Of a DNA stretch of 64,000 bases, positions 1 through 64,000 are shown piece by piece; the first letter of the stretch is position 1, and each line of letters opens with the position of its first letter. The stretch lies in NCBI GenBank assembly GCA_963740905.1, contig CAVUFY010000011.1, positions 22,864-86,863 of the forward strand, read 5' to 3'. The notes under the pieces are model-generated. The model ran no database searches. It had not been told where the DNA came from and was given only the letters and a program-made list of their open reading frames with translations. The translations under genes were made by a program, and so were the position numbers. The stretch is from an uncultured delta proteobacterium (GTDB taxonomy: Bacteria; Desulfobacterota; DSM-4660; Desulfatiglandales; HGW-15).

Positions 1-1553
1 TACTCATACGTGAGAGAAGGCTGAAGCTTGTGCCGCAACTTCGTCGCCTGACCCCACTGAACGTCATAAACCTTGTCCAGAACAGTGCTCAGCCTTGTCT
101 GATAGTCGAAGGCGTCTTTTGAGATGATCCCTGTCCTGCCCGTGGGGTCATCCGAGCGCTGCTCGGTTCTTCGGTAGCCCACGGACGGTTCCAATTCCAC
201 GTACCGCCCGAGCCACATAGGATAGGACGCGTTGGGCGCAACCGAGATCTTTTGACCCCCTGGCCCGTCTTGTCGCCAGACGTAGTCAAGGTCCGAATCG
301 AAGCGCACAAAGACCGGAGAGCGGGCGATGGGCCTGGGGAGGAGGGAGAAGTTGAGCGCTCCCAGAGGCTGCGGCGTGGAATTGACGAGAGGATTTTCAG
401 GTCTCTCATAATAGGCGGAGAGCGCCTGGAGGCTGTAGTCCGGCTGATCTCTGTCCAGCCTGAAGGCCGACCTTCTCGTAGGGGACTGGATCTCTTCCAT
501 GGGACGGCCGAAATCACTGACCAGATCAGGTCTTCCTTTGTACCCAAAGAGGCTTCCCTGGAATTCCTTCAGGTAATCCTGGTCGCTCACATAATCCGTA
601 TCCAGTTTAGCCCTGATTCCCAAGGGCAACTGCTGGTCGGTTCTGCTTCTCAGCCAGTACCGGGTTTGGTTTGTCCTCTCAAAAGGGCTGAGTTCGATAT
701 CATCAGGGTCATTCAAGTTCTTTTCTTTCATGTCGTGAGGCAAAATGTCGTAGAGGTACACTCCCTTAGAGTCCTCTTCAGCTACATAGCGGTACTCCAG
801 TCCCTGCATGTAACCCCGCTCAGTCATGTATTGCTCGTAGAAGGTGGCATCCATCTGATCGGAGATGGCCCAGTAGAATGGTATTTCCAACTGAGCGCCG
901 TTTCGATTGGAGTATCCCACAGCAGGGGGAAGGAGGCCGGTTTGGCGCTTCGTCTTGGCGGGAAAAAGCACGTAAGGGAGGTAAAAGGCCGGATAGTTGC
1001 TGATCCTGAAAACGGCGTTCTTTACCGAACCGTAGCCCTCCACGGTAATATTGACCTCCGATCCCGTGATGCTCCAATCCGGTGTTTTTCCGTCGCAGGT
1101 TGTGATCCGACAATTCTTGAGGAGGTACGTATTCGGCCCGGTCTTTTCCATGGTTTCGCCGGTGACGTAGTAGTGGTTCTGTTTGAGGAAGAGGTGGCCG
1201 CCCGTGATCTGTCCGGTCTGACTCTGAAGGTCAAAGACGGCCTGCTCTGCGTTCAGGATGTCCCCGTTCGACTGAAACACGACATGACCTGTGACTTCGA
1301 TCATCCCGGTCTTTTCGTTGTACTTGGCTCGGTCGGCTGAAAGGACCTGGCTTCCTCTTTTAACGACCACATCCCCCTCTGCCACATAGAGGCCTTCATG
1401 TTGGAGGTAGCTCAGCTTCTTTGCCGTAATCTCCCACCGGGCCTTTTCATCTCCGAAAAGTCTTTCCGCAGGGTTGCCGTCCGAGCCCCAGGACCAATGG
1501 ACCCACGGGACCAGGATGAGGAGAATGGTCAACAAGAGGCTGAATCTCTTCAT
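1..1553 (-). CDS. lptD: LPS-assembly protein LptD (3' end runs off window)
   Basis: Absent from the ORF track. Manual translation from ATG 1553 gives MKRFSLLLTILLILVPWVHWSWG (signal peptide), WEITAKKLSY..YVAEGDVVV..LSADRAKYNEKTG (OstA-like) and ITTCDGKTPDWSITG, typical of the LptD N-terminus; lies directly downstream of folC. Confidence 0.85.
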   Translation of the reverse strand, partial: MKRFSLLLTILLILVPWVHWSWGSDGNPAERLFGDEKARWEITAKKLSYLQHEGLYVAEGDVVVKRGSQVLSADRAKYNEKTGMIEVTGHVVFQSNGDILNAEQAVFDLQSQTGQITGGHLFLKQNHYYVTGETMEKTGPNTYLLKNCRITTCDGKTPDWSITGSEVNITVEGYGSVKNAVFRISNYPAFYLPYVLFPAKTKRQTGLLPPAVGYSNRNGAQLEIPFYWAISDQMDATFYEQYMTERGYMQGLEYRYVAEEDSKGVYLYDILPHDMKEKNLNDPDDIELSPFERTNQTRYWLRSRTDQQLPLGIRAKLDTDYVSDQDYLKEFQGSLFGYKGRPDLVSDFGRPMEEIQSPTRRSAFRLDRDQPDYSLQALSAYYERPENPLVNSTPQPLGALNFSLLPRPIARSPVFVRFDSDLDYVWRQDGPGGQKISVAPNASYPMWLGRYVELEPSVGYRRTEQRSDDPTGRTGIISKDAFDYQTRLSTVLDKVYDVQWGQATKLRHKLQPSLTYE

Positions 1554-1556
1554 AAC

Positions 1557-2858
1557 TCACCGGATAGAATCAGGCTGATATCTCTCTGGATCGATGGACG
1601 CCATGGCCTCGCCTACGGTGAAAAGGGAGCCGGTCACCAGGATCAAATCCTCCGGCCCACCGAGGCCCCTCGCCCTTTTCAGGGCATCCGACAGGACCGG
1701 CACGACTTCCCCGGCCTTCATGAAAGGGGCCGCTCTCTGCATGAGAGTCTCGGGGGTCGCCGCCCTGTGGTATTCCGGCCGGGTGAAGATCGCGTAATCC
1801 GCGACAGGTACTATTTCCCGGACGATTTTCGCGATGTCCTTATCCGCCATGACTCCCAAGACCAGGATGAGGCGCCGGTACGAGAAATCCCTGTTGATGC
1901 TCTTTACCAGGTTGCTTGCGGCAGCGGGATTGTGGGCCCCGTCAAGGATCAGCAGCGGGTTTCGAGACATGATGTGCATTCTTCCGGGCCAGCGGACGGA
2001 CTTCAGTCCCTCCCGCATCTGCTCCTCGGATATCTCGAAACCCTTCTTTTGCAAGAGCTCTATCACTGCCAGGGCCAGCGCGGCATTTCGAAACTGGTAT
2101 CTGCCGGGAAGCCCGACCTCAAGACCTCTCAGACTCCGGCGCAGGCCGTGGTAATCGAGCCTGGAGTTCCTCACCCTGATCCACATGTCTTTTCCGAGCA
2201 TCAGAAGGCGCGCGCGCCTCTTCTCACAGACCTGCCGGAAAAGCCCGACCACCGAAGGTTGCGTCGCACCGGTCACCAGGTCAATCCCGCGCTTAATGAT
2301 GCCGGCCTTTTCACCGGCGACCTCGATCAGACTGCGTCCCAGGAAGGCCTGGTGCTCCAGGGAAATGTTGGTGATGACGGAAACCAAGGGCCTGATGACG
2401 TTGGTGGCGTCCAGGCGGCCTCCCATGCCCACTTCCATGATCGAGATGTCCGCCTTTTCCCGGGCAAAGTGCACCAAACCCATGGCGGTGGTGAATTCAA
2501 AGAAGGTAGGCGGTTCCCTTGGGTCGACGACTTTCCTCACCTCCCTCACCAGGTCGGCTACTTGTTCAGGGCCGGCTTCCTGACCGTTCAGTCTGAAACG
2601 TTCGGTGAACCTTACCAGGTGGGGAGAGGAATAGAATCCGACCTTGAGGCCCGAATTCCTCAACATGGATTCCACCATGGCAGCCACAGAACCCTTGCCG
2701 TTGGTCCCGCCGATGTGGACATAGGTCTGCCCTCGGTGCGGATTTCCAAAAGCTTTCAACAGATTCTTTGTTTTGGAAAGACCAAACTTGATGCCATACT
2801 TTTGAAGGCTGTAGAGATACTGAACCGCTTCCTCGTAGGACAACCGTTTCTTCTCCAT
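1557..2858 (-). CDS. folC: Bifunctional folylpolyglutamate synthase/dihydrofolate synthase
   Basis: HIGGTNGKGS, FYSSPHL, EVGMGGRLDATNV, WPGR, LDGAHNP and VTGSLF motifs; start moved to MEKKRLSY. Confidence 0.95.
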   Translation of the reverse strand: MEKKRLSYEEAVQYLYSLQKYGIKFGLSKTKNLLKAFGNPHRGQTYVHIGGTNGKGSVAAMVESMLRNSGLKVGFYSSPHLVRFTERFRLNGQEAGPEQVADLVREVRKVVDPREPPTFFEFTTAMGLVHFAREKADISIMEVGMGGRLDATNVIRPLVSVITNISLEHQAFLGRSLIEVAGEKAGIIKRGIDLVTGATQPSVVGLFRQVCEKRRARLLMLGKDMWIRVRNSRLDYHGLRRSLRGLEVGLPGRYQFRNAALALAVIELLQKKGFEISEEQMREGLKSVRWPGRMHIMSRNPLLILDGAHNPAAASNLVKSINRDFSYRRLILVLGVMADKDIAKIVREIVPVADYAIFTRPEYHRAATPETLMQRAAPFMKAGEVVPVLSDALKRARGLGGPEDLILVTGSLFTVGEAMASIDPERYQPDSIR

Positions 2859-2965
2859 GAGGACAATCCTCACTGCCAGGTTACGGCCCAAGGCGCAGGG
2901 CACAAGTCGCAAGGAACTCCCACTATCGATCAATCCCCCAGACTCATGAAGCGATTTGCAAAACC

Positions 2966-3131
2966 AAGCTTGATGCGTTCGTAAAAAGTCGGATATCGGT
3001 ATTTTCTGTCATTCCGGCGGAAGCCGGAATCCAGGAATATCAAGGACTTCTGGACCCCGGCTGGAGTTCATCCCGGACTTGATCCGGGGCCGGGGTGACG
3101 GGCTGGGCGACTTTACGAGTTCGTCAAGCTT
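2966..3131. repeat. Nested palindromic intergenic element (MITE/REP-like)
   Basis: Imperfect terminal IR AAGCTTGATGCGTTCGTAAAAAGTC (2966-2990) / GACTTTACGAGTTCGTCAAGCTT (3109-3131), enclosing GTCATTCCGGCGGAAGCCGGAATCCAG and CTGGACCCCGGC...GCCGGGGTGAC hairpins. Confidence 0.8.
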
Positions 3132-3185
3132 CGTAAAACAAAGGGCTGGGGCCCTTTCCACTTACTCTCCTCTCGTGCAAACACT

Positions 3186-5345
3186 CTATTCTTTTTGTAA
3201 ACTTGTGTACCCCAGGTGCAGGAGTTTTCGGCCCCCAGCCCTGAAAAGAACCTCCACCTTCTCACTGCCCACCAGCTTGGAAATCACGCCCGGTCCGAAG
3301 GCGGGATGGCGCACGCGGTCTCCGGGTCTAAGGCCCGAGGGATGGTCCGAAACCCGGGGAAAACTGCCGGGACGGACTCTTCCCACCAACGGCCTCGACC
3401 GGGCTCCTCTTGGTCGCTCCCAGGCGTTGGCTGAACAGTGCTCCAACAGGTCGCGAGGAAGGCTTTGGATGAATGAAGAAAGGCCTTTGCCCTCCGAAAG
3501 GACCCAGGATCGGCCGGGATCCTGGCCGGGATAGCATAGAACGAGCCGGTCCTTGGCCCTGGTTGCGGCAACATACATCAGCCGTCTTTCTTCCTCAACG
3601 GCCTCCTCGTTCGTACCGGCCCTTGCCGGTGGAAAATAGCCTTCCATCACCCAAATAATGAACACAACGGGCCATTCCAGGCCTTTTGCCGAGTGCACCG
3701 TGGACAATGTCAGGCATTCTGCGGTCTTCCCGGTACCCAGGTCTGCGGCGCTGGCCGGCGGCTCCAGGAGGAGATCATCCAGAAAAGGCCTCAACTTCCG
3801 ATAACGGCCGGCCATGGGAATCAGTTGCTCCAGGTCTTTTTCCCGGCGGGGAAAGTCATCGAATTTCTCCTCCAGAAAGGGCTTGTAATATTGGATGACC
3901 CGCTCCACGGCCTTCTGTGGCGGGAGGTCCTTCACTGACAGGTCCAACAGGAGCGCTCCGAGAGACTTCAACCCGTCATCCTCCTTGCCGGTCCCCGGCC
4001 ATTCAGCCACCTGGCTCGGCGCACCCCCGGTCTCCTTCATCCGGTTGATGATCGTCTGGCTCTTGGCCGGGCCGATCTTCTTGATCATTCTCAGAATTCG
4101 TCCCCAGCTCACACCGTCCTCCCTGTTGACGACGACCCTCAGATGAGCAAGAACATCCTTGATGTGCGCCGACTCCATGAACTTGAAGCCGCCGTACTTA
4201 ACAAAGGGAATACCCTGGCGCGTCAGTTCCACTTCCAGCTCAAAAGAGTGGTACGCGGCTCTGAAGAGCACGGCAAAATCCTTGAGAGAGCGCCCTTTGG
4301 AAAGTTCATCCTTGATCGTCCTGCAGACAAACAAGGCTTGATCCGGCTCCGTTTTGGTGTCCACCACTTTCGGTGTTTCGCCGTTCTCCCTCTCGGTGAA
4401 GAGGCACTTGGTGAACTTTTCCCGAGCCTGCCCCATCAGGGCGTTGGTCAGATTTAGAATGGGTTGAGTGGAACGGTAATTCTGTTCCAGCTTGATGATC
4501 TTTGCCTCCGGGAAAAGCCTGGGAAATTCGAACATGTTTTTGTAGTTGGCCCCTCGGAAGGAATAGATCGACTGAGCATCGTCTCCCACGACCATGACGT
4601 TGTGGTGAGACTGAGAGAGCAATTTGACAATGTCGGATTGAATGGTGTTCGTATCCTGGTACTCGTCCACCATGATGAAACGATACTGCTCGCTTAACAG
4701 CGTTCGGATGTCCTCGTGGCTCGAAAGGAGTTCCCTGAAAAAGAGGATCAGGTCATCGTAATCCATGAGCTGATTCTCTTTCTTGTACTCCGCATACAGC
4801 TGCTGGAGCCTTTTAACCTGGGGGGCATACTCCAGGAACTGACCGTATTCCTCTTCCATCAGGCCTTCGACGCTCCGCTCGAGGTTGGCTGCCTTGCTCA
4901 CGATGTTGGTCAGCGTAGAGCGCTTGGGAAACCGAATCGCACCCCTGTCAACATGCATGTCCTGGACCAGGGACTGAATCACTTCCTCCATGTCCGCCCG
5001 GTCCAGGATGGTGAACGTGCTCTCAAAACCGAGATGGTGAGCCGAGCTGCGCAAAACCCGGTGGGCGAGAGAATGGAACGTTCCCCCGGAGACGAACCTG
5101 CACCTTTCGTCTGCCAGATCAGCGGCCCGTTCCAGCATCTCACCCGCCGCTTTGCGAGTGAAGGTGAGCAGAAGGATACTCTCCGGTGATGCTCCCGTTT
5201 CCACGAGCCGGGCCACTCTGTAAACCAGGGTTCTCGTTTTCCCGCTTCCGGCTCCGGCAATCACCAGGAGGGGTCCTTCCCGGGTCATCACCGCCTGGAG
5301 TTGTGAAGGATTGAGAACGTCTTCATAACGGATGCAATTGGTCAA
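3186..5345 (-). CDS. ATP-dependent DNA helicase, UvrD/PcrA/Rep family
   Basis: AGAGSGKT Walker A, VDEYQD, VGDDAQSIYSFRGA, NYRS, STVHSAKGLEW, EERRLMYVAATRA and C-terminal VRHPAFGPG tudor-like tail. Confidence 0.95.
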   Translation of the reverse strand: MTNCIRYEDVLNPSQLQAVMTREGPLLVIAGAGSGKTRTLVYRVARLVETGASPESILLLTFTRKAAGEMLERAADLADERCRFVSGGTFHSLAHRVLRSSAHHLGFESTFTILDRADMEEVIQSLVQDMHVDRGAIRFPKRSTLTNIVSKAANLERSVEGLMEEEYGQFLEYAPQVKRLQQLYAEYKKENQLMDYDDLILFFRELLSSHEDIRTLLSEQYRFIMVDEYQDTNTIQSDIVKLLSQSHHNVMVVGDDAQSIYSFRGANYKNMFEFPRLFPEAKIIKLEQNYRSTQPILNLTNALMGQAREKFTKCLFTERENGETPKVVDTKTEPDQALFVCRTIKDELSKGRSLKDFAVLFRAAYHSFELEVELTRQGIPFVKYGGFKFMESAHIKDVLAHLRVVVNREDGVSWGRILRMIKKIGPAKSQTIINRMKETGGAPSQVAEWPGTGKEDDGLKSLGALLLDLSVKDLPPQKAVERVIQYYKPFLEEKFDDFPRREKDLEQLIPMAGRYRKLRPFLDDLLLEPPASAADLGTGKTAECLTLSTVHSAKGLEWPVVFIIWVMEGYFPPARAGTNEEAVEEERRLMYVAATRAKDRLVLCYPGQDPGRSWVLSEGKGLSSFIQSLPRDLLEHCSANAWERPRGARSRPLVGRVRPGSFPRVSDHPSGLRPGDRVRHPAFGPGVISKLVGSEKVEVLFRAGGRKLLHLGYTSLQKE

Positions 5346-5367
5346 CTCCTCGCTGTCCTTTCGTGTT

Positions 5368-6138
5368 TTAGACGGAAATCAAAAAAGGGATGAGGACCGC
5401 CGTAACGACCATGCCCATGAGGATAAAGGGGATAAGAATGGCGAAAATCACCTTCGCATAGGAGATTCCGTGAATCTCCCTGAGACCGATGACTTGTACG
5501 ACCACGATCCACAGCCCTGCCAAGAGGCTGCCCACGAAGGGGACAATAGCCCAGATGTGCGTTGATTGAGCATAGCACACCGCCCTGAACGTCGCCTCGA
5601 AGCGGTTTTTCCCGCCCCTTACCACCACCAGCAGGAAATGCACCACAAGACTGGTGATGCAAATGAAGAGGGTGACAAGAACAGGGCTCAGAGCCATCAC
5701 GCCCGTAAACACAGGTCCCCACGTCAACTGGCCGAGAGGCCGGTTGCTTAAGGAGGGAAGATCGCCCAGGTTCAGCAGGCCATGCCAGAAGATCTCGAAT
5801 ATCATCCCGAGAGAACCCGTCAGGATGCCGAAGGCCAGGGGTTCTCCGACGCCTCCCCCCACCGCCGTCGTCCGGAAGAATTGAACGGGAGAAAAAAGGA
5901 CTCCTTTTACCGTGTCCGCGATGCTCTTTCTCACACCCAATTCTGACCTTCTTTCCCATGGCGGAAGCATCCGCTCTTTTTCCTTTAAAGAGCTTGCCTT
6001 TGCCGTTGGCTCCAGGGAGGAAATTTCGAAGCGCTGCTTGCACAGGGGGCAAATGGCCGATTTCACCCCGGGAGGAATCCTTTCCTCCGGGATCGATTTT
6101 GAAAACCCGCAATGAGGGCAGGCGACTCGCACGCTCAT
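5368..6138 (-). CDS. Zinc-ribbon + YIP1-family membrane protein
   Basis: N-terminal CPHC...CPLC, PPWE..VLFSPVQFF motif and several hydrophobic helices; ATG 6138 overlaps the upstream stop (ATGA). Confidence 0.75.
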   Translation of the reverse strand: MSVRVACPHCGFSKSIPEERIPPGVKSAICPLCKQRFEISSLEPTAKASSLKEKERMLPPWERRSELGVRKSIADTVKGVLFSPVQFFRTTAVGGGVGEPLAFGILTGSLGMIFEIFWHGLLNLGDLPSLSNRPLGQLTWGPVFTGVMALSPVLVTLFICITSLVVHFLLVVVRGGKNRFEATFRAVCYAQSTHIWAIVPFVGSLLAGLWIVVVQVIGLREIHGISYAKVIFAILIPFILMGMVVTAVLIPFLISV

Positions 6139-6404
6139 CTTGCCTTTTCCTCTTTGGCCATCCGGCTGAGGTACTTCTTCTGCGACCACCTGCGAACCGC
6201 TCCGACAAGCCCTTTCCTTTCCGCTCTCATCAGGCGTTGAACCCGCATCTCCAGTCCCTCTCTTGTCTTCAGCGCTTCCCTCAGACAGGAGGTCTTGTCC
6301 GGGCATTCGGAACACTCAGGGGGCGCTTCTCTCAAACCCCGCTCTCCTTCCGGGAATACCCTGTCCAGGATGGCGAAACAATCTTTCTTGTCTATGAGCT
6401 TCAT
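6135..6404 (-). CDS. Small Cys-rich hypothetical protein
   Basis: 89 aa with CFA, CSEC and C residues; translationally coupled to the next gene. Confidence 0.65.
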   Translation of the reverse strand: MKLIDKKDCFAILDRVFPEGERGLREAPPECSECPDKTSCLREALKTREGLEMRVQRLMRAERKGLVGAVRRWSQKKYLSRMAKEEKAR

Positions 6405-6726
6405 GCTGACCTTGGCCGCAAATCAAATGAAATCCGGCGCCGTTTCAAGTCACGGGGGAAATGGTCGCGCCTCTGAAGAGACCACCCCCCCGGCTTGGCC
6501 GGACAATTTCTCGGCAACTTGCCAAGAAATAAAGATTAACCGACCCCGCTGCTTATACAATACTATTCGTCTTATATAAAGCTTAAATACGAGCGTTGCG
6601 CATGCATGGGGGGGCTGCAGCGAAACTCCGATAGCGGCATTTCAAGAGACAACCAACCAGGGACAACGATCAACGAACTGCTTAGTCCATTGACTTCGAA
6701 GCGCATCCTCCCTATCATGCCTTTCC

Positions 6727-7329
6727 ATGGAAAAGGGCAGTCGATTGTATTTGGCAAGGCACGGGCAGGTCCAAGGTTACGAGAGAGTTCCCGTTTACGG
6801 CCGTACGGATGTGGGTCTCACCGAGGTGGGTTTGCTCCAGTTCGAGCACATTGCTGAGAGGCTGCGGTTGACCAGACTCGATGCGATCTACTCCAGCGAT
6901 CTCAAACGAAGCCTGGAGGGAGCCCGCATCATCGGCCGATACCACGACGTTCCCCACCGGGTTCGTCCTGAACTCCAGGAAATCGGCTTCGGCGACTGGG
7001 AAGGGCTCGGCCTCCAGGACGTGCGGGAGCGATTCCCGGAAAAGCTCCGGAGTCGTATGGTCGACCCTGTCCATTTTCGGACCCCCGGTGATGGAGAGAC
7101 TATCGCCGAACTCTCAAAAAGGGTGATGGCCTGTGTCGCGGACCTTCTGAACGCTCACGACGGTCATGATTTTCTGATTGTGGGTCATGGGGCTGTCAAT
7201 CGTGTCATCCTCTGTGACGCTCTCGGGCTTGAGCTCCGTTTCATGTTTCGGCTTCAACAGGACTACGGCTGTCTCAACATCGTCGATTATTTCCCCGATT
7301 CCACGCTCGTGCGCCTTGTGAATGGATGA
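6727..7329 (+). CDS. Histidine phosphatase family protein (CobC/GpmB-like)
   Basis: LYLARHG, YSSDLKR, LQEIGFGDWEG and VGHGAVNR motifs. Confidence 0.9.
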   Translation: MEKGSRLYLARHGQVQGYERVPVYGRTDVGLTEVGLLQFEHIAERLRLTRLDAIYSSDLKRSLEGARIIGRYHDVPHRVRPELQEIGFGDWEGLGLQDVRERFPEKLRSRMVDPVHFRTPGDGETIAELSKRVMACVADLLNAHDGHDFLIVGHGAVNRVILCDALGLELRFMFRLQQDYGCLNIVDYFPDSTLVRLVNG

Positions 7330-7389
7330 ACCGGTACAGGAACCAAGGTGCTTGTTTGGCATTTGAGATTCTCAGGAGAGAGCTGATCT

Positions 7390-8073
7390 GTGAGCACCCT
7401 TACCTATCTGGCCCAGATTCCTCTTTTTGAAGGTCTTCCGGCCGACCAGATCAAAGACCTGGCTGCGATCGTAACGAACCAGGTCTTTAGACGAGGCGAA
7501 CTTATTTTTTCCGAAGGCGAAGATGGAAGCGGTTTTTACGTGGTGAACACCGGCCGAGTCAAGGTCTACAAGCTGTCATCCGACGGGAAGGAGCAGATCC
7601 TTCATTTCTTCGGGCCCGGAGAGCCCTTTGGAGAAGTCCCGGTCTTTACGGGTCAGAGATTTCCGGCCAACGCGGAGGCCATGGAAGAAAGCCGGGTTTT
7701 CTTCTTTCCAAAACGCTCTTTTGTGGACCTGATCAAGCAGAACCCCTCCCTTGCACTCAACATGCTCGGAATCCTCTCCGGGCGCCTGCGAAGATTCACC
7801 GCCCTTATAGACGATCTCTCCCTGAAGGAGGTACCCGGTCGGTTGGCCGCTTACCTTCTCTACCTCAGCCGACAGGAAAAAGGTTCGGCCGACCTGGAGC
7901 TTTCTGTCACAAAGGCCCAGCTGGCAAGCCTCCTCGGCACTATCCCCGAGACCCTCTCCCGGATCCTCGGCAAGATGGCGGCCCAAGGGTTGATCGAAAC
8001 GGAAGGCCGCAGGATCAGGATCCTCGACCCTGAGTCCTTGCGGGAAATTGTCGAATCCGGCGGCCGGCTGTAA
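7390..8073 (+). CDS. Crp/Fnr-family transcriptional regulator (HcpR-like)
   Basis: cNMP-type domain (IFSEG, GRVKV, PFGE) and C-terminal HTH LASLLGTIPETLSR. Confidence 0.92.
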   Translation: MSTLTYLAQIPLFEGLPADQIKDLAAIVTNQVFRRGELIFSEGEDGSGFYVVNTGRVKVYKLSSDGKEQILHFFGPGEPFGEVPVFTGQRFPANAEAMEESRVFFFPKRSFVDLIKQNPSLALNMLGILSGRLRRFTALIDDLSLKEVPGRLAAYLLYLSRQEKGSADLELSVTKAQLASLLGTIPETLSRILGKMAAQGLIETEGRRIRILDPESLREIVESGGRL

Positions 8074-8230
8074 TTCTCGGATCTTCGGAGAAGTTAGAGG
8101 TTAGGCAGGCCGGATTTTGGTTGCGGACAGAGGCCCATACTGGAAAAGAGCGACAAAATAATGGACAAAGAACTATTTTTGATGTAAATTATGCATCATT
8201 ATACTTACTGTTTAGCATACCTTTTACCAT

Positions 8231-9007
8231 ATGAGCAAGATACGCCAAATCGGTTCCAGAGGAAATGTCCTCAAATACAGGAAAGGGGAACAAATCATCA
8301 AGCAAGGAGACTATGGTGTCTCCATCTACATTATTCTCCGAGGCAGAGTCGAGGTCTTTCGAGAGTCGGAAAGGGAGGAAGTGCCTTTAGCCTCCTTGGG
8401 ACCCGGAGACATCATCGGCGAAATGACCTTTCTTAGCAGGAAGGTGGAGATCCGTTCCGCTTCCGCAAGGGCGACCGAGGATTCTGAAGTGGAGGTCTGG
8501 CACCCCTCCATGCTTGCAAAGAAGTATGAGGAGGTCCCTCCTGTTCTTAAGATCATGATTGATCAGGCGCTGGGCCGATTGACGAGAATGAATAAATTGT
8601 TGGAGAGACTGGATCTGAGTTTGCTGGAGGCCAAGGAGACTGCGAAGCGCAAAGCCCCGAAGAAGGAGTCCCGGGCCTTTTACCGCAAAGAAGTGGAACT
8701 GGAGTGTACGTACGCTTCCGCCAACCCGTCGAAAGTCACCTATGAGAACCTGAAGGGCATGATCAGGAATATCAGCATGACAGGTCTTCGGATGGAAATC
8801 CCATCAAAGGATCTCGCAGTCGCCTCCTTTGACGTGGGGGATTATTTTCGCGCCCATACGGTGCTGCCGGACCAACACTCTCTGACGGTTACGGGAAAGA
8901 TCGTGTCTGTAGAGAGAGAAGACGGGAAAACCCTGCTTGGCGTTTCCTTTCTCGACCTTCCGGAACATTCCCGAAAGACACTCTGGTTTTTTATGCTCCC
9001 TGCTTAA
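8231..9007 (+). CDS. cNMP-binding domain + PilZ domain protein
   Basis: IIKQGD..GDIIGEM..RSASARA (cNMP domain), then RAFYR and NISMTG (PilZ RxxxR and NxSxxG). Confidence 0.85.
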   Translation: MSKIRQIGSRGNVLKYRKGEQIIKQGDYGVSIYIILRGRVEVFRESEREEVPLASLGPGDIIGEMTFLSRKVEIRSASARATEDSEVEVWHPSMLAKKYEEVPPVLKIMIDQALGRLTRMNKLLERLDLSLLEAKETAKRKAPKKESRAFYRKEVELECTYASANPSKVTYENLKGMIRNISMTGLRMEIPSKDLAVASFDVGDYFRAHTVLPDQHSLTVTGKIVSVEREDGKTLLGVSFLDLPEHSRKTLWFFMLPA

Positions 9008-9020
9008 GGAGGCTTTTCTG

Positions 9021-9425
9021 ATGGCCGTTGATCCGCGACTGCATGAATACCTGGCCAACGAAGAGTTGTATGCCGACGGAACGGTTATCGTTGAGGAGGG
9101 AAGCGTCGGCAACTGGGTCTACGTCATTCTCGAGGGTTCCGCACGGGTCGGAAAAAAATCTCCAAAAGGAATCCTCACCCTGGACGTCCTTAAAGAAGGG
9201 GACCTTTTCGGCGAAATAGACTTTCTTGAAGGAGTCCGAAGGCCCCGAATCGCATCCCTGGTGGCATCAGGGGACGTATGGGTGGGCATTCTGGACGTGG
9301 AGCGACTGCTCAAGGACTATGAGCAGGTTCCACCAAAACTCAGGGTCTTGATCCGATCCCTCATGGTCAAGTACAAAGAAGCGACATCGAGACTATGCGG
9401 CATGGTCGAGACCGGGAAGCGCTAG
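9021..9425 (+). CDS. Stand-alone cNMP-binding domain protein
   Basis: IVEEG..YVILEG..GDLFGE..PRIASL; SD AAGGAGG upstream of ATG 9021. Confidence 0.85.
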   Translation: MAVDPRLHEYLANEELYADGTVIVEEGSVGNWVYVILEGSARVGKKSPKGILTLDVLKEGDLFGEIDFLEGVRRPRIASLVASGDVWVGILDVERLLKDYEQVPPKLRVLIRSLMVKYKEATSRLCGMVETGKR

Positions 9426-9489
9426 CCAGGCTGAAGTTATTTCCCCATGCGCCGTGTGCCTTGAGCCTTGCGCCTCTGTTCTTTACCCG

Positions 9490-10683
9490 TCAGTTCTTGC
9501 TCATTATATGCTTGACGGCGTTTTCCAGCCCGTCAAGGGTGAGTTCGAACATGGGGAAAATATCTCGGATAGCTTGGATGGTTCGGGTGTAGGGCCACTC
9601 TATTTCCATTTTGGGGTTCACCCACACGGCATGTCGGAAAGTACCGGCGATGAACTTGAGCCTTTCATAGCTCGGCTTGTTGGTTCTCTCTTCGATGTGG
9701 ATGGATCCGTCCGTTGCCATGAGCTCATAGGGAGCCATGCTTGCATCCCCCACGATGATAAACCGGGTTTCCGGGTCCTGACGGACCAGGTCGTTGACAG
9801 GGAAAGGCTTGTATCGTCGAGGAGGGTCCTCCCAGAGACTGTCGTAGATGGTGTTGTGGAAGAAAAAAGTCTTGAGGTCCTTGAACTGAGCCCGCGCATA
9901 GTTAAAAAGTGTCTGGACCATCTCGATGTAGGGGTCCATGGACCATCCGCCGTTATCAATAGCCAGGATCACCTTGAGCCGGTCTCTGAGACTTCGGTCG
10001 AACACGATTTCGATCTCCCCGGCGTTTTTCATCGTCTGGTAGATTGTCTTCTCAATGTTGACCTGGTCTTTCGGACCCACGGGTATCATATTCCTTAGCC
10101 GTTTGAGCGCCTCGGCCATCTGGCTCGGAGTGAGAGGACCGTCCTGGGAGTAGTCTTTGTACCTTCTGTCAAGCGCGACCTTAACGGCCGATTTGTTCCG
10201 GGATACTCCGCCGACCCTCATTCCGCCCGGATGATATCCCGAATGCCCCACCGGAGAAGTGCCGTGGGTGCCGATCCACTTGCTTCCCCCGTGATGAGCC
10301 TCCGTCTGCTCCTTCAGACGATCAAGAAAGTACTGGATCAACTCCTCGGGACTGAGCTTCGATATCTCCTTTTCATCCACCCCCAGAGCCTGGGCCAGGC
10401 CTTCCGGGTCCTTCAGCCACTGGTCCAGCAAAGTTCTGGCCACTTCCGCCAATTCGACTTCCGTCGGATCTTTCAACTCGGCCCCTTCAAAATGATGGGC
10501 GAAGACCTGATCGTACAGATCAAAGTACCTTTCGCTCTTCACGAGGATCGCGCGAGCGGCGGTGTAAAAGTCCTCGATGGAACTGATCAGACCCATGCCC
10601 AGGGCTTTCTGGAGCCTGAGAAAAGACGTGGGCGATACGGGAATGCCCACCCTTCGAAGCGTATAGAAAAATTCAGTAAACAT
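9490..10683 (-). CDS. VWA-domain protein (CoxE-like)
   Basis: GGSKWIGTHGTSP, MIDAS-like IDNGGWSMDP, FFHN and VGDASMAPYEL; paired with MoxR. Confidence 0.85.
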   Translation of the reverse strand: MFTEFFYTLRRVGIPVSPTSFLRLQKALGMGLISSIEDFYTAARAILVKSERYFDLYDQVFAHHFEGAELKDPTEVELAEVARTLLDQWLKDPEGLAQALGVDEKEISKLSPEELIQYFLDRLKEQTEAHHGGSKWIGTHGTSPVGHSGYHPGGMRVGGVSRNKSAVKVALDRRYKDYSQDGPLTPSQMAEALKRLRNMIPVGPKDQVNIEKTIYQTMKNAGEIEIVFDRSLRDRLKVILAIDNGGWSMDPYIEMVQTLFNYARAQFKDLKTFFFHNTIYDSLWEDPPRRYKPFPVNDLVRQDPETRFIIVGDASMAPYELMATDGSIHIEERTNKPSYERLKFIAGTFRHAVWVNPKMEIEWPYTRTIQAIRDIFPMFELTLDGLENAVKHIMSKN

Positions 10684-10686
10684 AAT

Positions 10687-11538
10687 CTAAAGTCTGAATC
10701 TGGATACAGCGCCCTGGGCTACCGTGTAATCAGGACTCTTCTTGAAGAGAACCCCGAGATAGGGCACCTCCCCCTTGGTCAGATCCTTGATTTTGAAATC
10801 CGGATCAGCCTTCAAGGCGCGGATCCAGTTAATGAGTTCCCGGGTGGCGGGCTTTTTCTCAACCCCTCGGATGTCTCTCAGGCGATAGAAGGTCCTGACG
10901 GCGTTTTCCATGAGATCCTTGCTGATGTCCGGAAAATGAACGGAGACAATGGTTCTCATCATGTCCGCATCGGGAAACGCGATGTGGTGAAAATTGCACC
11001 GCCCGAGGAACGGATCGGAGAGATCCTTCTTGGCATTCGACGTAATGATCACGACAGGCCTGTTTTTTGCTTTTAAGGTCTTGTCGATTTCAATGATGTC
11101 AAAAGACATCTGGTCCAGCACATCGAGCATATCGTCCTGGAAATCCGTATCCGCCTTGTCGATCTCATCAATGAGGAGAACCACACGGATGTCTGAAACA
11201 AAGGACTGCCCGATTTTGCCCATCCGGATGTAATCCTCAATGTTGCTCACATCCCTCTTCGAATCCCCGAACCGGCTGTCATTGAGCCGTGTGAGCGTGT
11301 CATACTGGTACAGGGCTTCCACGAGTTTCATACTGGATTTCACGTTGAGAACAATCAGAGGCATGTCCAGCGCCTCCGCAATGGCATAGGCAAGCATGGT
11401 TTTCCCTGTGCCCGGCTCTCCTTTCAGAAGGAGCGGCATCTCGAGCGCCATGGAAATGTTGACGATCTTGGCGAGTTCCTCGTCCAGTACGTATTTTGAG
11501 GCACCGGTGAACCTGGTCAAAGAATTTTCATCGTGCAT
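10687..11538 (-). CDS. MoxR-family AAA+ ATPase (CoxD-like)
   Basis: GEPGTGKT, LLIDEIDKAD, ITSN and KKPATRELINW; SD AGGAG before MHDENS. Confidence 0.9.
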   Translation of the reverse strand: MHDENSLTRFTGASKYVLDEELAKIVNISMALEMPLLLKGEPGTGKTMLAYAIAEALDMPLIVLNVKSSMKLVEALYQYDTLTRLNDSRFGDSKRDVSNIEDYIRMGKIGQSFVSDIRVVLLIDEIDKADTDFQDDMLDVLDQMSFDIIEIDKTLKAKNRPVVIITSNAKKDLSDPFLGRCNFHHIAFPDADMMRTIVSVHFPDISKDLMENAVRTFYRLRDIRGVEKKPATRELINWIRALKADPDFKIKDLTKGEVPYLGVLFKKSPDYTVAQGAVSRFRL

Positions 11539-11715
11539 TTCATCACTCCTTGGCATAGAATGCGATTCCGTCTTTCCAGACGAGAAGAATTTATTGCGTA
11601 GTCGAAAGATCCGCATATCCGAGTACGTCATTTTTGCATCGAACAAATTAATATACAGACCTGATCTCCTGCTGTCAAACCCAATCTGAAAAGGACGGGC
11701 AGCCAATCTCCGAAT

Positions 11716-12357
11716 TCACCACCCGAAAATCTTCAGCACTTCGGCGCTCAAAGGCCTCTGGAGCCAGCGTTTTTGTTTTGCCGCGAGCGGGCCCGTGTAC
11801 TTCTCGATCCATTCGATATCACCCGTAAGTAGAGCGAGCTTCTCTGGGCCCGTAAGTTTGTACCCCTCAAGAGCGTCCGCCCAGTGGTGGAGCAGGTCAT
11901 ACACAAAATCGCCGTCCACTGCCGCCCGGTCCAGGATAGCCAGGATTTCTTCCTTGTGAATCAGGATCTGCTTCTCGGGCGTCGAGGTTGTTGCATGTTC
12001 AATGGCAAGCGTTACGGCTTTGAGCAGTTGATCAGGCGTAAACGGCTTTTCCACATAGTCCGCTGCGCCCAATTTCATGGCTTGCACAGCGGACTGCACA
12101 TTGGCATAGCCTGTGATGATCATCACGGGCACCTCGGGCTTAGCCCTCTTCATATCCCTTAGGACGATCATGCCCCCGATGTCGGGCATGCGGATGTCTG
12201 TGAGCACGATGTCGTAGGTCTTGTTGAGAGCCCATTCAAGTCCTTGACGGCCGCTCAGGGTTGTTTCCACGTCGAAACCTGCCTGGCCCAGAATCCGACC
12301 TATGCTGTTAAGCACAATCTGTTCATCATCGATGACCAGCACCCTTTTATGCTCCAT
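11716..12357 (-). CDS. Response regulator (REC + ~85-aa helical C-terminal extension)
   Basis: VIDDE, TDIRMP, ITGY and KPF; close paralog of 25275-25913. Confidence 0.9.
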   Translation of the reverse strand: MEHKRVLVIDDEQIVLNSIGRILGQAGFDVETTLSGRQGLEWALNKTYDIVLTDIRMPDIGGMIVLRDMKRAKPEVPVMIITGYANVQSAVQAMKLGAADYVEKPFTPDQLLKAVTLAIEHATTSTPEKQILIHKEEILAILDRAAVDGDFVYDLLHHWADALEGYKLTGPEKLALLTGDIEWIEKYTGPLAAKQKRWLQRPLSAEVLKIFGW

Positions 12358-14316
12358 GGTCGCCCCCTTCGGGATCGTCTGCGGGCAAAGTAAAGCGGAA
12401 TCTCATCCATTGTCCCGATTCTGAATCGGCCCAGATACTTCCCCCATGTCTGGCGAGGATATTCCGTGTGATAAACAAACCGAGTCCGGTGCTTCTGGAT
12501 GATTCCGTCGGGGTATCGAACCTCACGAATTTCTCGAAAAGCCGAGGAAGCTGCTCCTTGGTCAAGCCCTGTCCTTCATTCCAGACCTCGAACCGAAGCA
12601 TGCCGTCTTCTTCTTCAAACCCGAGGCTCACTCTTCCTTCCTGTTTGCCGTATTTGAGAGCATTATCCAGAAGGTTACGATAGGCGATCTTAAGAAGAGC
12701 CACATCGGCGTAAACCGGAATCGACACAGGAAGCGCTTTTTCGATCGTCGCCTTGCGCTCGTTGATCATGGGTTTCAGTTCTTCGAGCACAGGATTGACG
12801 ATGTCCTTGATCATCTCTGCTTTCTTGAGGCTGACTTTCAGTTCTCCTTTTTCGATGCGAGACAGGTCCAGGTAGTTTCGGGTCATTTTCACCGCACCGT
12901 CGATGCTCCTGGCTATGTTTCTCGCGAGAGCGGCCTGAGATTCGGTTAAGGACCCAACAAGACCCGTATCGAGAGCTCGTGCGGAGGTGTAGATCACGCC
13001 AAGGCTGTTCTTTAGCTCATGAGAAACAAACCCGAGCATGTCCATATAGTTTCTGTTCAGTTCCTGAAGGGAATAGTTGGTTTGCTCCAGCGCGGCGTAG
13101 GCATTCCTCAGTTTTTCATCCCTCTCCTTCAGCCGGACGGCCATGACGTTGAAAGCGCGGGTCAAATCCTTTACCTCATCGTCAGCCTTGGGCTCTTTGA
13201 CATTCAAGTCGAGGTTCCCGCCTGCGATGGTCCTGGCTGCGTCGGCCAACCCACTGATCGAGCCGGTCAAACGCCTCGCGAAGATCAAACCGACGGCGAG
13301 CACAAAGATCCCCACGCCCACGGAGATTGTGCCGTAGACTTTCCACAGGGCCCACTTCAGATCGTCATACTGCTGAGAGAGCACACCCACGTAGAGAATC
13401 CCGATCACCTTTCCTTCCACATCATGGATGGGATCATACGCGCTCAGGTACCAGTCATTGACGACAAAGGCCCGGTCGTACCAGGGCAGACCGTTTTCAA
13501 GGAGTTTATCGTAAACTTCTTCGCTCACCCTTGTCCCTATGGCTCTGTTGCCGTTAGGAAGGATCACGTTGGTAGCAATGCGACAGTCCCATTGAAAGAT
13601 CGTCACCGTGCCCAGCTGCCGGCCCTGATAAAGCTTGTCTTCAAAGACAATGGACCGGATCTTGTCCACGAGTCCGTGGTTGCGATTGAGGAGGCATCCC
13701 GCGTAAAGGGCGCCCATGATTTTTCCCCCTCATCGAAGACGGGAGCGGCAGCGATGAGGGCCATTCCCGCGGTCTCGGATGTCTTGGCCCGGATTTTTGA
13801 CTTCGGCGTGGGTTCAAAGACCATGAAGGCGCGCTCCTCCAGATCGCCTCCCTCGTCACGAAGCCTGCCTGGGCCAAGCAGGGCGATCCCTTTTTTCGTT
13901 TCTCCCTTGAGAGCAGCCGCAACAAACGGGTCGTTCGACAGGTAGTCCCCGATCTTGTAGGGCTGCAAGGTCCGGATCATAACCTTTCCCTTGCTGTCCG
14001 TCAGACACAGAAAGTCAAATCCGCACTGTCGCCTCACCGCCTCAAGAGCCGTCCTGTTGGCCGGTGAATCCGGCGTGGCACAGGCCTCGTCAACCCGCCT
14101 CCCCGTGCTGAGAACGCGGACAAAGAGCTGAAGCCTGTCCTCCTCGTTGTAGAGGATGTTCCATGCGGAGCGCAGGTCGAGACTTACCCGGCGCTGAGCT
14201 TCATCCAGCGTGGTCCGGTTGATGAGGAAAGCGCTGACCACCGCCCCCAGCACACCGAAAAGTGCAATGACCAGCACGAAATTGAGAAATATGCGTTTAT
14301 GCAGCCTGATTCGCAC
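12347..14316 (-). CDS. Cache-HAMP sensor histidine kinase, split by a 1-nt frameshift at ~13720-13729
   Basis: ORFs 13603-14316 (TM, Cache start) and 12347-13717 (Cache end, TM, HAMP, VSHELKN, NLLDNALKY, GLGL) join colinearly with paralog 26282-28207 if one base is added in the G5A5 run. Confidence 0.85.
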
Positions 14317-14484
14317 GTCTCTTTACCTCACCGATTCATATGGGCGTCACGTCCGCTGTCAGTTGCACCCGTTTGGCTGTTCATTGGAGACCACCCCCGG
14401 GCTTGGCCTCAGAACTTCTCCGGCTGCAAAGCAAGTTTCTTTCATAAACGCCCCCGCAGCGAAGGGCCGGGGTGCAAACGCTGA

Positions 14485-16380
14485 TCAGTGATTCTCCTGG
14501 GCCACAGGAAGAAGACAGGTGAAGGTGGTCCCATCGCCCACTCTGCTCTTGACCGAAATGGAGCCCCCAAGAAAATCCACGATCTCCTTGACGATCACGA
14601 GCCCTAGACCCGTCCCCTCCTCTGCAAGCGCTTTCGCATTCTCGGCACGGAAAAACTCCGTGAAGAGTCGCGACACGTCTTCTTCCGGTATTCCGATGCC
14701 TGTGTCGGAAACCTGGAACTTGACACGGTCCCGGCTGAGGGGTTCCAGGACAACGTTCACCTTTCCTCCTGACGGAGTGTACTTCACGGCATTGGAGATG
14801 AGGTTGGTAAACAGCTCGTCGATAAGTTTCTCATCACCCATGACCTGAGGCACCCCGTCCCCGATCTGAAAAGCGATCTGCACTCCCTTTCCTGACGCGG
14901 GGGACTCAAACAGATCGGCGAGAGAAGTCAGGACCCTTCCGGCGTCCACCGCATGGGGCGTGACTCGATCGGAGCTCATGCGCCGGATTCCCAGCTTCAA
15001 CAGGTCACTCACCAGCGATCCCAGCATCTCCAGCCGCTTCTCGCATCGCAGGAGCGCGTCTTGCTGCTGTTCCGTCACAGGACCCATGTACCCTTTTCTG
15101 AGCACCTTCATCAGGCTGTAGATGGCATTGAAGGGAGACTTGAGCTGGTGCGCAGCTTTTTGGAGAAACCATGTCTTGCTGATCTCCATCTTGAGAGTCT
15201 CGATGGCTAGGGCCGTCAAGTCGCTCACCAGGGAGAAGAACTGGATATCACCGTCATTGAAGTGGTAGGACACGTCACTGTAGATGCAAAACACGCCGAG
15301 GGGCAATTTCTCTATTTTGAGGGGCAGGCAGACCATGGAGGCAATGCCTTCCTTTCGGATGTCTTCAGGGTATTGAAAGTAGTCCGCTTCCTCGATCCTT
15401 CCTACTGCCACATAGGATCCATGAATAATGCGCCGGTTGATGGGACTCTTATCGATGTCCACGGCCCCTTTGGCCAGGTAGTTTTCACTCAGGCCAAAGG
15501 TCGAAGCGAACACCAGCTTCTGGCCTGTTTCATCCAGAAGCTTGATGGAAGACCCTTTCACCCCCATGATGCTCGCCACGCTGCGGGTTGCCAGGTCCAT
15601 GAGTTCCTTAAGGTCCGAGCTCATGCCCATCTTCTTGACCACGTCGTAGAGGGCCGTGAGTTTTGCGTTGCTCACGTCGAGTTCTTTGGACACTCTGAGT
15701 AGATCCCGGCCCTTTTGCCACAGGCTCTTTCTCACGGAGGTAGTCAGATAGGCGGTAATCAAGACGGCGGCCACAAAAAAGGCGAGCAGGATCATAATGT
15801 CGGTCAGACTTCGCCCAATCGTCACGAAATGCGGGAAGGCGGGGCTTTGGAGCAGGCCAGGTTGTTCCGGAAGGATGGTCGCCTTCTGAAGCCCAAGGAG
15901 ACATATCATGGCGGCAAGGACGCAAAGGCTGTAGACATAGCAGCTCACGGGAGAAAGCAAAATGCCCGCAAGGATAATGTGGAAGATGACAAACATAAGG
16001 AGAGGGCTGTAAATCCCTCCCGTAAAATAAATCATCACATACAGGGCGAGGAGATCCAGGGAAATCTGCACGTGCGCAAAGGTGAGGAAAGGCCGGGTGT
16101 CTTGGCCTTTGAAAACATCGAGCCTATGCCAGGCGTAGAAAAAGATCAGGTTGTATAGGAGAATCCCCAGAGCGATACAGGTGATGGGATAGGCCGGGAA
16201 TCTCGGCTCCACATAGTGGAGAATCCAGGCCCCCCCCGCAGCGACGCCTACGGCGATCCATCGAATGTGGATGAACCAGTGAACTCTTTCTGTGAGTTCT
16301 TTGCGAAAAAACAGCTGCTGCTTTACTAGCTCATATCCCGGCTCCTGGGAAGCTTCTTTTGCCCCTTCGGGAAGGGTCAT
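14485..16380 (-). CDS. Multi-TM, GAF-containing sensor histidine kinase
   Basis: Several N-terminal TM helices, GAF (SMVCLPL..GVFCIY), AAHQLKSP H-box, NLISNAVKY, DTGIGI and GTGLGL. Confidence 0.9.
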   Translation of the reverse strand: MTLPEGAKEASQEPGYELVKQQLFFRKELTERVHWFIHIRWIAVGVAAGGAWILHYVEPRFPAYPITCIALGILLYNLIFFYAWHRLDVFKGQDTRPFLTFAHVQISLDLLALYVMIYFTGGIYSPLLMFVIFHIILAGILLSPVSCYVYSLCVLAAMICLLGLQKATILPEQPGLLQSPAFPHFVTIGRSLTDIMILLAFFVAAVLITAYLTTSVRKSLWQKGRDLLRVSKELDVSNAKLTALYDVVKKMGMSSDLKELMDLATRSVASIMGVKGSSIKLLDETGQKLVFASTFGLSENYLAKGAVDIDKSPINRRIIHGSYVAVGRIEEADYFQYPEDIRKEGIASMVCLPLKIEKLPLGVFCIYSDVSYHFNDGDIQFFSLVSDLTALAIETLKMEISKTWFLQKAAHQLKSPFNAIYSLMKVLRKGYMGPVTEQQQDALLRCEKRLEMLGSLVSDLLKLGIRRMSSDRVTPHAVDAGRVLTSLADLFESPASGKGVQIAFQIGDGVPQVMGDEKLIDELFTNLISNAVKYTPSGGKVNVVLEPLSRDRVKFQVSDTGIGIPEEDVSRLFTEFFRAENAKALAEEGTGLGLVIVKEIVDFLGGSISVKSRVGDGTTFTCLLPVAQENH

Positions 16381-16383
16381 AGC

Positions 16384-16797
16384 TCATTCCTTTGCCGTCT
16401 CCCTGAGAACATTTTCGATCACGGAAAGCAGTTCTTCAGGGTCGAGGGGCTTTTCAAGGAAGTGGGTTACGGGCCAGTTCTCCCCCATCACGTGCTGAAA
16501 CTTCTCCGGCCCCTCTTCGGCCATCTTCTTAGTGAAACCCGTTGCCATGATAATAGGGATCTGACGATAGGCCGGATTGTTCCGAAGCTTGTAGGCAAGA
16601 CTAAAGCCTTCGGTGTCCGTAGCCATCATCACATCCAGGATGATGAGATCCGGAGCCTTTTCCTGAATTTTCTGGAAACCGTCCTTTCCGTTGTAGGCCT
16701 CGCGGACGTGGTATTGCTTGCTTTCCAGAACAATGCGGATGGATTCGACGAGGTCGCGGTCGTCATCGATGATGAGTATCTCTTCCCCGGTAGTCAT
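16384..16797 (-). CDS. Single-domain response regulator
   Basis: IIDDD, LDVMM, ATG and EKP. Confidence 0.9.
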   Translation of the reverse strand: MTTGEEILIIDDDRDLVESIRIVLESKQYHVREAYNGKDGFQKIQEKAPDLIILDVMMATDTEGFSLAYKLRNNPAYRQIPIIMATGFTKKMAEEGPEKFQHVMGENWPVTHFLEKPLDPEELLSVIENVLRETAKE

Positions 16798-16845
16798 GGT
16801 TCGCTCCCTTTTGCTTTTTCTATATGGATGGATGCCCTTCCTTTG

Positions 16846-17316
16846 TCAACCGGTTTTCGCCGAGATGAATCCTGCGATTTCCCGGCATGCCTTAAGAGCC
16901 CTTGCTTGTGCTTCTTCGGTCAGCCCTTCTCCGTGACCGAAGTCTTCGCCCTGAACGGAGACCAGCCACGTCTCCGGTGCCTTATGGTAAAGCGAAGAAA
17001 GAAGGCTCAGGAACAAAGAGGGCCTGAAATGGTGGGTCGTGTGGGCGAAGCCCCTTGTCTCAGGGCTAACCTTGCCCCACTGCCTCCCGTTCACCAGTTG
17101 TTCTACGGTTGCATCCACAAAAACGACGAGATCACTGTCTTGGACTTCATCGAGCAGCACAGGATCAAGCTGGTGAAACGCAAGAATCCGTGTTCCCTGG
17201 CGAAGTATGCCCCGCAGCCTTTCCGCCACAAAAGCGCCGATCCCGTCGTCTCTTCGGAACGGATTTCCGTAGCCGATGATGCAGACCTGACATGCTTTGG
17301 ATTCCGCCCCGTTCAC
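16846..17316 (-). CDS. hoxW: Hydrogenase maturation protease
   Basis: IGYGNPFRRDDGIG, FVDA and TTHH; follows the large subunit. Confidence 0.85.
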   Translation of the reverse strand: MNGAESKACQVCIIGYGNPFRRDDGIGAFVAERLRGILRQGTRILAFHQLDPVLLDEVQDSDLVVFVDATVEQLVNGRQWGKVSPETRGFAHTTHHFRPSLFLSLLSSLYHKAPETWLVSVQGEDFGHGEGLTEEAQARALKACREIAGFISAKTG

Positions 17317-17319
17317 GGA

Positions 17320-18750
17320 TCAATCCCTCTTCAATTCTCTCAAGAGGGCCCCTTCGCGGCCGTACAGCCTGATTATCAGGGGCATCTGCCCGAGAGCATG
17401 GGTTGAACAGGACAGGCACGGATCATAGCAACGGATGGCTCCTTCCACCCTGTTGAGAAGACCTTCTCTCACTTCTCCGGCGTGGATGTACTCCTTTGCA
17501 ACGAGTTCCACAGATCGATTCATGGCGATGTTGTTGTGCCCGGTGGCTACGATGAGATTGGCCTTCCGGATGGCGCCGTGCCTGTCCACCTGGTAGTGGT
17601 GAATCAGGGTCCCTCTCGGAGCTTCGATCACGCCCACGCCCTCTTCGCAGGAGGGATCGGCGGTGACCCGGACGTCTCTGCCGCAAATTCCCTTGTGTTT
17701 GAGCAGCGCTTCGGCCCTTTCCAGGCAGTTAAGGAGTTCGATCATACGCGCGTAGTGGTACATCAGGGTCCCGCCTTCAAGACCTCCTCGAGCCTTGGCC
17801 CTGTAAACATCCAGCGCTTCATCGGCTTGGGGCGTGCTCATGCCGTCCGCCGCGTTCACCCTGCCGAGAGGTCCCACGCGATAGCACCCCTGAGGATAAC
17901 CTTGAGGCTTGAAAAAGGGGAACTTCAAATAGGACCAGGGCTCCACGTGCTCGCCGATGAAATCCAGATAACGGGCCGGGTCGAACTGGGCAAGCACTTC
18001 CCGGTCCGGACCCACGACTCTCAACTGACCGTCGTACATGTTCGGCCTGCCCTTATCATCTACCAGTCCGGCGTAGTTGGATCGGTAGGTGGCGAATGTT
18101 TCCACCTCTCTCAGGTTCTTCGTTACCCAGTCCTTGATGACGTCGAGCCCGATTCGGGCCGTCTCGTAAGCTTCATCAAGACCGGAGACCAGGCGATCCC
18201 GGTCTTCCGGGGCCAGAGGGTTCATCACCCCGCCGGGGACCGCAAAAGCGGGATGGACTTTCTTTCCTCCCAGGGCCTTGATGATTTCCTGACCGTACTT
18301 CCTCAGCCGGATCCCCTTCCTGGCTACCTCCGGAAACTCGCCGATGACGCCGATAACGTTTCGCTTCGCGGGGTCCGCATCCCACCCCAAAAGGAGGTCG
18401 GGGCTGGCAAGGTAAAAGAAATGCAGGGCATGGGACTGAATGAACTGCCCCATGTGCAGCAGATCCCGAACAAGCTTTGCCGTTTCCGGGATCTCAACTC
18501 CCAGGATCGCATCACATGCCTTGGCGGAGGCCAGTTGATGACTGACAGGGCAGATTCCGCAGATGCGCTGCGTGATCACCGGCATCTCCTCAAAGGGCCT
18601 CCCTTCGCAGAATCGCTCATAGCCTCTGAACTGGGTCACATGAAATCGTGCTTCTTCCACCTCGCCCCTGTCATCCAGGCGAATGACCACTTTGCCATGT
18701 CCTTCCAGGCGGCTGATGGGATTGATCGTGATTTTTCTTGGTTGAGCCAT
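17320..18750 (-). CDS. hoxH: [NiFe]-hydrogenase large subunit, group 3 (HoxH/HydL)
   Basis: SRLEGHG, L1 RICGICPVSH, EAPRGTLIHHY and L2 YDPCLSCSTH with a cleavable tail. Confidence 0.95.
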   Translation of the reverse strand: MAQPRKITINPISRLEGHGKVVIRLDDRGEVEEARFHVTQFRGYERFCEGRPFEEMPVITQRICGICPVSHQLASAKACDAILGVEIPETAKLVRDLLHMGQFIQSHALHFFYLASPDLLLGWDADPAKRNVIGVIGEFPEVARKGIRLRKYGQEIIKALGGKKVHPAFAVPGGVMNPLAPEDRDRLVSGLDEAYETARIGLDVIKDWVTKNLREVETFATYRSNYAGLVDDKGRPNMYDGQLRVVGPDREVLAQFDPARYLDFIGEHVEPWSYLKFPFFKPQGYPQGCYRVGPLGRVNAADGMSTPQADEALDVYRAKARGGLEGGTLMYHYARMIELLNCLERAEALLKHKGICGRDVRVTADPSCEEGVGVIEAPRGTLIHHYQVDRHGAIRKANLIVATGHNNIAMNRSVELVAKEYIHAGEVREGLLNRVEGAIRCYDPCLSCSTHALGQMPLIIRLYGREGALLRELKRD

Positions 18751-18781
18751 GTCTTCGTCTCCTTTATGAAGAACCGTTCAT

Positions 18782-18860
18782 CCCCCTCACCCCCGTACCA
18801 AGTACGGGGCAAGCTCTGTCCTCTGTCCCAACCGCAGAGAAGAGGGTTGGGGTGAGGGGG
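18782..18860. repeat. Intergenic palindromic repeat with nested hairpin
   Basis: CCCCCTCACCCC...GGGGTGAGGGGG enclosing CCCCGTAC-CAA-GTACGGGG. Confidence 0.75.
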
Positions 18861-18872
18861 CGGTCCCGTCAA

Positions 18873-19415
18873 TCAATCAAAGTGCATCATCTCCTGGGGC
18901 AGGATGGGCACTCTGCCCTTGAGGATCGATACCAGGCTGTAGCCAAGCGCCTCCGTAGAGGGCGGGCATCCCGGCACATAGACGTCCACCGGAACCACCT
19001 GGTTTACGGGCAGAACCTTGTCCAGGAGAGGGGGGAGTTCCTCGTGAATCGGCAGGACCCCGTCCACGGTGCTTTCCGTTTCCACGTACCCTCGCCGCAA
19101 GACTTCTTCCTTGGGGATCGAGTTGCGCAGTGTGTTCACGCCTCCGAACACCGCACAATCTCCCCATGCCACCAGGGTCTTGCAGCTTTTTCTAAGCTTG
19201 TGTGCGACCTCCAGGTGTTCCTCGTTGCCGATGCCTCCTTCAATGATGCCAACCTCCAATTCAGGGAAAGCATAATCCTTGAAATCAGTAATCGGTGTAA
19301 AGGTCAGTTCCACCTGCGAAAGAATGCCCAGGAGGTCTTCGTCCATATCCAGAAAGGCCATATGACACCCTGCACACCCTTCGAACCATACAGTTGCTAC
19401 CTTAGGTACTCCCAT
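18873..19415 (-). CDS. hoxY: [NiFe]-hydrogenase small subunit (HoxY/HydS, one proximal cluster)
   Basis: GCAGCHMA, EGG, GDCA and PGCPP; 180 aa, no Tat signal. Confidence 0.93.
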   Translation of the reverse strand: MGVPKVATVWFEGCAGCHMAFLDMDEDLLGILSQVELTFTPITDFKDYAFPELEVGIIEGGIGNEEHLEVAHKLRKSCKTLVAWGDCAVFGGVNTLRNSIPKEEVLRRGYVETESTVDGVLPIHEELPPLLDKVLPVNQVVPVDVYVPGCPPSTEALGYSLVSILKGRVPILPQEMMHFD

Positions 19416-19448
19416 GGGTTCCCTCCACGTGTCGCCGGCAAGAGTCGC

Positions 19449-21524
19449 TCACTTCCGCTGACCCCGGCCTTTAATTGCTTTTTCCGCTTTACCAGACAGG
19501 TCATCCAAACTGGGGAAAGTGTGACGGTACCCCGCATGCTCCGCCAGGGATTTCAGGACATCCCAGGAAGTCATGACCCCTTCAGGGGGATCGAGTATCT
19601 TTTGCTTATACGTCACGTCCCTTCCGTCCAGGGATGTGAATGAGCCATGCTCTTCTGTCCACAAAGGCTTTGGAATGACCGCACGAACTTTTTCGGCCAG
19701 GCTCTCCGGAAAATAGGGGCTGATGACAGCAAGGAAATCCGGATCCCCTACACGGGCCAGAGCAGGAGATTCAAGATCCCTGGCATGACTTAGGACCATG
19801 ATCCCGCTCTTCCCTATTTCAGTTTTCCCGTTCCCGCAAAGCCCGAGTTTCCTCGCTCCCGCGCTGTTCCCGAAAGGCTTCAGGGTCATGAGCCGCACCA
19901 CATCGCCCGAGGCTGTGCCCTTTGCCCGGGCCAGTTTCAGGGCATCCTGGAATGCCGCCGCGCTTTTCAACCCTGTGACCCCTTCCCCGACCATGAGAAG
20001 AGGACTGGCGGACAGGGCAAAAGCCTCTGCCATGTCGTAGAAAGCCTTTTTCTCATCCTTAGACAACGCCGCGTCCTTCAGCAGGCCCTGAACATCGCCC
20101 TTCACACCTCGAGGAACCGCTTTGCCTTTCCTCGACGGCTTTTTCATCCGGTCGGCCACTTCCAGCCGGAAGGCCTTAATGAGAGAGGGGAGCTTTCTGC
20201 CGTCCACAGGGAATTCAAAAGCCGCGAAGGGAGGCATGCAATCCATTTCTCCAATCACCGCCACCTTCAGCCCCCTTTCGATGATGCCCCGCCTGATCAG
20301 GGAAGACAGCATGGGCTGAGTCTGATACAGATTGGCTCCGAGGAGAGCGATGAAATCGGCTTCGGGGATCATGGCCCACGAGGCCTCCTTAATGGGTTCT
20401 CCGGACCCCTTCTCCTCGACGAGAGAAACAGCCCTGAGGCTGCCGGCGTCGAGGCTCCCCACAAATCCCGCAGAAAACCCTTTGGTCATCAGGTCACGGA
20501 AAAACAGGAACTCCTCGTTGGACGAGGCTCCGGAGATCAACCCGAAAAGGGCGTCTCCTCCCTGCCGGCGCTGGATGGTCTTCAGGTTAGACGCCACAAA
20601 GGCGAAGGCCTCGTTCCAGTCTTTCTCCTTCCATGATCCGTCGGTGTTCTTCACCATAGGCCGGAGGAGGCGCTTGCCGTCGCTCTTGAGCGTCTCAAAC
20701 CGGCCTTTGACGCAGAGCTGACCTCGGTCCGGTCGGCCGTTTTGGCCCAGGTCTCCTTCGATCTTGATGATCGTGTTTTCATGAACATGGTTCACGGTGG
20801 GGCACAGGAGACCGCACTGGGGGCAAACGGAGTCCACCTTCTTCCAGTCCCGAGTATGGCCCTTCACCGCATAATGGGTTCTGTGTCGATTGTAGATAGC
20901 CCCTGTGGGACACACCTGCAGACACACCCCGCAGCCGTAACATGTTGATTCCTCCCTGCTGGCGTGAAGGTCCAGACCCACCATGTTCCGTGGTCCTCGA
21001 TTGTGGAAATTGAGAACATGGTTTCCCGCCAGCTCGGCGCAAGCCCTCACACATCGTCCGCAGAGAATACACCGGTTGTGGTCGATGACCATGTCGTCGT
21101 TGGTCACGTCCGTGGGAAACTCGTTGAAAGAGAAAGAAACGGTCAGGTGATCCATCCCCAGCCCATAGGCCAGCTTCTGGAGCTCGCAGTCACCGCTTTG
21201 GGGACAGAACATGCAGTTGTGATTCCTCTCCGCAAACAGGAACTCCAGGATGGTCCGCCTGCTCTCGACGATGCGTTCGTTGGCGGTGACCACTTCCATG
21301 CCATCCCGAACAGGCGTGACACAGCTCGCGGCAAGCTTGGGAGCGCCGTCGATCTCTACTACGCACATCCTGCATCCCCCCCAGTTCGAAAGGGCGGAAT
21401 GGTAGCAGAGCGTGGGGATGGGAATGCCGTTCTTTTCCGCCGCTTCAAGGACGGTTATCCCTTCCGCTACCGTCAACTCCTTCCCGTCCATGGTAATCTT
21501 CACTGTCTTTTGATTAGCGTCCAT
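19449..21524 (-). CDS. Extended HoxU/NuoG-like Fe-S subunit (HydA-type) with apparently cofactor-less molybdopterin-fold C-terminus
   Basis: PTLC..GCRMC..ASC [2Fe-2S], HNCMFC..C, CILCGRC..C, CYGCGVC..CP and CPQCGLLC..GQLC; the remaining ~400 aa is Fdh/NuoG-like with no recognisable Mo/W ligand motif. Confidence 0.85.
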   Translation of the reverse strand: MDANQKTVKITMDGKELTVAEGITVLEAAEKNGIPIPTLCYHSALSNWGGCRMCVVEIDGAPKLAASCVTPVRDGMEVVTANERIVESRRTILEFLFAERNHNCMFCPQSGDCELQKLAYGLGMDHLTVSFSFNEFPTDVTNDDMVIDHNRCILCGRCVRACAELAGNHVLNFHNRGPRNMVGLDLHASREESTCYGCGVCLQVCPTGAIYNRHRTHYAVKGHTRDWKKVDSVCPQCGLLCPTVNHVHENTIIKIEGDLGQNGRPDRGQLCVKGRFETLKSDGKRLLRPMVKNTDGSWKEKDWNEAFAFVASNLKTIQRRQGGDALFGLISGASSNEEFLFFRDLMTKGFSAGFVGSLDAGSLRAVSLVEEKGSGEPIKEASWAMIPEADFIALLGANLYQTQPMLSSLIRRGIIERGLKVAVIGEMDCMPPFAAFEFPVDGRKLPSLIKAFRLEVADRMKKPSRKGKAVPRGVKGDVQGLLKDAALSKDEKKAFYDMAEAFALSASPLLMVGEGVTGLKSAAAFQDALKLARAKGTASGDVVRLMTLKPFGNSAGARKLGLCGNGKTEIGKSGIMVLSHARDLESPALARVGDPDFLAVISPYFPESLAEKVRAVIPKPLWTEEHGSFTSLDGRDVTYKQKILDPPEGVMTSWDVLKSLAEHAGYRHTFPSLDDLSGKAEKAIKGRGQRK

Positions 21525-21542
21525 AGTTCTCTTTTCTCCCTT

Positions 21543-21568
21543 ATGAAATCTGCTTTGACAGATTTCAT
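21543..21568. repeat. Short palindrome ATGAAATCTG-N6-CAGATTTCAT
   Basis: Perfect 10-bp arms abutting a stop codon; related copies at 54284-54319 and 63142-63168. Confidence 0.7.
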
Positions 21569-24500
21569 CACGCCTTTACATCGCACCGAAGGCACCGGCA
21601 CGACTCCTGGAATGCATCCTCCTCGGACAGGCCGAGTTCCACCTCGCGAAAATCCTTGATGCGTTCCCGGCATTCGGTCTCCAGTGTGCAGGCCCGGTTG
21701 ATTTCCCGGATTTCTTCTTCCACGGTCATGGGAATGTCGATGTCAACGTCGTGCGCGACAAATGCCGGCTCACCGTTTCTCTTGCGAATGACAAGATCAA
21801 TCTCATCCGCAGCATGGTGTCCTGCCGCAATGGCGTTCACCACCGTATCGGGCCCCGTCACCACGTCTCCGCCGGCAAACACCATGGAGACGTTTGTTTC
21901 CGTTTTCTTGCCACTGGCCACCTCGACGAGGCCTCGCTTGTTCACGGGCACACCGCCGTCTCCCGAAACAAACGGGTATTCAGGCTCTTGGCCGATCGCC
22001 AGGATGACCTGATTCGCGTCGAGGAAGAAGTCTTCGCCCAGTTTCGACACCGGCTTCTTGCGGCCGGTGCCGTCGAACTCTCCCAGAATCATGTCTTGGC
22101 AAACCACCTTTTCGAGGCGGCCGTTGGACCCCAGAAACTTGGAAGGAGCCGTCAGGTACCTGATCTTCACGCCCTCTTCTTCCGCGGCTCTGATCTCTTC
22201 TTCCTGGGCCGGCATATCTTCTCTCAATCGACGGTAAAGAATGGTTACCTCCTTTGCCCCCAGTCGCACGGCCGATCGGGAGGCATCAATGGCGGAGTTT
22301 CCGCCTCCCACCACGGCCACTCGTTCTCCCACGGGAGGATTCATCCCCAGGTTCACATCCCTGAGGAACTCGACAGCCCCTACCACGCCGTTCAGGTTTC
22401 CTCCTTCCATGGAAAATCCGACGCTTCGTTGAGCGCCGATCGCAAGGTACACGGCTCCGAAGGAATTCCGGACATCTTCCCATGGTACATCCCGGCCCAC
22501 CTTAGTGTTGGCTCGGAGTTCCACCCCCAGGTTCAGGATGTCGTCAATCTCCCGTCTGAGAATGTCCCTGGGCAGGCGGTATTCGGGAATACCCCACCGG
22601 AGCATGCCTCCAGGCTCCGGATATTCGTCGAAGATAGTGACGGCGTATCCCCTGAGCGCCAGGTCTTTCGCCGCGGTCAGGCCGGACGGTCCGGCGCCGA
22701 TGACGGCGATTTTCTCTCTTCTGGTGATTTCCGGCCTGGGCACCGAGGGCCGAGTCCCGCGGTCGGTGATGAACCGCTTGAGGTTCTTAATGCTCACCGG
22801 TTCGTCCACTGTGGCCCGCCGGCACTTGGATTCGCAGTAATGGTTGCAAACCCGCCCGCAAATGCTAGGGAAAGGGTTGGTCTGGAGAAGAACCTTGTAG
22901 GCGTCATCCAGACGGCCGGCCTTGACAAGCGCCACATAGCTCGGAATGTCCATGCCGATGGGGCAGGCATGGATGCATGGCGCCTTGTACAACGAGGAAC
23001 ACACCACGGCCGGGCAGCGTTTTTCCCTGATGTGGGCTTCGTATTCGTGCCTGAAATAGCGGATGGTGGAGAGAACCGGATTGGGCGCCGACTGCCCCAG
23101 ACCGCACAGAGCGGTGTTCTTGATGATGTGTGCCCATCGCTCCAGCTTTTCGATATCGCCTTCCTGACCCTCCCCGTTGCAGATCCCGGTAAGGATCTCC
23201 AGCATCTTCTGGGTTCCCACACGGCAAGGCGTACACTTCCCGCATGATTCATCCCTGCAGAACTCCAGGAAGAAACGGGCCACGTCTACGACACACTTGT
23301 CCTCGTCCATCACGATCATGCCGCCCGACCCGACGATGGCGCCCAGTTGCATGATCGATTCATAGTCTACCGGCGTGTTCAGGTACTGTACCGGTACGCA
23401 TCCGCCCGAAGGACCCCCAAGCTGTACGGCTTTGAACTGCTTTCCTCTGGGGATGCCTCCGCCGATGTCGTGGATGATGGTGCCCAGGGAGATGCCCATG
23501 GGCACCTCCACCAGCCCTACGTTTTTCACGTCACCGGTAAGGGCGAAAACCTTGGTTCCCCGGCTTCGCAATGTCCCCATTCCGGCGTACCACTTCCCGC
23601 CTTTGAGAATGATCTGGGGAATATTGGCCAGGGTCTCCACGTTGTTCAGGATCGTCGGCTTTTTCCACAGCCCCTGCACCGCCGGAAACGGAGGCCGGGG
23701 CCGGGGCATCCCCCGCTTTCCTTCAATGGAGGTCATGAGGGCTGTTTCCTCCCCGCAGACAAAAGCCCCTGCACCCCTGTAGACTTCCACGTCAAAGTCG
23801 AAGCCCGACCCCAGGATGTTTTTCCCCAGCAGGCCGTATTGTCTTGCCTGACTAATGGCGATGTTCAACATCTTCACAGCCAGTGGATATTCGGCCCGGC
23901 AATAGATGTAACCTTGATGGGAGCCGATCGCTTTGGCGGCAATCACCATCCCTTCGAGAACGGCATGGGGGTCAGATTCCAGGACGCACCGGTCCATGAA
24001 TGCGCCGGGGTCTCCCTCGTCCGCATTGCACAGGACATACTTCACCTCCCCGCGAGACCTCGATGCAAACTCCCATTTCATACCTGTGGGAAATCCTGCT
24101 CCGCCCCTCCCCCGAATGCTCGAGGTTTTCACCTCCTTGATAATCTCGTCCGGGGACATCTGATAAAGGGCCTTTGCCACGCCGAAGTAGCCATCCTTCG
24201 CGATGTACTCTTCAATACGTTCGCCCTGGATCAACCCGCGGTTTCTCATGACGACCGGGTTCTGCATGCCGAAGAAGGGAATATCACGAGTGCGGGGCAT
24301 TTTTTCAACGGCCGGGGAAGAGGGTCCTTCAAAATCCATCTCCCTTTGTTCCCAGCCTCTTGCAAACACCCACTCCGAGACTGCCTCTCCTTTGATCACG
24401 TGTTTCCTGAAAATCTCGCGGGCCTTCTCCTCGGTCACCTCGGCATACTTCACCGGCTCCTCTCCCGCGCGCTCCACCGTGATCAGAGGCTCTCTATTGC

Positions 24501-24720
24501 AAATCCCTGCGCATCCGGAGGTCGTAACGGTGATGTCCTTCTTCTTTGAAGACTTCACCTCCTCCTTGAAAGCCCGCAATACCTCGCCTGCCCCTGATGA
24601 GATTCCGCATGTCCCCATGTGGACGGTCACTCTGACCGTATGCTTCCCGCTCTCCAGAAGGGAAGACCTGAGTATCTCTCCTTTAATCCTGTAAAGTTCC
24701 TCGATATTTAGCGCTGGCAT
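21568..24720 (-). CDS. HoxF/HydB (NuoF-like) subunit fused to a GltD/NfnL-like FAD/NAD(P)H oxidoreductase
   Basis: Trx-like ferredoxin (GTCG..GCAGIC..EP), RGRGGAGFPTG, NADEGDPGAFMDR, GAFVCGEETAL, GGPSGG and CGKCTPC..C; then PCIHACP, CGRVC..CE..CRR, GAGPSG, GGGNSA, YRR, GGDVVTGP and RCLRC; start moved to MPALNIEE (SD AAGGAG). Confidence 0.92.
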   Translation of the reverse strand: MPALNIEELYRIKGEILRSSLLESGKHTVRVTVHMGTCGISSGAGEVLRAFKEEVKSSKKKDITVTTSGCAGICNREPLITVERAGEEPVKYAEVTEEKAREIFRKHVIKGEAVSEWVFARGWEQREMDFEGPSSPAVEKMPRTRDIPFFGMQNPVVMRNRGLIQGERIEEYIAKDGYFGVAKALYQMSPDEIIKEVKTSSIRGRGGAGFPTGMKWEFASRSRGEVKYVLCNADEGDPGAFMDRCVLESDPHAVLEGMVIAAKAIGSHQGYIYCRAEYPLAVKMLNIAISQARQYGLLGKNILGSGFDFDVEVYRGAGAFVCGEETALMTSIEGKRGMPRPRPPFPAVQGLWKKPTILNNVETLANIPQIILKGGKWYAGMGTLRSRGTKVFALTGDVKNVGLVEVPMGISLGTIIHDIGGGIPRGKQFKAVQLGGPSGGCVPVQYLNTPVDYESIMQLGAIVGSGGMIVMDEDKCVVDVARFFLEFCRDESCGKCTPCRVGTQKMLEILTGICNGEGQEGDIEKLERWAHIIKNTALCGLGQSAPNPVLSTIRYFRHEYEAHIREKRCPAVVCSSLYKAPCIHACPIGMDIPSYVALVKAGRLDDAYKVLLQTNPFPSICGRVCNHYCESKCRRATVDEPVSIKNLKRFITDRGTRPSVPRPEITRREKIAVIGAGPSGLTAAKDLALRGYAVTIFDEYPEPGGMLRWGIPEYRLPRDILRREIDDILNLGVELRANTKVGRDVPWEDVRNSFGAVYLAIGAQRSVGFSMEGGNLNGVVGAVEFLRDVNLGMNPPVGERVAVVGGGNSAIDASRSAVRLGAKEVTILYRRLREDMPAQEEEIRAAEEEGVKIRYLTAPSKFLGSNGRLEKVVCQDMILGEFDGTGRKKPVSKLGEDFFLDANQVILAIGQEPEYPFVSGDGGVPVNKRGLVEVASGKKTETNVSMVFAGGDVVTGPDTVVNAIAAGHHAADEIDLVIRKRNGEPAFVAHDVDIDIPMTVEEEIREINRACTLETECRERIKDFREVELGLSEEDAFQESCRCLRCDVKA

Positions 24721-24731
24721 GAACTCACTCC

Positions 24732-25244
24732 TTATTTGTCGTATGCGCCCAAGACACCGAGCACTTTCGATGGTTTCATCTGGCGATGGGTATCCTCGTC
24801 CACCACCACAACTGGCGCCAGTCCGCAGGCGCCGAGACATCTCACGGTTTCCAGGGAGAATAGTCTGTCTTGAGTCGTCTCTCCCGGTTCGATTTTCAGT
24901 TTGTCCTTCAGCGTATCCAGGATCTTGCTCCCTCCCCTCACATAGCACGCCGTACCCAGGCAGCACCGGACCGTGTGCTTGCCTCTAGGAGCCATGGTAA
25001 AGAAGGAATAGAACGTGACGACACCGTAAACTTCGCCGAAGGGAATCCGCAGGCCTCTGGCCACTCTTTCAAGAACCGGTTTTGGAAGATATCCGATCGT
25101 CTCCTGGATCTCTTCCAGCACCGGGATAAGCGATCCAGGTTTTGTCCTGTGCCGCTCGACGATCGCATCAATTGCCGCCCATTGTTCGGCCGTAAACTCC
25201 TGCTGTCCTTCCGCCACTGCCTCTTTTTCTTGTTTTGCTGCCAC
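24732..25244 (-). CDS. hoxE: HoxE/HydC (NuoE-like) [2Fe-2S] subunit
   Basis: VYGVVTFYSFF, CLGTACYVRG and CLGACGLAP; GTG start with SD AGGAGG. Confidence 0.92.
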   Translation of the reverse strand: MAAKQEKEAVAEGQQEFTAEQWAAIDAIVERHRTKPGSLIPVLEEIQETIGYLPKPVLERVARGLRIPFGEVYGVVTFYSFFTMAPRGKHTVRCCLGTACYVRGGSKILDTLKDKLKIEPGETTQDRLFSLETVRCLGACGLAPVVVVDEDTHRQMKPSKVLGVLGAYDK

Positions 25245-25274
25245 GGAAAATCCTCCTTTTTCGCACTATGCCCT

Positions 25275-25913
25275 TCACCAGCCGAAGGTCCTGAGCATCT
25301 CCGGGCTGAGGGGCTTTTCAAGCCACCTCTTCTGGTTGGTCGTCAGGGAGCCTACGTGCTTCTCGATCCACTCTGTATCTCCGGTGAGAAGGGCCAGTTT
25401 TTCTGCGTTGTTCAGATTGTACTCCTCAAGGGCATCGGCCCAGTGATGAAACAGGTTGTACACGAATTCCCCGTCCGTCGCGGCTCGATCGAGCACCCGG
25501 ACAATGTCCTCTTTATGGACCAGAGCCTGCTCATCGGGTGGCCGGGAAGCCGAATTTTCGATGGCCAGGGCAACGGCCTCCATGAGATGGTCCGGCGTAA
25601 AGGGCTTCTCTACGTAATCCGCAGCACCGAGCTTCATGGCTTGAACAGCCGAATTTACGGAAGCATAACCCGTGATGATCATCACGGGCAGCATGGGCTT
25701 TGCCCTTTTGATATCCCTTAGCACCAGCATCCCGCCGATGTCGGGCATACGTATATCCGTCAGCACCACGTCATAGTCCTTCCGAACGGCCCATTCCAGC
25801 CCCTGCCTGCCGCTCAACGTCCCTTCTACGTCAAAATTTTCCTCAAGGATCTTTTTCACGCTGTCAAGAATGATCTTCTCGTCGTCAATCACCGGCGCTT
25901 TTCTTCTAGCCAT
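25275..25913 (-). CDS. Response regulator (REC + helical extension), paralog of 11716-12357
   Basis: TDIRMPDIGG, KPF and shared tail HHWADALE..EKLALLTGD.EWIEK..QKRWL..FGW. Confidence 0.9.
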   Translation of the reverse strand: MARRKAPVIDDEKIILDSVKKILEENFDVEGTLSGRQGLEWAVRKDYDVVLTDIRMPDIGGMLVLRDIKRAKPMLPVMIITGYASVNSAVQAMKLGAADYVEKPFTPDHLMEAVALAIENSASRPPDEQALVHKEDIVRVLDRAATDGEFVYNLFHHWADALEEYNLNNAEKLALLTGDTEWIEKHVGSLTTNQKRWLEKPLSPEMLRTFGW

Positions 25914-26274
25914 GGCCTTCCTCCTTCATGAGGACCTGATCGATCGCTTGCACGAGCTCGTCAGGCGTAAATGGTTTGGCCAGGAACTTGGCCGCGTCGG
26001 TCTTGGCAACTTCTTGCATGGTCTCGTTGGTCACGTAGCCGCTCATGATGATCACTGGGATGTCCGGCCATCCCTCTTTCACCTGCCGCATAAGCGTTAT
26101 GCCGTCCTTGCGAGGCATTTTGATGTCCAGGAGAATCAGAGAGAACAACTTTCGGCTCATGGCGTCGAGGGCTTCATCGGCGGATTTCACCAGTTGGATT
26201 TCGAAGCGATCGCTCAGCACTCTCCTGCAACTCTCAAGCACAATCCGTTCATCGTCTACGATAAGAATCCTCAT
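25906..26274 (-). CDS. Single-domain response regulator
   Basis: MRILIVDDE, LDIKMP, MSGY and KPF. Confidence 0.9.
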   Translation of the reverse strand: MRILIVDDERIVLESCRRVLSDRFEIQLVKSADEALDAMSRKLFSLILLDIKMPRKDGITLMRQVKEGWPDIPVIIMSGYVTNETMQEVAKTDAAKFLAKPFTPDELVQAIDQVLMKEEGHG

Positions 26275-26281
26275 CGCCTCC

Positions 26282-28207
26282 TCACACGATCCTCCCCTCG
26301 AAGGGCACCCAGATGGTGAAGGTGCTGCCCATTCCCACCTCGCTCTGAACCCGGATGCTGCCCCCATGCCTCTGCACGATCCCGAGAGAGACGGCCAGTC
26401 CGAGTCCTGTGCCGTGACCGACTTCTTTGGTGGTGAAGAAGGGATCAAACAATTTGTTGAGATGTTCGGCAGGAATGCCGCAGCCCGTGTCAGTGAAGCA
26501 CATCTCCAGCCCTTCCTGGCCGGCCTCATTGACCAGATCGCTGTTCTTCGTCTCTACGGTGATGCTGTCTCCCGGCTTGGTCGCATCAAGGCCGTTGATG
26601 AGGACATTGAGCAGCACGCTTTGGAACTGATTCCTGTCCATGTTGACGGGCGGCAGGTTTTCGCCGGGATTGAACTTGATATCGACTCCTTTCACCAGGG
26701 CCTGATTCTCCATGAGAGAAATGGTGGAGTTCACGAGTTTGTTAACATCCACTTTTTCCCTGTCCGGTGTGGTCTGCCTCGAAAAGTCGAGAAGCCCTTT
26801 CACGATTTTTCTGACCCGCTCCGTGGCTTCAGCAATGGTCTGCAAATCCGCCCGCACTTCTTCGCTGAGGTCCTTGTGCCGCAGCAGCATGTGGGTGTAA
26901 GTCAAAACGCCGGTGAGAGGGTTGTTGATTTCATGGGCCACGCCGGCTGCGAGCCTTCCCACGCTGGCCTGCTTCTCGGACATGATGAGCCGGTTCTGAC
27001 TTTCCATTCTTCTTCGGCCTACCGCGCCTACCATCTCCTTGAAGGCTCTTTGTAAAATCCCTATTTCATCGCCCGACTCGGGACCGATATCCGGAGCGAG
27101 ACTCCCCTCCGTGACCTGCCGGCTCGCTCTGATCAAGCGTCGAATGGGCCGGATGAGCCTGCCGGCGACAAAACAGCCCATTGCCGCGGCGGCCAGCATC
27201 CCCAGCACCGTGATGAAGATGAAAACTGAAAGAGTGCTCCACCGCATGTCCTTGTACTTTTCGTCCAGCACACCCACGCCCAGGATGCCCACGGTACGAC
27301 CGCCCATGTCCTCAATGGGTTCGTAGGATGTGATGTACCAGTCGCTGATGACCGGGGCGCGTCGCGTCCATCGCTCCTTTCTCTCTAAAACATGCTGCCT
27401 CACTTCTTCCGCCACCTTGGTGCCGACGGCGCGGCCTCCATCCTGGGACGGCACATTGGTGGAGACCCGTACGTCGTTGAAAAAGATCGTGGCCCGACCC
27501 ACACTGCGTCCTTTGTATTCCTCGTTTTGGAAAACCGTGTCCTTGACCGTGTCCACGATCTTTGTGTCCCTGTTCAGCAGGACCCCTCCGTAGAGCACAC
27601 CCAGAAATACTCCCTCGTGGACGATGGGTACGCCTGCACCCAGGGCAAGCCCTGCAGTTTCCGCTCTTTTCCTGTTGGGTTGAGTCCCTGGGGTGGGGAT
27701 GATGTCGATTCTGGCCCTTTCAGCGAGCTGAGGATTCTCTTCGAAAAGGAATTCCTGGCTCAGCACGAAGGTCCCTGATACGGAGGCACCCTTTTCCAAC
27801 GCGAAAGCTGCAATAGGGTTGACTGAAGGGTTTCTTCGACTGGGCTCGGCATTGGGTCCCATCCTGCACACGGGCTCGCCGGCTCGGTTCACGATCCCGG
27901 CGAAGTCCAGGCCTGCATACTCGGACATTCGTCCCAGGCGGAAGGTCAGGTCGGATGTGTCTTTTGTTTTCAGGGCCGTGATGAACCCGAACCCGAGAGT
28001 GGTAATATTCAGACAGGCTTCAATGCTTCTTGCTCTGCTCCGGTACAGTTCACGGGCTGCATTCAGGTCGAGACTCACGCGCATCAAAGCTTCACTGCGC
28101 ACGGAATTATCCAGGAGCCGAGTTCCAACGATGAGAGAAAAAGCCCCCACCACAAATGAGACCCCGATGAAGCTCGCTATCAGCTTTGCCCGTATAGAGT
28201 AGAGCAT
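26282..28207 (-). CDS. Cache-HAMP sensor histidine kinase (NtrB-like kinase core)
   Basis: TM, Cache, TM, HAMP, AAGVAHEINNPL, DTGCGI, FDPFFTTK and GTGLGL. Confidence 0.93.
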   Translation of the reverse strand: MLYSIRAKLIASFIGVSFVVGAFSLIVGTRLLDNSVRSEALMRVSLDLNAARELYRSRARSIEACLNITTLGFGFITALKTKDTSDLTFRLGRMSEYAGLDFAGIVNRAGEPVCRMGPNAEPSRRNPSVNPIAAFALEKGASVSGTFVLSQEFLFEENPQLAERARIDIIPTPGTQPNRKRAETAGLALGAGVPIVHEGVFLGVLYGGVLLNRDTKIVDTVKDTVFQNEEYKGRSVGRATIFFNDVRVSTNVPSQDGGRAVGTKVAEEVRQHVLERKERWTRRAPVISDWYITSYEPIEDMGGRTVGILGVGVLDEKYKDMRWSTLSVFIFITVLGMLAAAAMGCFVAGRLIRPIRRLIRASRQVTEGSLAPDIGPESGDEIGILQRAFKEMVGAVGRRRMESQNRLIMSEKQASVGRLAAGVAHEINNPLTGVLTYTHMLLRHKDLSEEVRADLQTIAEATERVRKIVKGLLDFSRQTTPDREKVDVNKLVNSTISLMENQALVKGVDIKFNPGENLPPVNMDRNQFQSVLLNVLINGLDATKPGDSITVETKNSDLVNEAGQEGLEMCFTDTGCGIPAEHLNKLFDPFFTTKEVGHGTGLGLAVSLGIVQRHGGSIRVQSEVGMGSTFTIWVPFEGRIV

Positions 28208-28294
28208 TTCGACCTACTTACCTCAAGGTCTTCCTCCAGAGGGAAGGCATCAGATGAACTCCGGATGAGGACTCCGGAGATCTGGTTTGGAATT

Positions 28295-28311
28295 TTGCAA
28301 GGGTTATGCCA
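28295..28311 (-). promoter_or_regulatory. Sigma54 (-24/-12) promoter of the hydrogenase/two-component block
   Basis: Minus strand reads TGGCAT-AACCC-TTGCAA (GG-N10-GC), ~90 bp upstream of the first gene. Confidence 0.75.
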
Positions 28312-28534
28312 TGGAGGGATTCTTCATGTCGGCGACATAGCGCCCTGATATGTGGAGTAATTTTGATTGCGTAGGTGCGGTGGCTTTCTTCGAGAGCTAC
28401 GCAGGTCTTCAGAAATCTTTCCAGAGTGTAAAGAGGAAAGGAGGATGCTGTCTCCTCAGAGGTGACTCCTCAGACAACAACTTCGCCTTGCAGTGACATT
28501 TTAGCTTTTTGAAATGCAATTCTGATGGTTCCGG

Positions 28535-28751
28535 GCATGGGGGTCTCTCTCAAAACTGAAAACGAAGAGGATCCGGAGAAGACTGTGCAAACATGGGGTG
28601 GCAAAGGCGGGCGGCGCGGCTTCACGGGCACTTCCACGCACGGTCTTGCATGGCGATTCCCCGCTGCCCTCCGCCCGCCTCACCCTTTGCCCAAAGCCGA
28701 ACGCCGGGCAGCGGGCTCTTCGTTTTCCATTTTTGAGAGAGACCCCCATGC
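28535..28751. mobile_element. MITE with ~35-bp terminal inverted repeats
   Basis: Left GCATGGGGGTCTCTCTCAAAACTGAAAACGAAGAG versus reverse complement of right GCATGGGGGTCTCTCTCAAAAATGGAAAACGAAGAG; ~217 bp, non-coding. Confidence 0.8.
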
Positions 28752-28778
28752 TCTTGGATTGGGTTGCGGGAGGGCAGA

Positions 28779-29699
28779 CTACCTTGAGAGATTTCTCCAG
28801 GTATCCTCGGCCTGTTGCAATCCTCCACTATCTCCCTGGCCGTCGTGATGTGCGGATTTCATTCCTCTCAGCCGGGCAATCCTATCTTCAAGCGGAGGAT
28901 GAGTGGAAAAGAGATTCATGAGGCTACGGCCGCTCAACGGATTGACGATAAACATGTGGGCCGTCTGGGGGCTTGCTTGCATGGGAAGTCTTTTTGAATA
29001 GACGCCCAGCTTTTCAAGCGCGCTTGCCAGGCCCTCCGGATGGCCCGAAAACCCCGCCCCCGACTCATCGGCCTGATATTCCCTGGACCGTGAAATGGCC
29101 ATCTGAATAAGCAGGGCCGCGATGGGAGCAAGAATGGACATAACAATGAGGCCGATGCCGCCCAACCCGCCGCCTTCATCATCTCTCGACCCGCCGCCGA
29201 AAAAGGCCGCCCAGCGGGCCATGCTGGCAATGATCATGATCGCTCCTGCCATGGTAGCGGCAATCGAGCCAATGAGGATGTCTCTGTTCCTCACATGCGC
29301 CATCTCGTGGGAAAGTACGCCTTCCAGTTCATCTCTGTTCATGAGCTTCAAAAGGCCTTCCGTCACAGCCACCACCGCATGTTCCGGATTCCTTCCTGTG
29401 GCAAAAGCATTGGGAGCCTCCTGCGGGATCACGTAAATTCTGGGCATCGACAAGTCAGCCCTTTGCGCTATCCTGCTCACTATTTCGTAGAGTTCCGGGT
29501 TTTCACTCGCGGTGACCTCCCTGGCCCGGTACATTTTGAGCACAATCGTGTCCGAGAACCAGTAACTGAAAAAGTTCATGCCCATGGCAAGGACAAAGGC
29601 GAAAATCATGCCCTGCTGGCCGCCGAAGAGTCGGCCGATCCAGACAATCAGAAGAGTCATCACGCCCAAAAGCAAGGTCGTCTTAAACCAGTTCCCCAT
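28779..29699 (-). CDS. htpX: Zinc metalloprotease HtpX
   Basis: [15 protein letters not shown] (HExxH), SRSREYQAD and FSTHPP; SD GGAGG. Confidence 0.95.
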
Positions 29700-29824
29700 T
29701 TGCTTCCTCCATAAGAAACGTTGTGATAAGCTTACATCGAACATGCTACCGAGATAAAATAATCATTTCCACCTGGAGACGTCAAGATTGAGGACCGATA
29801 CACGGAGAAGAAAGATTCGAACCA

Positions 29825-30796
29825 ATGACCTTGAAGATCCTGATCATCAGACCGGCCGCGCTCGGTGATACGCTCATGCTCTTGCCTTCCTTGCGGGCGC
29901 TCACAGGGGCAGCTGAAACCACCCTGGTAGGAAGACGCCCCGGTATTGATTTTGTGATGCCTTATGTTAATCGCTCTATGGACTACGAAGGGCAAGGCTG
30001 GCATCTGCTTTTCATGGAGAGTAGAGGGTCGCTTTCCGGCTTCGGCCCGGCGTTGCCTTCCGTTGATCTCGCTATCATGTTCCATGCGGACCCTGATGGA
30101 AACATCGCCAAGAGGTTGGAGGCTCTTCTCCCCGGCGCAACGATCAGGTTATTCCCCGGCTTTCCTCTTCCCCATGAGGAAACGCATGTGTCGCTGTACC
30201 TGGCCCGATGCCTTGAAGCCTCGGGGTGTCCCCTCAAAGCGGAGCCTGCATTTCAGAAAGCATCCGAAGCCCCTCTCCTCGCACGAATGGGTTCAGAAGG
30301 AAAGAAAGGAACGGCAGTGTTTCATCCCGGTTCGGGAAGCGGAAAGAAAAATTACTCTTCTCGGTTTTGGCTGGATTTCATTCATCGTTTCTGCGCCGCA
30401 ACCTCCTTGCCCTTCACTCTCCTTCTCGGCCCCGCGGAAGAACAGATGACTTCTGTCTATGGCCGGAGTCTCCGGCAGGAAAAAGGCGAGATTCTTTTCT
30501 GCCCCGAAAAGGAGGAACTTCACTCCCTCCTCTCTCAAGCCTGCCTTTATGTGGGGCATGACAGCGGCATTACCCATTTGTCCGCCATGCTAGGAACGCC
30601 TACCCTCGCTCTTTTCAGAAGCACCTCCGTGGCTCAGTGGCGGCCTCTGGGACCAAAGGTCAGAATCATTCAGGGGGAGAGCTCCGGCCCGGGTATAGTG
30701 GAGGAAGCTTTGGCCCAGGCTGGGATACTGTTGAGAGACGAGGTGAAGACCAGCCTGCGAGCCTCGGAACAAAAGAAAGGGAATCATGGTCTTTAG
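29825..30796 (+). CDS. Glycosyltransferase family 9 (heptosyltransferase-like)
   Basis: IIRPAALGD, HPGSG..K, GPAE and GHDSGITHLSAMLGTPT. Confidence 0.88.
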   Translation: MTLKILIIRPAALGDTLMLLPSLRALTGAAETTLVGRRPGIDFVMPYVNRSMDYEGQGWHLLFMESRGSLSGFGPALPSVDLAIMFHADPDGNIAKRLEALLPGATIRLFPGFPLPHEETHVSLYLARCLEASGCPLKAEPAFQKASEAPLLARMGSEGKKGTAVFHPGSGSGKKNYSSRFWLDFIHRFCAATSLPFTLLLGPAEEQMTSVYGRSLRQEKGEILFCPEKEELHSLLSQACLYVGHDSGITHLSAMLGTPTLALFRSTSVAQWRPLGPKVRIIQGESSGPGIVEEALAQAGILLRDEVKTSLRASEQKKGNHGL

Positions 30797-30896
30797 CATG
30801 GTTTCATAGACCTGAAATGGCAGAATCAAGGGTCGAAAATCTTCCGTCTTACGGAAGACCTTGAACCTGGGCCGTGGGCCGTGTATCGTTTCATCA

Positions 30897-32290
30897 ATGT
30901 ACTCCGCAAACAAAACACTCCGGAAAGTCAAGGCCACCGTTTCTCGCTACGAGATGATCCAACCCGGTGATCTGGTCGTTGTGGGTGTGTCGGGAGGGCC
31001 CGACTCGGTTTGCCTTCTGCATATTCTTCAACGACTCAAGAAAGAACTGGAGATGGCTCTCCTTGTTGCGCACTTCGATCACGGCCTGAGACCCGGCGAA
31101 GATGATTCCGAAACCCGGTTTGTAGCTTCTCTTGCAGCCTCGATGGGGCTTCCTTTTGAAACCGAAAAGGCGAGATCTCTCCTTCGGAGGACCGCCGGAT
31201 CCCTGGAAGAAGCCGCGAGAAATGCAAGATACCGCTATCTCGAGAAGTTGAGGAAAAAGCATGACGCCCGGAAGATTGCCCTGGCACACCAACTTAACGA
31301 CCAGGCTGAAACTATCCTTATGAGGCTGCTCAGGGGCAGCGGTCCTTCCGGACTGGGCGGTATCCCCCCCTCCAGGGATCGAGTGATCATCAGGCCTCTG
31401 ATTGAAATCAGCCGCAAGGAAATCGAAACATACATCAAAGGGCAGAGCCTCTCCTATGTTACCGACAGCTCCAATCTCCAGCCTCTTTTCCTGCGAATAG
31501 GATCCGTATCGAGCTTCTTCCCCTGCTTGAGAAATACCAGCCTCGCCTGGTGGAACGCCTGGCCGAAACGGCCGGGATCTTGCGGGATGAAGACGATTAC
31601 CTCGAACAGGTCGTAAAGGCTTGGGTAGACGCGGAATCGGAAGTCAGCGCCGGCGGAACTGTCTCGGTGTCTGTCCACTCTTTTCTGGAGCTTCCGCCTC
31701 CGCTTAAAAGACGGGTTGTCAGGGAACTCATCGAGAGGGTCAAGAATAACCTTCGCAGGATAGGAAGCGAGCACGTCCGGTCTGTCCTGACTCTGGCCGA
31801 AGGCGAAAAGCCACAGGCTTCGCTGGACTTGCCGGGAAAGCTCCGTGTTCAGAGAGCCTATGAGCGTTTAGTCTTTAAGTCGGCGAACTCCGTGGAAAAT
31901 CCGGACTTTGATTACGTAATTCGGAAACCGGGTGTTTTTCTCCTTAAGAAGATCGGGCGCACTCTCACGGTGGAGGAAATGGCCGAGCCTCAACCCCGCT
32001 GTAAGAATGGGACTCCATGGACAGCCTACGTCGACGCAGAAAAGATTCGCTATCCTCTTCGCGCCAGGAACTTCAGGCCCGGAGATCGGTTTGTCCCTCT
32101 GGGCATGAAAGGGCATAAGAAGGTCAAGGACTTCTTTGTGGATCGCAAGGTGCCCGCAGAGGAAAGACATACGACCCCCATTATCTTTTCGGAAGAAATG
32201 CCTGTCTGGATCTGCGGGTACAGGTTGGACGACCGGTTCAAGGTGACTTCTGAGACGAAGAGGGTTCTGAAGATGACTCTGAGACATTGA
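30897..32290 (+). CDS. tilS: tRNA(Ile)-lysidine synthase, split by a 1-nt frameshift at ~31496
   Basis: SGGPDS, DHGLR, EEAARNARY, HQLNDQAET, IRPL and DSSN; adding one A to CGAATAG restores FLRNRIRIELLP and joins ORF 31550-32290 (TilS C-terminus GDRF..G.KKVKDFF). Confidence 0.92.
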
Positions 32291-32403
32291 AAGTGCAGTT
32301 CTCATCTCTCTTTCCCGTCCACAACTTTCGCGCGCTTCGCGTCCGCGCCATCGAAAAGCTCACCGGCGCGCGGTAGCACGTCCGACGGAGCGCCATGATA
32401 AGT

Positions 32404-32590
32404 GTTCTGCCTTTTTCCCTGCCTTCACGGATAATATCCACAATCTCCTGCGTGGTGATCTTCGCTTTGACCGAGGGAATATCAAGTGGCGAGGAAATGT
32501 CTTTTTCTGGCCGCAATGCAAAAATACGCCCGCCTTTACGCCGAATCAAAACTATTCCTGTTGATTCAGCCTGCTCCAACACCTCATAAA
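32404..32590 (-). pseudogene. N-terminally truncated Phd/YefM-type antitoxin remnant
   Basis: EVLEQAESTGIVLIRRKGGRIFALRPE..SPLDIP..ITTQEIVDIIREGRE resembles prevent-host-death proteins; an in-frame TAG lies just upstream and no toxin gene is adjacent. Confidence 0.6.
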
Positions 32591-32756
32591 GCTAAAGTGA
32601 AAAAGGCCTCAAAATAGGGTCTTCACCCCATTCCCTTTTTCCCGCCATTGACCTATTCGGATGAACAGTAAGGAATCCTGGCGCTGCTTTAGCAAGTTTC
32701 GGAGGGAGGGGGAGGAATTTTCATCTCATATAAACCTGTCTTTCGGAGGGAAAAAA

Positions 32757-33083
32757 ATGGAAAATGAATGGTCGTACAAGAGCTTCAGGATTAAGGAGGG
32801 ACTTAAACCGGGCAGCAAGCATTTTCAGTATTTCTTCATCGTTTCAGAAGGAGGACAAAAGAAGTGCAACTACTGTGTCTGGATTGAAGATGAGGCTCTT
32901 TCACGCCTTAGCGATTCAAAAAATTTCGGGGCGATTATTGATTCTCGCCGAGCGGAATGGAACAAATGGGTCAAGGAGAAGATTGACCGGGAGGATTTCA
33001 GGAACATGGTCCTGAGGTTTGATAAAGAAGGCCAAGAGGAAATGGACCTTGACAAGATGGATGAAAAGTTGAACATGGAATAG
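32757..33083 (+). CDS. Hypothetical protein (108 aa)
   Basis: SD GGAGG before ATG; open frame with a CNYC motif; no family recognised. Confidence 0.7.
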   Translation: MENEWSYKSFRIKEGLKPGSKHFQYFFIVSEGGQKKCNYCVWIEDEALSRLSDSKNFGAIIDSRRAEWNKWVKEKIDREDFRNMVLRFDKEGQEEMDLDKMDEKLNME

Positions 33084-33353
33084 CGGCGGACCGCACGTTA
33101 GCCATATGGATAATACTGCTTGGCACGACGCAGAATCGTATTTCTTCGAAGAGCAAGGATAGGTGGAGGTTCGCGAAAGGTATTGCTTTACGATCGCGTT
33201 GAGATCAAGAGCGTCGTGTTTTACATACTGAAAAAATTCCTGACATTTATGGAATTTGCGCCAACCGGGTAATTCCAAACCTTCAAGTCTGCTTTCAAAT
33301 CTTTTGCATCTTATTTCAAAGCGTTAAATCCACGACTCCTACGTTGCCGCCTC

Positions 33354-33369
33354 TGGTATGAGAATTGCT
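33354..33369 (+). promoter_or_regulatory. Sigma54 (-24/-12) promoter of TRAP operon 1
   Basis: TGGTAT-GAGAA-TTGCT (GG-N10-GC), ~55 bp upstream of dctP. Confidence 0.65.
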
Positions 33370-33424
33370 CTGTCCTGGTATCCGAGAACCAGGATTTGCA
33401 ACCAATGATTGGGAGGTTAATACG

Positions 33425-34447
33425 ATGAAAAGAAGTATTTCGGTTCTATGTGTGGCGTGTTTGACGGCGGTTGCGTTCATGATCATGGTATTCCCGTTCA
33501 ACGCGCAAGCCCAGGAGATCAAATTAAGGTACTCGGTCATATGGCCCCAGATGCACCCCATGACCAAATTGATGGTCGAGTGGGGCAAGGATGTTGAAAA
33601 GGTAACCCAGGGCCGGATCAAGACCACTATGTTCGCAAGCAATACCCTTGCCCCTCCGATGCAGGCCTATGATGCCACGGTCAAGGGGATCGTGGATGTG
33701 TGCGGCAACCTGCTGGCTTACTCCCCGGGCCGGCTGCCGCTCTCCGAGGTGTTGCAGCAGCCTCTGGGGTACAAAAACGGTTATCAGGCCAGCAAACTGG
33801 CCAATGCGTACTTTAAGAAATTCAAGCCCAAGGAATTCGACGACGTGAAGGTCATGTACCTCCACGGCGCAGCCCCCGGTTTTATCATGACCAAGAAGGC
33901 GATTAAGACTACGGCCGATATCAAGGGGCTCAGAATCAAGGCCAATGCGGAAAACGCCGACATCGTGAGGAATCTTGGCGCCGCTCCGGTGACCATGCCG
34001 GTCAGCGAGACTTACGATGCCCTTTCGAGAGGCATTGTCGACGGGACCCTTTTCCCCATCGAGGCACTGCAGGGGTTCAAAATCGGTGAAGTGGTCAAGA
34101 CCGTCCTGGAAGATTACGGCATGTCTTACATGACATCGATGTACGTTGCCATGAACAAGGACAAATGGAAGTCGATTTCGCCGGCAGACCAAAAGGCGAT
34201 AGAAAAGATCAATGATGAGTATAACGAGAAAATCGCCAAGCTGTGGGTCGAACTGGATAACAAGGCCAAGGAATTTGCCCTGAGCAAAGGGGTAACCTTC
34301 GTAACCGTCTCCGAGAAAGAACAGGCGGCGACGGCCGAAAAGATGAAACCGATTTGGGATGCTTATGTCAAGATGGCCAAATCCAAGGGACTGCCCGGTG
34401 ATGAGGCCCTGAAATTCTGCCTGGATTATCTAAAGAGCCACCCGTAA
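33425..34447 (+). CDS. dctP: TRAP transporter substrate-binding protein
   Basis: Signal peptide, DIKGLRIKA, LGAAPVTMPVSETYDALSRGIVDG and MNKDKW. Confidence 0.92.
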   Translation: MKRSISVLCVACLTAVAFMIMVFPFNAQAQEIKLRYSVIWPQMHPMTKLMVEWGKDVEKVTQGRIKTTMFASNTLAPPMQAYDATVKGIVDVCGNLLAYSPGRLPLSEVLQQPLGYKNGYQASKLANAYFKKFKPKEFDDVKVMYLHGAAPGFIMTKKAIKTTADIKGLRIKANAENADIVRNLGAAPVTMPVSETYDALSRGIVDGTLFPIEALQGFKIGEVVKTVLEDYGMSYMTSMYVAMNKDKWKSISPADQKAIEKINDEYNEKIAKLWVELDNKAKEFALSKGVTFVTVSEKEQAATAEKMKPIWDAYVKMAKSKGLPGDEALKFCLDYLKSHP

Positions 34448-34607
34448 TTGCCGGGAGGCAAGAACGACGGCTGAGGATGGAGCATGAACTTGCGTCTTCA
34501 GCCGTTGAGCATTTTCTACTCAGCTTTTTTATCGATGGTTCTATGAAGGTTGTCGTGGAGCGCGTTAGAGTCAGATTGTGTGTTCCAGAGAAGTTCGGAG
34601 GGACAGG

Positions 34608-35093
34608 ATGCAGCGCCTGATGGCAGCAGTGCTCAAGGGGGACAAGGTCCTGTACGCGATCGCCGGCATGGTACTGGCGTTCATGATCGTCTTGACCCTT
34701 TGTGATGTGATCTTGAGGAATCTGGGTCATCCGATTACCGGATCCATGGAGATTATCCAGTACGGCGGCTCCATCGTATTTGGTTTTTCCGTCCCTTATG
34801 CCACTTGGATGGGGGCACAGGTCATCGTTGATCTGGTAACCCAGAAGCTGGGCCTCAAGAACCAGAAGAGGATCAAAGCCGTTACCAGGGGCATTGGCAT
34901 CCTCTTGTTCTTGTTCGTGGCATACAATTTCTTTTTGTACGCCCTGGACGTGAAACGGACGGGCGAGCTGACGGCGAGTTTCAAAATTCCCTACTACCCC
35001 TTTTGCTTTGCCATTTCACTCAGTTTTCTGTTCCAGAGCCTGACCATATTTTGTGATCTGATCAAGACCCTGCAGGGAGAAAAACATGAGTGA
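34608..35093 (+). CDS. dctQ: TRAP transporter small permease
   Basis: 4 TM helices, DVILR..PITGSMEI. Confidence 0.88.
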   Translation: MQRLMAAVLKGDKVLYAIAGMVLAFMIVLTLCDVILRNLGHPITGSMEIIQYGGSIVFGFSVPYATWMGAQVIVDLVTQKLGLKNQKRIKAVTRGIGILLFLFVAYNFFLYALDVKRTGELTASFKIPYYPFCFAISLSFLFQSLTIFCDLIKTLQGEKHE

Positions 35094-36390
35094 TATCGCG
35101 GTCGGCGTGTACGGCATAATCGCACTTCTGGGGCTTTTTTTGACAGGGCTCGAAATGGCCTACTGCATGGTGTTGGTGGGTTTTGTCGGATTCACCTTTC
35201 TGATGTCCTTCGGCGCGGCCTCCAACCTGGTGGTCAAGGACTTTTTCGATACCTTTACCACTTACAGTTACACGGTTATCCCCTTGTTCATCATGATGGG
35301 GGAATTGGCCCAGAATTCCAATATTGCCAAGAGGCTCTATGTGGGTGCGCACAAGTGGATCGGACACGTACCGGGCGGTCTGGCCATGACCACCGTAATG
35401 GGCGCAACCGCGTTCAAAGCCATGTGCGGCTCAACCCTCGCAACGGTCGGGACCTTCTCCGGACTGGCCATTCCTGAAATGGACCGCTATGGCTACAAGA
35501 AGGAGCTCTCCGCAGGAACCGTTGCCTCAGTGAGCACCATAGGGATGATCCTGCCGCCCAGCACGGTCCTGATTATATACGGGCTTCAAGTTGAACAATC
35601 CATCGGCCGGCTTTTCCTTGCGGGGATACTTCCGGCACTAATGATAGCGTTGCTTTTCATGGGCGTTATCGCCGGATGGGTCACCTTGCAGCCTGACATT
35701 GCCCCCAGGGCGGAAAGAGCAACCTGGAAAGAGCGGATCTCCGCCATTCCGGATGGAATAGTCATCTTAGTGATTTTCGGCGTCGTGATCGGCGGGATGA
35801 TCACCGGCTTCTTCAGCCCTACCGAGGCGGGCACCATCGGAACGGCCGCCGTTTTTATTCTGGCTTTGGTGAGAAGAGAAATCAATTCCAAGATGCTGGT
35901 GACTTCATTTAGAGGATCATTGAGAACCTCCATCATGACACTCATGCTGATCGCCGGATCTTCCATCTTCGGGCATTTCCTGGCTGTTACCGAGATCCCC
36001 ATGATTGCCGCCGACTGGACCGCCTCCCTTCCTGTGCCGAAATTTCTGATCATGGTCGTCATCATCGCCGTGTACCTGATCGGCGGCTCTATCATGGATG
36101 ATCTGGCCTTCATGGTGCTGGCCACACCGATATTCTATCCGACCGTGGTTAACCTTGGTTATGATCCCATCTGGTTCGGCATTTTGATCTGCATGACCCT
36201 CATGATCGGCGGTATCATTCCCCCCATAGCCATTTATGTGTTTATTTTGGGAAATATTACCGGACTTCCTTTTAAAACCATTTATAAGGGCGTTATACCC
36301 TTTCTTTCAGCCCTGGTTTTAGCTCTGGTGATCATGTTTGTTTTCCCTCACTTTGCGACGTGGCTGCCCAATCAATTAATGGGGAGGTGA
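35086..36390 (+). CDS. dctM: TRAP transporter large permease
   Basis: IPLFIMMG, PGGLA, GMILPPS, SIGRLFLAGILP, SPTEAG and DPIWFG. Confidence 0.93.
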   Translation: MSDIAVGVYGIIALLGLFLTGLEMAYCMVLVGFVGFTFLMSFGAASNLVVKDFFDTFTTYSYTVIPLFIMMGELAQNSNIAKRLYVGAHKWIGHVPGGLAMTTVMGATAFKAMCGSTLATVGTFSGLAIPEMDRYGYKKELSAGTVASVSTIGMILPPSTVLIIYGLQVEQSIGRLFLAGILPALMIALLFMGVIAGWVTLQPDIAPRAERATWKERISAIPDGIVILVIFGVVIGGMITGFFSPTEAGTIGTAAVFILALVRREINSKMLVTSFRGSLRTSIMTLMLIAGSSIFGHFLAVTEIPMIAADWTASLPVPKFLIMVVIIAVYLIGGSIMDDLAFMVLATPIFYPTVVNLGYDPIWFGILICMTLMIGGIIPPIAIYVFILGNITGLPFKTIYKGVIPFLSALVLALVIMFVFPHFATWLPNQLMGR

Positions 36391-36471
36391 CTGGACAGTC
36401 TGAAGTGAGATGCCCCGCCGGCCGGGTGGAACTCTGCTTATGGTCGGGCAGGCGAGAGAGGTTGCGGACAA

Positions 36472-36503
36472 AAAAGGCGGAATGAATTTTCATTCCGTCT
36501 TTT
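36472..36503. promoter_or_regulatory. Palindrome: terminator after dctM and/or TetR-type operator before the MBL genes
   Basis: AAAAGGCGGAATGAA-TT-TTCATTCCGTCTTTT (15-bp arms, one wobble); TAAAAT at ~36521. Confidence 0.55.
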
Positions 36504-36547
36504 CTGTTTATCCTTCCTGTTAAAATGATGTATTCTGAAAAACTCTA

Positions 36548-37561
36548 ATGGAAGGAAACAGGATAATGATTGAAGAGATACAGCCCGGCTTGTTCCGGGT
36601 GGAAGTCCCTTTACCAAACAGCCCCCTCAAGTTTCTCAACTCTTATGTGGTCGTGTCTTCAGACAGGAATCTGATCATCGACACCGGTCTAAATCGCAAA
36701 GAGTGTTTTGACGCGATGCAGTCTGGTTTGCAGCGGCTCGACATCGATCTTGCGAAGACTGATTTTTTCATCACCCATTTGCATGCCGATCATTTCGGAC
36801 TGTTGTCGAAGCTTGTGACGAAAACCAGCCAGGTATTTTTCAACAGACCCGAAACTGAGTTGATCGAGGCCTCCGGCTGGTGGGAACGCATGGTTGCCTA
36901 CGCGGCCAAAAACGGCTTCCCAGAAAAAGAGCTGCGTGAGGCGATTCAATCCCATCCGGGCCGTCAATTCGGCTCCGAATGGATACCCGAAATGAAGGTT
37001 TTACAGGACGGTGACGAAATTACTGCCGGGAATTATTTTTTTAGGTGTGTTTCCACGCCGGGACATAGCATGGGGCATACTTGTTTGTACGAACCGAACA
37101 GAAAGATCCTTGTGGCGGGAGATCATATTTTGATCGATATTACGCCCAATATTCAATGCTGGTCCGACGAACAAAATCCACTTCGGGATTATCTGGCAAG
37201 TCTGGATAAAGTGAATGATATGGAGATCGCCCTTGTTCTGCCGGGACACAGAAGGCTCATCACCGATCACAGGACGAGAATCGCCGAGTTGAAGGAGCAC
37301 CATGAAAAACGGCTCACAGAGATCCTTTCGATCCTTGGAAATAGTCCGCGAACCGCTTTTGATGTGGCATCTCGAATGACGTGGGATCTCGACTGTGATT
37401 CCTGGGAGGAATTCCCGCGGGCACAGAAGTGGTTTGCCACCGGTGAAGCGATTGCCCATCTGCGTTACCTGGAAAGAAAAGGCTCTATCGTTAGAAAGAA
37501 TGAGGGAACAATGATTGCGTTCACCCTGAATGAGTTATCTCCGCCGGCGCTTCAGCAGTGA
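36548..37561 (+). CDS. MBL-fold metallo-hydrolase (LACTB2-like, with C-terminal winged-helix tail)
   Basis: IDTG, THLHADHFG, TPGHSMGH, GDH, LPGH and GEAIAHLRYL; alternative start at 36566. Confidence 0.9.
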   Translation: MEGNRIMIEEIQPGLFRVEVPLPNSPLKFLNSYVVVSSDRNLIIDTGLNRKECFDAMQSGLQRLDIDLAKTDFFITHLHADHFGLLSKLVTKTSQVFFNRPETELIEASGWWERMVAYAAKNGFPEKELREAIQSHPGRQFGSEWIPEMKVLQDGDEITAGNYFFRCVSTPGHSMGHTCLYEPNRKILVAGDHILIDITPNIQCWSDEQNPLRDYLASLDKVNDMEIALVLPGHRRLITDHRTRIAELKEHHEKRLTEILSILGNSPRTAFDVASRMTWDLDCDSWEEFPRAQKWFATGEAIAHLRYLERKGSIVRKNEGTMIAFTLNELSPPALQQ

Positions 37562-37565
37562 TAAC

Positions 37566-38480
37566 ATGAAGCGCGTGAAGATTACGGAAAAGATTGAATA
37601 TCTGACCCCTGAGAACGCGATCTCCCGGTTCTTATGTTCAGGGATGATCATCAATGACTCGGCAAAGGTATTCTTTGATGCGAATTTCGGCAGGGCCGAT
37701 ACCCGGGCACTGCTCTTATCCGAGAAGCCGGATTTTGCCCTCATCTCTCACTACCACCTGGATCATTCCTGGTGGGGTGGTCTGGCCGGGACCTTTTCCC
37801 ATGCGTCATTGTTCGTGCCCTCCGGTGAAGAGGTTTACCTGATGGACCTCGGCTATTTCCTCGAAATGACCCAGGGGCAAGGTCGTCCGGCCCGGCTCTG
37901 GGCAAAATTTGTCAGTGAGGAAATCCAATACAAGGCGATCGATCATTTCACGCCCTATGATTCGTCCCTGGATCTCGAGCTGAGGGGTGTGAGAATGACA
38001 TTTGTGCCGGCTCAGGGACACTCCCCGGGACATATGGCAGTGTATTTTCCTGACCCGAAAATCCTGTTCACAAGCGACCTGGGGCTCGGGCCTTTCGGCC
38101 CCTGGTACGGATTCAAGGACTGTGACATCACGCTTTACGTGGATTCCCTCCTGAGATTGAAAGGCATGAACCCGCGACTTCTGCTGACAAGTCATGAAGG
38201 TGTCATCAGGAAAGGCATCGATGCCGTTTTCGACCGCTGCATAGCGGCCATTTTCATGAGGGAAGACCTGATCAGCAAAAAACTCGACAAAGGCCTTTCA
38301 AGGGATGAGATCACTGCGGACGGGGTGTATTTTTTGAAAAAAGAAAAGGCCCGGGGTCCTCTAAAAGACTTCCTCACCATGTGGGATGGGGTCATGTTCG
38401 ACCACCACCTGAAAAAGCTCAGAGAAGGCGGGTTGAAAAAGGATTTTCCGCATGATCGAGCACTGGTCGAGCGATTATGA
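37566..38480 (+). CDS. MBL-fold metallo-hydrolase
   Basis: SHYHLDH, GHSPGH, SDLGL..FGPWYG and TSH. Confidence 0.88.
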   Translation: MKRVKITEKIEYLTPENAISRFLCSGMIINDSAKVFFDANFGRADTRALLLSEKPDFALISHYHLDHSWWGGLAGTFSHASLFVPSGEEVYLMDLGYFLEMTQGQGRPARLWAKFVSEEIQYKAIDHFTPYDSSLDLELRGVRMTFVPAQGHSPGHMAVYFPDPKILFTSDLGLGPFGPWYGFKDCDITLYVDSLLRLKGMNPRLLLTSHEGVIRKGIDAVFDRCIAAIFMREDLISKKLDKGLSRDEITADGVYFLKKEKARGPLKDFLTMWDGVMFDHHLKKLREGGLKKDFPHDRALVERL

Positions 38481-38502
38481 CCCGAAGTTTGATGACCGCT
38501 TC

Positions 38503-38937
38503 TTAAAACCTTGAAACAATATAATTGACAATGGATTCTGAAGTGCTCTGGGGCGGAAAAATTTCGGATACCCCCTTTTCCTTTAATTCCTTTACCCGGT
38601 GTTTTGGAATGGTACCTCCGCATATAACACAGATGTCCTCCAGATTGTTCTTCTTCAGGAGGTCCATCAGGTCGCCAATCTGGCCGTAGTTCGATGCGTG
38701 GCTGCTTATCCCGATCACGTCCACGTCCTCTTGAATAGCTGCCTGGACGATCATCTCCGGCGTCTGATAGATTCCGAGATACACCACTTCCATCCCGGCT
38801 TCCATAAGAAACCTGCATACGACTTCAGCACCTGTGCTGTGTCCGTCGAGTCCGATTACGGAAATGAGAACCTTGATTTTCTGCCCTTTGCCCATAATTC
38901 CACACCCTTTGTTTGTTTCACTTCGAAAATCTCTCAT
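38503..38937 (-). CDS. Cobalamin-binding small subunit of an acyl-CoA mutase
   Basis: GLDGHSTGA (DxHxxG), GMEVVYLG..QTPE, IGISS and GGTIP; ATGA overlap with the large subunit (alternative start 38895). Confidence 0.92.
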   Translation of the reverse strand: MRDFRSETNKGCGIMGKGQKIKVLISVIGLDGHSTGAEVVCRFLMEAGMEVVYLGIYQTPEMIVQAAIQEDVDVIGISSHASNYGQIGDLMDLLKKNNLEDICVICGGTIPKHRVKELKEKGVSEIFPPQSTSESIVNYIVSRF

Positions 38938-40553
38938 TCGAAATCAAAGGGACACCCGATCATTTCGAGCGGATCATAACTCAGCCCTCGGGCTTTCCGG
39001 ATCACCCCCATGATTTCACCCGCCGTGGCATAAACCTTGACGGCCTCGATGATGGACGGCATCAGATTATACCTATCTTCCTTCTTTGCATCCGAATAGA
39101 GCTCCGCCATCCTCTTTTCTAATAGAGGCATATTCCGTGTCTTCTTCCACTCTTCCATGCGTCTCGCAATGTCTTCCGAGTCTTCGGCCTGCAGTTCCTG
39201 TATGGGGATCTGATAATCTTCTTCAGGGGGGATGATCAACTCATTGACCCCCACGATCAACCGATCTCCCCTTTCCACCTCTCTGTGTTTTTCCTGGGCC
39301 GACTCCTTCAGCATCTCCTGAATATACCCCTTGTGCACAGCCGCAATCATCCCGCCCAGAGCTTCTATCTTGTTCCAGATCTTATAGGCTTCCTCCTCCA
39401 CCTTGTTGGTCAGGTACTCTACAAAGTAAGAACCTGCGAGAGGATCCGCTACGTCCGTCACCCCGGTCTCATTAGCCACGATGTGCTGGGTATTCAGAGA
39501 CATCCTCGCTGCCAGCGGCGATGGTTCGGCATGAGCATTATCCAGGCACGCATTATCTATGGCCGTGCAACCCGCGATGGCTCCGGCCAGTGTCTGGATA
39601 GCACTTCGTGCGATATTGTTGAGCGGCTGCTGATAGGTCATCGTACGTCCCGATGTGTGGACCGATATGAGTAGATGACAGGACTTTTCCTTTTTGGCCT
39701 TAAACGTCTCCTTGGCCATCTTCGCCCACATCCTTCGAAGCGCCCGGATTTTGGCTATCTCCTCGAAGAAACGGGACCCCACACTTACAAGTTCATAGGG
39801 CAGGAAAGCGACGTCGTCGAAATCAAGGCCTCGCTCATGGACCAACAAGGCGCAGAGTTCCTTGAGCATCGCCATCTCCACAGCGAGCGCCTGTGCATTG
39901 TTGCCGCCGGACTCCTGAAAGTGCTGGCTCAGAATACCCGATCGCATATGTATCTTGTTTCGAACAATGTATTCGGAAGAATCCAGCCATAGTTTTAGAT
40001 CAAGATCCAGAGGCTGAGCGTCTGTCTGCCCGAAGGTGTTGCAGAAGGGATACTCCGTGACGCTGCCGTGCACGTCGTTCAGGTTCACTCCTCGCTTCTC
40101 GGCCAGAGCGACAAGATAGGCCAATCGTACGGAGGACATCGCGCATGAACCTAACAGGGTTATGGATTGTCCGGTCAGGGGAATGCCATCCATGAGTTCC
40201 TCGAATTCGACTAGCGAGGCCCCCGGCCATCCCAAGACCCCTGCCTCTCTTCTGCCGACCGGATGATCGGGATCGATGGGCATCGCATTCGTCCTATCGC
40301 AAATGACCAACATCCCCCCCCTTTGCCCCATCTCCCGGTACCGCTTGAGCACCTCGTTGGTCTGTCTGGAAGATCCGAGCCCGGCGGTCATTCTCCTCGT
40401 CCATATTCGACTGCGGTACCCCTCCGGGTAGTAGCCGCGAGTATAAGGATAGGAACCGGGATCACCCAGGTCTCTCTCGTAGTCGAGGTCCTCAATATCT
40501 TTCGGCGTGTAGACCGACTTGATCGGATGCCCGTAATCAGTCTCCCGTTTCAT
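38934..40553 (-). CDS. Divergent B12-dependent acyl-CoA mutase, large (substrate-binding) subunit
   Basis: PGSYPYTRG, FFEEIAKIRALRRMWA, QQPLNNIAR, ADPLAGSYFVE and IVGVN; active-site residues are non-canonical. Confidence 0.92.
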   Translation of the reverse strand: MKRETDYGHPIKSVYTPKDIEDLDYERDLGDPGSYPYTRGYYPEGYRSRIWTRRMTAGLGSSRQTNEVLKRYREMGQRGGMLVICDRTNAMPIDPDHPVGRREAGVLGWPGASLVEFEELMDGIPLTGQSITLLGSCAMSSVRLAYLVALAEKRGVNLNDVHGSVTEYPFCNTFGQTDAQPLDLDLKLWLDSSEYIVRNKIHMRSGILSQHFQESGGNNAQALAVEMAMLKELCALLVHERGLDFDDVAFLPYELVSVGSRFFEEIAKIRALRRMWAKMAKETFKAKKEKSCHLLISVHTSGRTMTYQQPLNNIARSAIQTLAGAIAGCTAIDNACLDNAHAEPSPLAARMSLNTQHIVANETGVTDVADPLAGSYFVEYLTNKVEEEAYKIWNKIEALGGMIAAVHKGYIQEMLKESAQEKHREVERGDRLIVGVNELIIPPEEDYQIPIQELQAEDSEDIARRMEEWKKTRNMPLLEKRMAELYSDAKKEDRYNLMPSIIEAVKVYATAGEIMGVIRKARGLSYDPLEMIGCPFDFE

Positions 40554-40575
40554 CTTCTCTCCTCTCAGTGAGACG

Positions 40576-40592
40576 ACTGAATCTCATTCAGT
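40576..40592. promoter_or_regulatory. Candidate operator palindrome upstream of the mutase
   Basis: ACTGAAT-CTC-ATTCAGT, ~23 bp upstream of the mutase ATG. Confidence 0.45.
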
Positions 40593-41020
40593 ACTTTGAA
40601 AAATGATCAAAAACAACTGACATGTAGACTTATTAATAGAGAATAGCCTCCCTCCACTGTCAAGAAATTTTTAGAGACGCATCTGTTATCCTTCGCGTGT
40701 TGGACTCGGAGTCTTAAGCTGTAACTTCTTCGCGAGTTCCGAAGAAGTCCCATGTTGCCGACCCATGGGTCGGTCGCCGAGTAACGTTCGGTTGTGGCCA
40801 AAGGCCTGCATTGGAGTTTCGCAGGGCAAAGCAGGACCCAGGTTTTTCTTGACAGTCCCTCGGATTGAATAGTAAAAACACAGCGGACATTTTGCACGAA
40901 GAACAGAACAAGGGGCAAAGGTGCGGTTTGTACGAATGCGTTCAGGCCGTGACGGAAGGATCGGATGAGTTGCTCAGCACGCAGGAGATGTGGCCGCAAG
41001 CTGTCACGGAAGGAAGTGCG

Positions 41021-42391
41021 ATGAGCTTAGAACACGAACTCGTGCGGTTCGTTTGCCGCGCCGCTTATGACGATCTGAAACCTGAACTGCTTCACATCAT
41101 CAAGAACCAGCTTCTTACCGTTCTCGGCACCACCATAGCCGGCTCCACGCAGACCGGATGTCAAACCTTAATCGATTTTTACCTCTCCCAGGGTGGGAAA
41201 GAAGAAGCCACCATCCTCATACACGGAGGCCGCGTCCCGGCTAACGCTGCGGCCCTTGTGAACGGAGTCATGGCGAGGGCGCTGGACTTCGATGACGCCC
41301 TTGCGCCCGGCGTGCACATCGGGGCTTCGACCGTGCCGGCGGCTCTGGCAGCCGCAGAACTGCGCAGCGGCTTGAACGGACGGGAGTTTCTCACCGCCCT
41401 TCTCGTGGGCGCTGAGGCAGGCGTGCGCCTCAATCTGACCGAAGCGGCCTATAACGGACTGGATCCCACCGGTATTTGCACGGTGTTCGCAGCCACCGCC
41501 ACCGCCTCGCGGGTGCTCGGGCTCACAGAGGAGGAGACCTGGAATGCACTGGCACTGGCGTTCAACCGGGCGGGGGGGAGTTTTCAAAGCAACATCGACG
41601 GCTCGCTGGCCGTCCGGGTGATTCAGGGATGGGTGGCGGAATCCGGCGTGATGTGTGCCAGGCTGGCACGGGAAGGAATCACCGGCCCGAAAAACTTCCT
41701 GGAGGGCGTTTACGGTTACTACAATGTCTATGGAAAAGGGCTTGTCGATCCGGGGAATGCGCTGGCGGACATGGGCAATCGCTTCGAATGCGAAAAGATC
41801 CTCTTTAAGAAATACCCCAGCTGCGGGCTCACGCTGGGAAGTACCGATGTTATCCTGACCCTGATGCGCGAGACGGACGGGATGGATATCTCGGCCGACA
41901 GCGTGGAGAAGGTAAAGGTGAGGGTGCCCCCTTATTCTTACAAGCTCGTGGGCCACCCCTTTCGGATAGGCGCCACCCCAAGGGTGAACGCCCAGTTCAG
42001 CATCCGGTACTGCGTGGCAAACGCGCTCCTCCGCGGCAGCTCCAAGTTGGCTCACTTTGAGGAGGAGGCAATCCGTGACCCGCGGCTGCTGGAACTCGCC
42101 CTCCGGGTGGATGTGGAGATGGACCCGGCCATGGAAATTCGGGGCCATACGCCGGTGGACATGACGGTGCGCACAAAGGATGGGAGGGAGTTCTTTCGCC
42201 GAATCGATATTGCGCCCGGTTTTCCGGGCAATCCTCTCACGAGTGAGGAGCAGGAGGCCCGTTTCCGCGACTGTATCGCCTATGCCAAGAAGCCACTTCG
42301 TAAGGAGAACGTGGAGAAAATCGTAAAGACCGTGGGCCGCTTCGATCACCTGAACGATGTGCGCGTCCTGATTCCACTCCTTCTCCTCTAG
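41021..42391 (+). CDS. MmgE/PrpD family protein
   Basis: AALVNG..ALDFDD..GVH, GITGP..FLEG..G, KKYPSC, AQFSI and PGFPGNPL; start moved to MSLEHEL. Confidence 0.9.
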   Translation: MSLEHELVRFVCRAAYDDLKPELLHIIKNQLLTVLGTTIAGSTQTGCQTLIDFYLSQGGKEEATILIHGGRVPANAAALVNGVMARALDFDDALAPGVHIGASTVPAALAAAELRSGLNGREFLTALLVGAEAGVRLNLTEAAYNGLDPTGICTVFAATATASRVLGLTEEETWNALALAFNRAGGSFQSNIDGSLAVRVIQGWVAESGVMCARLAREGITGPKNFLEGVYGYYNVYGKGLVDPGNALADMGNRFECEKILFKKYPSCGLTLGSTDVILTLMRETDGMDISADSVEKVKVRVPPYSYKLVGHPFRIGATPRVNAQFSIRYCVANALLRGSSKLAHFEEEAIRDPRLLELALRVDVEMDPAMEIRGHTPVDMTVRTKDGREFFRRIDIAPGFPGNPLTSEEQEARFRDCIAYAKKPLRKENVEKIVKTVGRFDHLNDVRVLIPLLLL

Positions 42392-42418
42392 CCGTCCATT
42401 TCTTGCTCTGGAGGGCAT

Positions 42419-43972
42419 ATGAACCTTATTGACGTCGTTGCCAAGTTCGCCCGCATAAGCCCGTCAGGCGCGGCATTCGTCGAGGTTCGCCCCCTTTCGG
42501 GTGTTCGCCAAGAAATCAGCTGGGAGCGGTTCCACGACCGAACCAACAGGATTGCGAACCACCTTCTCCAAAAAGGAGTTCAGAGACAGGACAAGGTTTT
42601 TCTCCTCGGCAGGAATTCGATCCGATGGCTGGAGGCCTACTTTGCGATCCTGAAGACTGGCGCCTGGGCGGTTCCTCTCAACTTCAGATTCACCAACGAG
42701 GATATTCATTATTGCGCCCGTGTCGCGGAACCCTCGGTATTCATCTTCGATGAAGAGTATGCGGCAAGGGTAAACGCTCTTCGCGAAGAGCTTGCCACTG
42801 TCGTCCACTACTGTGTCATAGGACCCGATCGGGCCGACGAATCCGTCACGTTGGAGGATCTCGTCAGGAGCGGCTCGCCGCAATCGGTTCCCGTTGTGCT
42901 TTCGGACGAGGATGAATGTGCTCTCTATTTCACATCAGGCACTACGGGAAAGCCCAAGCCGGTGCTTCTTGGACAAAAAGCTCTCATGAGCGTCGCCGCG
43001 ACCGAGGCCGCAAATCACGGCTTTGTGTCGTCCGACCGGTTTTTGATGATGCCTCCCATGTACCACCTGGCCATCGGTCACCTGTTGGCCGTCATGTTGG
43101 CCGGAGGATGCTCGGTCCTCCTCACGGAAAAAATCTCCCCACGTACCATCGTCGAGACCATAGCCAGAGAGCGCCTATCGGCGGTATTTTTGCTTGTGCC
43201 GTGGGCCGTGGACCTTGTCAACGCCTTTGACAGGGGTGAAGTGAGAATCGAGGAGTACGATCTGAGCTGCTGGCGCCGGACCTTCATGGGAGCTCAACCC
43301 ATACCGCCGGTGGTGGTCCAGCGGATAAAGGGGTACTTCCCTGACATGGAATACGATACCACCTATGGATTAAGTGAAAGCGCCGGGCCCGGGGTCATTC
43401 ATCTGGGGACCGAAAACGAGAGAAAGGTCGGCGCCTTGGGCAAGCCAAGCCTCTTTTGGGACGCAAGAATAGTGGGAGAGAGCGGCGAAGACGTGCCTCG
43501 GGGCGAGGTGGGCGAAATCATCGTAAAGGGCGACGGATTGATGAAAGGATACTACAGGAACCGGGAGCTCACGGAAACCGTGATTCGCGGCGGATGGCTT
43601 CACACCGGTGATCTGGGCAAGATGGATGAGGAGGGGTTCATTTACCTCGTGGACAGGAAAAAGGACATCATCATCAGCGGTGGGGAAAACATCTATCCGG
43701 TGGAACTGGAAGCGGTCATCCTGAAGCACCCCAAGATTCATGATGTGGCGGCAATCGGCGCCCCGGATGACCGCCTGGGAGAGAAAGTGGTGGTGGTCAT
43801 CCAGCCGAAGACAGGCGAAACCTTGACCGAACAGGAGTTGATTCCCTTCTTTGAGCAGCAGTTGCCGCGTTACAAGCGACCGCGACAGGTCATTTTCGAT
43901 GAGGTGCCGAGAAGCCCGACCGGCAAGATCGAGAAGCCTAAGCTTCGGGCGAAGTACTCCGGAAATGCGTGA
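42419..43972 (+). CDS. Acyl-CoA synthetase (class I adenylate-forming)
   Basis: YFTSGTTGKPK, TYGLSE, GWLHTGDLG, DRKKD..SGGENIYP and PTGKI. Confidence 0.93.
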   Translation: MNLIDVVAKFARISPSGAAFVEVRPLSGVRQEISWERFHDRTNRIANHLLQKGVQRQDKVFLLGRNSIRWLEAYFAILKTGAWAVPLNFRFTNEDIHYCARVAEPSVFIFDEEYAARVNALREELATVVHYCVIGPDRADESVTLEDLVRSGSPQSVPVVLSDEDECALYFTSGTTGKPKPVLLGQKALMSVAATEAANHGFVSSDRFLMMPPMYHLAIGHLLAVMLAGGCSVLLTEKISPRTIVETIARERLSAVFLLVPWAVDLVNAFDRGEVRIEEYDLSCWRRTFMGAQPIPPVVVQRIKGYFPDMEYDTTYGLSESAGPGVIHLGTENERKVGALGKPSLFWDARIVGESGEDVPRGEVGEIIVKGDGLMKGYYRNRELTETVIRGGWLHTGDLGKMDEEGFIYLVDRKKDIIISGGENIYPVELEAVILKHPKIHDVAAIGAPDDRLGEKVVVVIQPKTGETLTEQELIPFFEQQLPRYKRPRQVIFDEVPRSPTGKIEKPKLRAKYSGNA

Positions 43973-44025
43973 GTTCCTGAGTAAGAAAGGTCCCCTTCCC
44001 GGGCACTATCCGTTCGAGAGGAAAA

Positions 44026-45681
44026 ATGCCGAGTCTCAAGTCCCATGCTCTCAGTTGCGACGTGTTGGTCATCGGGGGAGGCGGCGCTGCGCTAAGGGCG
44101 GCCATTGCTTGCAGAGAGACGGGAGCGGACGTTCTGGTGGTTTCCAAGACCAGAGTTGGATTCGGAAACAACACCTACCTTTCTAAGGCCTCCTGGGCTG
44201 TTCCCGGCCTTGGAGACCCGGAGGACAGCCACTCGGCACATGTGAAGGACACGCTGGCCGGCGGCCGCTTCCTCAACGATGAAAGAATGGTGGAACGGGT
44301 GGCCCAAGGCGCGCCGCGCCTAATTCCTTTCATGGAGAAGTGCGGCGTGCGTTTTGCAAAAAAGGACGGCCGAATGGTTTTCGACCGTGTTCCCGGACAT
44401 TCCTTCCCCCGCCATGTTCGTGGAGAGAATCGCACCGGGAGCGACCTGATGCTTCCCATCAAGGCGTACGCCACGCGCATCGGGGTTCGCGTCCTCGATA
44501 AGGTCTTCATAACAAGACTCATCCGGCGGAGAGATCAGTTGGCGGCCGCCGCAGGAATCTCTCAGGACGGCGTTTTCCATTCTATCGGATTTCGGTGCGC
44601 CGTGCTGGCCACCGGAGGATATGCCCGGATTTACCTTCACACCAACAATGCACCCGGGATCCAGGGAGACGGCCAGGCCCTTGCCTTTGAGCTGGGAGTG
44701 CCGTTGAAGGATATGGAATTCGTCCAGTTTTACCCCACCGCCATGGGAGAGGGGAGCGCGAGGCTCCTTCTCTATGAGGTGCTGATCTTCCGGGCCGGAG
44801 CGAGGCTCAAGAATGCCTCAGGGGAGGACATCCTGACAAAGCACGGTATGAATGACCCTGACACGCTGACCAGGGACCGTCTGTCGAGGGCCATCATGGA
44901 CGAGATGCGAAAAGGGCTTGGGGTTAAGGGGGGCGTGATCATGGACCTGAGCTCCATCCCGGAAGAAAGGGCGGCACCTTTATCTTCGCTGCTCCCTGCC
45001 GGATGGTCGCCCGATGAAAGAGAATTCATTGTCTCTCCTACGGCCCACTTCTGCATGGGAGGCGTGGTCGTCGATGCGGAGGCCGAGACCGCGATGGCGG
45101 GACTGCTGGCCGCCGGAGAGGTCTGCGCCGGTGTCCACGGCGCCAATCGGCTGGCGGGGAACGCCCTCTCGGAGGTCTTCGTCATGGGTGAGGTGGCAGG
45201 GACAAACGCGGCGCTGAGGTCAAAGGAAACCGCTCCTCCGCAGATTCCCCAGAATGAAGTCCGGGCAGAAAAGATTCGGCTGGAGTCCCTGTTTTCGGAA
45301 GCCGGTGAAGATGCAAAGAAACTCTGCCGCTTGCTCCAGTCGGTGATGTGGGAAAAGGCGGGGATCATCCGGAGCGCCGACAGTCTCAGTATGGCTTTGG
45401 CCCGTATCGAAGAGTTGGAGACCCTGAGCGGGAAATGCAGGGCCGAGAATCCGGTTCAGCTCATGAGGAGGCTTGACCTTCACAATATGTTGCTGGTATC
45501 GAAGATGGTGTGCAAGGCTGCGCTCTATAGAGAAGAGAGCAGGGGTGCTCATTTCCGCAGCGACTTCCCTCAGGAGAGAAACCCCGAATGGCAGAAGAAC
45601 ATTCTCATCCGGAAGGAAAACGGCCGGGAGATGATACTGGAGACCAGAGAGCGTGCGCTCCAGCATAAGAAGGGAGCTTAA
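44026..45681 (+). CDS. Stand-alone SdhA/FrdA/NadB-family flavoprotein
   Basis: IGGGGAAL, GHSFPR, LATGG, DMEFVQFYPT, TRD, AHFCMGG, GVHGANRLAGNAL and REESRGAHFR. Confidence 0.9.
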   Translation: MPSLKSHALSCDVLVIGGGGAALRAAIACRETGADVLVVSKTRVGFGNNTYLSKASWAVPGLGDPEDSHSAHVKDTLAGGRFLNDERMVERVAQGAPRLIPFMEKCGVRFAKKDGRMVFDRVPGHSFPRHVRGENRTGSDLMLPIKAYATRIGVRVLDKVFITRLIRRRDQLAAAAGISQDGVFHSIGFRCAVLATGGYARIYLHTNNAPGIQGDGQALAFELGVPLKDMEFVQFYPTAMGEGSARLLLYEVLIFRAGARLKNASGEDILTKHGMNDPDTLTRDRLSRAIMDEMRKGLGVKGGVIMDLSSIPEERAAPLSSLLPAGWSPDEREFIVSPTAHFCMGGVVVDAEAETAMAGLLAAGEVCAGVHGANRLAGNALSEVFVMGEVAGTNAALRSKETAPPQIPQNEVRAEKIRLESLFSEAGEDAKKLCRLLQSVMWEKAGIIRSADSLSMALARIEELETLSGKCRAENPVQLMRRLDLHNMLLVSKMVCKAALYREESRGAHFRSDFPQERNPEWQKNILIRKENGREMILETRERALQHKKGA

Positions 45682-45688
45682 CACCGCC

Positions 45689-46183
45689 ATGAAAGCGTCC
45701 TTTTTCGAGAAAGCAGTTGTGGGTTTTAGTTCTGTGTTCAATATGGTAGCATCCGTTTCGCTTGTAGGCATGATGCTGTTGACCTGCCTCGATGTTTTCA
45801 TGAGATATTTTTTCAGCAGTCCTCTTACCGGAACTTATGACATTGTAAGCCTTCTGGGGGCAATCCTAGCCGCTTTTGCCATGCCTTACACAATGCTGAA
45901 AAGGGGGCACGTGGCCGTCGAGATTCTGGTACAAAGCTTATCAAGGGGGAAGCAACTCACCATCGAGACTTTTACTCATCTCCTGGGCATTTCACTTTTT
46001 CTCGTGATGGTCTGGCAGGCTCTTCTTCTCTCCGCGGATATGAAGGCGGTCGGCGAGGTGACGCCGACCTTGCTTCTCCCCTTCTATCCCATCCTGGACT
46101 GCATGGCTGTTTGTTTTTTGGGTCTTTGCCTCGCCATTCTGGTCGATCTTATCCACATTTGGACGAAGAGAGTAAATCCATGA
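45689..46183 (+). CDS. dctQ: TRAP transporter small permease
   Basis: DVFMRY..PLTGTYDIV..GHVAVE; 4 TM helices. Confidence 0.9.
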   Translation: MKASFFEKAVVGFSSVFNMVASVSLVGMMLLTCLDVFMRYFFSSPLTGTYDIVSLLGAILAAFAMPYTMLKRGHVAVEILVQSLSRGKQLTIETFTHLLGISLFLVMVWQALLLSADMKAVGEVTPTLLLPFYPILDCMAVCFLGLCLAILVDLIHIWTKRVNP

Positions 46184-47484
46184 ATCCAATACACATCGGC
46201 ATCATCGGCGTCGTCTTCCTCATTGTTCTCCTGTTTTCGAAGTTTCCTGTGGCCTTCTGCATGGCTCTCGTAGGTCTTTTGGGCTTTGGGTATCTGGTGT
46301 CGCCCGCGGCGGCTCTCAATATCATCATCAAGGATTTCTATACGGTATTCAGTTCCTACGACCTGACCGTCGTTCCCCTGTTTGTCTTCATGGGGCAGAT
46401 TCTCTTCTACTCCGGAATCAGTCGCAAGCTTTACGATGCCGCCTTTACCTGGTTCGGGCATTACAAGGGCGGCCTTGCCATGGCAACGGTCGGAGCCTGT
46501 GCCGGGTTTTCCGCCATCTGCGGTTCTACGAATGCGACGGCGGCAACCATGGCCTCCGTCGCTCTGCCTGAGATGAAGCGGCTCCACTATCGTGACGAAC
46601 TTGCCGCAGGAGTGGTGGCGGCCGGGGGAAGCCTGGGCATTCTCATTCCACCCAGTGTGATCTTTATCGTCTACGGTATCATGACCGAGCAATCCATAGG
46701 AAAGCTCTTCATGGCAGGGATCCTTCCCGGAATCCTTCTTTCCTTGCTTTTCATCCTGACCATCTATATTTGGGTTTCCTTGCGACCCGACATAGCGCCT
46801 CGCGTAGAAAAGCAGAGTTTCAGGACGCGGATAAGGTCTCTTGCCGGTCTTGTTGAAATACTTCTTCTGTTCATTTTGGTTATGGGGGGACTCTTCATCG
46901 GTATTTTCACGCCCACCGAAGCAGGGGCCGTAGGCGCATTAGGGGGGGTTCTCATTCCTCTTGTAGGCAGAAGCCTTTCATGGAAAGGTTTTCTGCAGGG
47001 ACTGTATTCTTCGACGCGAACCACCTGTATGATTTTAATGATCGTCGCAGGAGCAACGGTCTTCGGACACTTCCTGGCGGTGACCACCATCCCCAGCACC
47101 CTGTCCACCTGGGTAGCAGGCCTGCCACTTCCTTCCTGGGGCATCATGCTTGTGATCATGCTCTTCTTTCTCCTGGGGGGATGTTTTATGGACGCCTTGG
47201 GCATGATCCTGTTGACCATTCCCATATTCTATCCCGTAGCCATGGCTATCGGCTATGACCCGATATGGTTCGGCGTGGTGATTGTGCTCGTGACCGAACT
47301 GGGTGTGATCACACCGCCGGTCGGCATCAATGTCTATGTGGTCAGCGGGATCGCCAGGGATATACCGCTGGAAGTCATCTTCAAAGGGGCTTTTCCGTTT
47401 GTACTGACCTTGGTCACGTATCTTGTGATCATGACAATTTTTCCCCAAATCGCTCTGTTTCTTCCGAGTTTTGTGGCCCGTTGA
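46180..47484 (+). CDS. dctM: TRAP transporter large permease
   Basis: VPLFVFMG, GSLGILIPPS, TPTEAG and ITPPVG; ATGA overlap with dctQ. Confidence 0.93.
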   Translation: MNPIHIGIIGVVFLIVLLFSKFPVAFCMALVGLLGFGYLVSPAAALNIIIKDFYTVFSSYDLTVVPLFVFMGQILFYSGISRKLYDAAFTWFGHYKGGLAMATVGACAGFSAICGSTNATAATMASVALPEMKRLHYRDELAAGVVAAGGSLGILIPPSVIFIVYGIMTEQSIGKLFMAGILPGILLSLLFILTIYIWVSLRPDIAPRVEKQSFRTRIRSLAGLVEILLLFILVMGGLFIGIFTPTEAGAVGALGGVLIPLVGRSLSWKGFLQGLYSSTRTTCMILMIVAGATVFGHFLAVTTIPSTLSTWVAGLPLPSWGIMLVIMLFFLLGGCFMDALGMILLTIPIFYPVAMAIGYDPIWFGVVIVLVTELGVITPPVGINVYVVSGIARDIPLEVIFKGAFPFVLTLVTYLVIMTIFPQIALFLPSFVAR

Positions 47485-47612
47485 TTTCATTTCTGTGACC
47501 GGCTACTGAACAAGATTACCGAAGGGACTTTCAACCCGAACGGTTTTCACAGCGGGTGAAAAAAGTGGGGGTTGTTGGCAACACAAACACCAAACAAATA
47601 GGAGGCAGCAAA

Positions 47613-48650
47613 ATGAAGAAAGGTATGATTGTGGCGAGTCTGTTTTTCATCGGAGCATTCTTTTTTTCCACGGCCATCTCCGTTACACCGGTAGGAGCGG
47701 CAACCTACAGCTTCACTTACAGCACCTTCTTCCCGCCAACTCACATTCAGACGAAGGTCCCCGAAGCTTGGGCCAAGGAGATCGAAAAACTTTCCAAAGG
47801 TCAGATCAAGATACAGATATTCACCGGAGGGTCTTTGACTCCGGCTCCACAGATCTACGACGGAGTCGTCAAAGGCATCTCGGATTTCGGCTTGTCCGTT
47901 TTCGCCTATTCTCCGGGGCGGTTCCCCGTCGTATCGGCGGTTGACAATCCCTTCGGCTACCCCAACGCCTTTGTTGCGACAAGGGTTATCAATGAGCTCA
48001 ACAGAAAATTTCATCCCAAGGAGCTGAGCGATGTTCACGTCTGCTACCTTTTCGCCCATGGCCCCGGCGTGCTCCACACGGCAAGCAAACCGGTCAGGAC
48101 GCTGGAGGAGGTGAAGGGGTTGAAGATCCGGTCGACCGGAACAAGCCAGTTGATCGTCAGGGCATTCGGAGCCGTCCCCGTGGCCATGTCCCAGGGTGAA
48201 ACCTATGACGCGCTTAAGAAGAACATCGTGGACGGCACCCTGTCCCCCATAGAAACGCTGGAGGGTTTCAAGCAGGCCGAGGTGCTCAAGTATACCACAC
48301 TGGACTACAGCGCCTCCTATTCTCAGGGATTCTTCGTCGTAATGAACCTCAAGAAATGGAACAGCCTTCCGCCCGACCTCCAGAAGATCATCACCGAGGT
48401 GAGCAAAAAATACGAAGACATCACGGCTAAGGCATGGGGGGAAAGCGATGAATCGGGGCGAAAATTCGCCCTGAAGCTGGGCCATGAATTCATTAAACTG
48501 TCTGACGAGGAATCCGCGAAGTTCAAAGCAGCCGTGAAGCCGGTCTTCGAAGAGTATATCAAGCAGGCGAACGCGAAGGGCGTTGACGGGGAAGCCGTGT
48601 TCAAGGCAGCGCAGGAAATGGTTGAAAAATACAGCAAGGAATATAAATAG
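47613..48650 (+). CDS. dctP: TRAP transporter substrate-binding protein
   Basis: SD AGGAGG, signal peptide, KGLKIRS, ETYDALKKNIVDG and VMNLKKW. Confidence 0.92.
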   Translation: MKKGMIVASLFFIGAFFFSTAISVTPVGAATYSFTYSTFFPPTHIQTKVPEAWAKEIEKLSKGQIKIQIFTGGSLTPAPQIYDGVVKGISDFGLSVFAYSPGRFPVVSAVDNPFGYPNAFVATRVINELNRKFHPKELSDVHVCYLFAHGPGVLHTASKPVRTLEEVKGLKIRSTGTSQLIVRAFGAVPVAMSQGETYDALKKNIVDGTLSPIETLEGFKQAEVLKYTTLDYSASYSQGFFVVMNLKKWNSLPPDLQKIITEVSKKYEDITAKAWGESDESGRKFALKLGHEFIKLSDEESAKFKAAVKPVFEEYIKQANAKGVDGEAVFKAAQEMVEKYSKEYK

Positions 48651-48839
48651 CACTTGTTCTTTTGATGGGTAGTCCGAGAAAGGCACGCGGTACAGGGCGC
48701 ACGGCAGGTGGCCCACGAAAAACGATTCCTCTTTTCCCTGTACCGTGCGCCTTGAGCCGTGTACTATTTCGAGACCACACCTTCGGCCTGGCTGGCATCC
48801 CTTTTGGTTGAGGCCGAAGGCTTCGATGGAAGGAGAGTC

Positions 48840-50384
48840 ATGATCATCGGCGATCTGTTGGTGAGAAACGCGAACAAATTCCCCCACAAACCGGCAGTTA
48901 TCTCCGAAACGCGCTCCCTGACCTTTCGAGAGTTGAACGACCGGGTGAACCGGCTGGCCAATTCGCTCCTGGATTCAGGGTTGAGGAAAGGGGACCGAAT
49001 CGGCGTTCTGGTGCACAATTGCCACCAGTTTGTCGAACTGTATTTTGCGTCGGCCAAGACGGGCGCGGTTTTCTGCCCCTATAATAATCACTTCAAACAA
49101 TCGGAGTTGAAGGACATTATTGATTACTCGACTCCGAAATTCCTTGTCGCGGACAGTGATTTCCTCGAGATGATGCGCGCTCTGGAGCCGGACTTGAACT
49201 CGGTGAGGAAATATATCTGTCTGGAAAAGACCTCCCTTCCTTTTATGGACGACTACGAGACCTTGATTGCCATCGGACGCGCAGAGGAACCGAACGCAAG
49301 AGTGGTGGAAGACGACGTGTTGAGCATCGTCTTCACGGGAGGCACCACAGGAAAACCAAAGGGCGCGATGAGGACCCACCGGCATCTTGTGTCGGATGCG
49401 GTTGCAGGGGTCATTGAATTGAAGGTCGGGTACGACGAGAGGGTCCTGATCACCTTTCCCATGTATCATGTTGCCTGCGAAGACAACATCGTACGCCACT
49501 CCTTCATGCCGAATACCCTTTACATCCGGCGTGAGGGCGCATTTAACCCCGAACAGGTTCTCGATTACATTTCGAGAGAGCGGATATCGCGATGCCAGTT
49601 TGTACCGACCATGATCCACAGCCTCATCCAGGTTCCGGATGTGGACAAATATGACTTGAGCAGTCTGCGCCTGATCATTTATGCCGCGTCTGTCATGCCC
49701 GTTGAACTCCTGAAAAAGGCCTTGGCAATTTTTCCATGCGGTTTTGCTCAGCTTTACGGTCAGACGGAGAGCGGCCCCCTTACCTCCGTGCTTAAGCCGG
49801 AAGACCATGTTCTTGACGGGTCTGCAAAATGTCTCGCAAGGCTCGCTTCGTGTGGAAAACCCGTGATCAACTACGAGATAAGAGTTGTGGACGAAGATGA
49901 TCACGACGTCCCGATCGGGGAGGTGGGCGAGATCATAGGCCGCAGTGAAGCCATGATGATGGGATACTGGCAAATGCCTGAACAAACCGCAAAGAAGCTA
50001 AAGAACGGATGGCTCCACACGGGTGATCTGGGAAGGTTGGACGAGGACGGTTACGTTTACGTGGTAGAGAGAAAGGACGACCTGATCATTTCCGGGGGTG
50101 TCAATGTTTATCCCCGTGAGATTGAAGAGGTCCTTTACGGGCATCCTGCTGTCTCGGAGGCCTCCGTTATAGGCTTGCCCGACGAGCATTGGGGAGAGGT
50201 TGTGAAGGCAGTCATTGTCCCGAAGGAAGGCGTCGACGTCACGGAGAGAGACATCATCGAGTTTTGCGGCAGAAACCTCGCAGGGTTCAAGAAGCCGAAA
50301 AGCGTAGACTTCTGGAAAGAGTTGCCCAAGAGTCCGCAGGGAAAGATCCTCAAGAAGGAAATCCGCAAGCATTATGGATCTTAG
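48840..50384 (+). CDS. Acyl-CoA synthetase (long-chain-fatty-acid--CoA ligase family)
   Basis: FTGGTTGKPKG, YGQTE, GWLHTGDLG, SGGVNVYP and PQGKI. Confidence 0.93.
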   Translation: MIIGDLLVRNANKFPHKPAVISETRSLTFRELNDRVNRLANSLLDSGLRKGDRIGVLVHNCHQFVELYFASAKTGAVFCPYNNHFKQSELKDIIDYSTPKFLVADSDFLEMMRALEPDLNSVRKYICLEKTSLPFMDDYETLIAIGRAEEPNARVVEDDVLSIVFTGGTTGKPKGAMRTHRHLVSDAVAGVIELKVGYDERVLITFPMYHVACEDNIVRHSFMPNTLYIRREGAFNPEQVLDYISRERISRCQFVPTMIHSLIQVPDVDKYDLSSLRLIIYAASVMPVELLKKALAIFPCGFAQLYGQTESGPLTSVLKPEDHVLDGSAKCLARLASCGKPVINYEIRVVDEDDHDVPIGEVGEIIGRSEAMMMGYWQMPEQTAKKLKNGWLHTGDLGRLDEDGYVYVVERKDDLIISGGVNVYPREIEEVLYGHPAVSEASVIGLPDEHWGEVVKAVIVPKEGVDVTERDIIEFCGRNLAGFKKPKSVDFWKELPKSPQGKILKKEIRKHYGS

Positions 50385-50408
50385 GCAACTCGGCAGCCGA
50401 GGAAAGTC

Positions 50409-51266
50409 TTAGGTAGTGGATAATCCCGCTTCCTGGTTACTTCCCCGGTGTGGAGACCTGCTTTCAGGCATGATATGGAATCTTTCTCGTATTCTTTCCA
50501 GGGAAACGAGTCTAACGTTTCTCGATGAAGGAGTGAGAAAAGATTTCAATTTCACTTCTAACACTCTTGGGTTAATTTCCCTTTGGATGGCAAGCGCCCC
50601 TTCCATGATGATCTTCTGAAGAAGCAGTTCATGATTTGTCCTTTCCCTCAGGTTGGCCGCAAAGGGGACCAGGAATAGATAAGAGAAGATAACCCCGTAC
50701 AGAGTTGAAGTGAGCGCGATGGGTATCGTGGCGATTATAACCGACGTGTCACCGATGCCTGAAAGCATACCGATTAATCCCACTACGCTTCCCACAAGAC
50801 CGAAGGAAGGACATATTTCGGCCATGGTTCTCAAGACATCTTCTGATTCCTGGCGACGAAGCTTAAAAAAGACCATCTCCGTAGTCAAAATATCCTTAAT
50901 TTCTTCGGGAGAATAAGCATCCACCAGAAAACCCAGGGCGCGCCTGAGAAAGAGGATAGAGGTCTCCCTCTCATCTTCTTGCAGAGAAAGGAGTCCCTTA
51001 AATCTACTTTTCACGGATAAGTCGATCAGGATTCTTACTATTTCATCCGGTTCTTTTAGCCGGCTTCGATAGAGCCCTTTGAGCACTTGCAAGAGAATGG
51101 CCAATTGCTTGGTCCTGAAACTGATCAAGGTGGCAGCAAAGGTTCCTCCGATCACCACAAGCAGTCCAGCCAAGTTAAAGTACAGCCCGATGTGTCCCTG
51201 GAGAATAAAGCCAACCACTATCAGGAAGACACAGGAGAGCACTCCGATTGCTTTTTTGGTATCCAT
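50409..51266 (-). CDS. motA: MotA/PomA-family stator A subunit
   Basis: GLLVVIGGT, GLLSLQE, PSFGLVGSVVGLI and ALTSTLYG. Confidence 0.85.
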   Translation of the reverse strand: MDTKKAIGVLSCVFLIVVGFILQGHIGLYFNLAGLLVVIGGTFAATLISFRTKQLAILLQVLKGLYRSRLKEPDEIVRILIDLSVKSRFKGLLSLQEDERETSILFLRRALGFLVDAYSPEEIKDILTTEMVFFKLRRQESEDVLRTMAEICPSFGLVGSVVGLIGMLSGIGDTSVIIATIPIALTSTLYGVIFSYLFLVPFAANLRERTNHELLLQKIIMEGALAIQREINPRVLEVKLKSFLTPSSRNVRLVSLERIRERFHIMPESRSPHRGSNQEAGLSTT

Positions 51267-52222
51267 CTTGACTCCTTTTGCAAGAGCGAATACTTCTCAA
51301 AGAAAAACAGGTCGCTTGAAGAATCATAGAATTTGGGGCCGGTGAGATCGAGCGGTAACACGCCGGGATTTCCATGACGACCTTCCCTGGTAATGTAGAT
51401 TTCCACGCGCCGGTTAAGCGCGCGATCAAAATCATTGTCATTTGGGTGTACCGGATGGAATTCGGCGTACGCGTTGATCCGAACCTGACTCGGCGATAAA
51501 AACATATGATCAATTAAGAATCTTGCGGTGACACAGGCTCGGGCCGCTGAGAGTTCCCAGTTGGAGGGGAACCTTTTTGTGTTGATTGGGAGGTTGTCTG
51601 TGTGCCCGGCCACCGTGATGGTATAAGGGATTTCTCTGACAACTGTGCCGAGTTTTTCAAGGACCTCCACGGCGCTTTCCTTTAACTCGGCCTCTCCGCT
51701 AGCAAACAATACGTCGCTTGTTAAGACAATTCTTACCGCTTTGCCCTCAACCAGGCTTGCTGAGGCTACGCCTTCGAGGTGCTCGGATTTTAAGAACTCC
51801 TGACTCATATGGTAAAGATTCGAAATTTGACGGGAATCGCTTTCTTCATTCACTGCTTTTGCCAACATGCCCCTCTCATTGGAAGGCTGAAAAGCTGGGT
51901 CTATCCGCTTGGGCACTGAAGGAACCTCCCTTTTGGCTGTGTGCCAAACAAACAGGACGGCAAAAAGTATGAACATGGTCATCATGAGGTCTCCCCATGG
52001 GATAGACCAATGCAGAGCCCGTCGTGACCCGCCCTTGGCGAATAGATGCTCACCGTCGAAGAGCAAATAGTCTGCACATGCATCCATCCTCGGAGTCAAG
52101 CCCGATGACGGGAATTGAAGGCTCACGGCCTCTTCACTTTGGTGGCGAGCTTCAGAACGTTCTTTCTTTTTGGCATCGAAGTCTGCGTTTTTGTCCACTT
52201 GGACGGTCCTCAAGAATTTCAA
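51221..52222 (-). CDS. motB: MotB/PomB-family stator B subunit with OmpA-like domain
   Basis: TM WSIPWGDLMMTMFILF (conserved Asp), LFASG, GHTDN, SNWELSAARA and NRRVEI; start and 46-nt overlap with motA uncertain. Confidence 0.85.
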   Translation of the reverse strand: MKFLRTVQVDKNADFDAKKKERSEARHQSEEAVSLQFPSSGLTPRMDACADYLLFDGEHLFAKGGSRRALHWSIPWGDLMMTMFILFAVLFVWHTAKREVPSVPKRIDPAFQPSNERGMLAKAVNEESDSRQISNLYHMSQEFLKSEHLEGVASASLVEGKAVRIVLTSDVLFASGEAELKESAVEVLEKLGTVVREIPYTITVAGHTDNLPINTKRFPSNWELSAARACVTARFLIDHMFLSPSQVRINAYAEFHPVHPNDNDFDRALNRRVEIYITREGRHGNPGVLPLDLTGPKFYDSSSDLFFFEKYSLLQKESRWIPKKQSECSPVSS

Positions 52223-52314
52223 CGATTACTGTCCGGTCCGATTGCCTGCAGAGAGGTGCGACATCCCGGTTGTCAGCCCCTTTGCGCCGTACTTGATATC
52301 TATCCATAATCCGT

Positions 52315-52330
52315 AGCCAAAATCGTGCCA
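52315..52330 (-). promoter_or_regulatory. Candidate sigma54 promoter for motB-motA
   Basis: Minus strand reads TGGCAC-GATTT-TGGCT (GG-N10-GC, imperfect -12 box). Confidence 0.45.
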
Positions 52331-52711
52331 GATACTTCTCCCCGTGCAAGGCATGGATATTTCAAAATTTATCAGCAGCCGACACTCAGATCGCATAGAC
52401 CCTGCGGAAATTTTTTCCCTGCAAGCACCGGAAAGGAGGAAAACTTTGCAGTCATGACCGTTCAAGCACGAGGGAGTGAGGCCAGGCTCAGGGAAACCTC
52501 TGGGCCTGCCCAGGGCTCCCGAACACTGGATGTCACGTGTACGACTTCTGGGTTAGGGTCAAGTAATTGAGACTTCAATCGACGCGGAAGAAGAACTAAG
52601 AACTTATCGGGCGGGAAACAGGCAAGCTTCTAGCGCAGGCTCGAAGGGTAAGCTCGTCTCATGAAAACCGATAATCTCTGAGGGCGAATGATCATTAGCC
52701 CGGATGCTCAG

Positions 52712-53101
52712 TCAACCGACCTCTTGTTTGTAGGCGAGTTCTCCCTGAAGCGTATCCATAAACCCTCTCTTCTGATGGCTGATCTTGGCGTTCTTGGAGC
52801 CGAAGAATTCAACCAGGTATCCGTAAGCTTTCTCGTGATTCATGCCCTGTCCGCAGGTTTCGAAGGTGACCGCCGCGAAATTATATTCCGGCCAAGTATG
52901 AACAGCCAGATGGGACTCAGCGATGGTTACGGTTCCGCTCACACCCCAAGGTTTAAAGGTATGAAAACAATGCGCGACCACTTCAGCACCCATGAGCCTG
53001 GCTGCTGTGAGCATCCCCTCCTTGATCCGATCCGCATCAAGGAGTGTCTCGTGGTCGCACTCATAGAAATCGATGAGCACAAGGTCAAGCAAGGAATACA
53101 T
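52712..53101 (-). CDS. speD: S-adenosylmethionine decarboxylase proenzyme
   Basis: HTFKPWGVSG, IAESHLAVHTWPE (pyruvoyl cleavage site) and ETCG. Confidence 0.92.
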   Translation of the reverse strand: MYSLLDLVLIDFYECDHETLLDADRIKEGMLTAARLMGAEVVAHCFHTFKPWGVSGTVTIAESHLAVHTWPEYNFAAVTFETCGQGMNHEKAYGYLVEFFGSKNAKISHQKRGFMDTLQGELAYKQEVG

Positions 53102-53234
53102 TTTCCTCACCCCCTTTCTTTCAGATTACGTGCTGAATTTCTCAACCCCCCTTTTCGTCCGATCCCGATTATCCGAGATGGCCCTTTCACGGGAAAATTT
53201 TAATATTCCTATATAAATGTCCCTCGGATTTATG

Positions 53235-54269
53235 TCAAACCTTTTTCCGCATTTTATTTATTCCCGACTTGAAGGGCGGTTTCACCAAACCCCTTTCCGT
53301 GATGATGGCGGTGATGTACTTGCTCGGGGTGATGTCAAACGCCGGGTTGAAAGCCTTGACGCCTTCCGGTCCTATCCGCCGTTTCCCAAAACAGCATATT
53401 TCACGTCCCTCTCTCTCTTCAACGGGAATCATCTCACCGGACCGGATGGTCAAGTCAATGGTCGAAAGAGGAGCCGCCACATAAAATGGTATGCCGTTTT
53501 CCCTCGCCAGCACAGCCACCTGATAGGTTCCGATTTTATTGGCCACATCTCCGTTGGCGGCGATCCGGTCCGCACCTGTAATGACCAGGTCCACCGTTTT
53601 TCTTCGCATGAGGTAACCTGCCGCGCTGTCGGCGATAACGGTGACCGGGATACCCTCCTCCATCAGTTCGAAAGCCGTCAGTCTGAGGCCTTGCAGCCAG
53701 GGTCTGGTTTCATCTGCTATCACTTGGAGTTGTTTTCCCCTCTCCTGGGCCGCCCTGATGACGCCCAGCGCCGTGCCGTACCCCCCGGTGGCGAGAGATC
53801 CCGCATTACAGTGGGTCAGGATGGTGGCGCGTCGGGGCACGATTCGTTGTCCATGCTGCCCAATCTTTCTGTTGATCGCGATATCCTCACTGAGGATCTT
53901 CTCCGATTCTTCCCGCAGGGTTCTCTTGATGTCTTCCAGAGGCAAGAGGGCCGCCCGATCCGCCACTGTTGCCATTCTCTCCACAGCCCATCTCAGGTTC
54001 ACTGCCGTGGGCCTCGCCTGCGCCATCCGGTCGCACATTTCCCGGAAGCGCCTTCGAAACGTCGCCTTTGACTTGATGGTCTGAACTCCCAGAGCCAGTC
54101 CCATGGCTGCGGCCACACCGATCGCCGGCGCTCCCCGGATTACCATCCCCTGTATGGCCCGGACGACGTCCATGTGGGTCCTGCATATGTACCACTCGAT
54201 CGTGCCGGGGAGTTTCCTTTGATCGAGCATGCGGACATGGTCGGCATGCCATTCAATAGTCGGTAGCAT
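53235..54269 (-). CDS. mtnA: Methylthioribose-1-phosphate isomerase
   Basis: LDQRKLP, IRGAPAIG, RPTAVNL, THCNAGSLAT, ETRPWLQG, GADRI..GDVANKIGT and NPAFDITP. Confidence 0.95.
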   Translation of the reverse strand: MLPTIEWHADHVRMLDQRKLPGTIEWYICRTHMDVVRAIQGMVIRGAPAIGVAAAMGLALGVQTIKSKATFRRRFREMCDRMAQARPTAVNLRWAVERMATVADRAALLPLEDIKRTLREESEKILSEDIAINRKIGQHGQRIVPRRATILTHCNAGSLATGGYGTALGVIRAAQERGKQLQVIADETRPWLQGLRLTAFELMEEGIPVTVIADSAAGYLMRRKTVDLVITGADRIAANGDVANKIGTYQVAVLARENGIPFYVAAPLSTIDLTIRSGEMIPVEEREGREICCFGKRRIGPEGVKAFNPAFDITPSKYITAIITERGLVKPPFKSGINKMRKKV

Positions 54270-54283
54270 AGGGCTCCTTCGTC

Positions 54284-54319
54284 GCTTGATGAAATCTGCC
54301 GAGGCAGATTTCATCAAGC
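54284..54319. repeat. Perfect palindrome GCTTGATGAAATCTGC-CGAG-GCAGATTTCATCAAGC
   Basis: 16-bp arms overlapping the ilvE stop codon. Confidence 0.8.
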
Positions 54320-55387
54320 TATCTTTTCCCTCCAACCGTAGGGATCTTCCTTCTCGCCGTACTGGATCGCCACGATCTCGTTGTAGAGCTTCTGGGAAAG
54401 ATCTCCCATCTCTCCCCCTGCGACAATGTAATCCGTCCCTCTGTACGTGATCTGCCCCACCGGGGAGATGACCGCCGCCGTTCCTGTGCCGAAAGCTTCC
54501 TTCAGGGTTCCCTTGGCGGCTGCTGCGATCACCTCGTCGATGCTCAAGGAGCGCTCAGACATTTTCAGTCCCCACTTCTTCACCATATGAATTACCGAGT
54601 CCCTGGTGATGCCGGGAAGAATGCTGCCGGTCAAAGGCGCCGTGATGACTTCATTGCCGATGACGAAGAACATGTTCATGGTCCCCACTTCTTCCACAAA
54701 CTTCCGTTCTCTCGCATCCAGCCACAAGACCTGTGTGAAACCTTTCTCCTTAGCTTCTTCCGCTGCGAGCAGGCTTGCAGCATAATTGGCTACGGTCTTG
54801 GCTTCGCCCAGACCGCCAAGCGGGGCGCGGACGTATTTGTCCTCCACATAGATTTTTACCGGGTTCAAGCCTTCCTTGTAATAAGCTCCTACAGGGCCGA
54901 TGATGATATAAAACAGGTAGGCATGGGCCGGACGAACTCCCAGATGCGGTTCCACCGCGATCATGGTGGGCCTGATGTAGAGCGAGGTTCCCTGAGTATG
55001 AGGGACCCAGGCTTTGTCCAGCAAAATGAGCCTCTTCAGGACTTGCACCCCGAAGCCCACGTCCAGTTCAGGCATACACACGCGCACAGCGGAACGATTC
55101 ATCCTGATGAGATTGTCCCTGGCACGGAAAAGGTAAACGCTCCCGTCTTTCCCGCGATAGGCTTTCAGCCCCTCGAATACTTCCTGGCCGTAATGAAGAA
55201 CCATGGCCGCCGGATCAAGGGATAGGGGACTGTAAGGTTCAATGCGCGGGTTAAGCCATCCCTTCCCCTTTTCATAGTCCATGAGAAACATGTGGTCTGT
55301 GAAAATATCCCCGAAACCGAGTTTGGACTCGTCGGTGGGTTTCTGCTTCAATTGGTCCGGCTTGGCCGGCATCACTTTGATTTCCAT
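54314..55387 (-). CDS. ilvE: Branched-chain amino acid aminotransferase
   Basis: LGFG..FTDHM, LHYGQEVFEGLKA, LYIRP, AK..ANY, EVGTMN, LPGITR and GTAAVISP. Confidence 0.95.
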   Translation of the reverse strand: MEIKVMPAKPDQLKQKPTDESKLGFGDIFTDHMFLMDYEKGKGWLNPRIEPYSPLSLDPAAMVLHYGQEVFEGLKAYRGKDGSVYLFRARDNLIRMNRSAVRVCMPELDVGFGVQVLKRLILLDKAWVPHTQGTSLYIRPTMIAVEPHLGVRPAHAYLFYIIIGPVGAYYKEGLNPVKIYVEDKYVRAPLGGLGEAKTVANYAASLLAAEEAKEKGFTQVLWLDARERKFVEEVGTMNMFFVIGNEVITAPLTGSILPGITRDSVIHMVKKWGLKMSERSLSIDEVIAAAAKGTLKEAFGTGTAAVISPVGQITYRGTDYIVAGGEMGDLSQKLYNEIVAIQYGEKEDPYGWREKIA

Positions 55388-55485
55388 GGTTCATCTTCCT
55401 CCCCTGACGACAAATCTGAAGTCTTCTGAATAGCATATCCCCTTCCGGGCGACAACCAAAAGTTTGACGGGAAGGAGCTCTTGCC

Positions 55486-56769
55486 TCAGCGGACCTCCGG
55501 AATGACATTCCCGCCCGACGGAAAAACAGCTACGCCTGCGATCGGCATATTTTTCGCCGCATCATCCACCGCTTCCTGAATGGTCCGGGCGTAGGTGTAC
55601 TTCATCATGGCCACCTGCTCGCGAGAAAGCCCCTCGGTCACGTGGTAGACTTTGAATTTCTCGGCATATTCCTTGAAGTAAACCACTTGCATAATGTAGG
55701 AAATCCCGAAAGGCCTCAGGTGTTCGGGAATGTCTCCGTCTCGAAGTCTCCGGTGAAAATCGGTGGCGCTTTCCGGACTGGCCATTTCTTTAACCAGGGG
55801 CATGATCTGGCTCGCTTCCCTTTGCGGGGCGACCCAGATGATCGCTCCTCCTGTTCGTGTGCAGAAGCTGGCCATGGTGAGGGCCTTGGTCGCCTGAACC
55901 CCGTACTCCATCGGATAAGCCGAAGTGATCGTCACATCAGCAAGCCTGGGAAGCGGGATGAGGTAAAGGGACTCGGCATACCTGGACGCTTCACGATGTT
56001 CTGCGACCGGGTCCCCTGCAAAGGCCCGGATGATTTCCTTTTTCTCGTTCATGATGAGATCCACCTTGAAAGCCATCCGGGAAATCCTGCCGGCATCCAC
56101 GATTTCTTCATAAAAGAAATTCCCGTCCATCACGTTCACCTTGCTGCCGGGATGTCTCATCCAGGTGAAATGATGATCCGCAACGGCCCGGTAAGAACAC
56201 ACCCCAGGCATCACCAGCTTGAACGATCCTCCGTATCCGGCAATGGGATGGGGCATGCATTCTCCCACGCCGATGATGAGGTCTGCGAAAGCCACATGTT
56301 TGTTGATCTCCACGAGGGTGCCCCTGTGAGTCCTGCCGACGATTACGTTGTCTTTTGCGTGGGGATCGTGACAGAACAGGCGGCCTCCCAGCCTGGAAAA
56401 CGCTTCCTGACCGATCTTGAGTTTCAATTGCTCCGGAGACAGCAATTGATGCGTTCCAAGAGCGCATACGGCCTTGATTCTTTCGTCCGGAATGCCCGCC
56501 CGATTCAGGCGATTCATGATTCTGGGAAGCACGATATGAGCGGGTGTCGGCCTCTGCAGATCATCGAAGAGCAGCACCGCTTCCATGCCGGCACGACCGA
56601 GATCCTCAATCCTTGCCGATCCGATGGGCTTGTCAAGGGCTCGTTCGATCTCTGCGACGGCATCCTTGACCGTGGGTGCGGCGGGCCGATCCTGACCTGA
56701 GATCACGGTCCACTTCTCCGGCAGAGAAAACTCCTTCCTGTTCCCTTCATAGTTCACATAGGCATCCAT
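55486..56769 (-). CDS. LarA-family (nickel-pincer-dependent) racemase/epimerase homolog
   Basis: ALDKPIGS, DDLQRPTP, ALGTH, T.RGT.VEIN, PHPIAGYGGSFK..PG, HH and QATKA. Confidence 0.85.
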   Translation of the reverse strand: MDAYVNYEGNRKEFSLPEKWTVISGQDRPAAPTVKDAVAEIERALDKPIGSARIEDLGRAGMEAVLLFDDLQRPTPAHIVLPRIMNRLNRAGIPDERIKAVCALGTHQLLSPEQLKLKIGQEAFSRLGGRLFCHDPHAKDNVIVGRTHRGTLVEINKHVAFADLIIGVGECMPHPIAGYGGSFKLVMPGVCSYRAVADHHFTWMRHPGSKVNVMDGNFFYEEIVDAGRISRMAFKVDLIMNEKKEIIRAFAGDPVAEHREASRYAESLYLIPLPRLADVTITSAYPMEYGVQATKALTMASFCTRTGGAIIWVAPQREASQIMPLVKEMASPESATDFHRRLRDGDIPEHLRPFGISYIMQVVYFKEYAEKFKVYHVTEGLSREQVAMMKYTYARTIQEAVDDAAKNMPIAGVAVFPSGGNVIPEVR

Positions 56770-56783
56770 TCCTTGCGCCTCCT

Positions 56784-58007
56784 CTACATCACTTCTTTGT
56801 CGCTTTCTTCGATGGCCCGGTCAATTTCCGACTTGAGCTGGGGCGGCAGGCCGGGGATGTCCACATTCAGGAAGCCACGAACAATCGTGGAGGTCGCCTC
56901 CCCCTCGCTCAACCCTCTCGACATAAGGTAGGAGATTTCTTCCTGGTTGATCTTTCCCACTGCCGCCTCGTGGGACATCTCGACCCCGTCCACATGACCT
57001 TCGAGCTCGGGAACAGCGTGGATCAACCCGCCTTTCAGGAGCAGGCCTTTACACTCCAGGTGGGCCTTGATATCCGCAACTTCTCCGATGAGGTGCCCCC
57101 GCGCGATGATCTTGCCGCCGTTGCTGATGGTGCGGGCCACAATCTCCGCCCGATTCCCCGGTTTCTTTAGGAAGATGCGCGCGCCGATGTCGTACTCGGA
57201 CCCGGGACTGCCTACGATGATGCTGTAGAACCGGGCCACGGCATTGTCGCCTTCAAGGTAGGTGACGGGATACATTTGAAGCGATTTAACGGGCTTCATG
57301 CAAATGTAGTTATTGAGGAACAAGCCTCCCTCTTCAACCCTGGCCACGGATCTCGGCCGGACGTACATATCCTCAGCCCAATTGTGGATCATGGTGAAGC
57401 TCAGTTTCGCGTTTTTCTTGACGAAGAACTCGGAGATCCCCACGTGAACGCCTCTTTTCATATGAGGCGACGTGGAGCACCCCGTGATAATATGGAGTTC
57501 CGAGCCCTCTTCGGCAACGATGATATTATGAATATTCTGCTGCAACCCCTCTTTGTCGAGGTAGAGACAGGCCTGAACAGGGTAGATGGACTTACTGCCG
57601 CGAAGGGCGCGGATCACGTAGCCGTCATGAAGGCCCAAGGCCGCGGCAGCCGTGTACTTGTCCGCATCCACGGAAACCAGCTTCCAGAAATACTCCCTGA
57701 TCCAGTCCTGTTCCAGAGCCTTCTGTACCGGTAGCACTTCAATGCCTTCCTGCTGGCTGTGGCAGTGAATGACGGAAGTGTCCATCTGGAAAAAAGTGCC
57801 GCCTCGTTCCTTTTGCGTCACATCGAGGCCTGCCATGATGAGCCGCTTCTGCTCCTCCGGAGGAAGTTCGCACATCTCCTCGTCCGCCATGTAAGAATGA
57901 GGCACCGGCGCGGCGTCGAACCGTCCAAGGTCGATATCTTCGCCAAAGGCGGCCTTTTTCCGGACCGCTGCTTCTGCTTTTTCTTTGAGTTCCCCTAGGC
58001 CATGCAT
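56784..58007 (-). CDS. sufB: SufB/SufD-family Fe-S scaffold (SmsB type)
   Basis: PVQACL, HNIIVAEEGS..IITGC, HVGISEF, HLECKGL, PEL and SHEAAVGKI..YLMSRG; alternative start 58016. Confidence 0.9.
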   Translation of the reverse strand: MHGLGELKEKAEAAVRKKAAFGEDIDLGRFDAAPVPHSYMADEEMCELPPEEQKRLIMAGLDVTQKERGGTFFQMDTSVIHCHSQQEGIEVLPVQKALEQDWIREYFWKLVSVDADKYTAAAALGLHDGYVIRALRGSKSIYPVQACLYLDKEGLQQNIHNIIVAEEGSELHIITGCSTSPHMKRGVHVGISEFFVKKNAKLSFTMIHNWAEDMYVRPRSVARVEEGGLFLNNYICMKPVKSLQMYPVTYLEGDNAVARFYSIIVGSPGSEYDIGARIFLKKPGNRAEIVARTISNGGKIIARGHLIGEVADIKAHLECKGLLLKGGLIHAVPELEGHVDGVEMSHEAAVGKINQEEISYLMSRGLSEGEATSTIVRGFLNVDIPGLPPQLKSEIDRAIEESDKEVM

Positions 58008-58753
58008 CTCACACATTCCTCGTACCCTGATTGGCTGATACAGTTCAAGATTTCCCGCGGATTGCTGATGCAGCTCAGCCTGCCGTCAAAAAGAACCTGG
58101 CCTTTATCCGCCGCCACGTAGTCCAGGATATAACCGGTGTGGGTGATAATGAGCCCCATCTTGGTGCGTTCCATCTTCTTCTGCATTTTCGATTTGTCTT
58201 CACCGCCCTCATAAGAGTTCTTTTCCAGGAGTTGGGCAATGGCCTTCCCCACCAGATGAATATTTTCCATGTCGACGCCCGATTCAGGCTCGTCAAAAAG
58301 CATCAGGTCCGGACTCTGCGCCATGAGTTGGAGAAGTTCGGATCGCTTGATCTCTCCACCTGAAAACCCTGCATTCACATCCCGCTCAAGAAAGTCCGTG
58401 AAATTGACTTTCTTTGCCAGATCCTCCACGTCGAGATTTCCCCCCCCGCATATTTTCACCATCTGCCGCGTTTTCAGTCCATGGATGGTGGGAGGTCGCT
58501 GGTAAGACATGCCGATGCCCAGCTGCGCCCGCTCATTGATGGGCATATGGGTGATATCCCGTCCTTTGAAACTCATCCTCCCGCCCATCACCTTGTACTG
58601 AGGATATCCCATAAGAGTCATGAGAAGGGATGTCTTTCCCGACCCGTTGGGACCGAACAGAACGTGGGTTTCCCCGGGCCTGATCTCCAGGTCGATGTGC
58701 TCCAGGACAACTTTTCCGTCGATCGCCACCTTAAGATCTTCTACACGAAGCAT
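57995..58753 (-). CDS. sufC: SufC-family ABC ATPase (SmsC type, C-terminal CxxC)
   Basis: GPNGSGKT, GFSGGEIKRSE, DEPESGVD, ITH and C-terminal EECVRC. Confidence 0.9.
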   Translation of the reverse strand: MLRVEDLKVAIDGKVVLEHIDLEIRPGETHVLFGPNGSGKTSLLMTLMGYPQYKVMGGRMSFKGRDITHMPINERAQLGIGMSYQRPPTIHGLKTRQMVKICGGGNLDVEDLAKKVNFTDFLERDVNAGFSGGEIKRSELLQLMAQSPDLMLFDEPESGVDMENIHLVGKAIAQLLEKNSYEGGEDKSKMQKKMERTKMGLIITHTGYILDYVAADKGQVLFDGRLSCISNPREILNCISQSGYEECVRCMA

Positions 58754-58801
58754 GGCGCAAACCTCCGATCAAATGCTGATGACAAGTTAGTGCAAGCCCC
58801 C

Positions 58802-58855
58802 TACTGAACGCTGAACCACTGAACACTGTTTATCACTCGACACTCGCTACTCACT
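58802..58855. repeat. Degenerate heptamer tandem repeat (ACTGAAC/CACTCGA-like)
   Basis: TACTGAACGCTGAACCACTGAACACTG..CACTCGACACTCGCTACTCACTC. Confidence 0.55.
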
Positions 58856-58856
58856 C

Positions 58857-59582
58857 CTACGCAAGATACGCCGACCACTGTTTTGCCGTTTCCCTGATGT
58901 AACCCGGCCTTACTTTTGTCACAATCCTGTTATGCCCCGGTAAAAGCACTTGTACATCCAGTTCGGCGAGCTGCATTAGAGACTTGCCAAGGGTTGGCCC
59001 ATCCGCGCCATGGAGGTCAAACCGTCCGATGGCTGAATCCGCATATACCGTGTCCCCGGGGATAAGCACTTTCCGTTCCGGCTGATACAAGGCAATGCTG
59101 CCGGCCGAGTGCCCGGGAATGTGGAGGACCTCCCAGGACAGGCCGCCGATTTCCAGGGTCTCTCCCCCTTTCAGTTGCCTTGTCACATCGAATTTGAACG
59201 CCCCGGGTTCAAGGTTGTATTGGGACATGCACATGGTGCGAAACATCTCCATACCGTACACCCCTCGCTCATCCCCTTGTTCCAGGGGCCTCGCCTCCGC
59301 CTCATGAACCCAGAGTTCCGCATGGGGAACCTGCTCCATGATTTCCCTGAGGCTTCCGATGTGATCGAGGTGGGTGTGGGTCATAATGATTCTCTTGATA
59401 TCTTCCAGAGGAATTCCGAGTTTCCGTATCATCGTAACCTTGTACTGCCCCTTTCCCATCAAACCGGCATCGATCAGAGAAAGGTCCTTCGAATCCGGAA
59501 GGCCGATGACATAGACATGAGAATCCGGTATAAACTCATCCTGTCCTGGAACGTAGTAAACGCCTTGGGTGACTTCGGTCAT
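58857..59582 (-). CDS. MBL-fold metallo-hydrolase (glyoxalase II-like)
   Basis: IDAG, THTHLDHIG, PGHSAGS, GD and LPGH. Confidence 0.9.
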   Translation of the reverse strand: MTEVTQGVYYVPGQDEFIPDSHVYVIGLPDSKDLSLIDAGLMGKGQYKVTMIRKLGIPLEDIKRIIMTHTHLDHIGSLREIMEQVPHAELWVHEAEARPLEQGDERGVYGMEMFRTMCMSQYNLEPGAFKFDVTRQLKGGETLEIGGLSWEVLHIPGHSAGSIALYQPERKVLIPGDTVYADSAIGRFDLHGADGPTLGKSLMQLAELDVQVLLPGHNRIVTKVRPGYIRETAKQWSAYLA

Positions 59583-59702
59583 AGTTCGAATCTCCTGGGG
59601 GTGGACTTGATCGAAAAATTTTCCCCTTTGCGCCGGGCAGCAAAAGGGGTACTTCAGAAATATAACATTCCGCCCGCGGGTTCAAGGGTTAACACCGGGC
59701 GA

Positions 59703-59716
59703 TTGACAAATGTCAA
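59703..59716. promoter_or_regulatory. Candidate Fnr/Crp-like box / -35 element
   Basis: Perfect palindrome TTGAC-AAAT-GTCAA in the divergent MBL/radical SAM spacer. Confidence 0.4.
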
Positions 59717-59774
59717 AATTGTGACAAAATTGTAATATCATGATGATGGAGATTTGATCATGGAAGATGAAGGC

Positions 59775-60644
59775 ATGCATTACGAAGGCATGTGTATTCG
59801 ACCTCCGAGCGAAGCCGACAGCATCCTCCTCCAAGTTACCCTGGGTTGCAGCCACAACAAGTGCAGCTTTTGCGGGACTTACAAGGACAAGAGATTCACT
59901 ATTAAGGATGACAAGATCATTTTGAGCGATATCCTTTTTGCGTCGAAATATATGAAACGCCAAGACAAGGTATTCCTAATGGACGGCGATGCCCTCATTA
60001 TTCCCCGGAAGCGCCTCATGTGGATTATTGACAGAATCAACGATTATCTCCCATGGGTTAAAAGGATTGGTGCTTATGCCAACGCGAAGAGCATCAGGAT
60101 GAAAACCCACGAAGAACTCTTGGAGTTGCGCAGGAACAAACTGGGGATCCTTTACTACGGCGTGGAGACGGGCGATGATGAACTTCGCAGGAAAATCGAC
60201 AAAGGCTCAGATGCCAAGACCTGCGTTGAAATGGGCAGAAAGGTGAAAGAGGCGGGCATCAAGCTTTCTGTCACCGTGTTGCTCGGCATTGCGGGCAGGG
60301 AAAAGTCTCTTCAGCATGCCAAGGCAACGGGAGAACTCCTGAGCGATATGGATCCTGATTTTGTGGGAGCTCTCACGGTCATGCTCATTCCCGGCACCCC
60401 TCTGTACGATGAGTTCAGCGACGGCACTTTCCAGTTGCCGGACCAGCGAGGTCTTCTTCTGGAACTGAGAGAGATGATCCGCCACACGAATCTGACAAGG
60501 GGGCTTTTTTATTCCAATCATGCGTCCAACTATCTGCCCGTCAAGGCAAGGCTTCCCAGCGGCAAGCAGGATGCGCTGGATCTGATTGATCGGGCACTTC
60601 AAGGAGACGTGGGGCTGAGGCCGGAATGGATGCGGGCGCTCTGA
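59775..60644 (+). CDS. Radical SAM protein
   Basis: IRPPSEA..QVTLGCSHNKCSFC, FLMDGDAL, YYGVETG and SNHASNY. Confidence 0.9.
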   Translation: MHYEGMCIRPPSEADSILLQVTLGCSHNKCSFCGTYKDKRFTIKDDKIILSDILFASKYMKRQDKVFLMDGDALIIPRKRLMWIIDRINDYLPWVKRIGAYANAKSIRMKTHEELLELRRNKLGILYYGVETGDDELRRKIDKGSDAKTCVEMGRKVKEAGIKLSVTVLLGIAGREKSLQHAKATGELLSDMDPDFVGALTVMLIPGTPLYDEFSDGTFQLPDQRGLLLELREMIRHTNLTRGLFYSNHASNYLPVKARLPSGKQDALDLIDRALQGDVGLRPEWMRAL

Positions 60645-60773
60645 GCGCGGTCACCCTGGCAGCGACAACGTCGCAGTAAGCGCGATATTCCGGCAGGCAG
60701 TGGTTGACCTTGCTCACCGGAGGAGAGCCTGCTCCTGCAACAGCTGAAACAAGGAAGGGATTGATAAGCCGAC

Positions 60774-61541
60774 ATGGTTGACTTGACTCTAAGAAAACCT
60801 ATTCATCGATTCTTCCAGGATGGCCGCAGGGAGGCAGTTGAGGATGACATCATCAGGGAATCCAGTCTCCATATTCGCCTCGACGGCGCGGACTTTCTGG
60901 AGGCGATCCTGTCCTTCTCTCAAGTCGAGGAGTTCGTCATTGGTTTTTTGAGAACCCGGGGTCTTATCGAAAGCCTCCACGACGTCTCATCGCTTGAAAT
61001 GGAGGATCGGACGGTCTCCGTGATCAGGGTCCCTCGCCTTCGGGGCGCCTTCCCGAGGCTCGACTTGCTGGAAACCACGGGAACCAGGAACGTCAGCCTG
61101 GAGCGCCTCATCGGAGAGAAGAGGAACATTTCGCCCGATTTTCGCGTTCAGGCAGAGGTTCTCTTGAAGGCGGCTGAGGCTCTGGCCCGCATGCCCCTCT
61201 ACTCGGAAACCGGGGGCACTCATTGCTCCATCTTGTTTTCCCGGCACGGCGATCAACTGATGGCGGCTGAAGACATTGGAAGACACAATGCAGTGGACAA
61301 GGCCATCGGCGGGGGACTGATAAAAGGCGTGGATTTCGCCGCGTGCTGGCTTGCCGTATCCGGCCGCCTTCCCGCAGACATGGTGCTCAAGCCTCTGCTG
61401 GTCGGTATCCCCTTGATCGCTTCTGTTTCTGCCCCCACCTCAGAGGGGATTGAACTCGGCGAGCGGGCGGGCCTCACCGTGGTCGGTTTCCTGCGGGGCG
61501 GCCGGCTCAACTGCTACTCTCATCCCGGGCGGATAGAATGA
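60774..61541 (+). CDS. fdhD: Formate dehydrogenase accessory sulfurtransferase
   Basis: GFLRTRG, TGGTH, EDIGRHNAVDK, SGR, SAPT and GFLR; the CxxC loop is absent. Confidence 0.88.
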   Translation: MVDLTLRKPIHRFFQDGRREAVEDDIIRESSLHIRLDGADFLEAILSFSQVEEFVIGFLRTRGLIESLHDVSSLEMEDRTVSVIRVPRLRGAFPRLDLLETTGTRNVSLERLIGEKRNISPDFRVQAEVLLKAAEALARMPLYSETGGTHCSILFSRHGDQLMAAEDIGRHNAVDKAIGGGLIKGVDFAACWLAVSGRLPADMVLKPLLVGIPLIASVSAPTSEGIELGERAGLTVVGFLRGGRLNCYSHPGRIE

Positions 61542-61578
61542 GGGGTAAGCGGAGCGGTCATCTTCTGGGGCTACTTGA

Positions 61579-63060
61579 GTGACCACTATGGAAGCAGGAC
61601 ACCCGGAGTACCCCGCCAAATGGTTGGCTATGACCGGCGTGGGCACAGGTGTGCTCATGGCCACGTTGGATGCCAGCATCGTGAATATTTCGCTGCCCAC
61701 GATGGTCGAAGCCCTCCACACGAGTTTTGCCACTGTCCAGTGGATCATCCTGAGCTACATGCTTGTTTTGACTTCCTTGGTCCTGGGCATCGCTCGTCTC
61801 GGGGATATGCACTCAAAGAAGAAGCTGTATTCCGCAGGTCTGGGCCTTTTTACCGTGGGTTCTCTCCTATGCGGGCTGTCTCCGGGGGTTAACTGGCTGA
61901 TCGGCTTCCGGGCTCTCCAGGGCCTGGGTGCGGTGATGATGCAGGCCATGGGCGCAGCCATCATCACCGAGGTTTTCCCGGCCTCGGAACGCGGCAGGGC
62001 TCTGGGATTGATTGGGGGCATCGTCTCCGTCGGCCTGGCCTGCGGTCCGGCCATCGGCGGGGTGCTGATAGGCCTGGCAGGATGGCGGTCCATCTTCCTG
62101 GTCAATGTGCCTATCGGCTTGGTCGCCGCGTTCTTTGTCGCCAGACATGTCCCTCTTCTGCCACCGGTCCGGCACGGCCAGCGTTTCGATGTTCTAGGGG
62201 CCGGAATCATGCTGATTGCCCTGCTTTGCTATGCCCTGGCCATGACACTCGGCGAGACATCCGGCTTTGGGAACGTTCTCATCCGGACCCTGCTCCTTGT
62301 CACCGTTGTTGGAGCGGTCGCTCTCTTCATCGTGGAAGCCCGTGTGTCGCAGCCCATGATTGACCCGGAGCTGTTCCGAAACATCCTCTTCACCTTGAAC
62401 CTGCTGATGGGCTTCCTGGTTTTCATTACCATTGCCGGCGTCATCATCTTTCCTTTCTTTCTGGAATGGGTCAAAGGTTACAGTACTGAGCAGGTGGGCC
62501 TGATGATGATGATCGTGCCCATTTCCATGGGCGTGGTCGCTCCCATAGCCGGCACCCTGTCGGATAGGTTCGGATCACGCGGCATCAGTCTTATCGGCCT
62601 GCTCGTGGTGACGGCCGGATGCCTGTCTATCAGTACGCTGCATAAAGACGTCAGTGCGGCAGGCTACGTCGTTCGCATGATTCCACTGGGAATCGGCTTG
62701 GGCATCTTTCAATCCCCCAACAACAGCGCGATCATGGGTGCCGTGCCCAAAGAGAGATTGGGCGTTGCCTCGGGTCTCCTGTCGCTGTCGCGTACGCTGG
62801 GTCAGTCCACCGGTTTGCCCCTCATGGGAGCCCTCTTCATCACCCTCGTCTATCGTCATGGACACATGCTTCCAGGTGAAAGTCTGAGCCATGCCCCGGC
62901 GGAGGCTCTGGTAGCGGGCATAACGATTACCTATCGCATAGCTGCCCTAATCATCCTGGCTTCCACGGTTATGGCCGCCGCCGCTGTGTGGATCGAGAAT
63001 CGCCGCAGGTCCAGCCGGCGTCATGACTCCAACCCGCCGGAGCCTCAGCCTCAGCGGTAA
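61579..63060 (+). CDS. MFS drug:H+ antiporter-2 (DHA2/EmrB-like)
   Basis: LDASIVNISLP, RALQGLG, ERGRALG, GPAIGG, WRSIFLVNVPIG and SPNN. Confidence 0.92.
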   Translation: MTTMEAGHPEYPAKWLAMTGVGTGVLMATLDASIVNISLPTMVEALHTSFATVQWIILSYMLVLTSLVLGIARLGDMHSKKKLYSAGLGLFTVGSLLCGLSPGVNWLIGFRALQGLGAVMMQAMGAAIITEVFPASERGRALGLIGGIVSVGLACGPAIGGVLIGLAGWRSIFLVNVPIGLVAAFFVARHVPLLPPVRHGQRFDVLGAGIMLIALLCYALAMTLGETSGFGNVLIRTLLLVTVVGAVALFIVEARVSQPMIDPELFRNILFTLNLLMGFLVFITIAGVIIFPFFLEWVKGYSTEQVGLMMMIVPISMGVVAPIAGTLSDRFGSRGISLIGLLVVTAGCLSISTLHKDVSAAGYVVRMIPLGIGLGIFQSPNNSAIMGAVPKERLGVASGLLSLSRTLGQSTGLPLMGALFITLVYRHGHMLPGESLSHAPAEALVAGITITYRIAALIILASTVMAAAAVWIENRRRSSRRHDSNPPEPQPQR

Positions 63061-63440
63061 CTTCCCGGACCACCGTCTAATGCGGGCTCTTTGGCCGCAA
63101 CCAAGCGTTTGTGCGAAGCCGATCCATGGGGAGATCTCTTCCTGAAATCCGACTCCATCGGATTTCAGATAATTCTCGCCTGTATTCAAGATGGGGTGCG
63201 GCAGTTTCGAGAAGCTGATTTTCATTTGACATCCCCTGGGTCGTGTTCTAGACTGCAAGCTGAGAATTTGTCAGGCAATGATAAAATAATCGTTCTGCCG
63301 GTGCACGGTTGCACTAACCGGCGTAATTGTGGTTTTCAGGCAGAATCAAATGCACCTTGTTCCCCGAGTCAATTCAACGGAACCTATCGGAGTCTACACC
63401 ACAGGGTTCAGTAACCAATAAAGAAGATTTTGGAGGTCCG

Positions 63441-64000
63441 ATGGACTTTCTGGAGACTTTAACCGTTTCGCAGGTCCTTGAAAGGGCAGCCGGCCTGGTG
63501 CCTAAGAAAGTAGCGGTAATCGACGGAGAACGCAGAACCACCTATCAAGAACTGGACGCCTTAGCCACCTCTGTTGCCATTCGTCTGTCTGAACTGGGAT
63601 GCAAGAAAGGCGACAGGATCGCCATTTACATGAAGAATTCCCTGGAACTCGTCGTTGCTTTTTACGCTCTTCAGAAGCTCGGAGTGATCGTTGCGTGGGT
63701 CAACCCGAATTATCGACGGTCGGAGGCAGAGTTCATTCTCGGAAATTCCGGGGCAAAAGGCGTCTTCATCTTCAGGGAATGGGAACGGCATGATTACCTC
63801 GCCTCTGTTCTGGAGATGAAAGAAAGCCTGCCCGAACTCGACTCCATATTCGTTGTTGGGGAGGGGAAAGGACAGGGCGTTCACTCATTCGATGACCTCA
63901 TCAAAAAAGGAGCTCGAAACAAACTCTCCCCGACTCCGCTGGATGCGGACAAGGATCTCTCTATGCTGATTTACACCTCAGGGACAACGGGAAAGCCGAA
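63441..64000 (+). CDS. Acyl-CoA synthetase (3' end runs off window)
   Basis: Absent from the ORF track. SD GGAGG, then MDFLETLTVSQVLERAA..TYQEL..KGDRIAI..VNP..LIYTSGTTGKP. Confidence 0.9.
   Translation, partial: MDFLETLTVSQVLERAAGLVPKKVAVIDGERRTTYQELDALATSVAIRLSELGCKKGDRIAIYMKNSLELVVAFYALQKLGVIVAWVNPNYRRSEAEFILGNSGAKGVFIFREWERHDYLASVLEMKESLPELDSIFVVGEGKGQGVHSFDDLIKKGARNKLSPTPLDADKDLSMLIYTSGTTGKP

Follow-up and report, generated by a model that had tools for sequence, protein, structure and literature searches.

The hydrogenase locus described here raises the question of where electrons from H2 are delivered when HydB, the flavoprotein subunit of a Bfu-type enzyme, ends in a GltD-like module at the place of its ferredoxin-reducing domain. 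Within the window, the whole stretch of 64,000 nucleotides that was analyzed, six open reading frames, all running in one direction on the minus strand, span exactly positions 16846-25244 and comprise hydC, hydB, hydA, hydS, hydL, and the maturation protease gene hydD. The first of these, hydC (24732..25244), encodes a NuoE/HoxE-like protein of 170 aa (PF01257, 170.8 bits; 7t2r_C, 164.6 bits), the carrier of the C1 [2Fe-2S] cluster, with the Cys motifs CCLGTAC and CLGAC read in its translation. It is followed by hydB (21568-24720; 1050 aa; assigned by Pfam and by the match to 7t2r_B), whose reading frame is open upstream to a GTG at 24966; homologues share as their start the Met of MPALNIE, which was adopted here. 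The NuoG-like FeS connector HydA (19449..21524; 691 aa; 7t2r_A, 312.8 bits) contains, according to Pfam, Fer2_4, NADH-G_4Fe-4S_3, Fer4 dicluster, Molybdop_Fe4S4, and Molybdopterin domains, the molybdopterin-type domain being catalytically empty, and no Pyr_redox domain. Then come the small subunit HydS (18873..19415; 180 aa; PF01058; 7t2r_E, 220 bits), of the single-cluster type judging from its length, and the [NiFe] large subunit HydL (17320..18750; 476 aa; PF00374), in whose translation CxxC pairs are read at 64/67 and 445/448, followed by His451. The hydrogenase maturation endopeptidase HydD (16846..17316; 156 aa) matches TIGR00072 with 68.2 bits (cut-off, 47.45). Immediately 3' of its gene lies that of a single-domain response regulator (16384..16797; PF00072), followed by that of a membrane GAF histidine kinase (14485..16380; 6TM_PilS, GAF, HisKA, and HATPase_c domains), both also on the minus strand.

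The five-subunit HydABCSL/Bfu layout named in the preliminary description is borne out, since the best solved relative of each subunit is a chain of 7T2R, from the NiFe-HydABCSL of Acetomicrobium mobile (7T2R/7T30; PMC8880783), which has the same five subunits. Here and in A. mobile, respectively, HydA has 691 and 692 residues, HydS 180 and 179, HydL 476 and 475, and HydC 170 and 156; HydA aligns over residues 6-668 with 2-666 of the 692 of 7t2r_A, and HydS over 3-180 with 3-179 of the 179 of 7t2r_E. HydL scores 607 bits against 7t2r_D, compared with 437 against 5xf9_D (Hox) and 428 against 5odc_F (MvhA). The characters of NiFe-HydABCSL enzymes, a long NuoG-like HydA free of a catalytic cofactor, a putatively single-cluster HydS, and a predicted group 3 HydL, recur in this operon, and the operon of A. 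mobile likewise holds a protease and hisK (PMC9304861). Group 3d Hox enzymes (H. thermoluteolus 5XF9; Synechocystis HoxEFUYH) also join a NuoE/F/G-type diaphorase to a NiFe SL module, but HoxU has ~240 aa against the 691 of HydA, and Hox is devoid of a GltD module. As the NCBIfam models for HoxE (176.4; cut-off, 224) and HoxU (238.3; cut-off, 333, the match being confined to residues 8-218 of HydA) score under their cut-offs and HydA is long, a group 3d identity was rejected. For Synechocystis HoxEFUYH, bifurcation involving NAD and ferredoxin has been reported, and NADPH failed to support this enzyme (bioRxiv 10.64898/2026.06.25.734504).

According to Schut et al. (2022; PMC9304861), enzymes of the Bfu family bifurcate among NAD(H), ferredoxin, and a third substrate; their BfuB has a NuoF core (IPR011538, IPR019554, IPR019575), a B2 site with four Cys and one His, a B5 [2Fe-2S] cluster in the Trx-like N-terminal domain, and a C-terminal 2x[4Fe-4S] B3/B4 domain (IPR017896), and their BfuC carries the C1 [2Fe-2S] cluster. 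Pfam matches and alignments reveal the NuoF core, the B2 site, and a BfuC with C1 in the present enzyme, but no B3/B4 domain. Residues 1-575 of HydB (22996..24720, minus strand) comprise the Trx-like N-terminal domain, the FMN/NAD(H) NuoF core, the B1 [4Fe-4S] cluster, and the B2 site; PF01257 matches the first of these weakly (21.8 bits, under the cut-off of 24.8), and Complex1_51K (160.9 bits), SLBB, and NADH_4Fe-4S (123.4 bits) follow, the last ending at residue 563. Residues 576-1050, with the stop codon (21568..22995, minus strand), form the GltD-like module with two [4Fe-4S] clusters, FAD, and an NADP(H) site, matched by Fer4_20 (DPD_II) at 571-655 and Pyr_redox_2 at 670-967, and the ferredoxin-type Fer4 dicluster family is absent from HydB at E <= 0.001 in Pfam. 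Residues 30-579 align with 7-541 of the 597 residues of 7t2r_B (719 bits), the match stopping at chain residue 541. HydB and canonical BfuB sequences, including three paralogues of the same genome, align as far as RCPAxxC, past which canonical BfuB continues with two CxxCxxCxxxCP motifs and the fused HydB with the GltD FeS domain. The first ligand of the GltD clusters, C582, lies 8 residues past the B2 ligand C574, compared with 14 residues between the last B2 ligand and the first B3/B4 Cys in canonical BfuB, and the reading frame is uninterrupted over the NuoF-GltD junction. An AlphaFold2 model of HydB is confident as a single body (pLDDT, 89.1; pTM, 0.87), its front half matching BfuB 9bov_B (TM, 0.96) and its back half matching GltD modules. 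Judged from the alignments with 7T2R and BfuB, the ferredoxin-like B3/B4 domain has given way to a complete GltD-like module, as had been claimed earlier; this FeS/FAD/NADPH module is of the kind seen in Stn/NfnABC, and the motifs quoted for the claim (GDPGAFM, TKVF, GGPSG, DKC, AHI, RCP..VC, GAGPSG, GGGNSA, and YRR) are all legible in the HydB translation. The 597-residue HydB of A. mobile terminates with the 2x[4Fe-4S] B3/B4 domain and passes electrons to ferredoxin; the present subunit carries 475 residues of an FeS/FAD/NADPH module instead.

A misassembly, which had been named as a possible source of the fusion, is excluded, as is chance, because the frame is continuous, the NuoF and GltD parts adjoin without a break in 52 of 80 loci that were fetched from species genomes, and the databases contain more than 120 proteins with an identity of at least 71% over HydB residues 400-800. 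The full NiFe operon is present in 15 of these 80 loci, with hydD syntenic in 14 of the 15 (no match in L004), the response regulator right behind hydD in 14, and the histidine kinase downstream of the regulator in 13.

Conservation of the cofactor ligands was counted in an alignment of 66 sequences. The B1 residues Cys 493, 496, 499, and 539 are invariant (66/66), as are the B2 ligands C476, H563, C569, and C574, with C514 found in 55/66; the equivalent of this last Cys is described as semi-conserved in known enzymes as well (PMC8880783). C476, C514, H563, C569, and C574 align with C438, C476, H525, C531, and C536 of A. mobile, the B1 and B2 ligands being common to both HydB proteins. The NAD/FMN pocket (D237, E325, K215, and F210) is present in all 66, with E325 and K215 corresponding to the Glu/Lys pair by which Csac NfnB binds the adenine ribose. 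In the N-terminal domain, whose fold is present in the confident AlphaFold2 model, His34 occupies the canonical first-Cys position (36 of the 66 sequences have H there and 27 have C), where A. mobile has Cys, and the candidate B5 [2Fe-2S] ligands are only C38, C70, and C74 besides His34. The N-terminal domain of StnB has the same three-Cys pattern. In the GltD module, Cys 582, 586, 621, 625, 629, 633, 1043, and 1046 and Y829-R830-R831 occur in 66/66 and K648, the Lys cluster ligand of the Stn/NfnA type, in 65/66; C586, C625, C629, and K648 align with the Csac ligands C108, C147, C151, and K170. The GxGxxG, GGGNSA, and YRR patterns are identical to those of Stn, NfnA, and NfnL, and homology at YRR predicts a preference of the FAD site for NADP over NAD.

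Among solved structures, the best relatives of the module are 9bov_A 101-567 (374 bits) and 8oh5_C and 9n5u_A (353 and 348 bits), followed by the NfnSL/NfnAB large subunits 4YLF_B and 5JCA_L (331 and 318 bits; TM, 0.82 and 0.79), which have a homologous fold. With StnABC/NfnABC (8OH5, 9BOV/9BP5, 9N5U; PMC10482914, PMC11829005, PMC12018979) the enzyme shares a homologous BfuBC core, the module type, the Lys-ligated proximal cluster, and a C-terminal RCLxC completing the distal cluster. In those enzymes, the module forms an insertion of the NuoG-like A subunit, on which the preliminary description had placed it and the solved-structure matches and PMC10482914 agree, and supplies the mid-potential path that leads to B1/FMN; there is no hydrogenase, and BfuB keeps B3/B4 and reduces ferredoxin, whereas here the module sits on BfuB at the low-potential end. 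NfnL differs further in that its CxxC, permuted to the C terminus here, is N-terminal, that one of its cluster ligands is Glu, that its FAD bifurcates, and that it is partnered with NfnS; the HydB module shares none of this. These features bear on the idea, raised in the preliminary description and postulated for sub-type I BfuB by Zheng and Huang (2024; PMC11406978), that the module FAD is a second, flavin-only bifurcation center beside the FMN-FeS center. The homology of the module to NfnL, whose FAD bifurcates (PMC10482914), and the alignment of R715 with StnC R239 and NfnB R201 would agree with it. However, (i) K648 aligns with Lys170 of StnC/NfnA, where NfnB has Glu; (ii) the FAD of StnC has been shown to be non-bifurcating, with R239 ~6 A from N5 (PMC10482914); and (iii) the operon contains no NfnS-like [2Fe-2S]/FAD partner, which deprives the FAD of a high-potential outlet, and a Pfam domain search found no NfnS-like gene within 11.7-30.8 kb of the window. 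The Stn-type Lys ligand together with the missing NfnS partner makes a second bifurcating FAD, in our estimation, very unlikely.

We propose that the locus encodes, as predicted from sequence, a soluble Bfu-type [NiFe] hydrogenase that probably links H2 to both NADH and NADPH. Beside the observed subunit set, cofactor ligands, domain replacement, and operon conservation, we infer an electron path, an NADP preference, a coupling, and a direction. HydB would offer two nucleotide sites in one complex, and electrons from H2 would leave the NiFe site of HydL by way of the HydS cluster and travel along the FeS chain of HydA and over B1 to FMN, the site of NAD(H). In the bifurcating core, a second arm normally connects FMN, over the mobile HydC cluster C1, with B3/B4 and ferredoxin; here it would lead to the distal [4Fe-4S] cluster, the Lys-ligated proximal [4Fe-4S] cluster, FAD, and NADP(H), a contact of C1 with the GltD clusters being suggested by their position in the chain. 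The predicted reaction, 2 H2 + NAD+ + NADP+ <-> NADH + NADPH + 2 H+, would proceed without ferredoxin and form an H2-coupled bridge of the NADH and NADPH pools, with bifurcation on H2 uptake and confurcation on H2 release. What is specific to bifurcating BfuB has been kept (the B2 ligands, the Trx-like domain at the N terminus, and HydC including the Cys residues of its cluster), and the start of the module so close behind the last B2 ligand fits the earlier suggestion of a low-potential branch wired to NADP+. We regard as evenly balanced between right and wrong the reading in which FMN couples H2 to NAD(H), FAD couples it to NADP(H), and the low-potential arm ends in NADP+ and not in ferredoxin.

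The more general statement that this is a ferredoxin-independent Bfu enzyme with a low-potential arm ending in NADP+ is tentative and, in our view, falls just short of even. Alternatively, the enzyme may still depend on ferredoxin, which would find its docking site on HydC or in the FeS portion of the GltD module, with NADP(H) as a fourth substrate and a hydrogenase and an Nfn-like transhydrogenase combined. In the homologous NfnL-type proteins (4ylf_B and 5jca_L), the two [4Fe-4S] clusters lead to ferredoxin, which counts for this alternative, as does the intact HydC. The host genome moreover keeps three paralogous ferredoxin-type Bfu cores with the B3/B4 domain, so that ferredoxin metabolism is present. 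On the other hand, B3/B4 is the ferredoxin-reducing end, ferredoxin docks between the C-terminal domain of BfuC and the B3/B4 domain, and the missing domain is half of the only Bfu ferredoxin site observed according to PMC12018979; by the bit scores given above, the module is also nearer to Stn/NfnA than to NfnL, and in Stn/NfnA its clusters supply an internal chain. Dependence on ferredoxin appears decidedly unlikely to us.

The potential of NADP is about -370 to -380 mV, and H2, at a standard potential of -414 mV, suffices to reduce NAD and NADP alike. For NAD, ~-280 mV has been given in vivo (PMC9304861). As a counterpoint to the proposed coupling, bifurcation is thermodynamically dispensable, because the NAD/NADP split is small beside ferredoxin and H2 at high pressure reduces both nucleotides uncoupled. 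In an uncoupled dual-cofactor hydrogenase that does not bifurcate, the FeS chain could bring NAD(H) and NADP(H) into equilibrium with H2 independently, the former at FMN and the latter at FAD. Non-bifurcating relatives with NuoF-type subunits are known (5xf9; PMC9304861), and NADP-linked H2 chemistry is in use in the host, since its genome also encodes a group 3b NADPH-type hydrogenase. Yet the enzyme retains all the bifurcation-specific elements missing from the non-bifurcating HoxF, FdsB, and Nqo1 (C1 of HydC, the N-terminal domain, and the B2 ligands), and an ungated two-site enzyme would be expected to short-circuit the NADPH/NADH disequilibrium. We consider uncoupled operation unlikely and prefer the coupling of H2 to both nucleotides.

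The operon is real and conserved, and the fused B architecture itself is already published for [FeFe] hydrogenases (PMC11406978). As described there, sub-type I BfuB, known from genomes, belongs to group A3 [FeFe]-hydrogenases and has the same architecture, with DPD_II and a C-terminal FAD/NAD(P)-binding domain; its partner is an H-cluster HydA, whereas here NiFe HydSL is joined via the long HydA, and the Lys648 signature argues against the second bifurcating FAD postulated in that paper. Among the fetched loci, the fused B subunit adjoins [FeFe] HydA in L024, L028, L035, and L040, and the FeFe hydrogenase family Fe_hyd_lg_C has no match in the host genome (completeness, 99%). The novelty asserted in the preliminary description stands insofar as our literature search returned no characterized NiFe-linked fusion, no paper on the NiFe-linked fused form, and no biochemistry for any fused form, and is smaller than estimated there because of the published [FeFe] architecture. 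The fused-B class probably lies outside the 2022 Bfu catalogue, because the latter, in its own account, defines BfuB via the ferredoxin-type domain and leaves out metagenomic data (PMC9304861). It counts NiFe-Bfu as 6 sequences, to be compared with a single phylum in which, among 400 sampled genomes, at least 18 carry linked fused-B and hydL genes.

The single-FMN bifurcation mechanism of BfuABC enzymes is still debated (PMC12018979), and an NADPH port in place of the ferredoxin-reducing domain amounts to a natural experiment on the low-potential arm. If the proposed reading is true, the enzyme would act as an NADH/NADPH transhydrogenase coupled to H2, which forms H2 from both nucleotides by confurcation or catalyzes the opposite reaction, and Bfu-type bifurcation could run on a split of only ~100 mV. 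One fused core would be common to NiFe hydrogenases, FeFe hydrogenases, and formate dehydrogenases and be at work in about a quarter of the phylum's sampled genomes. Many anaerobes would then set their NADPH/NADH balance against H2 or formate directly, without ferredoxin, and the redox-balance models of sulfate reducers and syntrophs would change.

The hydrogenase operon consists of six closely packed open reading frames on the minus strand (16846-25244): hydC (24732-25244, 170 aa), hydB (21568-24720, 1050 aa), hydA (19449-21524, 691 aa), hydS (18873-19415, 180 aa), hydL (17320-18750, 476 aa) and hydD, encoding the maturation endopeptidase (16846-17316, 156 aa). The closest homologues begin at the equivalent of the Met at 24720 (MPALKIE in the related locus L001), which is 11 bases past the hydC stop; the open frame of hydB reaches back as far as 24966, where there is a GTG. 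Pfam and NCBIfam assigned the expected families to every subunit, and the HydL translation contains two CxxC pairs (64/67 and 445/448), the second of which precedes His451 and a tail of 25 residues, an ending that is the usual substrate of the maturation protease. The best PDB match of all five structural subunits is one and the same enzyme, the bifurcating NiFe-HydABCSL of Acetomicrobium mobile (7T2R/7T30), with 607 bits for L, 719 for B, 313 for A (nearly full length), 220 for S and 165 for C, in agreement with the five-subunit HydABCSL/Bfu-type layout proposed in the preliminary description. HydL is clearly closer to this enzyme than to the Hox large subunit (5xf9_D, 437 bits) or MvhA (5odc_F, 428 bits). 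The match of HydB to 7t2r_B, a chain of 597 residues, is confined to residues 30-579 (7-541 of the A. mobile chain).

The departure of HydB from its relatives can be placed precisely. It was aligned with canonical BfuB, the flavoprotein subunit of the electron-bifurcating (Bfu) family: sequences taken from other genomes, and three paralogues that its own genome encodes (649, 633 and 630 aa) and that all end in a Fer4 dicluster domain. Fused and canonical proteins run together up to RCPAxxC, past which canonical BfuB continues into two CxxCxxCxxxCP motifs, and HydB and its relatives into APCxHACP and a GltD-type FeS domain. Pfam places Fer4_20 (DPD domain II) at residues 571-655 and Pyr_redox_2 at 670-967 of HydB, and finds no ferredoxin-type Fer4 family in the protein. 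When residues 571-1050 were searched alone against the PDB, the best matches were the GltD-like regions inserted in the NfnABC/StnABC A subunits, namely, 9bov_A residues 101-567 of Csac NfnABC (374 bits), 8oh5_C of Sporomusa StnABC (353 bits) and 9n5u_A of Tsi NfnABC (348 bits), with the NfnL chains 4ylf_B (331 bits) and 5jca_L (318 bits) ranking next. Since the final 30 residues of HydB (…FREVELGLSEEDAFQESCRCLRCD) align with the Thermotoga NfnB N terminus as well as with the segment following the module in Stn/NfnA, the CxxC completing the distal cluster is permuted to the C terminus, as in Stn/NfnA. The A7 cluster of Csac NfnA is liganded by C108, C147, C151 and K170 (PMC11829005); by alignment with this protein, the proximal cluster of HydB would be held by C586, C625, C629 and K648, and the distal cluster by C582, C633, C1043 and C1046. 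The putative distal-cluster ligand C582 lies eight residues past C574, a ligand of the B2 site.

Conservation was assessed in an alignment of 66 fused proteins with 45 to 94% identity to HydB. All 66 retain the GltD-module cysteines (582, 586, 621, 625, 629, 633, 1043 and 1046), the Y829-R830-R831 motif of the NADPH site, the cysteines of cluster B1 (493, 496, 499 and 539), the B2 ligands C476, H563, C569 and C574, and D237, E325, K215 and F210 of the NAD/FMN pocket, whose numbering was anchored to Stn and Csac through gap-free spans; glycine motifs are likewise invariant in both Rossmann folds. The cluster ligand K648 is present in 65 of the 66 and the B2 ligand C514 in 55, its A. mobile equivalent, Cys476, having been termed semiconserved as well (PMC8880783). 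The Trx-like domain differs from canonical BfuB at residues 34-38 (24607-24621), where VHMGTCG stands in place of CGGTGC and His34 replaces the first Cys, this position being H in 36/66 and C in 27/66 of the aligned proteins. Ligation of the N-terminal [2Fe-2S] cluster may be Cys3His, or the site may be occupied by something other than this cluster. An AlphaFold2 model of all 1,050 residues, built on the same 66-sequence alignment, reached a mean pLDDT of 89.1 and a pTM of 0.87. In a Foldseek comparison with the PDB, its N-terminal half resembles BfuB chains (9bov_B, TM of 0.96 on the target), its C-terminal half resembles 9bov_A, 8oh5_C, 9n5u_A, 5jca_L and 4ylf_B, and no solved chain spans both halves, the best query-normalized TM being 0.51.

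That a NuoF core is joined to a complete GltD-like module on a NiFe HydABCSL operon, as first described from the sequence, proved to be real. Database searches returned more than 120 proteins of about 1,050 aa with at least 71% identity over residues 400-800, and among 80 loci retained from one-genome-per-species contigs, the GltD part is contiguous with the NuoF part in 52, which rules out a misassembly. The full hydC-hydB-hydA-hydS-hydL order occurs in 15 of the 80 (L001, L002, L004, L005, L006, L007, L008, L010, L011, L014, L015, L016, L021, L036 and L039), with the protease gene also present in 14 of these; all 15 come from metagenome-assembled genomes labeled Desulfobacteraceae, Desulfobacterales, Desulfarculaceae, Desulfosudis oleivorans (L005), Desulfatitalea or Desulfobacula or, more vaguely, as deltaproteobacterial. 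Logan contigs from four runs yielded short pieces, one of which, a 220-base contig from run X2, covers 22860-23079 with 2 differences and includes the junction at 23010; this run is perhaps the source sample, and its contig was therefore not counted as independent support. A search of 400 sampled genomes of the phylum with a 300-residue query over the junction gave 1,238 matches, of which 150 were listed; by hand count, 116 genomes besides that of the window are among the matches listed, and in about 112 of these the match runs uninterrupted from residue 1 or 2 to at least residue 292. Of 401 genomes searched, 54 encode a HydL-type protein at E ≤ 1e-150, and hand comparison of the listings placed the fused-B junction and hydL 3.3 to 3.7 kb apart on the same contig, as in the window, in at least 18 genomes; fragmentation of many assemblies makes this number a minimum. 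The fused NiFe form is widespread.

The B core was placed in a quick maximum-likelihood tree of 74 rows (L009, L012, L017, L023, L027, L045, L048, L049, L051 and L053 left out as incomplete sequences), in which the NiFe-linked forms are gathered in one supported clade of 19 to 20 rows (SH-aLRT of 95 to 98). Fused and unfused forms are interleaved, with 7 changes, at least 4 of them forced, on a sampling biased by the choice of loci through patterns lying partly inside the GltD part. A single origin of the fusion was rejected on this tree, which implies repeated exchange of the C-terminal module. In a survey of ten downstream proteins at nine loci, the fused B subunit adjoins an [FeFe] HydA (L024, L028, L035 and L040), a formate-dehydrogenase-type subunit (L019 and L046), a polyferredoxin-like BfuA (L030 and L031, the former also with a distant NiFe pair) or a glutamate-synthase-like protein (L050). 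By gene neighborhood, the fused B subunit also serves catalytic partners other than NiFe hydrogenase. In L019 (10553-13297), the formate-dehydrogenase-type subunit beside the fused BfuB is divided into two open reading frames (364 and 545 aa) with 12 bases between them, a split that could reflect an in-frame selenocysteine codon.

Regulatory genes flank the operon. The minus strand 3' of the protease gene (14485-16797) encodes a response regulator of 137 aa, consisting of a single domain, and a histidine kinase of 631 aa with 6TM and GAF domains. Of the 15 NiFe loci, 14 have such a regulator after hydD and 13 have a GAF histidine kinase there; the pair also lies 3' of one [FeFe] version (L024), and hisK is present in the A. 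mobile operon too. This pair may provide dedicated control of the hydrogenase. On the 5' side of hydC (25275-28207, minus strand) lie a 212-aa response regulator, whose C-terminal half is without assignment, and an sCache/HAMP histidine kinase (641 aa), which are not kept in most related loci. Together with another sCache kinase and regulator at 11716-13717, three two-component pairs surround the operon. For three open reading frames of 362, 528 and 397 aa (252-2984 and 9490-10683), no Pfam match reached E ≤ 1e-8; the 397-aa frame adjoins an AAA ATPase gene (10687-11706). The stretch at 33365-42391, with the TRAP transporter genes DctP and DctM, methylmalonyl-CoA mutase and an MmgE/PrpD-family gene, is ordinary metabolism unconnected with the hydrogenase.

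The genome (5.29 Mb, 23 contigs, 99% complete) contains only two NiFe large-subunit genes, hydL and that of a four-gene, sulfhydrogenase-like, NADPH-type group 3b operon on contig C7 (L088, 5215-9066); no [FeFe] hydrogenase and no periplasmic hydrogenase with PF00374 were found in it. Elsewhere in the window, the open reading frames scanned included no hyp or other hydrogenase genes; HypD is encoded on contig C15. Besides HydB, the genome has at least 12 GltD-like matches. One of these, on contig C7 (L089, 2569-4677), is a 702-aa protein whose RnfB-like FeS N terminus is fused to the same kind of permuted GltD-type module (NF009410, 516.6 bits), a second case in this genome of the NADPH module on a ferredoxin-type FeS domain. 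It lies outside any rnf operon, and the next two genes encode proteins with cNMP-binding domains; the first of the two also matches the N-terminal domain of HydB. On contig C16 (L087, 1894-3078), a 394-aa protein combining a receiver domain with a NuoE-type Trx-like [2Fe-2S] domain is encoded directly before a canonical BfuB of 630 aa and a BfuA-like protein of 183 aa, so that this BfuC subunit carries a phospho-receiver. On contig C2 (L086, 3636-6869), the gene after a canonical BfuC-BfuB pair encodes a BfuA-like protein of 1,077 aa. Its domains, 2Fe-2S, Fer4 diclusters and two regions of the pyridine-nucleotide/FAD type, make it HdrA-like.

In the current model of Bfu enzymes, bifurcation takes place at the FMN with clusters B1 and C1, and the mobile C1 domain passes the low-potential electrons to B3/B4 and on to ferredoxin, whose docking site lies between the ferredoxin-like domain of BfuB and the C-terminal domain of BfuC (PMC12018979; PMC8880783). 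The GltD-like module of Stn/NfnABC is described as a plain NADPH:FeS oxidoreductase (PMC10482914). The exchange of the B3/B4 domain for such a module can be read in several ways: (i) most simply, the low-potential arm would end in NADP+, with the predicted reaction 2 H2 + NAD+ + NADP+ <-> NADH + NADPH + 2 H+; (ii) the enzyme could be an uncoupled dual-cofactor hydrogenase, which we consider unlikely; (iii) ferredoxin dependence could be kept, giving a four-substrate enzyme, a reading to which we attach little probability; (iv) the FAD of the fused module could be a second bifurcation site, as had been suggested from the sequence. The last is improbable, since Lys648 occupies the position of the NfnL Glu, the operon has no NfnS-like partner and the StnC FAD was shown to be nonbifurcating (PMC10482914); of the original interpretation, the Bfu layout with a GltD-like module in place of the ferredoxin-type domain stands, and the second bifurcation site is disfavored. 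Returning to the arm ending in NADP+, the direction of the predicted reaction would depend on H2 pressure. The NADP couple lies at about -380 mV. The NAD couple is placed at about -280 mV in vivo (PMC9304861). Their mean is about -330 mV. Starting from -414 mV and taking 29.6 mV per decade, we calculate that the H+/H2 couple has this potential at an H2 pressure of roughly 145 Pa, so that below this pressure H2 could be vented from NADH and NADPH and above it both could be made. We give this mechanism as a whole, comprising the arm to NADP+, the predicted reaction and its reversal with H2 pressure, an even chance of being correct.

The 2022 definition of the Bfu family, which left out metagenomic data, requires of BfuB a ferredoxin-type domain (IPR017896) (PMC9304861); this is the one defining feature that HydB clearly lacks, whereas the NuoF core with B1, the B2 site and a BfuC partner are all there and the N-terminal [2Fe-2S] cluster is putative. 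Judged from its sequence, the enzyme would work in the Bfu manner, yet it falls outside the catalogued family. For [FeFe] hydrogenases, the fusion has been published as sub-type I BfuB (PMC11406978), and a HydDB classification rule implies that NuoF-plus-GltD proteins had been seen earlier (10.1101/061994). Characterized bifurcating NiFe hydrogenases, the A. mobile enzyme and Synechocystis HoxEFUYH, run on NAD and ferredoxin, and the latter is described as unsupported by NADPH (preprint 10.64898/2026.06.25.734504). Our literature searches found neither a NiFe hydrogenase with a NuoF-GltD subunit nor an assay of any fused form, and PMC7325909, PMC4758237, PMC5736913, PMC4046663 and PMC5109826 yielded nothing relevant to such an enzyme; the supplements of PMC9304861 and PMC11406978 may list such operons. 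To conclude, the system is a NiFe-HydABCSL with the already published NADPH-module type of BfuB, a combination that offers a useful natural experiment on the mechanism of the Bfu enzymes.

Follow-up and report, generated by a model that had tools for sequence, protein, structure and literature searches.

Genes of the locus

The window, meaning the whole 64,000-nucleotide stretch of DNA that was analyzed, carries a 17-kb run of genes, and Pfam and NCBIfam searches recovered every gene that the original prediction had named in it. The TRAP-1 genes DctP/Q/M (33365-36390, plus strand; Pfam DctP 156, DctQ 55 and DctM 292 bits) comprise DctP1, with a likely start at ATG 33425 and a signal peptide, DctQ1 (34578-35093) and DctM1 (35086-36390). 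On the same strand, a sigma54-like -24/-12 motif, TGGTAT-N5-TTGCT (TGGTATGAGAATTGCT, 33354-33369), precedes the likely start of DctP1 by about 55 nt; it has two mismatches to the consensus. Motifs of equal quality are not enriched in the window (26 compared to 27.4 expected from shuffles), and no enhancer-binding protein gene adjoins this one among the Pfam results. A strong hairpin (36472-36503; 14-bp stem, T tracts on both strands), likely a terminator, divides TRAP-1 from two overlapping Lactamase_B genes, MBL1 (36548-37561, plus strand, 65 bits) and MBL2 (37530-38480, plus strand, 58 bits), whose products both have an intact HxHxDH motif (HLHADH and HYHLDH).

A split B12 mutase is encoded on the minus strand by genes that overlap by 4 nt. 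The small, B12-binding subunit (38503-38937, 144 aa; PF02310 75 bits; TIGR00640 114.5 bits, cut-off 57.45) has the DxHxxG motif as DGHSTG at residues 31-36, and the large, substrate/CoA-binding subunit (38934-40553, 539 aa) matches PF01642 (MM_CoA_mutase, 417 bits) and TIGR00641 (359 bits, cut-off 304). Beyond a divergent promoter region (40554-41020), the plus strand encodes a PrpD-like (MmgE/PrpD) protein (41021-42391, 456 aa; PF03972 180 bits, PF19305 97 bits), AMP-forming acyl-CoA ligase 1 (42419-43972, 517 aa; PF00501 232 bits), an FrdA/NadB-like flavoprotein (44026-45681, 551 aa; PF00890, FAD_binding_2, 197 bits; PF02910, Succ_DH_flav_C, 75 bits) and TRAP-2, DctQ2/DctM2/DctP2 (45653-48650; Pfam 83, 350 and 174 bits), with likely starts at 45689, 46180 and 47613 and a signal peptide on DctP2. 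The PrpD-like reading frame opens at 40865; its true start is likely ATG 41021 because homology in relatives begins at residue 48-53. Acyl-CoA ligase 2 (48759-50384, plus strand, 541 aa; PRK06187 507 bits, cut-off 476) follows DctP2 in the same direction after a 108-bp gap, and beyond it MotA/MotB genes lie on the opposite strand.

As predicted, no epimerase, MeaB, PrpB or PrpC appeared in the window among the Pfam and NCBIfam results; MeaB and a glyoxalase-type epimerase are encoded elsewhere in the same genome. Gene G+C content ranges from 0.47 to 0.60, on both sides of the window mean of 0.545. The Pfam results for the 17-kb stretch and its flanks included no mobile-element genes, and an Rfam search of 32000-52500 gave no match.

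Extent of the conserved unit

The stretch had been described as a single 17-kb island. Only about 10 kb of it (38503-48650) is syntenic in other genomes, and the remainder consists of unrelated neighbors. What recurs together elsewhere is the split mutase (38503-40553, minus strand) with the divergent operon 41021-48650. In 28 mutase loci of the same clade, which come from other species and several of which lie on short contigs, orthologs were found for the PrpD-like protein in 7, ligase 1 in 8, TRAP-2 in 5 (70-88% identical, adjoining the module in L002, L003, L004, L007 and L027) and the FrdA-like protein in 2 (L002 and L003). None of the 28 held an ortholog of TRAP-1, MBL1, MBL2 or ligase 2: matches to TRAP-1 were at the level of paralogs (28-46%), and those to ligase 2 reached 22-33% and fell on the ligase 1 gene. 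Because of this absence, we place all of these outside the pathway, as neighbors, and take the functional unit to comprise the two mutase subunits and the PrpD-like, ligase 1, FrdA-like and TRAP-2 operon.

Failure of the genes to co-occur in other genomes had been named as grounds for abandoning the original prediction, and the core does co-occur. The mutase clade is present in 16 of 209 genomes of the same class, with a PrpD-like gene no more than 4 kb away in 10 of the 16. In the mutase tree, the mutase has a PrpD-like neighbor in 9 rows of the subclade that holds the window (12 rows, SH-aLRT 99) and in none of the other 11 rows. Ligase 1 orthologs adjoin the PrpD-like gene in many loci. Relatives are arranged divergently in some cases and as a single operon in others (examples are L010, L023, L050 and L085); the order in L085 is a TetR gene followed by MutL-MutS-MeaB-Lig1-PrpD-like-ECH-DctP-DctM-CobA. 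MeaB, an adenosyltransferase, an enoyl-CoA hydratase and a TetR repressor occur in the modules of relatives, and all four are missing at the window locus. Contigs of RNA library X9 (97-98% identical) span the PrpD-like gene, its junction with ligase 1 (42105-42462), TRAP-2 and ligase 2, and also part of TRAP-1/MBL1; we regard these as weak evidence.

The divergent promoter region has a minus-strand -35 element (TTGACA, 40663-40658) and TATTAAT (40638-40632), both conserved with relatives, and a perfect 16-nt palindrome, CCGACCCATGGGTCGG, at 40758-40773. In relatives, one putative palindromic operator is found at both divergent promoters. The palindrome ACCGAC-NA-GTCGGT occurs in the intergenic promoter region of eight clade loci (twice in L001, L005, L022, L027 and L028); L058, with a mutase from a different clade, has it as well. 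At the window locus, the TetR-type operator seen in relatives has only a degenerate counterpart.

The mutase and its partners

The mutase had been called atypical, and this description is borne out. The large subunit scores 275 bits against the methylmalonyl-CoA mutase (MCM) equivalog, far under the cut-off of 876, and its best solved relatives are 2-hydroxyisobutyryl-CoA mutase (HCM; 4r3u, 261 bits) and human MCM (224 bits). In the tree, its clade is tight (69-94% identity across several phyla) and sits on a very long branch. Its substrate pocket has been remodeled and fits no specificity signature among those compared. Tyr89, Arg207 and Tyr243, which in canonical mutases grip the free carboxylate of a succinyl-type substrate, are lost, and Gln or Gly takes the place of Arg207, as it does in mutases whose substrates have no carboxylate. 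Two new invariant arginines (VICDR and HTSGR) lie within pocket-forming segments. From its sequence, the protein appears to be an acyl-CoA mutase of a so far uncharacterized clade. The indoleacetate-pathway mutase was considered and rejected for this gene, since the indoleacetate operon is located elsewhere in the same genome; the paralog in that operon, unlike the window mutase, keeps Tyr89, Arg207 and Tyr243. In L053, L058 and L059, PrpD-like/ligase 1 orthologs (51-64% identical) have as their partner a second clade of atypical mutase, and in L046 a PrpD-like ortholog (46%) stands beside a third mutase type.

The PrpD-like protein scores 33.5 bits against the PrpD equivalog (cut-off 575); its PDB matches are cis-aconitate decarboxylase (CAD, 105 bits), iminodisuccinate (IDS) epimerase (102 bits) and PrpD (47 bits). 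An invariant Lys...Ser-Cys motif is common to this protein and IDS epimerase, which epimerizes a 2-substituted succinate, and we propose that the PrpD-like protein may be an epimerase or isomerase of the free acid or CoA ester. Relative to both CAD and IDS epimerase, on the other hand, its subfamily has exchanged two pocket residues, a His for Asp and a Lys for Val/Leu. Ligase 1 best matches PRK06187 at 417 bits, under the cut-off of 476, and its nearest PDB relatives are FadD13 and feruloyl-CoA synthetase (about 246 bits), with 4-coumarate ligases also among the nearest. All NCBIfam scores of the FrdA-like protein are below cut-off (TfrA 382 of 718, NadB 307 of 453). A stand-alone protein, it lacks the covalent-FAD histidine and an Fe-S partner, and it retains the HxxMGG His and NRLG Arg that presumably bind the substrate carboxylate; we propose that it could be an accessory reductase of enoates (substituted fumarates). 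In L053 an old-yellow-enzyme (OYE) reductase takes its place.

Candidate pathway and substrate

The reading that we favor, at roughly even chance, is a module, linked to uptake, for the activation, stereochemical editing and de-branching of an acid that is either of the 2-substituted succinate type or branched at the alpha position in some other way. TRAP-2 would import the carboxylic acid and ligase 1 would form its CoA thioester. The PrpD-like protein would then adjust stereochemistry or double-bond position, and the adenosylcobalamin mutase would move the thioester carbon to the neighboring carbon, turning a branched skeleton into one fit for decarboxylation or beta-oxidation. As an optional entry, the FrdA-like flavoprotein could reduce an unsaturated (fumarate- or itaconate-type) analog. 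The conserved core fits the logic originally envisaged, in which a branched, cyclic or unsaturated acid is taken up, activated with CoA and de-branched with the help of B12, and it also fits the view that this is neither the methylmalonyl-CoA nor the methylcitrate pathway; TRAP-1, MBL1, MBL2 and ligase 2 drop out of the scheme, and the FrdA-like protein becomes accessory.

The most likely substrate class, a 2-substituted succinate of the alkyl-, aryl- or methylsuccinate type, is suggested by an analogy to the accessory genes that accompany alkylsuccinate synthase in its islands. In passages of PMC7180275 and PMC13685792, alkylsuccinate synthase genes are flanked by ancillary genes for an acyl-CoA mutase, MeaB, an MmgE/PrpD protein, a CoA ligase and an enoyl-CoA hydratase or carboxyl transferase, and those passages assign the PrpD protein no function. 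In L100, MutS-MutL-MeaB-PrpD lies directly upstream of an activase and a glycyl radical enzyme (1250 bits to MasD, PDB 9o8u), with a carboxyl transferase nearby, and L099 is arranged alike. The likeness lies in the architecture and does not extend to orthology, because the island mutase and PrpD are only 28-30% identical to those of the window; the island mutases also differ in keeping Tyr89, Arg207 and Tyr243. The pathway had been put forward as a candidate undescribed one. This needs qualifying, since a gene set of this kind is already in print as the ancillary genes of such islands, whose proteins belong to other clades.

Several observations count against a succinate-type substrate: the missing carboxylate-holding residues, the low identity to island proteins, the two altered PrpD-like pocket positions and the lack of a decarboxylase gene in the module. 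Others suggest a substrate without a free carboxylate, an alpha-branched or tertiary monocarboxylate (a 2-aryl- or 2-alkylpropionate, or a 2-hydroxyisobutyrate-, pivalate- or alicyclic-type acid), which we consider a possible though tentative alternative. With the same architecture, the mutase would act like isobutyryl-, 2-hydroxyisobutyryl- or pivalyl-CoA mutase; racemization or hydration of the acid would fall to the PrpD-like protein, and reduction of a 2-substituted acrylate to the FrdA-like or OYE enzyme. The altered pocket suggests a larger, less polar cavity, and HCM is the best solved relative. Ligase 1 resembles enzymes for hydrophobic or aromatic monocarboxylates, which we also take to be the ligands of the nearest PDB relatives of DctP1 and DctP2. 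Other mutase subclades sit with PaaK-like ligases and benzoyl-CoA-reductase-like genes, and neighbors across the wider clade also include Liv-type ABC importers and acyl-CoA dehydrogenases nearest cyclohexanecarboxyl-CoA dehydrogenase; in L051 an indolepyruvate oxidoreductase adjoins PrpD-like/Lig1, and where an enoyl-CoA hydratase follows the mutase, this would be in keeping with a 3-hydroxyacyl-CoA product. However, the invariant arginines would be odd for a purely hydrophobic substrate, the presumed HCM determinants Ile90 and Asp117 are Thr and Ile in the window mutase, the FrdA-like protein retains dicarboxylate-type binding residues, and the L046-type mutase, itself paired with a PrpD-like protein, keeps Tyr89 and Arg207. 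To our knowledge, all characterized MmgE/PrpD enzymes use di- or tricarboxylates.

Compared to the succinate-type module that we prefer, two other explanations fare poorly. A specific C5/C6 route is unlikely: the PrpD-like protein would convert cis-aconitate to itaconate, as CAD does, or isomerize or hydrate mesaconate, citraconate or itaconate, the FrdA-like protein would reduce the product to methylsuccinate, ligase 1 would activate this, and the mutase would run the ethylmalonyl-CoA mutase reaction in reverse or convert citramalyl-CoA to 3-hydroxyglutaryl-CoA. CAD is indeed the nearest solved PrpD-like relative, the flavoprotein is of fumarate-reductase type, and such simple chemistry feeding central metabolism would account for the lack of further genes in L002 and L003. 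Yet only four of the eight residues that we take to form the CAD active site are retained, with His159 (Asp), His277 (Cys) and Lys207 (Leu/Val) replaced invariantly across 25 family members; the window mutase lacks the Arg207 and Tyr89 that ethylmalonyl-CoA mutase presumably keeps; most modules have no FrdA-like gene; and ligase 1 and DctP2 are unlike known enzymes or binders of small di- or tricarboxylates. It is very improbable that the entire 17 kb forms one pathway, with the MBL pair as thioesterase/lactonase. Against it stand the absence of the outer genes from all 28 related loci, the terminator-like hairpin, the TetR gene that occupies the place of the MBL genes in relatives, the location of MBL1 and the mutase on different contigs in all six genomes compared (G175, G157, G059, G062, G045 and G108), and the absence of MBL2 and TRAP-1 from flanks of about 1-1.5 kb on each side of MBL1 in seven of seven loci. 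In its favor are the physical contiguity of the genes, the co-directional ligase 2, the presence of different MBL-fold genes close to the module in L018 and L022, and the reach of the RNA-library contigs into ligase 2 and part of TRAP-1/MBL1. MBL1 orthologs occur in 65 of the 209 class genomes.

Gene content and extent of the unit

All of the genes named in the original prediction were present in the ORF listing and in Pfam and NCBIfam scans. On the plus strand, a first TRAP transporter (TRAP-1, DctP1/Q1/M1; 33365-36390) is followed by two overlapping genes for MBL-fold hydrolases, MBL1 (36548-37561) and MBL2 (37530-38480), whose products both have an intact HxHxDH motif. The mutase is encoded on the minus strand by small (38503-38937) and large (38934-40553) subunit genes that overlap by 4 nt. 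Across a gap of 467 bp, a divergent plus-strand operon encodes an MmgE/PrpD protein (PrpD-like; 41021-42391), an AMP-forming acyl-CoA ligase (Lig1; 42419-43972), a FrdA/NadB-like flavoprotein (FrdA-like; 44026-45681) and a second transporter, TRAP-2 (DctQ2/M2/P2; 45653-48650). A second ligase gene (Lig2; 48759-50384, plus strand) comes after a gap of 108 nt and has MotA/MotB genes 3' of it on the opposite strand. Within the operon, gaps of 27 and 53 nt are followed, when DctQ2 and DctM2 are given their likely starts, by one of about 7 nt and an overlap of 4 nt. Both TRAP sets have all three DctPQM components above Pfam cut-offs. The PrpD-like ORF was listed from 40865. Since relatives match only from residue 48-53 and the ATG at 41021 is preceded by a GGAAGGAAG stretch, the protein is probably 456 aa long, which is also its length in relatives.

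Elsewhere in the window, Pfam matches included hydrogenase and NADH-dehydrogenase-like genes, histidine kinases, SUF genes and a LarA-like gene. The row at 17320-24966 encodes a NiFe-hydrogenase large-subunit-like protein, an Oxidored_q6 protein, a 691-aa molybdopterin/Fe-S protein and a 1132-aa NuoF-like/GltD-like fusion, with several genes for histidine kinases and response regulators on its flanks. Along with the nearest relatives, the genes in the rest of the window indicate an anaerobe of the Desulfobacterota type. Just upstream of TRAP-1 (31868-33083) there are two ORFs without a Pfam match (145 aa, minus strand; 140 aa, plus strand).

To define the unit we scanned one genome per species and obtained 28 loci with a mutase 69-90% identical to that of the window, as well as 16 ordinary MCM-like loci at 31-37%. 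The window's proteins were compared with the 28 loci by tblastn; several of the contigs are short, which makes an absence less certain. Orthologues of PrpD-like were found at seven of the 28 loci (L001, L002, L003, L010, L022, L023, and L027), of Lig1 at eight (L002, L003, L004, L007, L010, L021, L022, and L027), of TRAP-2 at five (L002, L003, L004, L007, and L027), and of FrdA-like at two (L002 and L003). On the other hand, MBL1, MBL2, TRAP-1, and Lig2 had no orthologue at any of the 28 loci by tblastn, with only paralogue-level matches of 22-46% identity.

The window's class was represented by 209 genomes, of which 16 encode a mutase of the same clade, the tight group from several phyla to which the window's mutase belongs (E <= 1e-150). 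A PrpD-like orthologue lies within 4 kb of it in 10 of these 16. In two more (G047 and G147) the mutase is at a contig end and the PrpD-like orthologue is on a different contig; the window query found no PrpD-like orthologue in G044, G003, G070, and G093. Orthologues of MBL1 occur in 65 of the 209 genomes, and MBL1 and the mutase are on different contigs in G175, G157, G059, G062, G045, and G108. In all seven MBL1 loci examined, MBL2 and TRAP-1 did not turn up in the flank of ~1-1.5 kb on each side. In the window, a hairpin with a 14-bp stem (36472-36503) lies between TRAP-1 and MBL1.

The co-occurrence counts, the placement of MBL1 and the hairpin therefore define a conserved unit at 38503-48650, and the remaining genes are its neighbors. 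The original prediction described one island of 17 kb whose genes should recur together in other genomes. Its genes are real and its core does recur, with PrpD-like near the mutase in most of the class genomes that have it, but the unit is smaller than was thought, and the idea of a single acquired block is unsupported. Contigs of an RNA library (X9) that are 97-98% identical to the window lie on PrpD-like, the PrpD-like/Lig1 boundary (42105-42462), TRAP-2, and Lig2; as assembled contigs they prove neither transcription nor a single transcript, and level and strand cannot be read from them. No X9 contig lies on the mutase genes, although such contigs cannot show absence.

The module in relatives and its operator

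In gene maps with Pfam, the usual additions in relatives were a TetR gene (11 loci) and a gene for the chaperone MeaB (9 loci). An ATP:corrinoid adenosyltransferase gene is added in L049, L050, L085, and L087, and an enoyl-CoA hydratase (ECH) gene lies directly within the operon in L010, L050, L060, and L085. The fullest module, that of L085, consists of TetR and then MutL-MutS-MeaB-Lig1-PrpD-like-ECH-DctP-DctM-CobA, where MutL and MutS are the large and small mutase subunits. L004 has a DUF3237 gene at the position of FrdA-like, and an old-yellow-enzyme reductase gene adjoins the module of L053. In the window, the MBL genes occupy the position of TetR. The window's genome has no close TetR orthologue, the best relative being 25% identical, and its MeaB genes are on contigs C9 and C5.

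L001, L002, and L022 have intergenic regions that could be aligned with that of the window, and the -35/-10 elements of the mutase promoter on the minus strand are common to all four. The aligned regions of the three relatives also share a palindrome, ACCGAC-NA-GTCGGT, which occurs in the promoter region of eight clade loci (L001, L002, L004, L005, L022, L027, L028, and L049), with two copies in L001, L005, L022, L027, and L028. At the PrpD-bearing loci L001, L022, and L027 there is one copy near each divergent promoter. Downstream of the gene for the mutase small subunit, at a distance of ~0.7-0.8 kb, L002 and L027 have an extra copy; in L002 it is just upstream of the TetR gene, and for L027 no TetR gene was called. 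This is the pattern that would be left by one repressor acting on both operons, and it lends indirect support to co-regulation.

The window contains no exact ACCGAC-NA-GTCGGT, and matches with 3 mismatches were at chance level (14 against 13.8 expected). Its divergent promoter region does contain a perfect 16-nt palindrome, CCGACCCATGGGTCGG (40758-40773), with the half-sites of the TetR-type operator of the relatives but a spacer of 6 nt instead of 2 nt. A further inverted repeat, CTGAAT-CTC-ATTCAG (40577-40591), lies 24-38 nt upstream of the minus-strand mutase start codon and shows no conservation across the aligned relatives. Rfam gave no match to a riboswitch or any other RNA family in 32000-52500, and sigma-70 and terminator scans were overall not above shuffled sequences.

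The rewritten pocket of the mutase

The large subunit belongs to the acyl-CoA mutase superfamily (PF01642, 417 bits, cut-off 22; TIGR00641, 359 bits, cut-off 304). The small subunit scored 114.5 bits with TIGR00640 (cut-off 57), and its DxHxxG (His-on) motif reads DGHSTG at residues 31-36. Among NCBIfam models, the large subunit passed the generic acyl-CoA mutase model and failed every equivalog model. Among solved structures, its best relative is 2-hydroxyisobutyryl-CoA mutase (HCM; 4r3u) with 261 bits, followed by human MCM with 224 bits; identity is ~35% in each case.

We compared the pocket with those of the five other acyl-CoA mutases of the window's genome, which has six pairs in total; four of the five are of the Tyr/Arg type and one is of the Phe/Gln type. 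Five segments are replaced. Canonical RQ(Y/F)AGF is RMTAGLG in the clade, (A/T)FD(L/M)PT is VI(C/S/H/A/G)DR, GYH is SQH or GQH, and QT(A/S)G(C/W/S) is HTSGR, while TIQNDILKE...R has become a variable part followed by (E/S)(Y/S)P(F/Y)...(F/Y)GQ, the window having SVTEYPFCNTFGQ without a basic residue. Every clade member compared keeps all five replacements. In P. shermanii numbering, where Tyr89, Arg207, Tyr243, and His244 mark the positions of the MCM pocket, the clade has lost Tyr89, Arg207, and Tyr243, retained His244 and gained two arginines.

This pocket resembles none of the specificity types compared, despite the abundance of the clade. Identity with MCM was rejected: NF006944 scored 275 bits against a cut-off of 876, and the clade has Thr, Gln/Gly, and Gln-His at Tyr89, Arg207, and Tyr243-His244, where the four Tyr/Arg paralogues of the same genome retain Tyr/Arg/Tyr-His. 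The combination of Phe and Gln at two specificity positions is the signature of ICM; the paralogue on contig C9 carries it, while in the window's mutase Thr replaces Phe, and the IcmF model gave 103 bits against a cut-off of 1500. An ICM or IcmF was thus rejected as well. For pivalyl-CoA mutase as a candidate identity, the observation was a low similarity to the IcmF type (88 bits to 4xc6). Ile90 and Asp117, the HCM determinants, are seen in 4r3u as RQIAG and STDFD, and the alignment, at ~35% identity, places Thr and Ile in these columns, which argues against HCM. HcmAB does resemble the window in its split subunits, in its ligase and mutase architecture (with a G-protein chaperone in relatives) and in Gln at Arg207, but its TIQxDILKE segment is replaced by SVTEYPFCN in the window and the two arginines are new. 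In Aquincola tertiaricarbonis, HCM is linked with MeaH and a 2-HIBA-CoA ligase, and we know of no PrpD partner for it.

A further candidate was IaaGH, the phenylsuccinyl-/benzylmalonyl-CoA mutase of anaerobic indoleacetate degradation, which PMC8360864 gives as the mutase for (2-aminophenyl)succinyl-CoA; the iaa operon of strict anaerobes described there includes an added ETF. It is like the window's enzyme in being an acyl-CoA mutase, its substrate is a succinyl-CoA with an aryl substituent, and its operon also encodes a ligase and a TRAP binding protein (PMC8360864). We took the IaaF dehydrogenase, the IaaL CoA-transferase, an ETF, and the IaaB ligase as the markers of an iaa operon. However, Pfam found no iaa-type genes near the window's mutase, and a separate iaa-like operon of the same genome lies on contig C6 with another paralogue, which is 31-32% identical and retains Tyr/Arg. 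The C6 operon encodes CoA-transferase III, ETF alpha and beta, an acyl-CoA dehydrogenase, a GntR regulator, the mutase, DctP/M, a PaaK-like ligase and an XDH FAD subunit. We therefore rejected IaaGH also.

The in-genome mutase loci examined were L062-L066, on contigs C4, C6, C8, C9, and C23. On C8 an MCM-like mutase is accompanied by a glyoxalase-type epimerase, a carboxyl transferase, a thiolase, and a ligase; on C9 the ICM-like mutase occurs with MeaB; on C23 a mutase occurs with a ligase and ChsH2/thiolase-like genes; and on C4 a mutase adjoins the OAD-beta decarboxylase subunit.

In a quick maximum-likelihood tree of 38 rows, which held no characterized ECM, PCM, Desulfococcus-type HCM, or IaaG sequences and in which joins of long branches are unsure, a branch of 1.95 changes per site (SH-aLRT 100) leads to the 23 clade members, among which the internal branches are short. 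The best 120 matches in a large protein collection were all at least 77% identical to the window's mutase. Members of the clade abound in uncultured bacteria that are syntrophic or resemble sulfate reducers; habitat words in run labels were wetland, marsh, soil, and sediment, each with a share of at most 0.24. No description of its activity was found in open-access full text, although subscription papers or supplements may hold one.

Other mutases adjoin orthologues of the same partner genes. A second atypical clade, 31-32% identical to the window's mutase, lies beside PrpD-like, Lig1, and TetR orthologues in L053 (3837-5474), L058 (5520-7166), and L059 (1518-3182), the PrpD-like and Lig1 orthologues being 51-64% identical. 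It has RRQQSG, with Gln for Tyr89, no Arg207 and Asn for His244; to our knowledge, loss of His244 is unusual for the acyl-CoA mutase family. L058 carries the operator palindrome of the window's clade, which suggests a related effector. In L046 a PrpD-like orthologue (46%) adjoins a third type of mutase that retains Tyr89 and Arg207. Mutases 41-42% identical to the window's, from genomes of family f51, had neither a PrpD nor a radical enzyme gene adjoining them in the stretches examined, and in five Burkholderiales-type genomes compared in search of an iaa operon there was no co-located pair of hydantoinase and mutase.

The PrpD-like partner and the substrate

The PrpD-like protein failed the PrpD equivalog models (33.5 bits, cut-off 575; 30.8 bits, cut-off 458). 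Its nearest relatives in the PDB are cis-aconitate decarboxylase (CAD; 105 bits) and iminodisuccinate (IDS) epimerase (102 bits), with PrpD at only 47 bits, and the ESM Atlas returned only generic MmgE/PrpD clusters. Of the eight residues of the CAD active site (Asp93, Thr97, His103, His159, Lys207, Lys272, His277, and Tyr318), four are kept: Asp93, His103, Lys272, and Tyr318. Positions 97, 159, 207, and 277 have Ala, Asp, Leu/Val (with Arg adjoining), and Cys. A decarboxylase role is weakened by this score of four in eight. Throughout the subfamily (25 members, 46-100% identical), the equivalents of Asp93 and His103, Asp for His159, and Cys for His277 are invariant, and no member has Lys at 207. 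Position 97 is variable (Ala in 18, Gly in five, Ser in one, and His in one). The TKP(L/M)H motif has become (S/A)(V/I)R(V/I/L)(I/G)(Q/E), with Arg in 24 members and Thr in one. PrpD-like belongs to one MmgE/PrpD fold family with CAD (the 6r6u group) and IDS epimerase (102-105 bits), and with the latter (2hp0) it shares Cys at CAD His277, in WPSC in IDS epimerase against YPSC. We infer that PrpD-like is an epimerase or isomerase.

FrdA-like has a FAD_binding_2 domain and a C-terminal domain, with likeness to soluble fumarate reductase (TfrA) and to the NadB type, and it missed all NCBIfam cut-offs. A fumarate reductase or succinate dehydrogenase of a membrane complex was rejected: TIGR01812 gave 319 bits against a cut-off of 567, the covalent-FAD His is Asn, and there is no adjoining Fe-S or TfrB partner gene, the next gene being DctQ2. 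L-Aspartate oxidase NadB was also rejected (TIGR00551, 307 bits, cut-off 453). The His of QFHPT is Tyr, the His of HxxMGG and the Arg of NRLG are retained, and the catalytic-loop Arg is one position off in the alignment. FrdA-like may be an enoate reductase. The nearest PDB relatives of Lig1 are FadD13, feruloyl-CoA and 4-coumarate ligases. For both DctP1 and DctP2, 4n6d and a set of TRAP binding proteins came out as the closest relatives; the ligands of these are probably aromatic acids.

The unit parallels the genes that follow alkane activation. Cluster 1 of the ass genes of Desulfoglaeba alkanexedens contains both mutase subunits, a LAO/AO ATPase, and an MmgE/PrpD protein, according to PMC7180275. 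The ancillary set of ass/mas islands, which are those of alkylsuccinate and (1-methylalkyl)succinate synthase, comprises mutase subunits, MeaB/ArgK, MmgE/PrpD, an AssK-type ligase, enoyl-CoA hydratase, and carboxyl transferase in PMC7180275 and PMC13685792; the latter, which draws on Desulfatibacillum AK-01 and Smithella, gives the island mutase as the candidate for skeleton rearrangement. Among our loci, L100 has the order carboxyl transferase ... MutS-MutL-MeaB-PrpD-activase-GRE, where GRE is a glycyl radical enzyme that scored 1250 bits with PDB 9o8u ('1-methyl alkyl succinate synthase subunit MasD'), and L099 is alike. Islands and window share their protein families, mutase and PrpD-family genes side by side, and, in the two PrpD proteins, a Lys...Ser-Cys motif. 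The window differs in having no glycyl radical enzyme, a TRAP importer instead and an added FrdA-like reductase. Its mutase is only 28-30% identical to those of L099 and L100, which keep the Tyr/Arg/Tyr-His lost in the window apart from His244, and we rejected membership of the island mutase clade on this basis. Its PrpD-like protein is ~28% identical to island PrpD, with Asp and Val/Leu for the island His and Lys in the pocket. The window thus follows the same plan as the islands but stands outside the island families. Ligase and B12-mutase catabolic modules and the accessory set of ass islands are already known, and the window is a variant of this kind.

By likeness to the islands, where the proposed role is CoA activation and then carbon-skeleton rearrangement of a substituted succinate, we infer the order of the pathway steps and a substituted succinate as the substrate class of the module. 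What speaks most strongly against a succinyl-type substrate is that Arg207 and Tyr89 are lost. The same loss keeps alive the alternative that this architecture handles a substrate without a free carboxylate, such as an alpha-branched or tertiary monocarboxylate. The proposal of an uptake, activation and de-branching pathway in the original prediction is partly supported.

Few specificities of B12 acyl-CoA mutases are known to us, and new ones have each opened a pathway: ethylmalonyl-CoA, 2-hydroxyisobutyrate, pivalate, and indoleacetate. It could be speculated that the clade is a new specificity class of AdoCbl acyl-CoA mutases, as Tyr89, Arg207, and Tyr243 are replaced and the two new pocket arginines are invariant; that MmgE/PrpD proteins are general epimerase partners; that the module with its importer is a widespread 'scavenger' with which sediment anaerobes eat substituted succinates from hydrocarbon-activating neighbors, or related branched acids; and that at least three unrelated mutase clades were recruited to a PrpD/ligase/TetR chassis. 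We consider it rather unlikely that all of this holds together.

An epimerase has been postulated for anaerobic alkane degradation, and the PrpD-family protein is a candidate for it. As the fixed partnership of mutase and PrpD-family protein parallels the unexplained PrpD gene of alkane-activation islands, working out either one could reveal what both do. Free alkyl- and arylsuccinates are field markers of anaerobic hydrocarbon decay, and solving the module would show whether they are themselves a traded substrate.

Several further loci contained related genes. On contig C14 of the window's genome (L067, 72537-89607), five MmgE/PrpD paralogues, sharing 26-28% identity with the protein of the window, lie within 17 kb. 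In L047 (G004:C2:120000-130749), a PrpD-like orthologue (53%) is directly beside a glycyl radical enzyme, which is of the PFL2/dehydratase type and hence ruled out as an X-succinate synthase; its neighbors also include an activase, a BbsA-like protein, and 2-oxoacid:ferredoxin oxidoreductase subunits. L089 (G720:C170:4359-18991) has three tandem cassettes of an 800-aa glycyl radical enzyme and an acyl-CoA dehydrogenase, with activase and enoyl-CoA hydratase, and at first look the genomes of its family (2-3 Mb) have 20-38 mutase candidates each.
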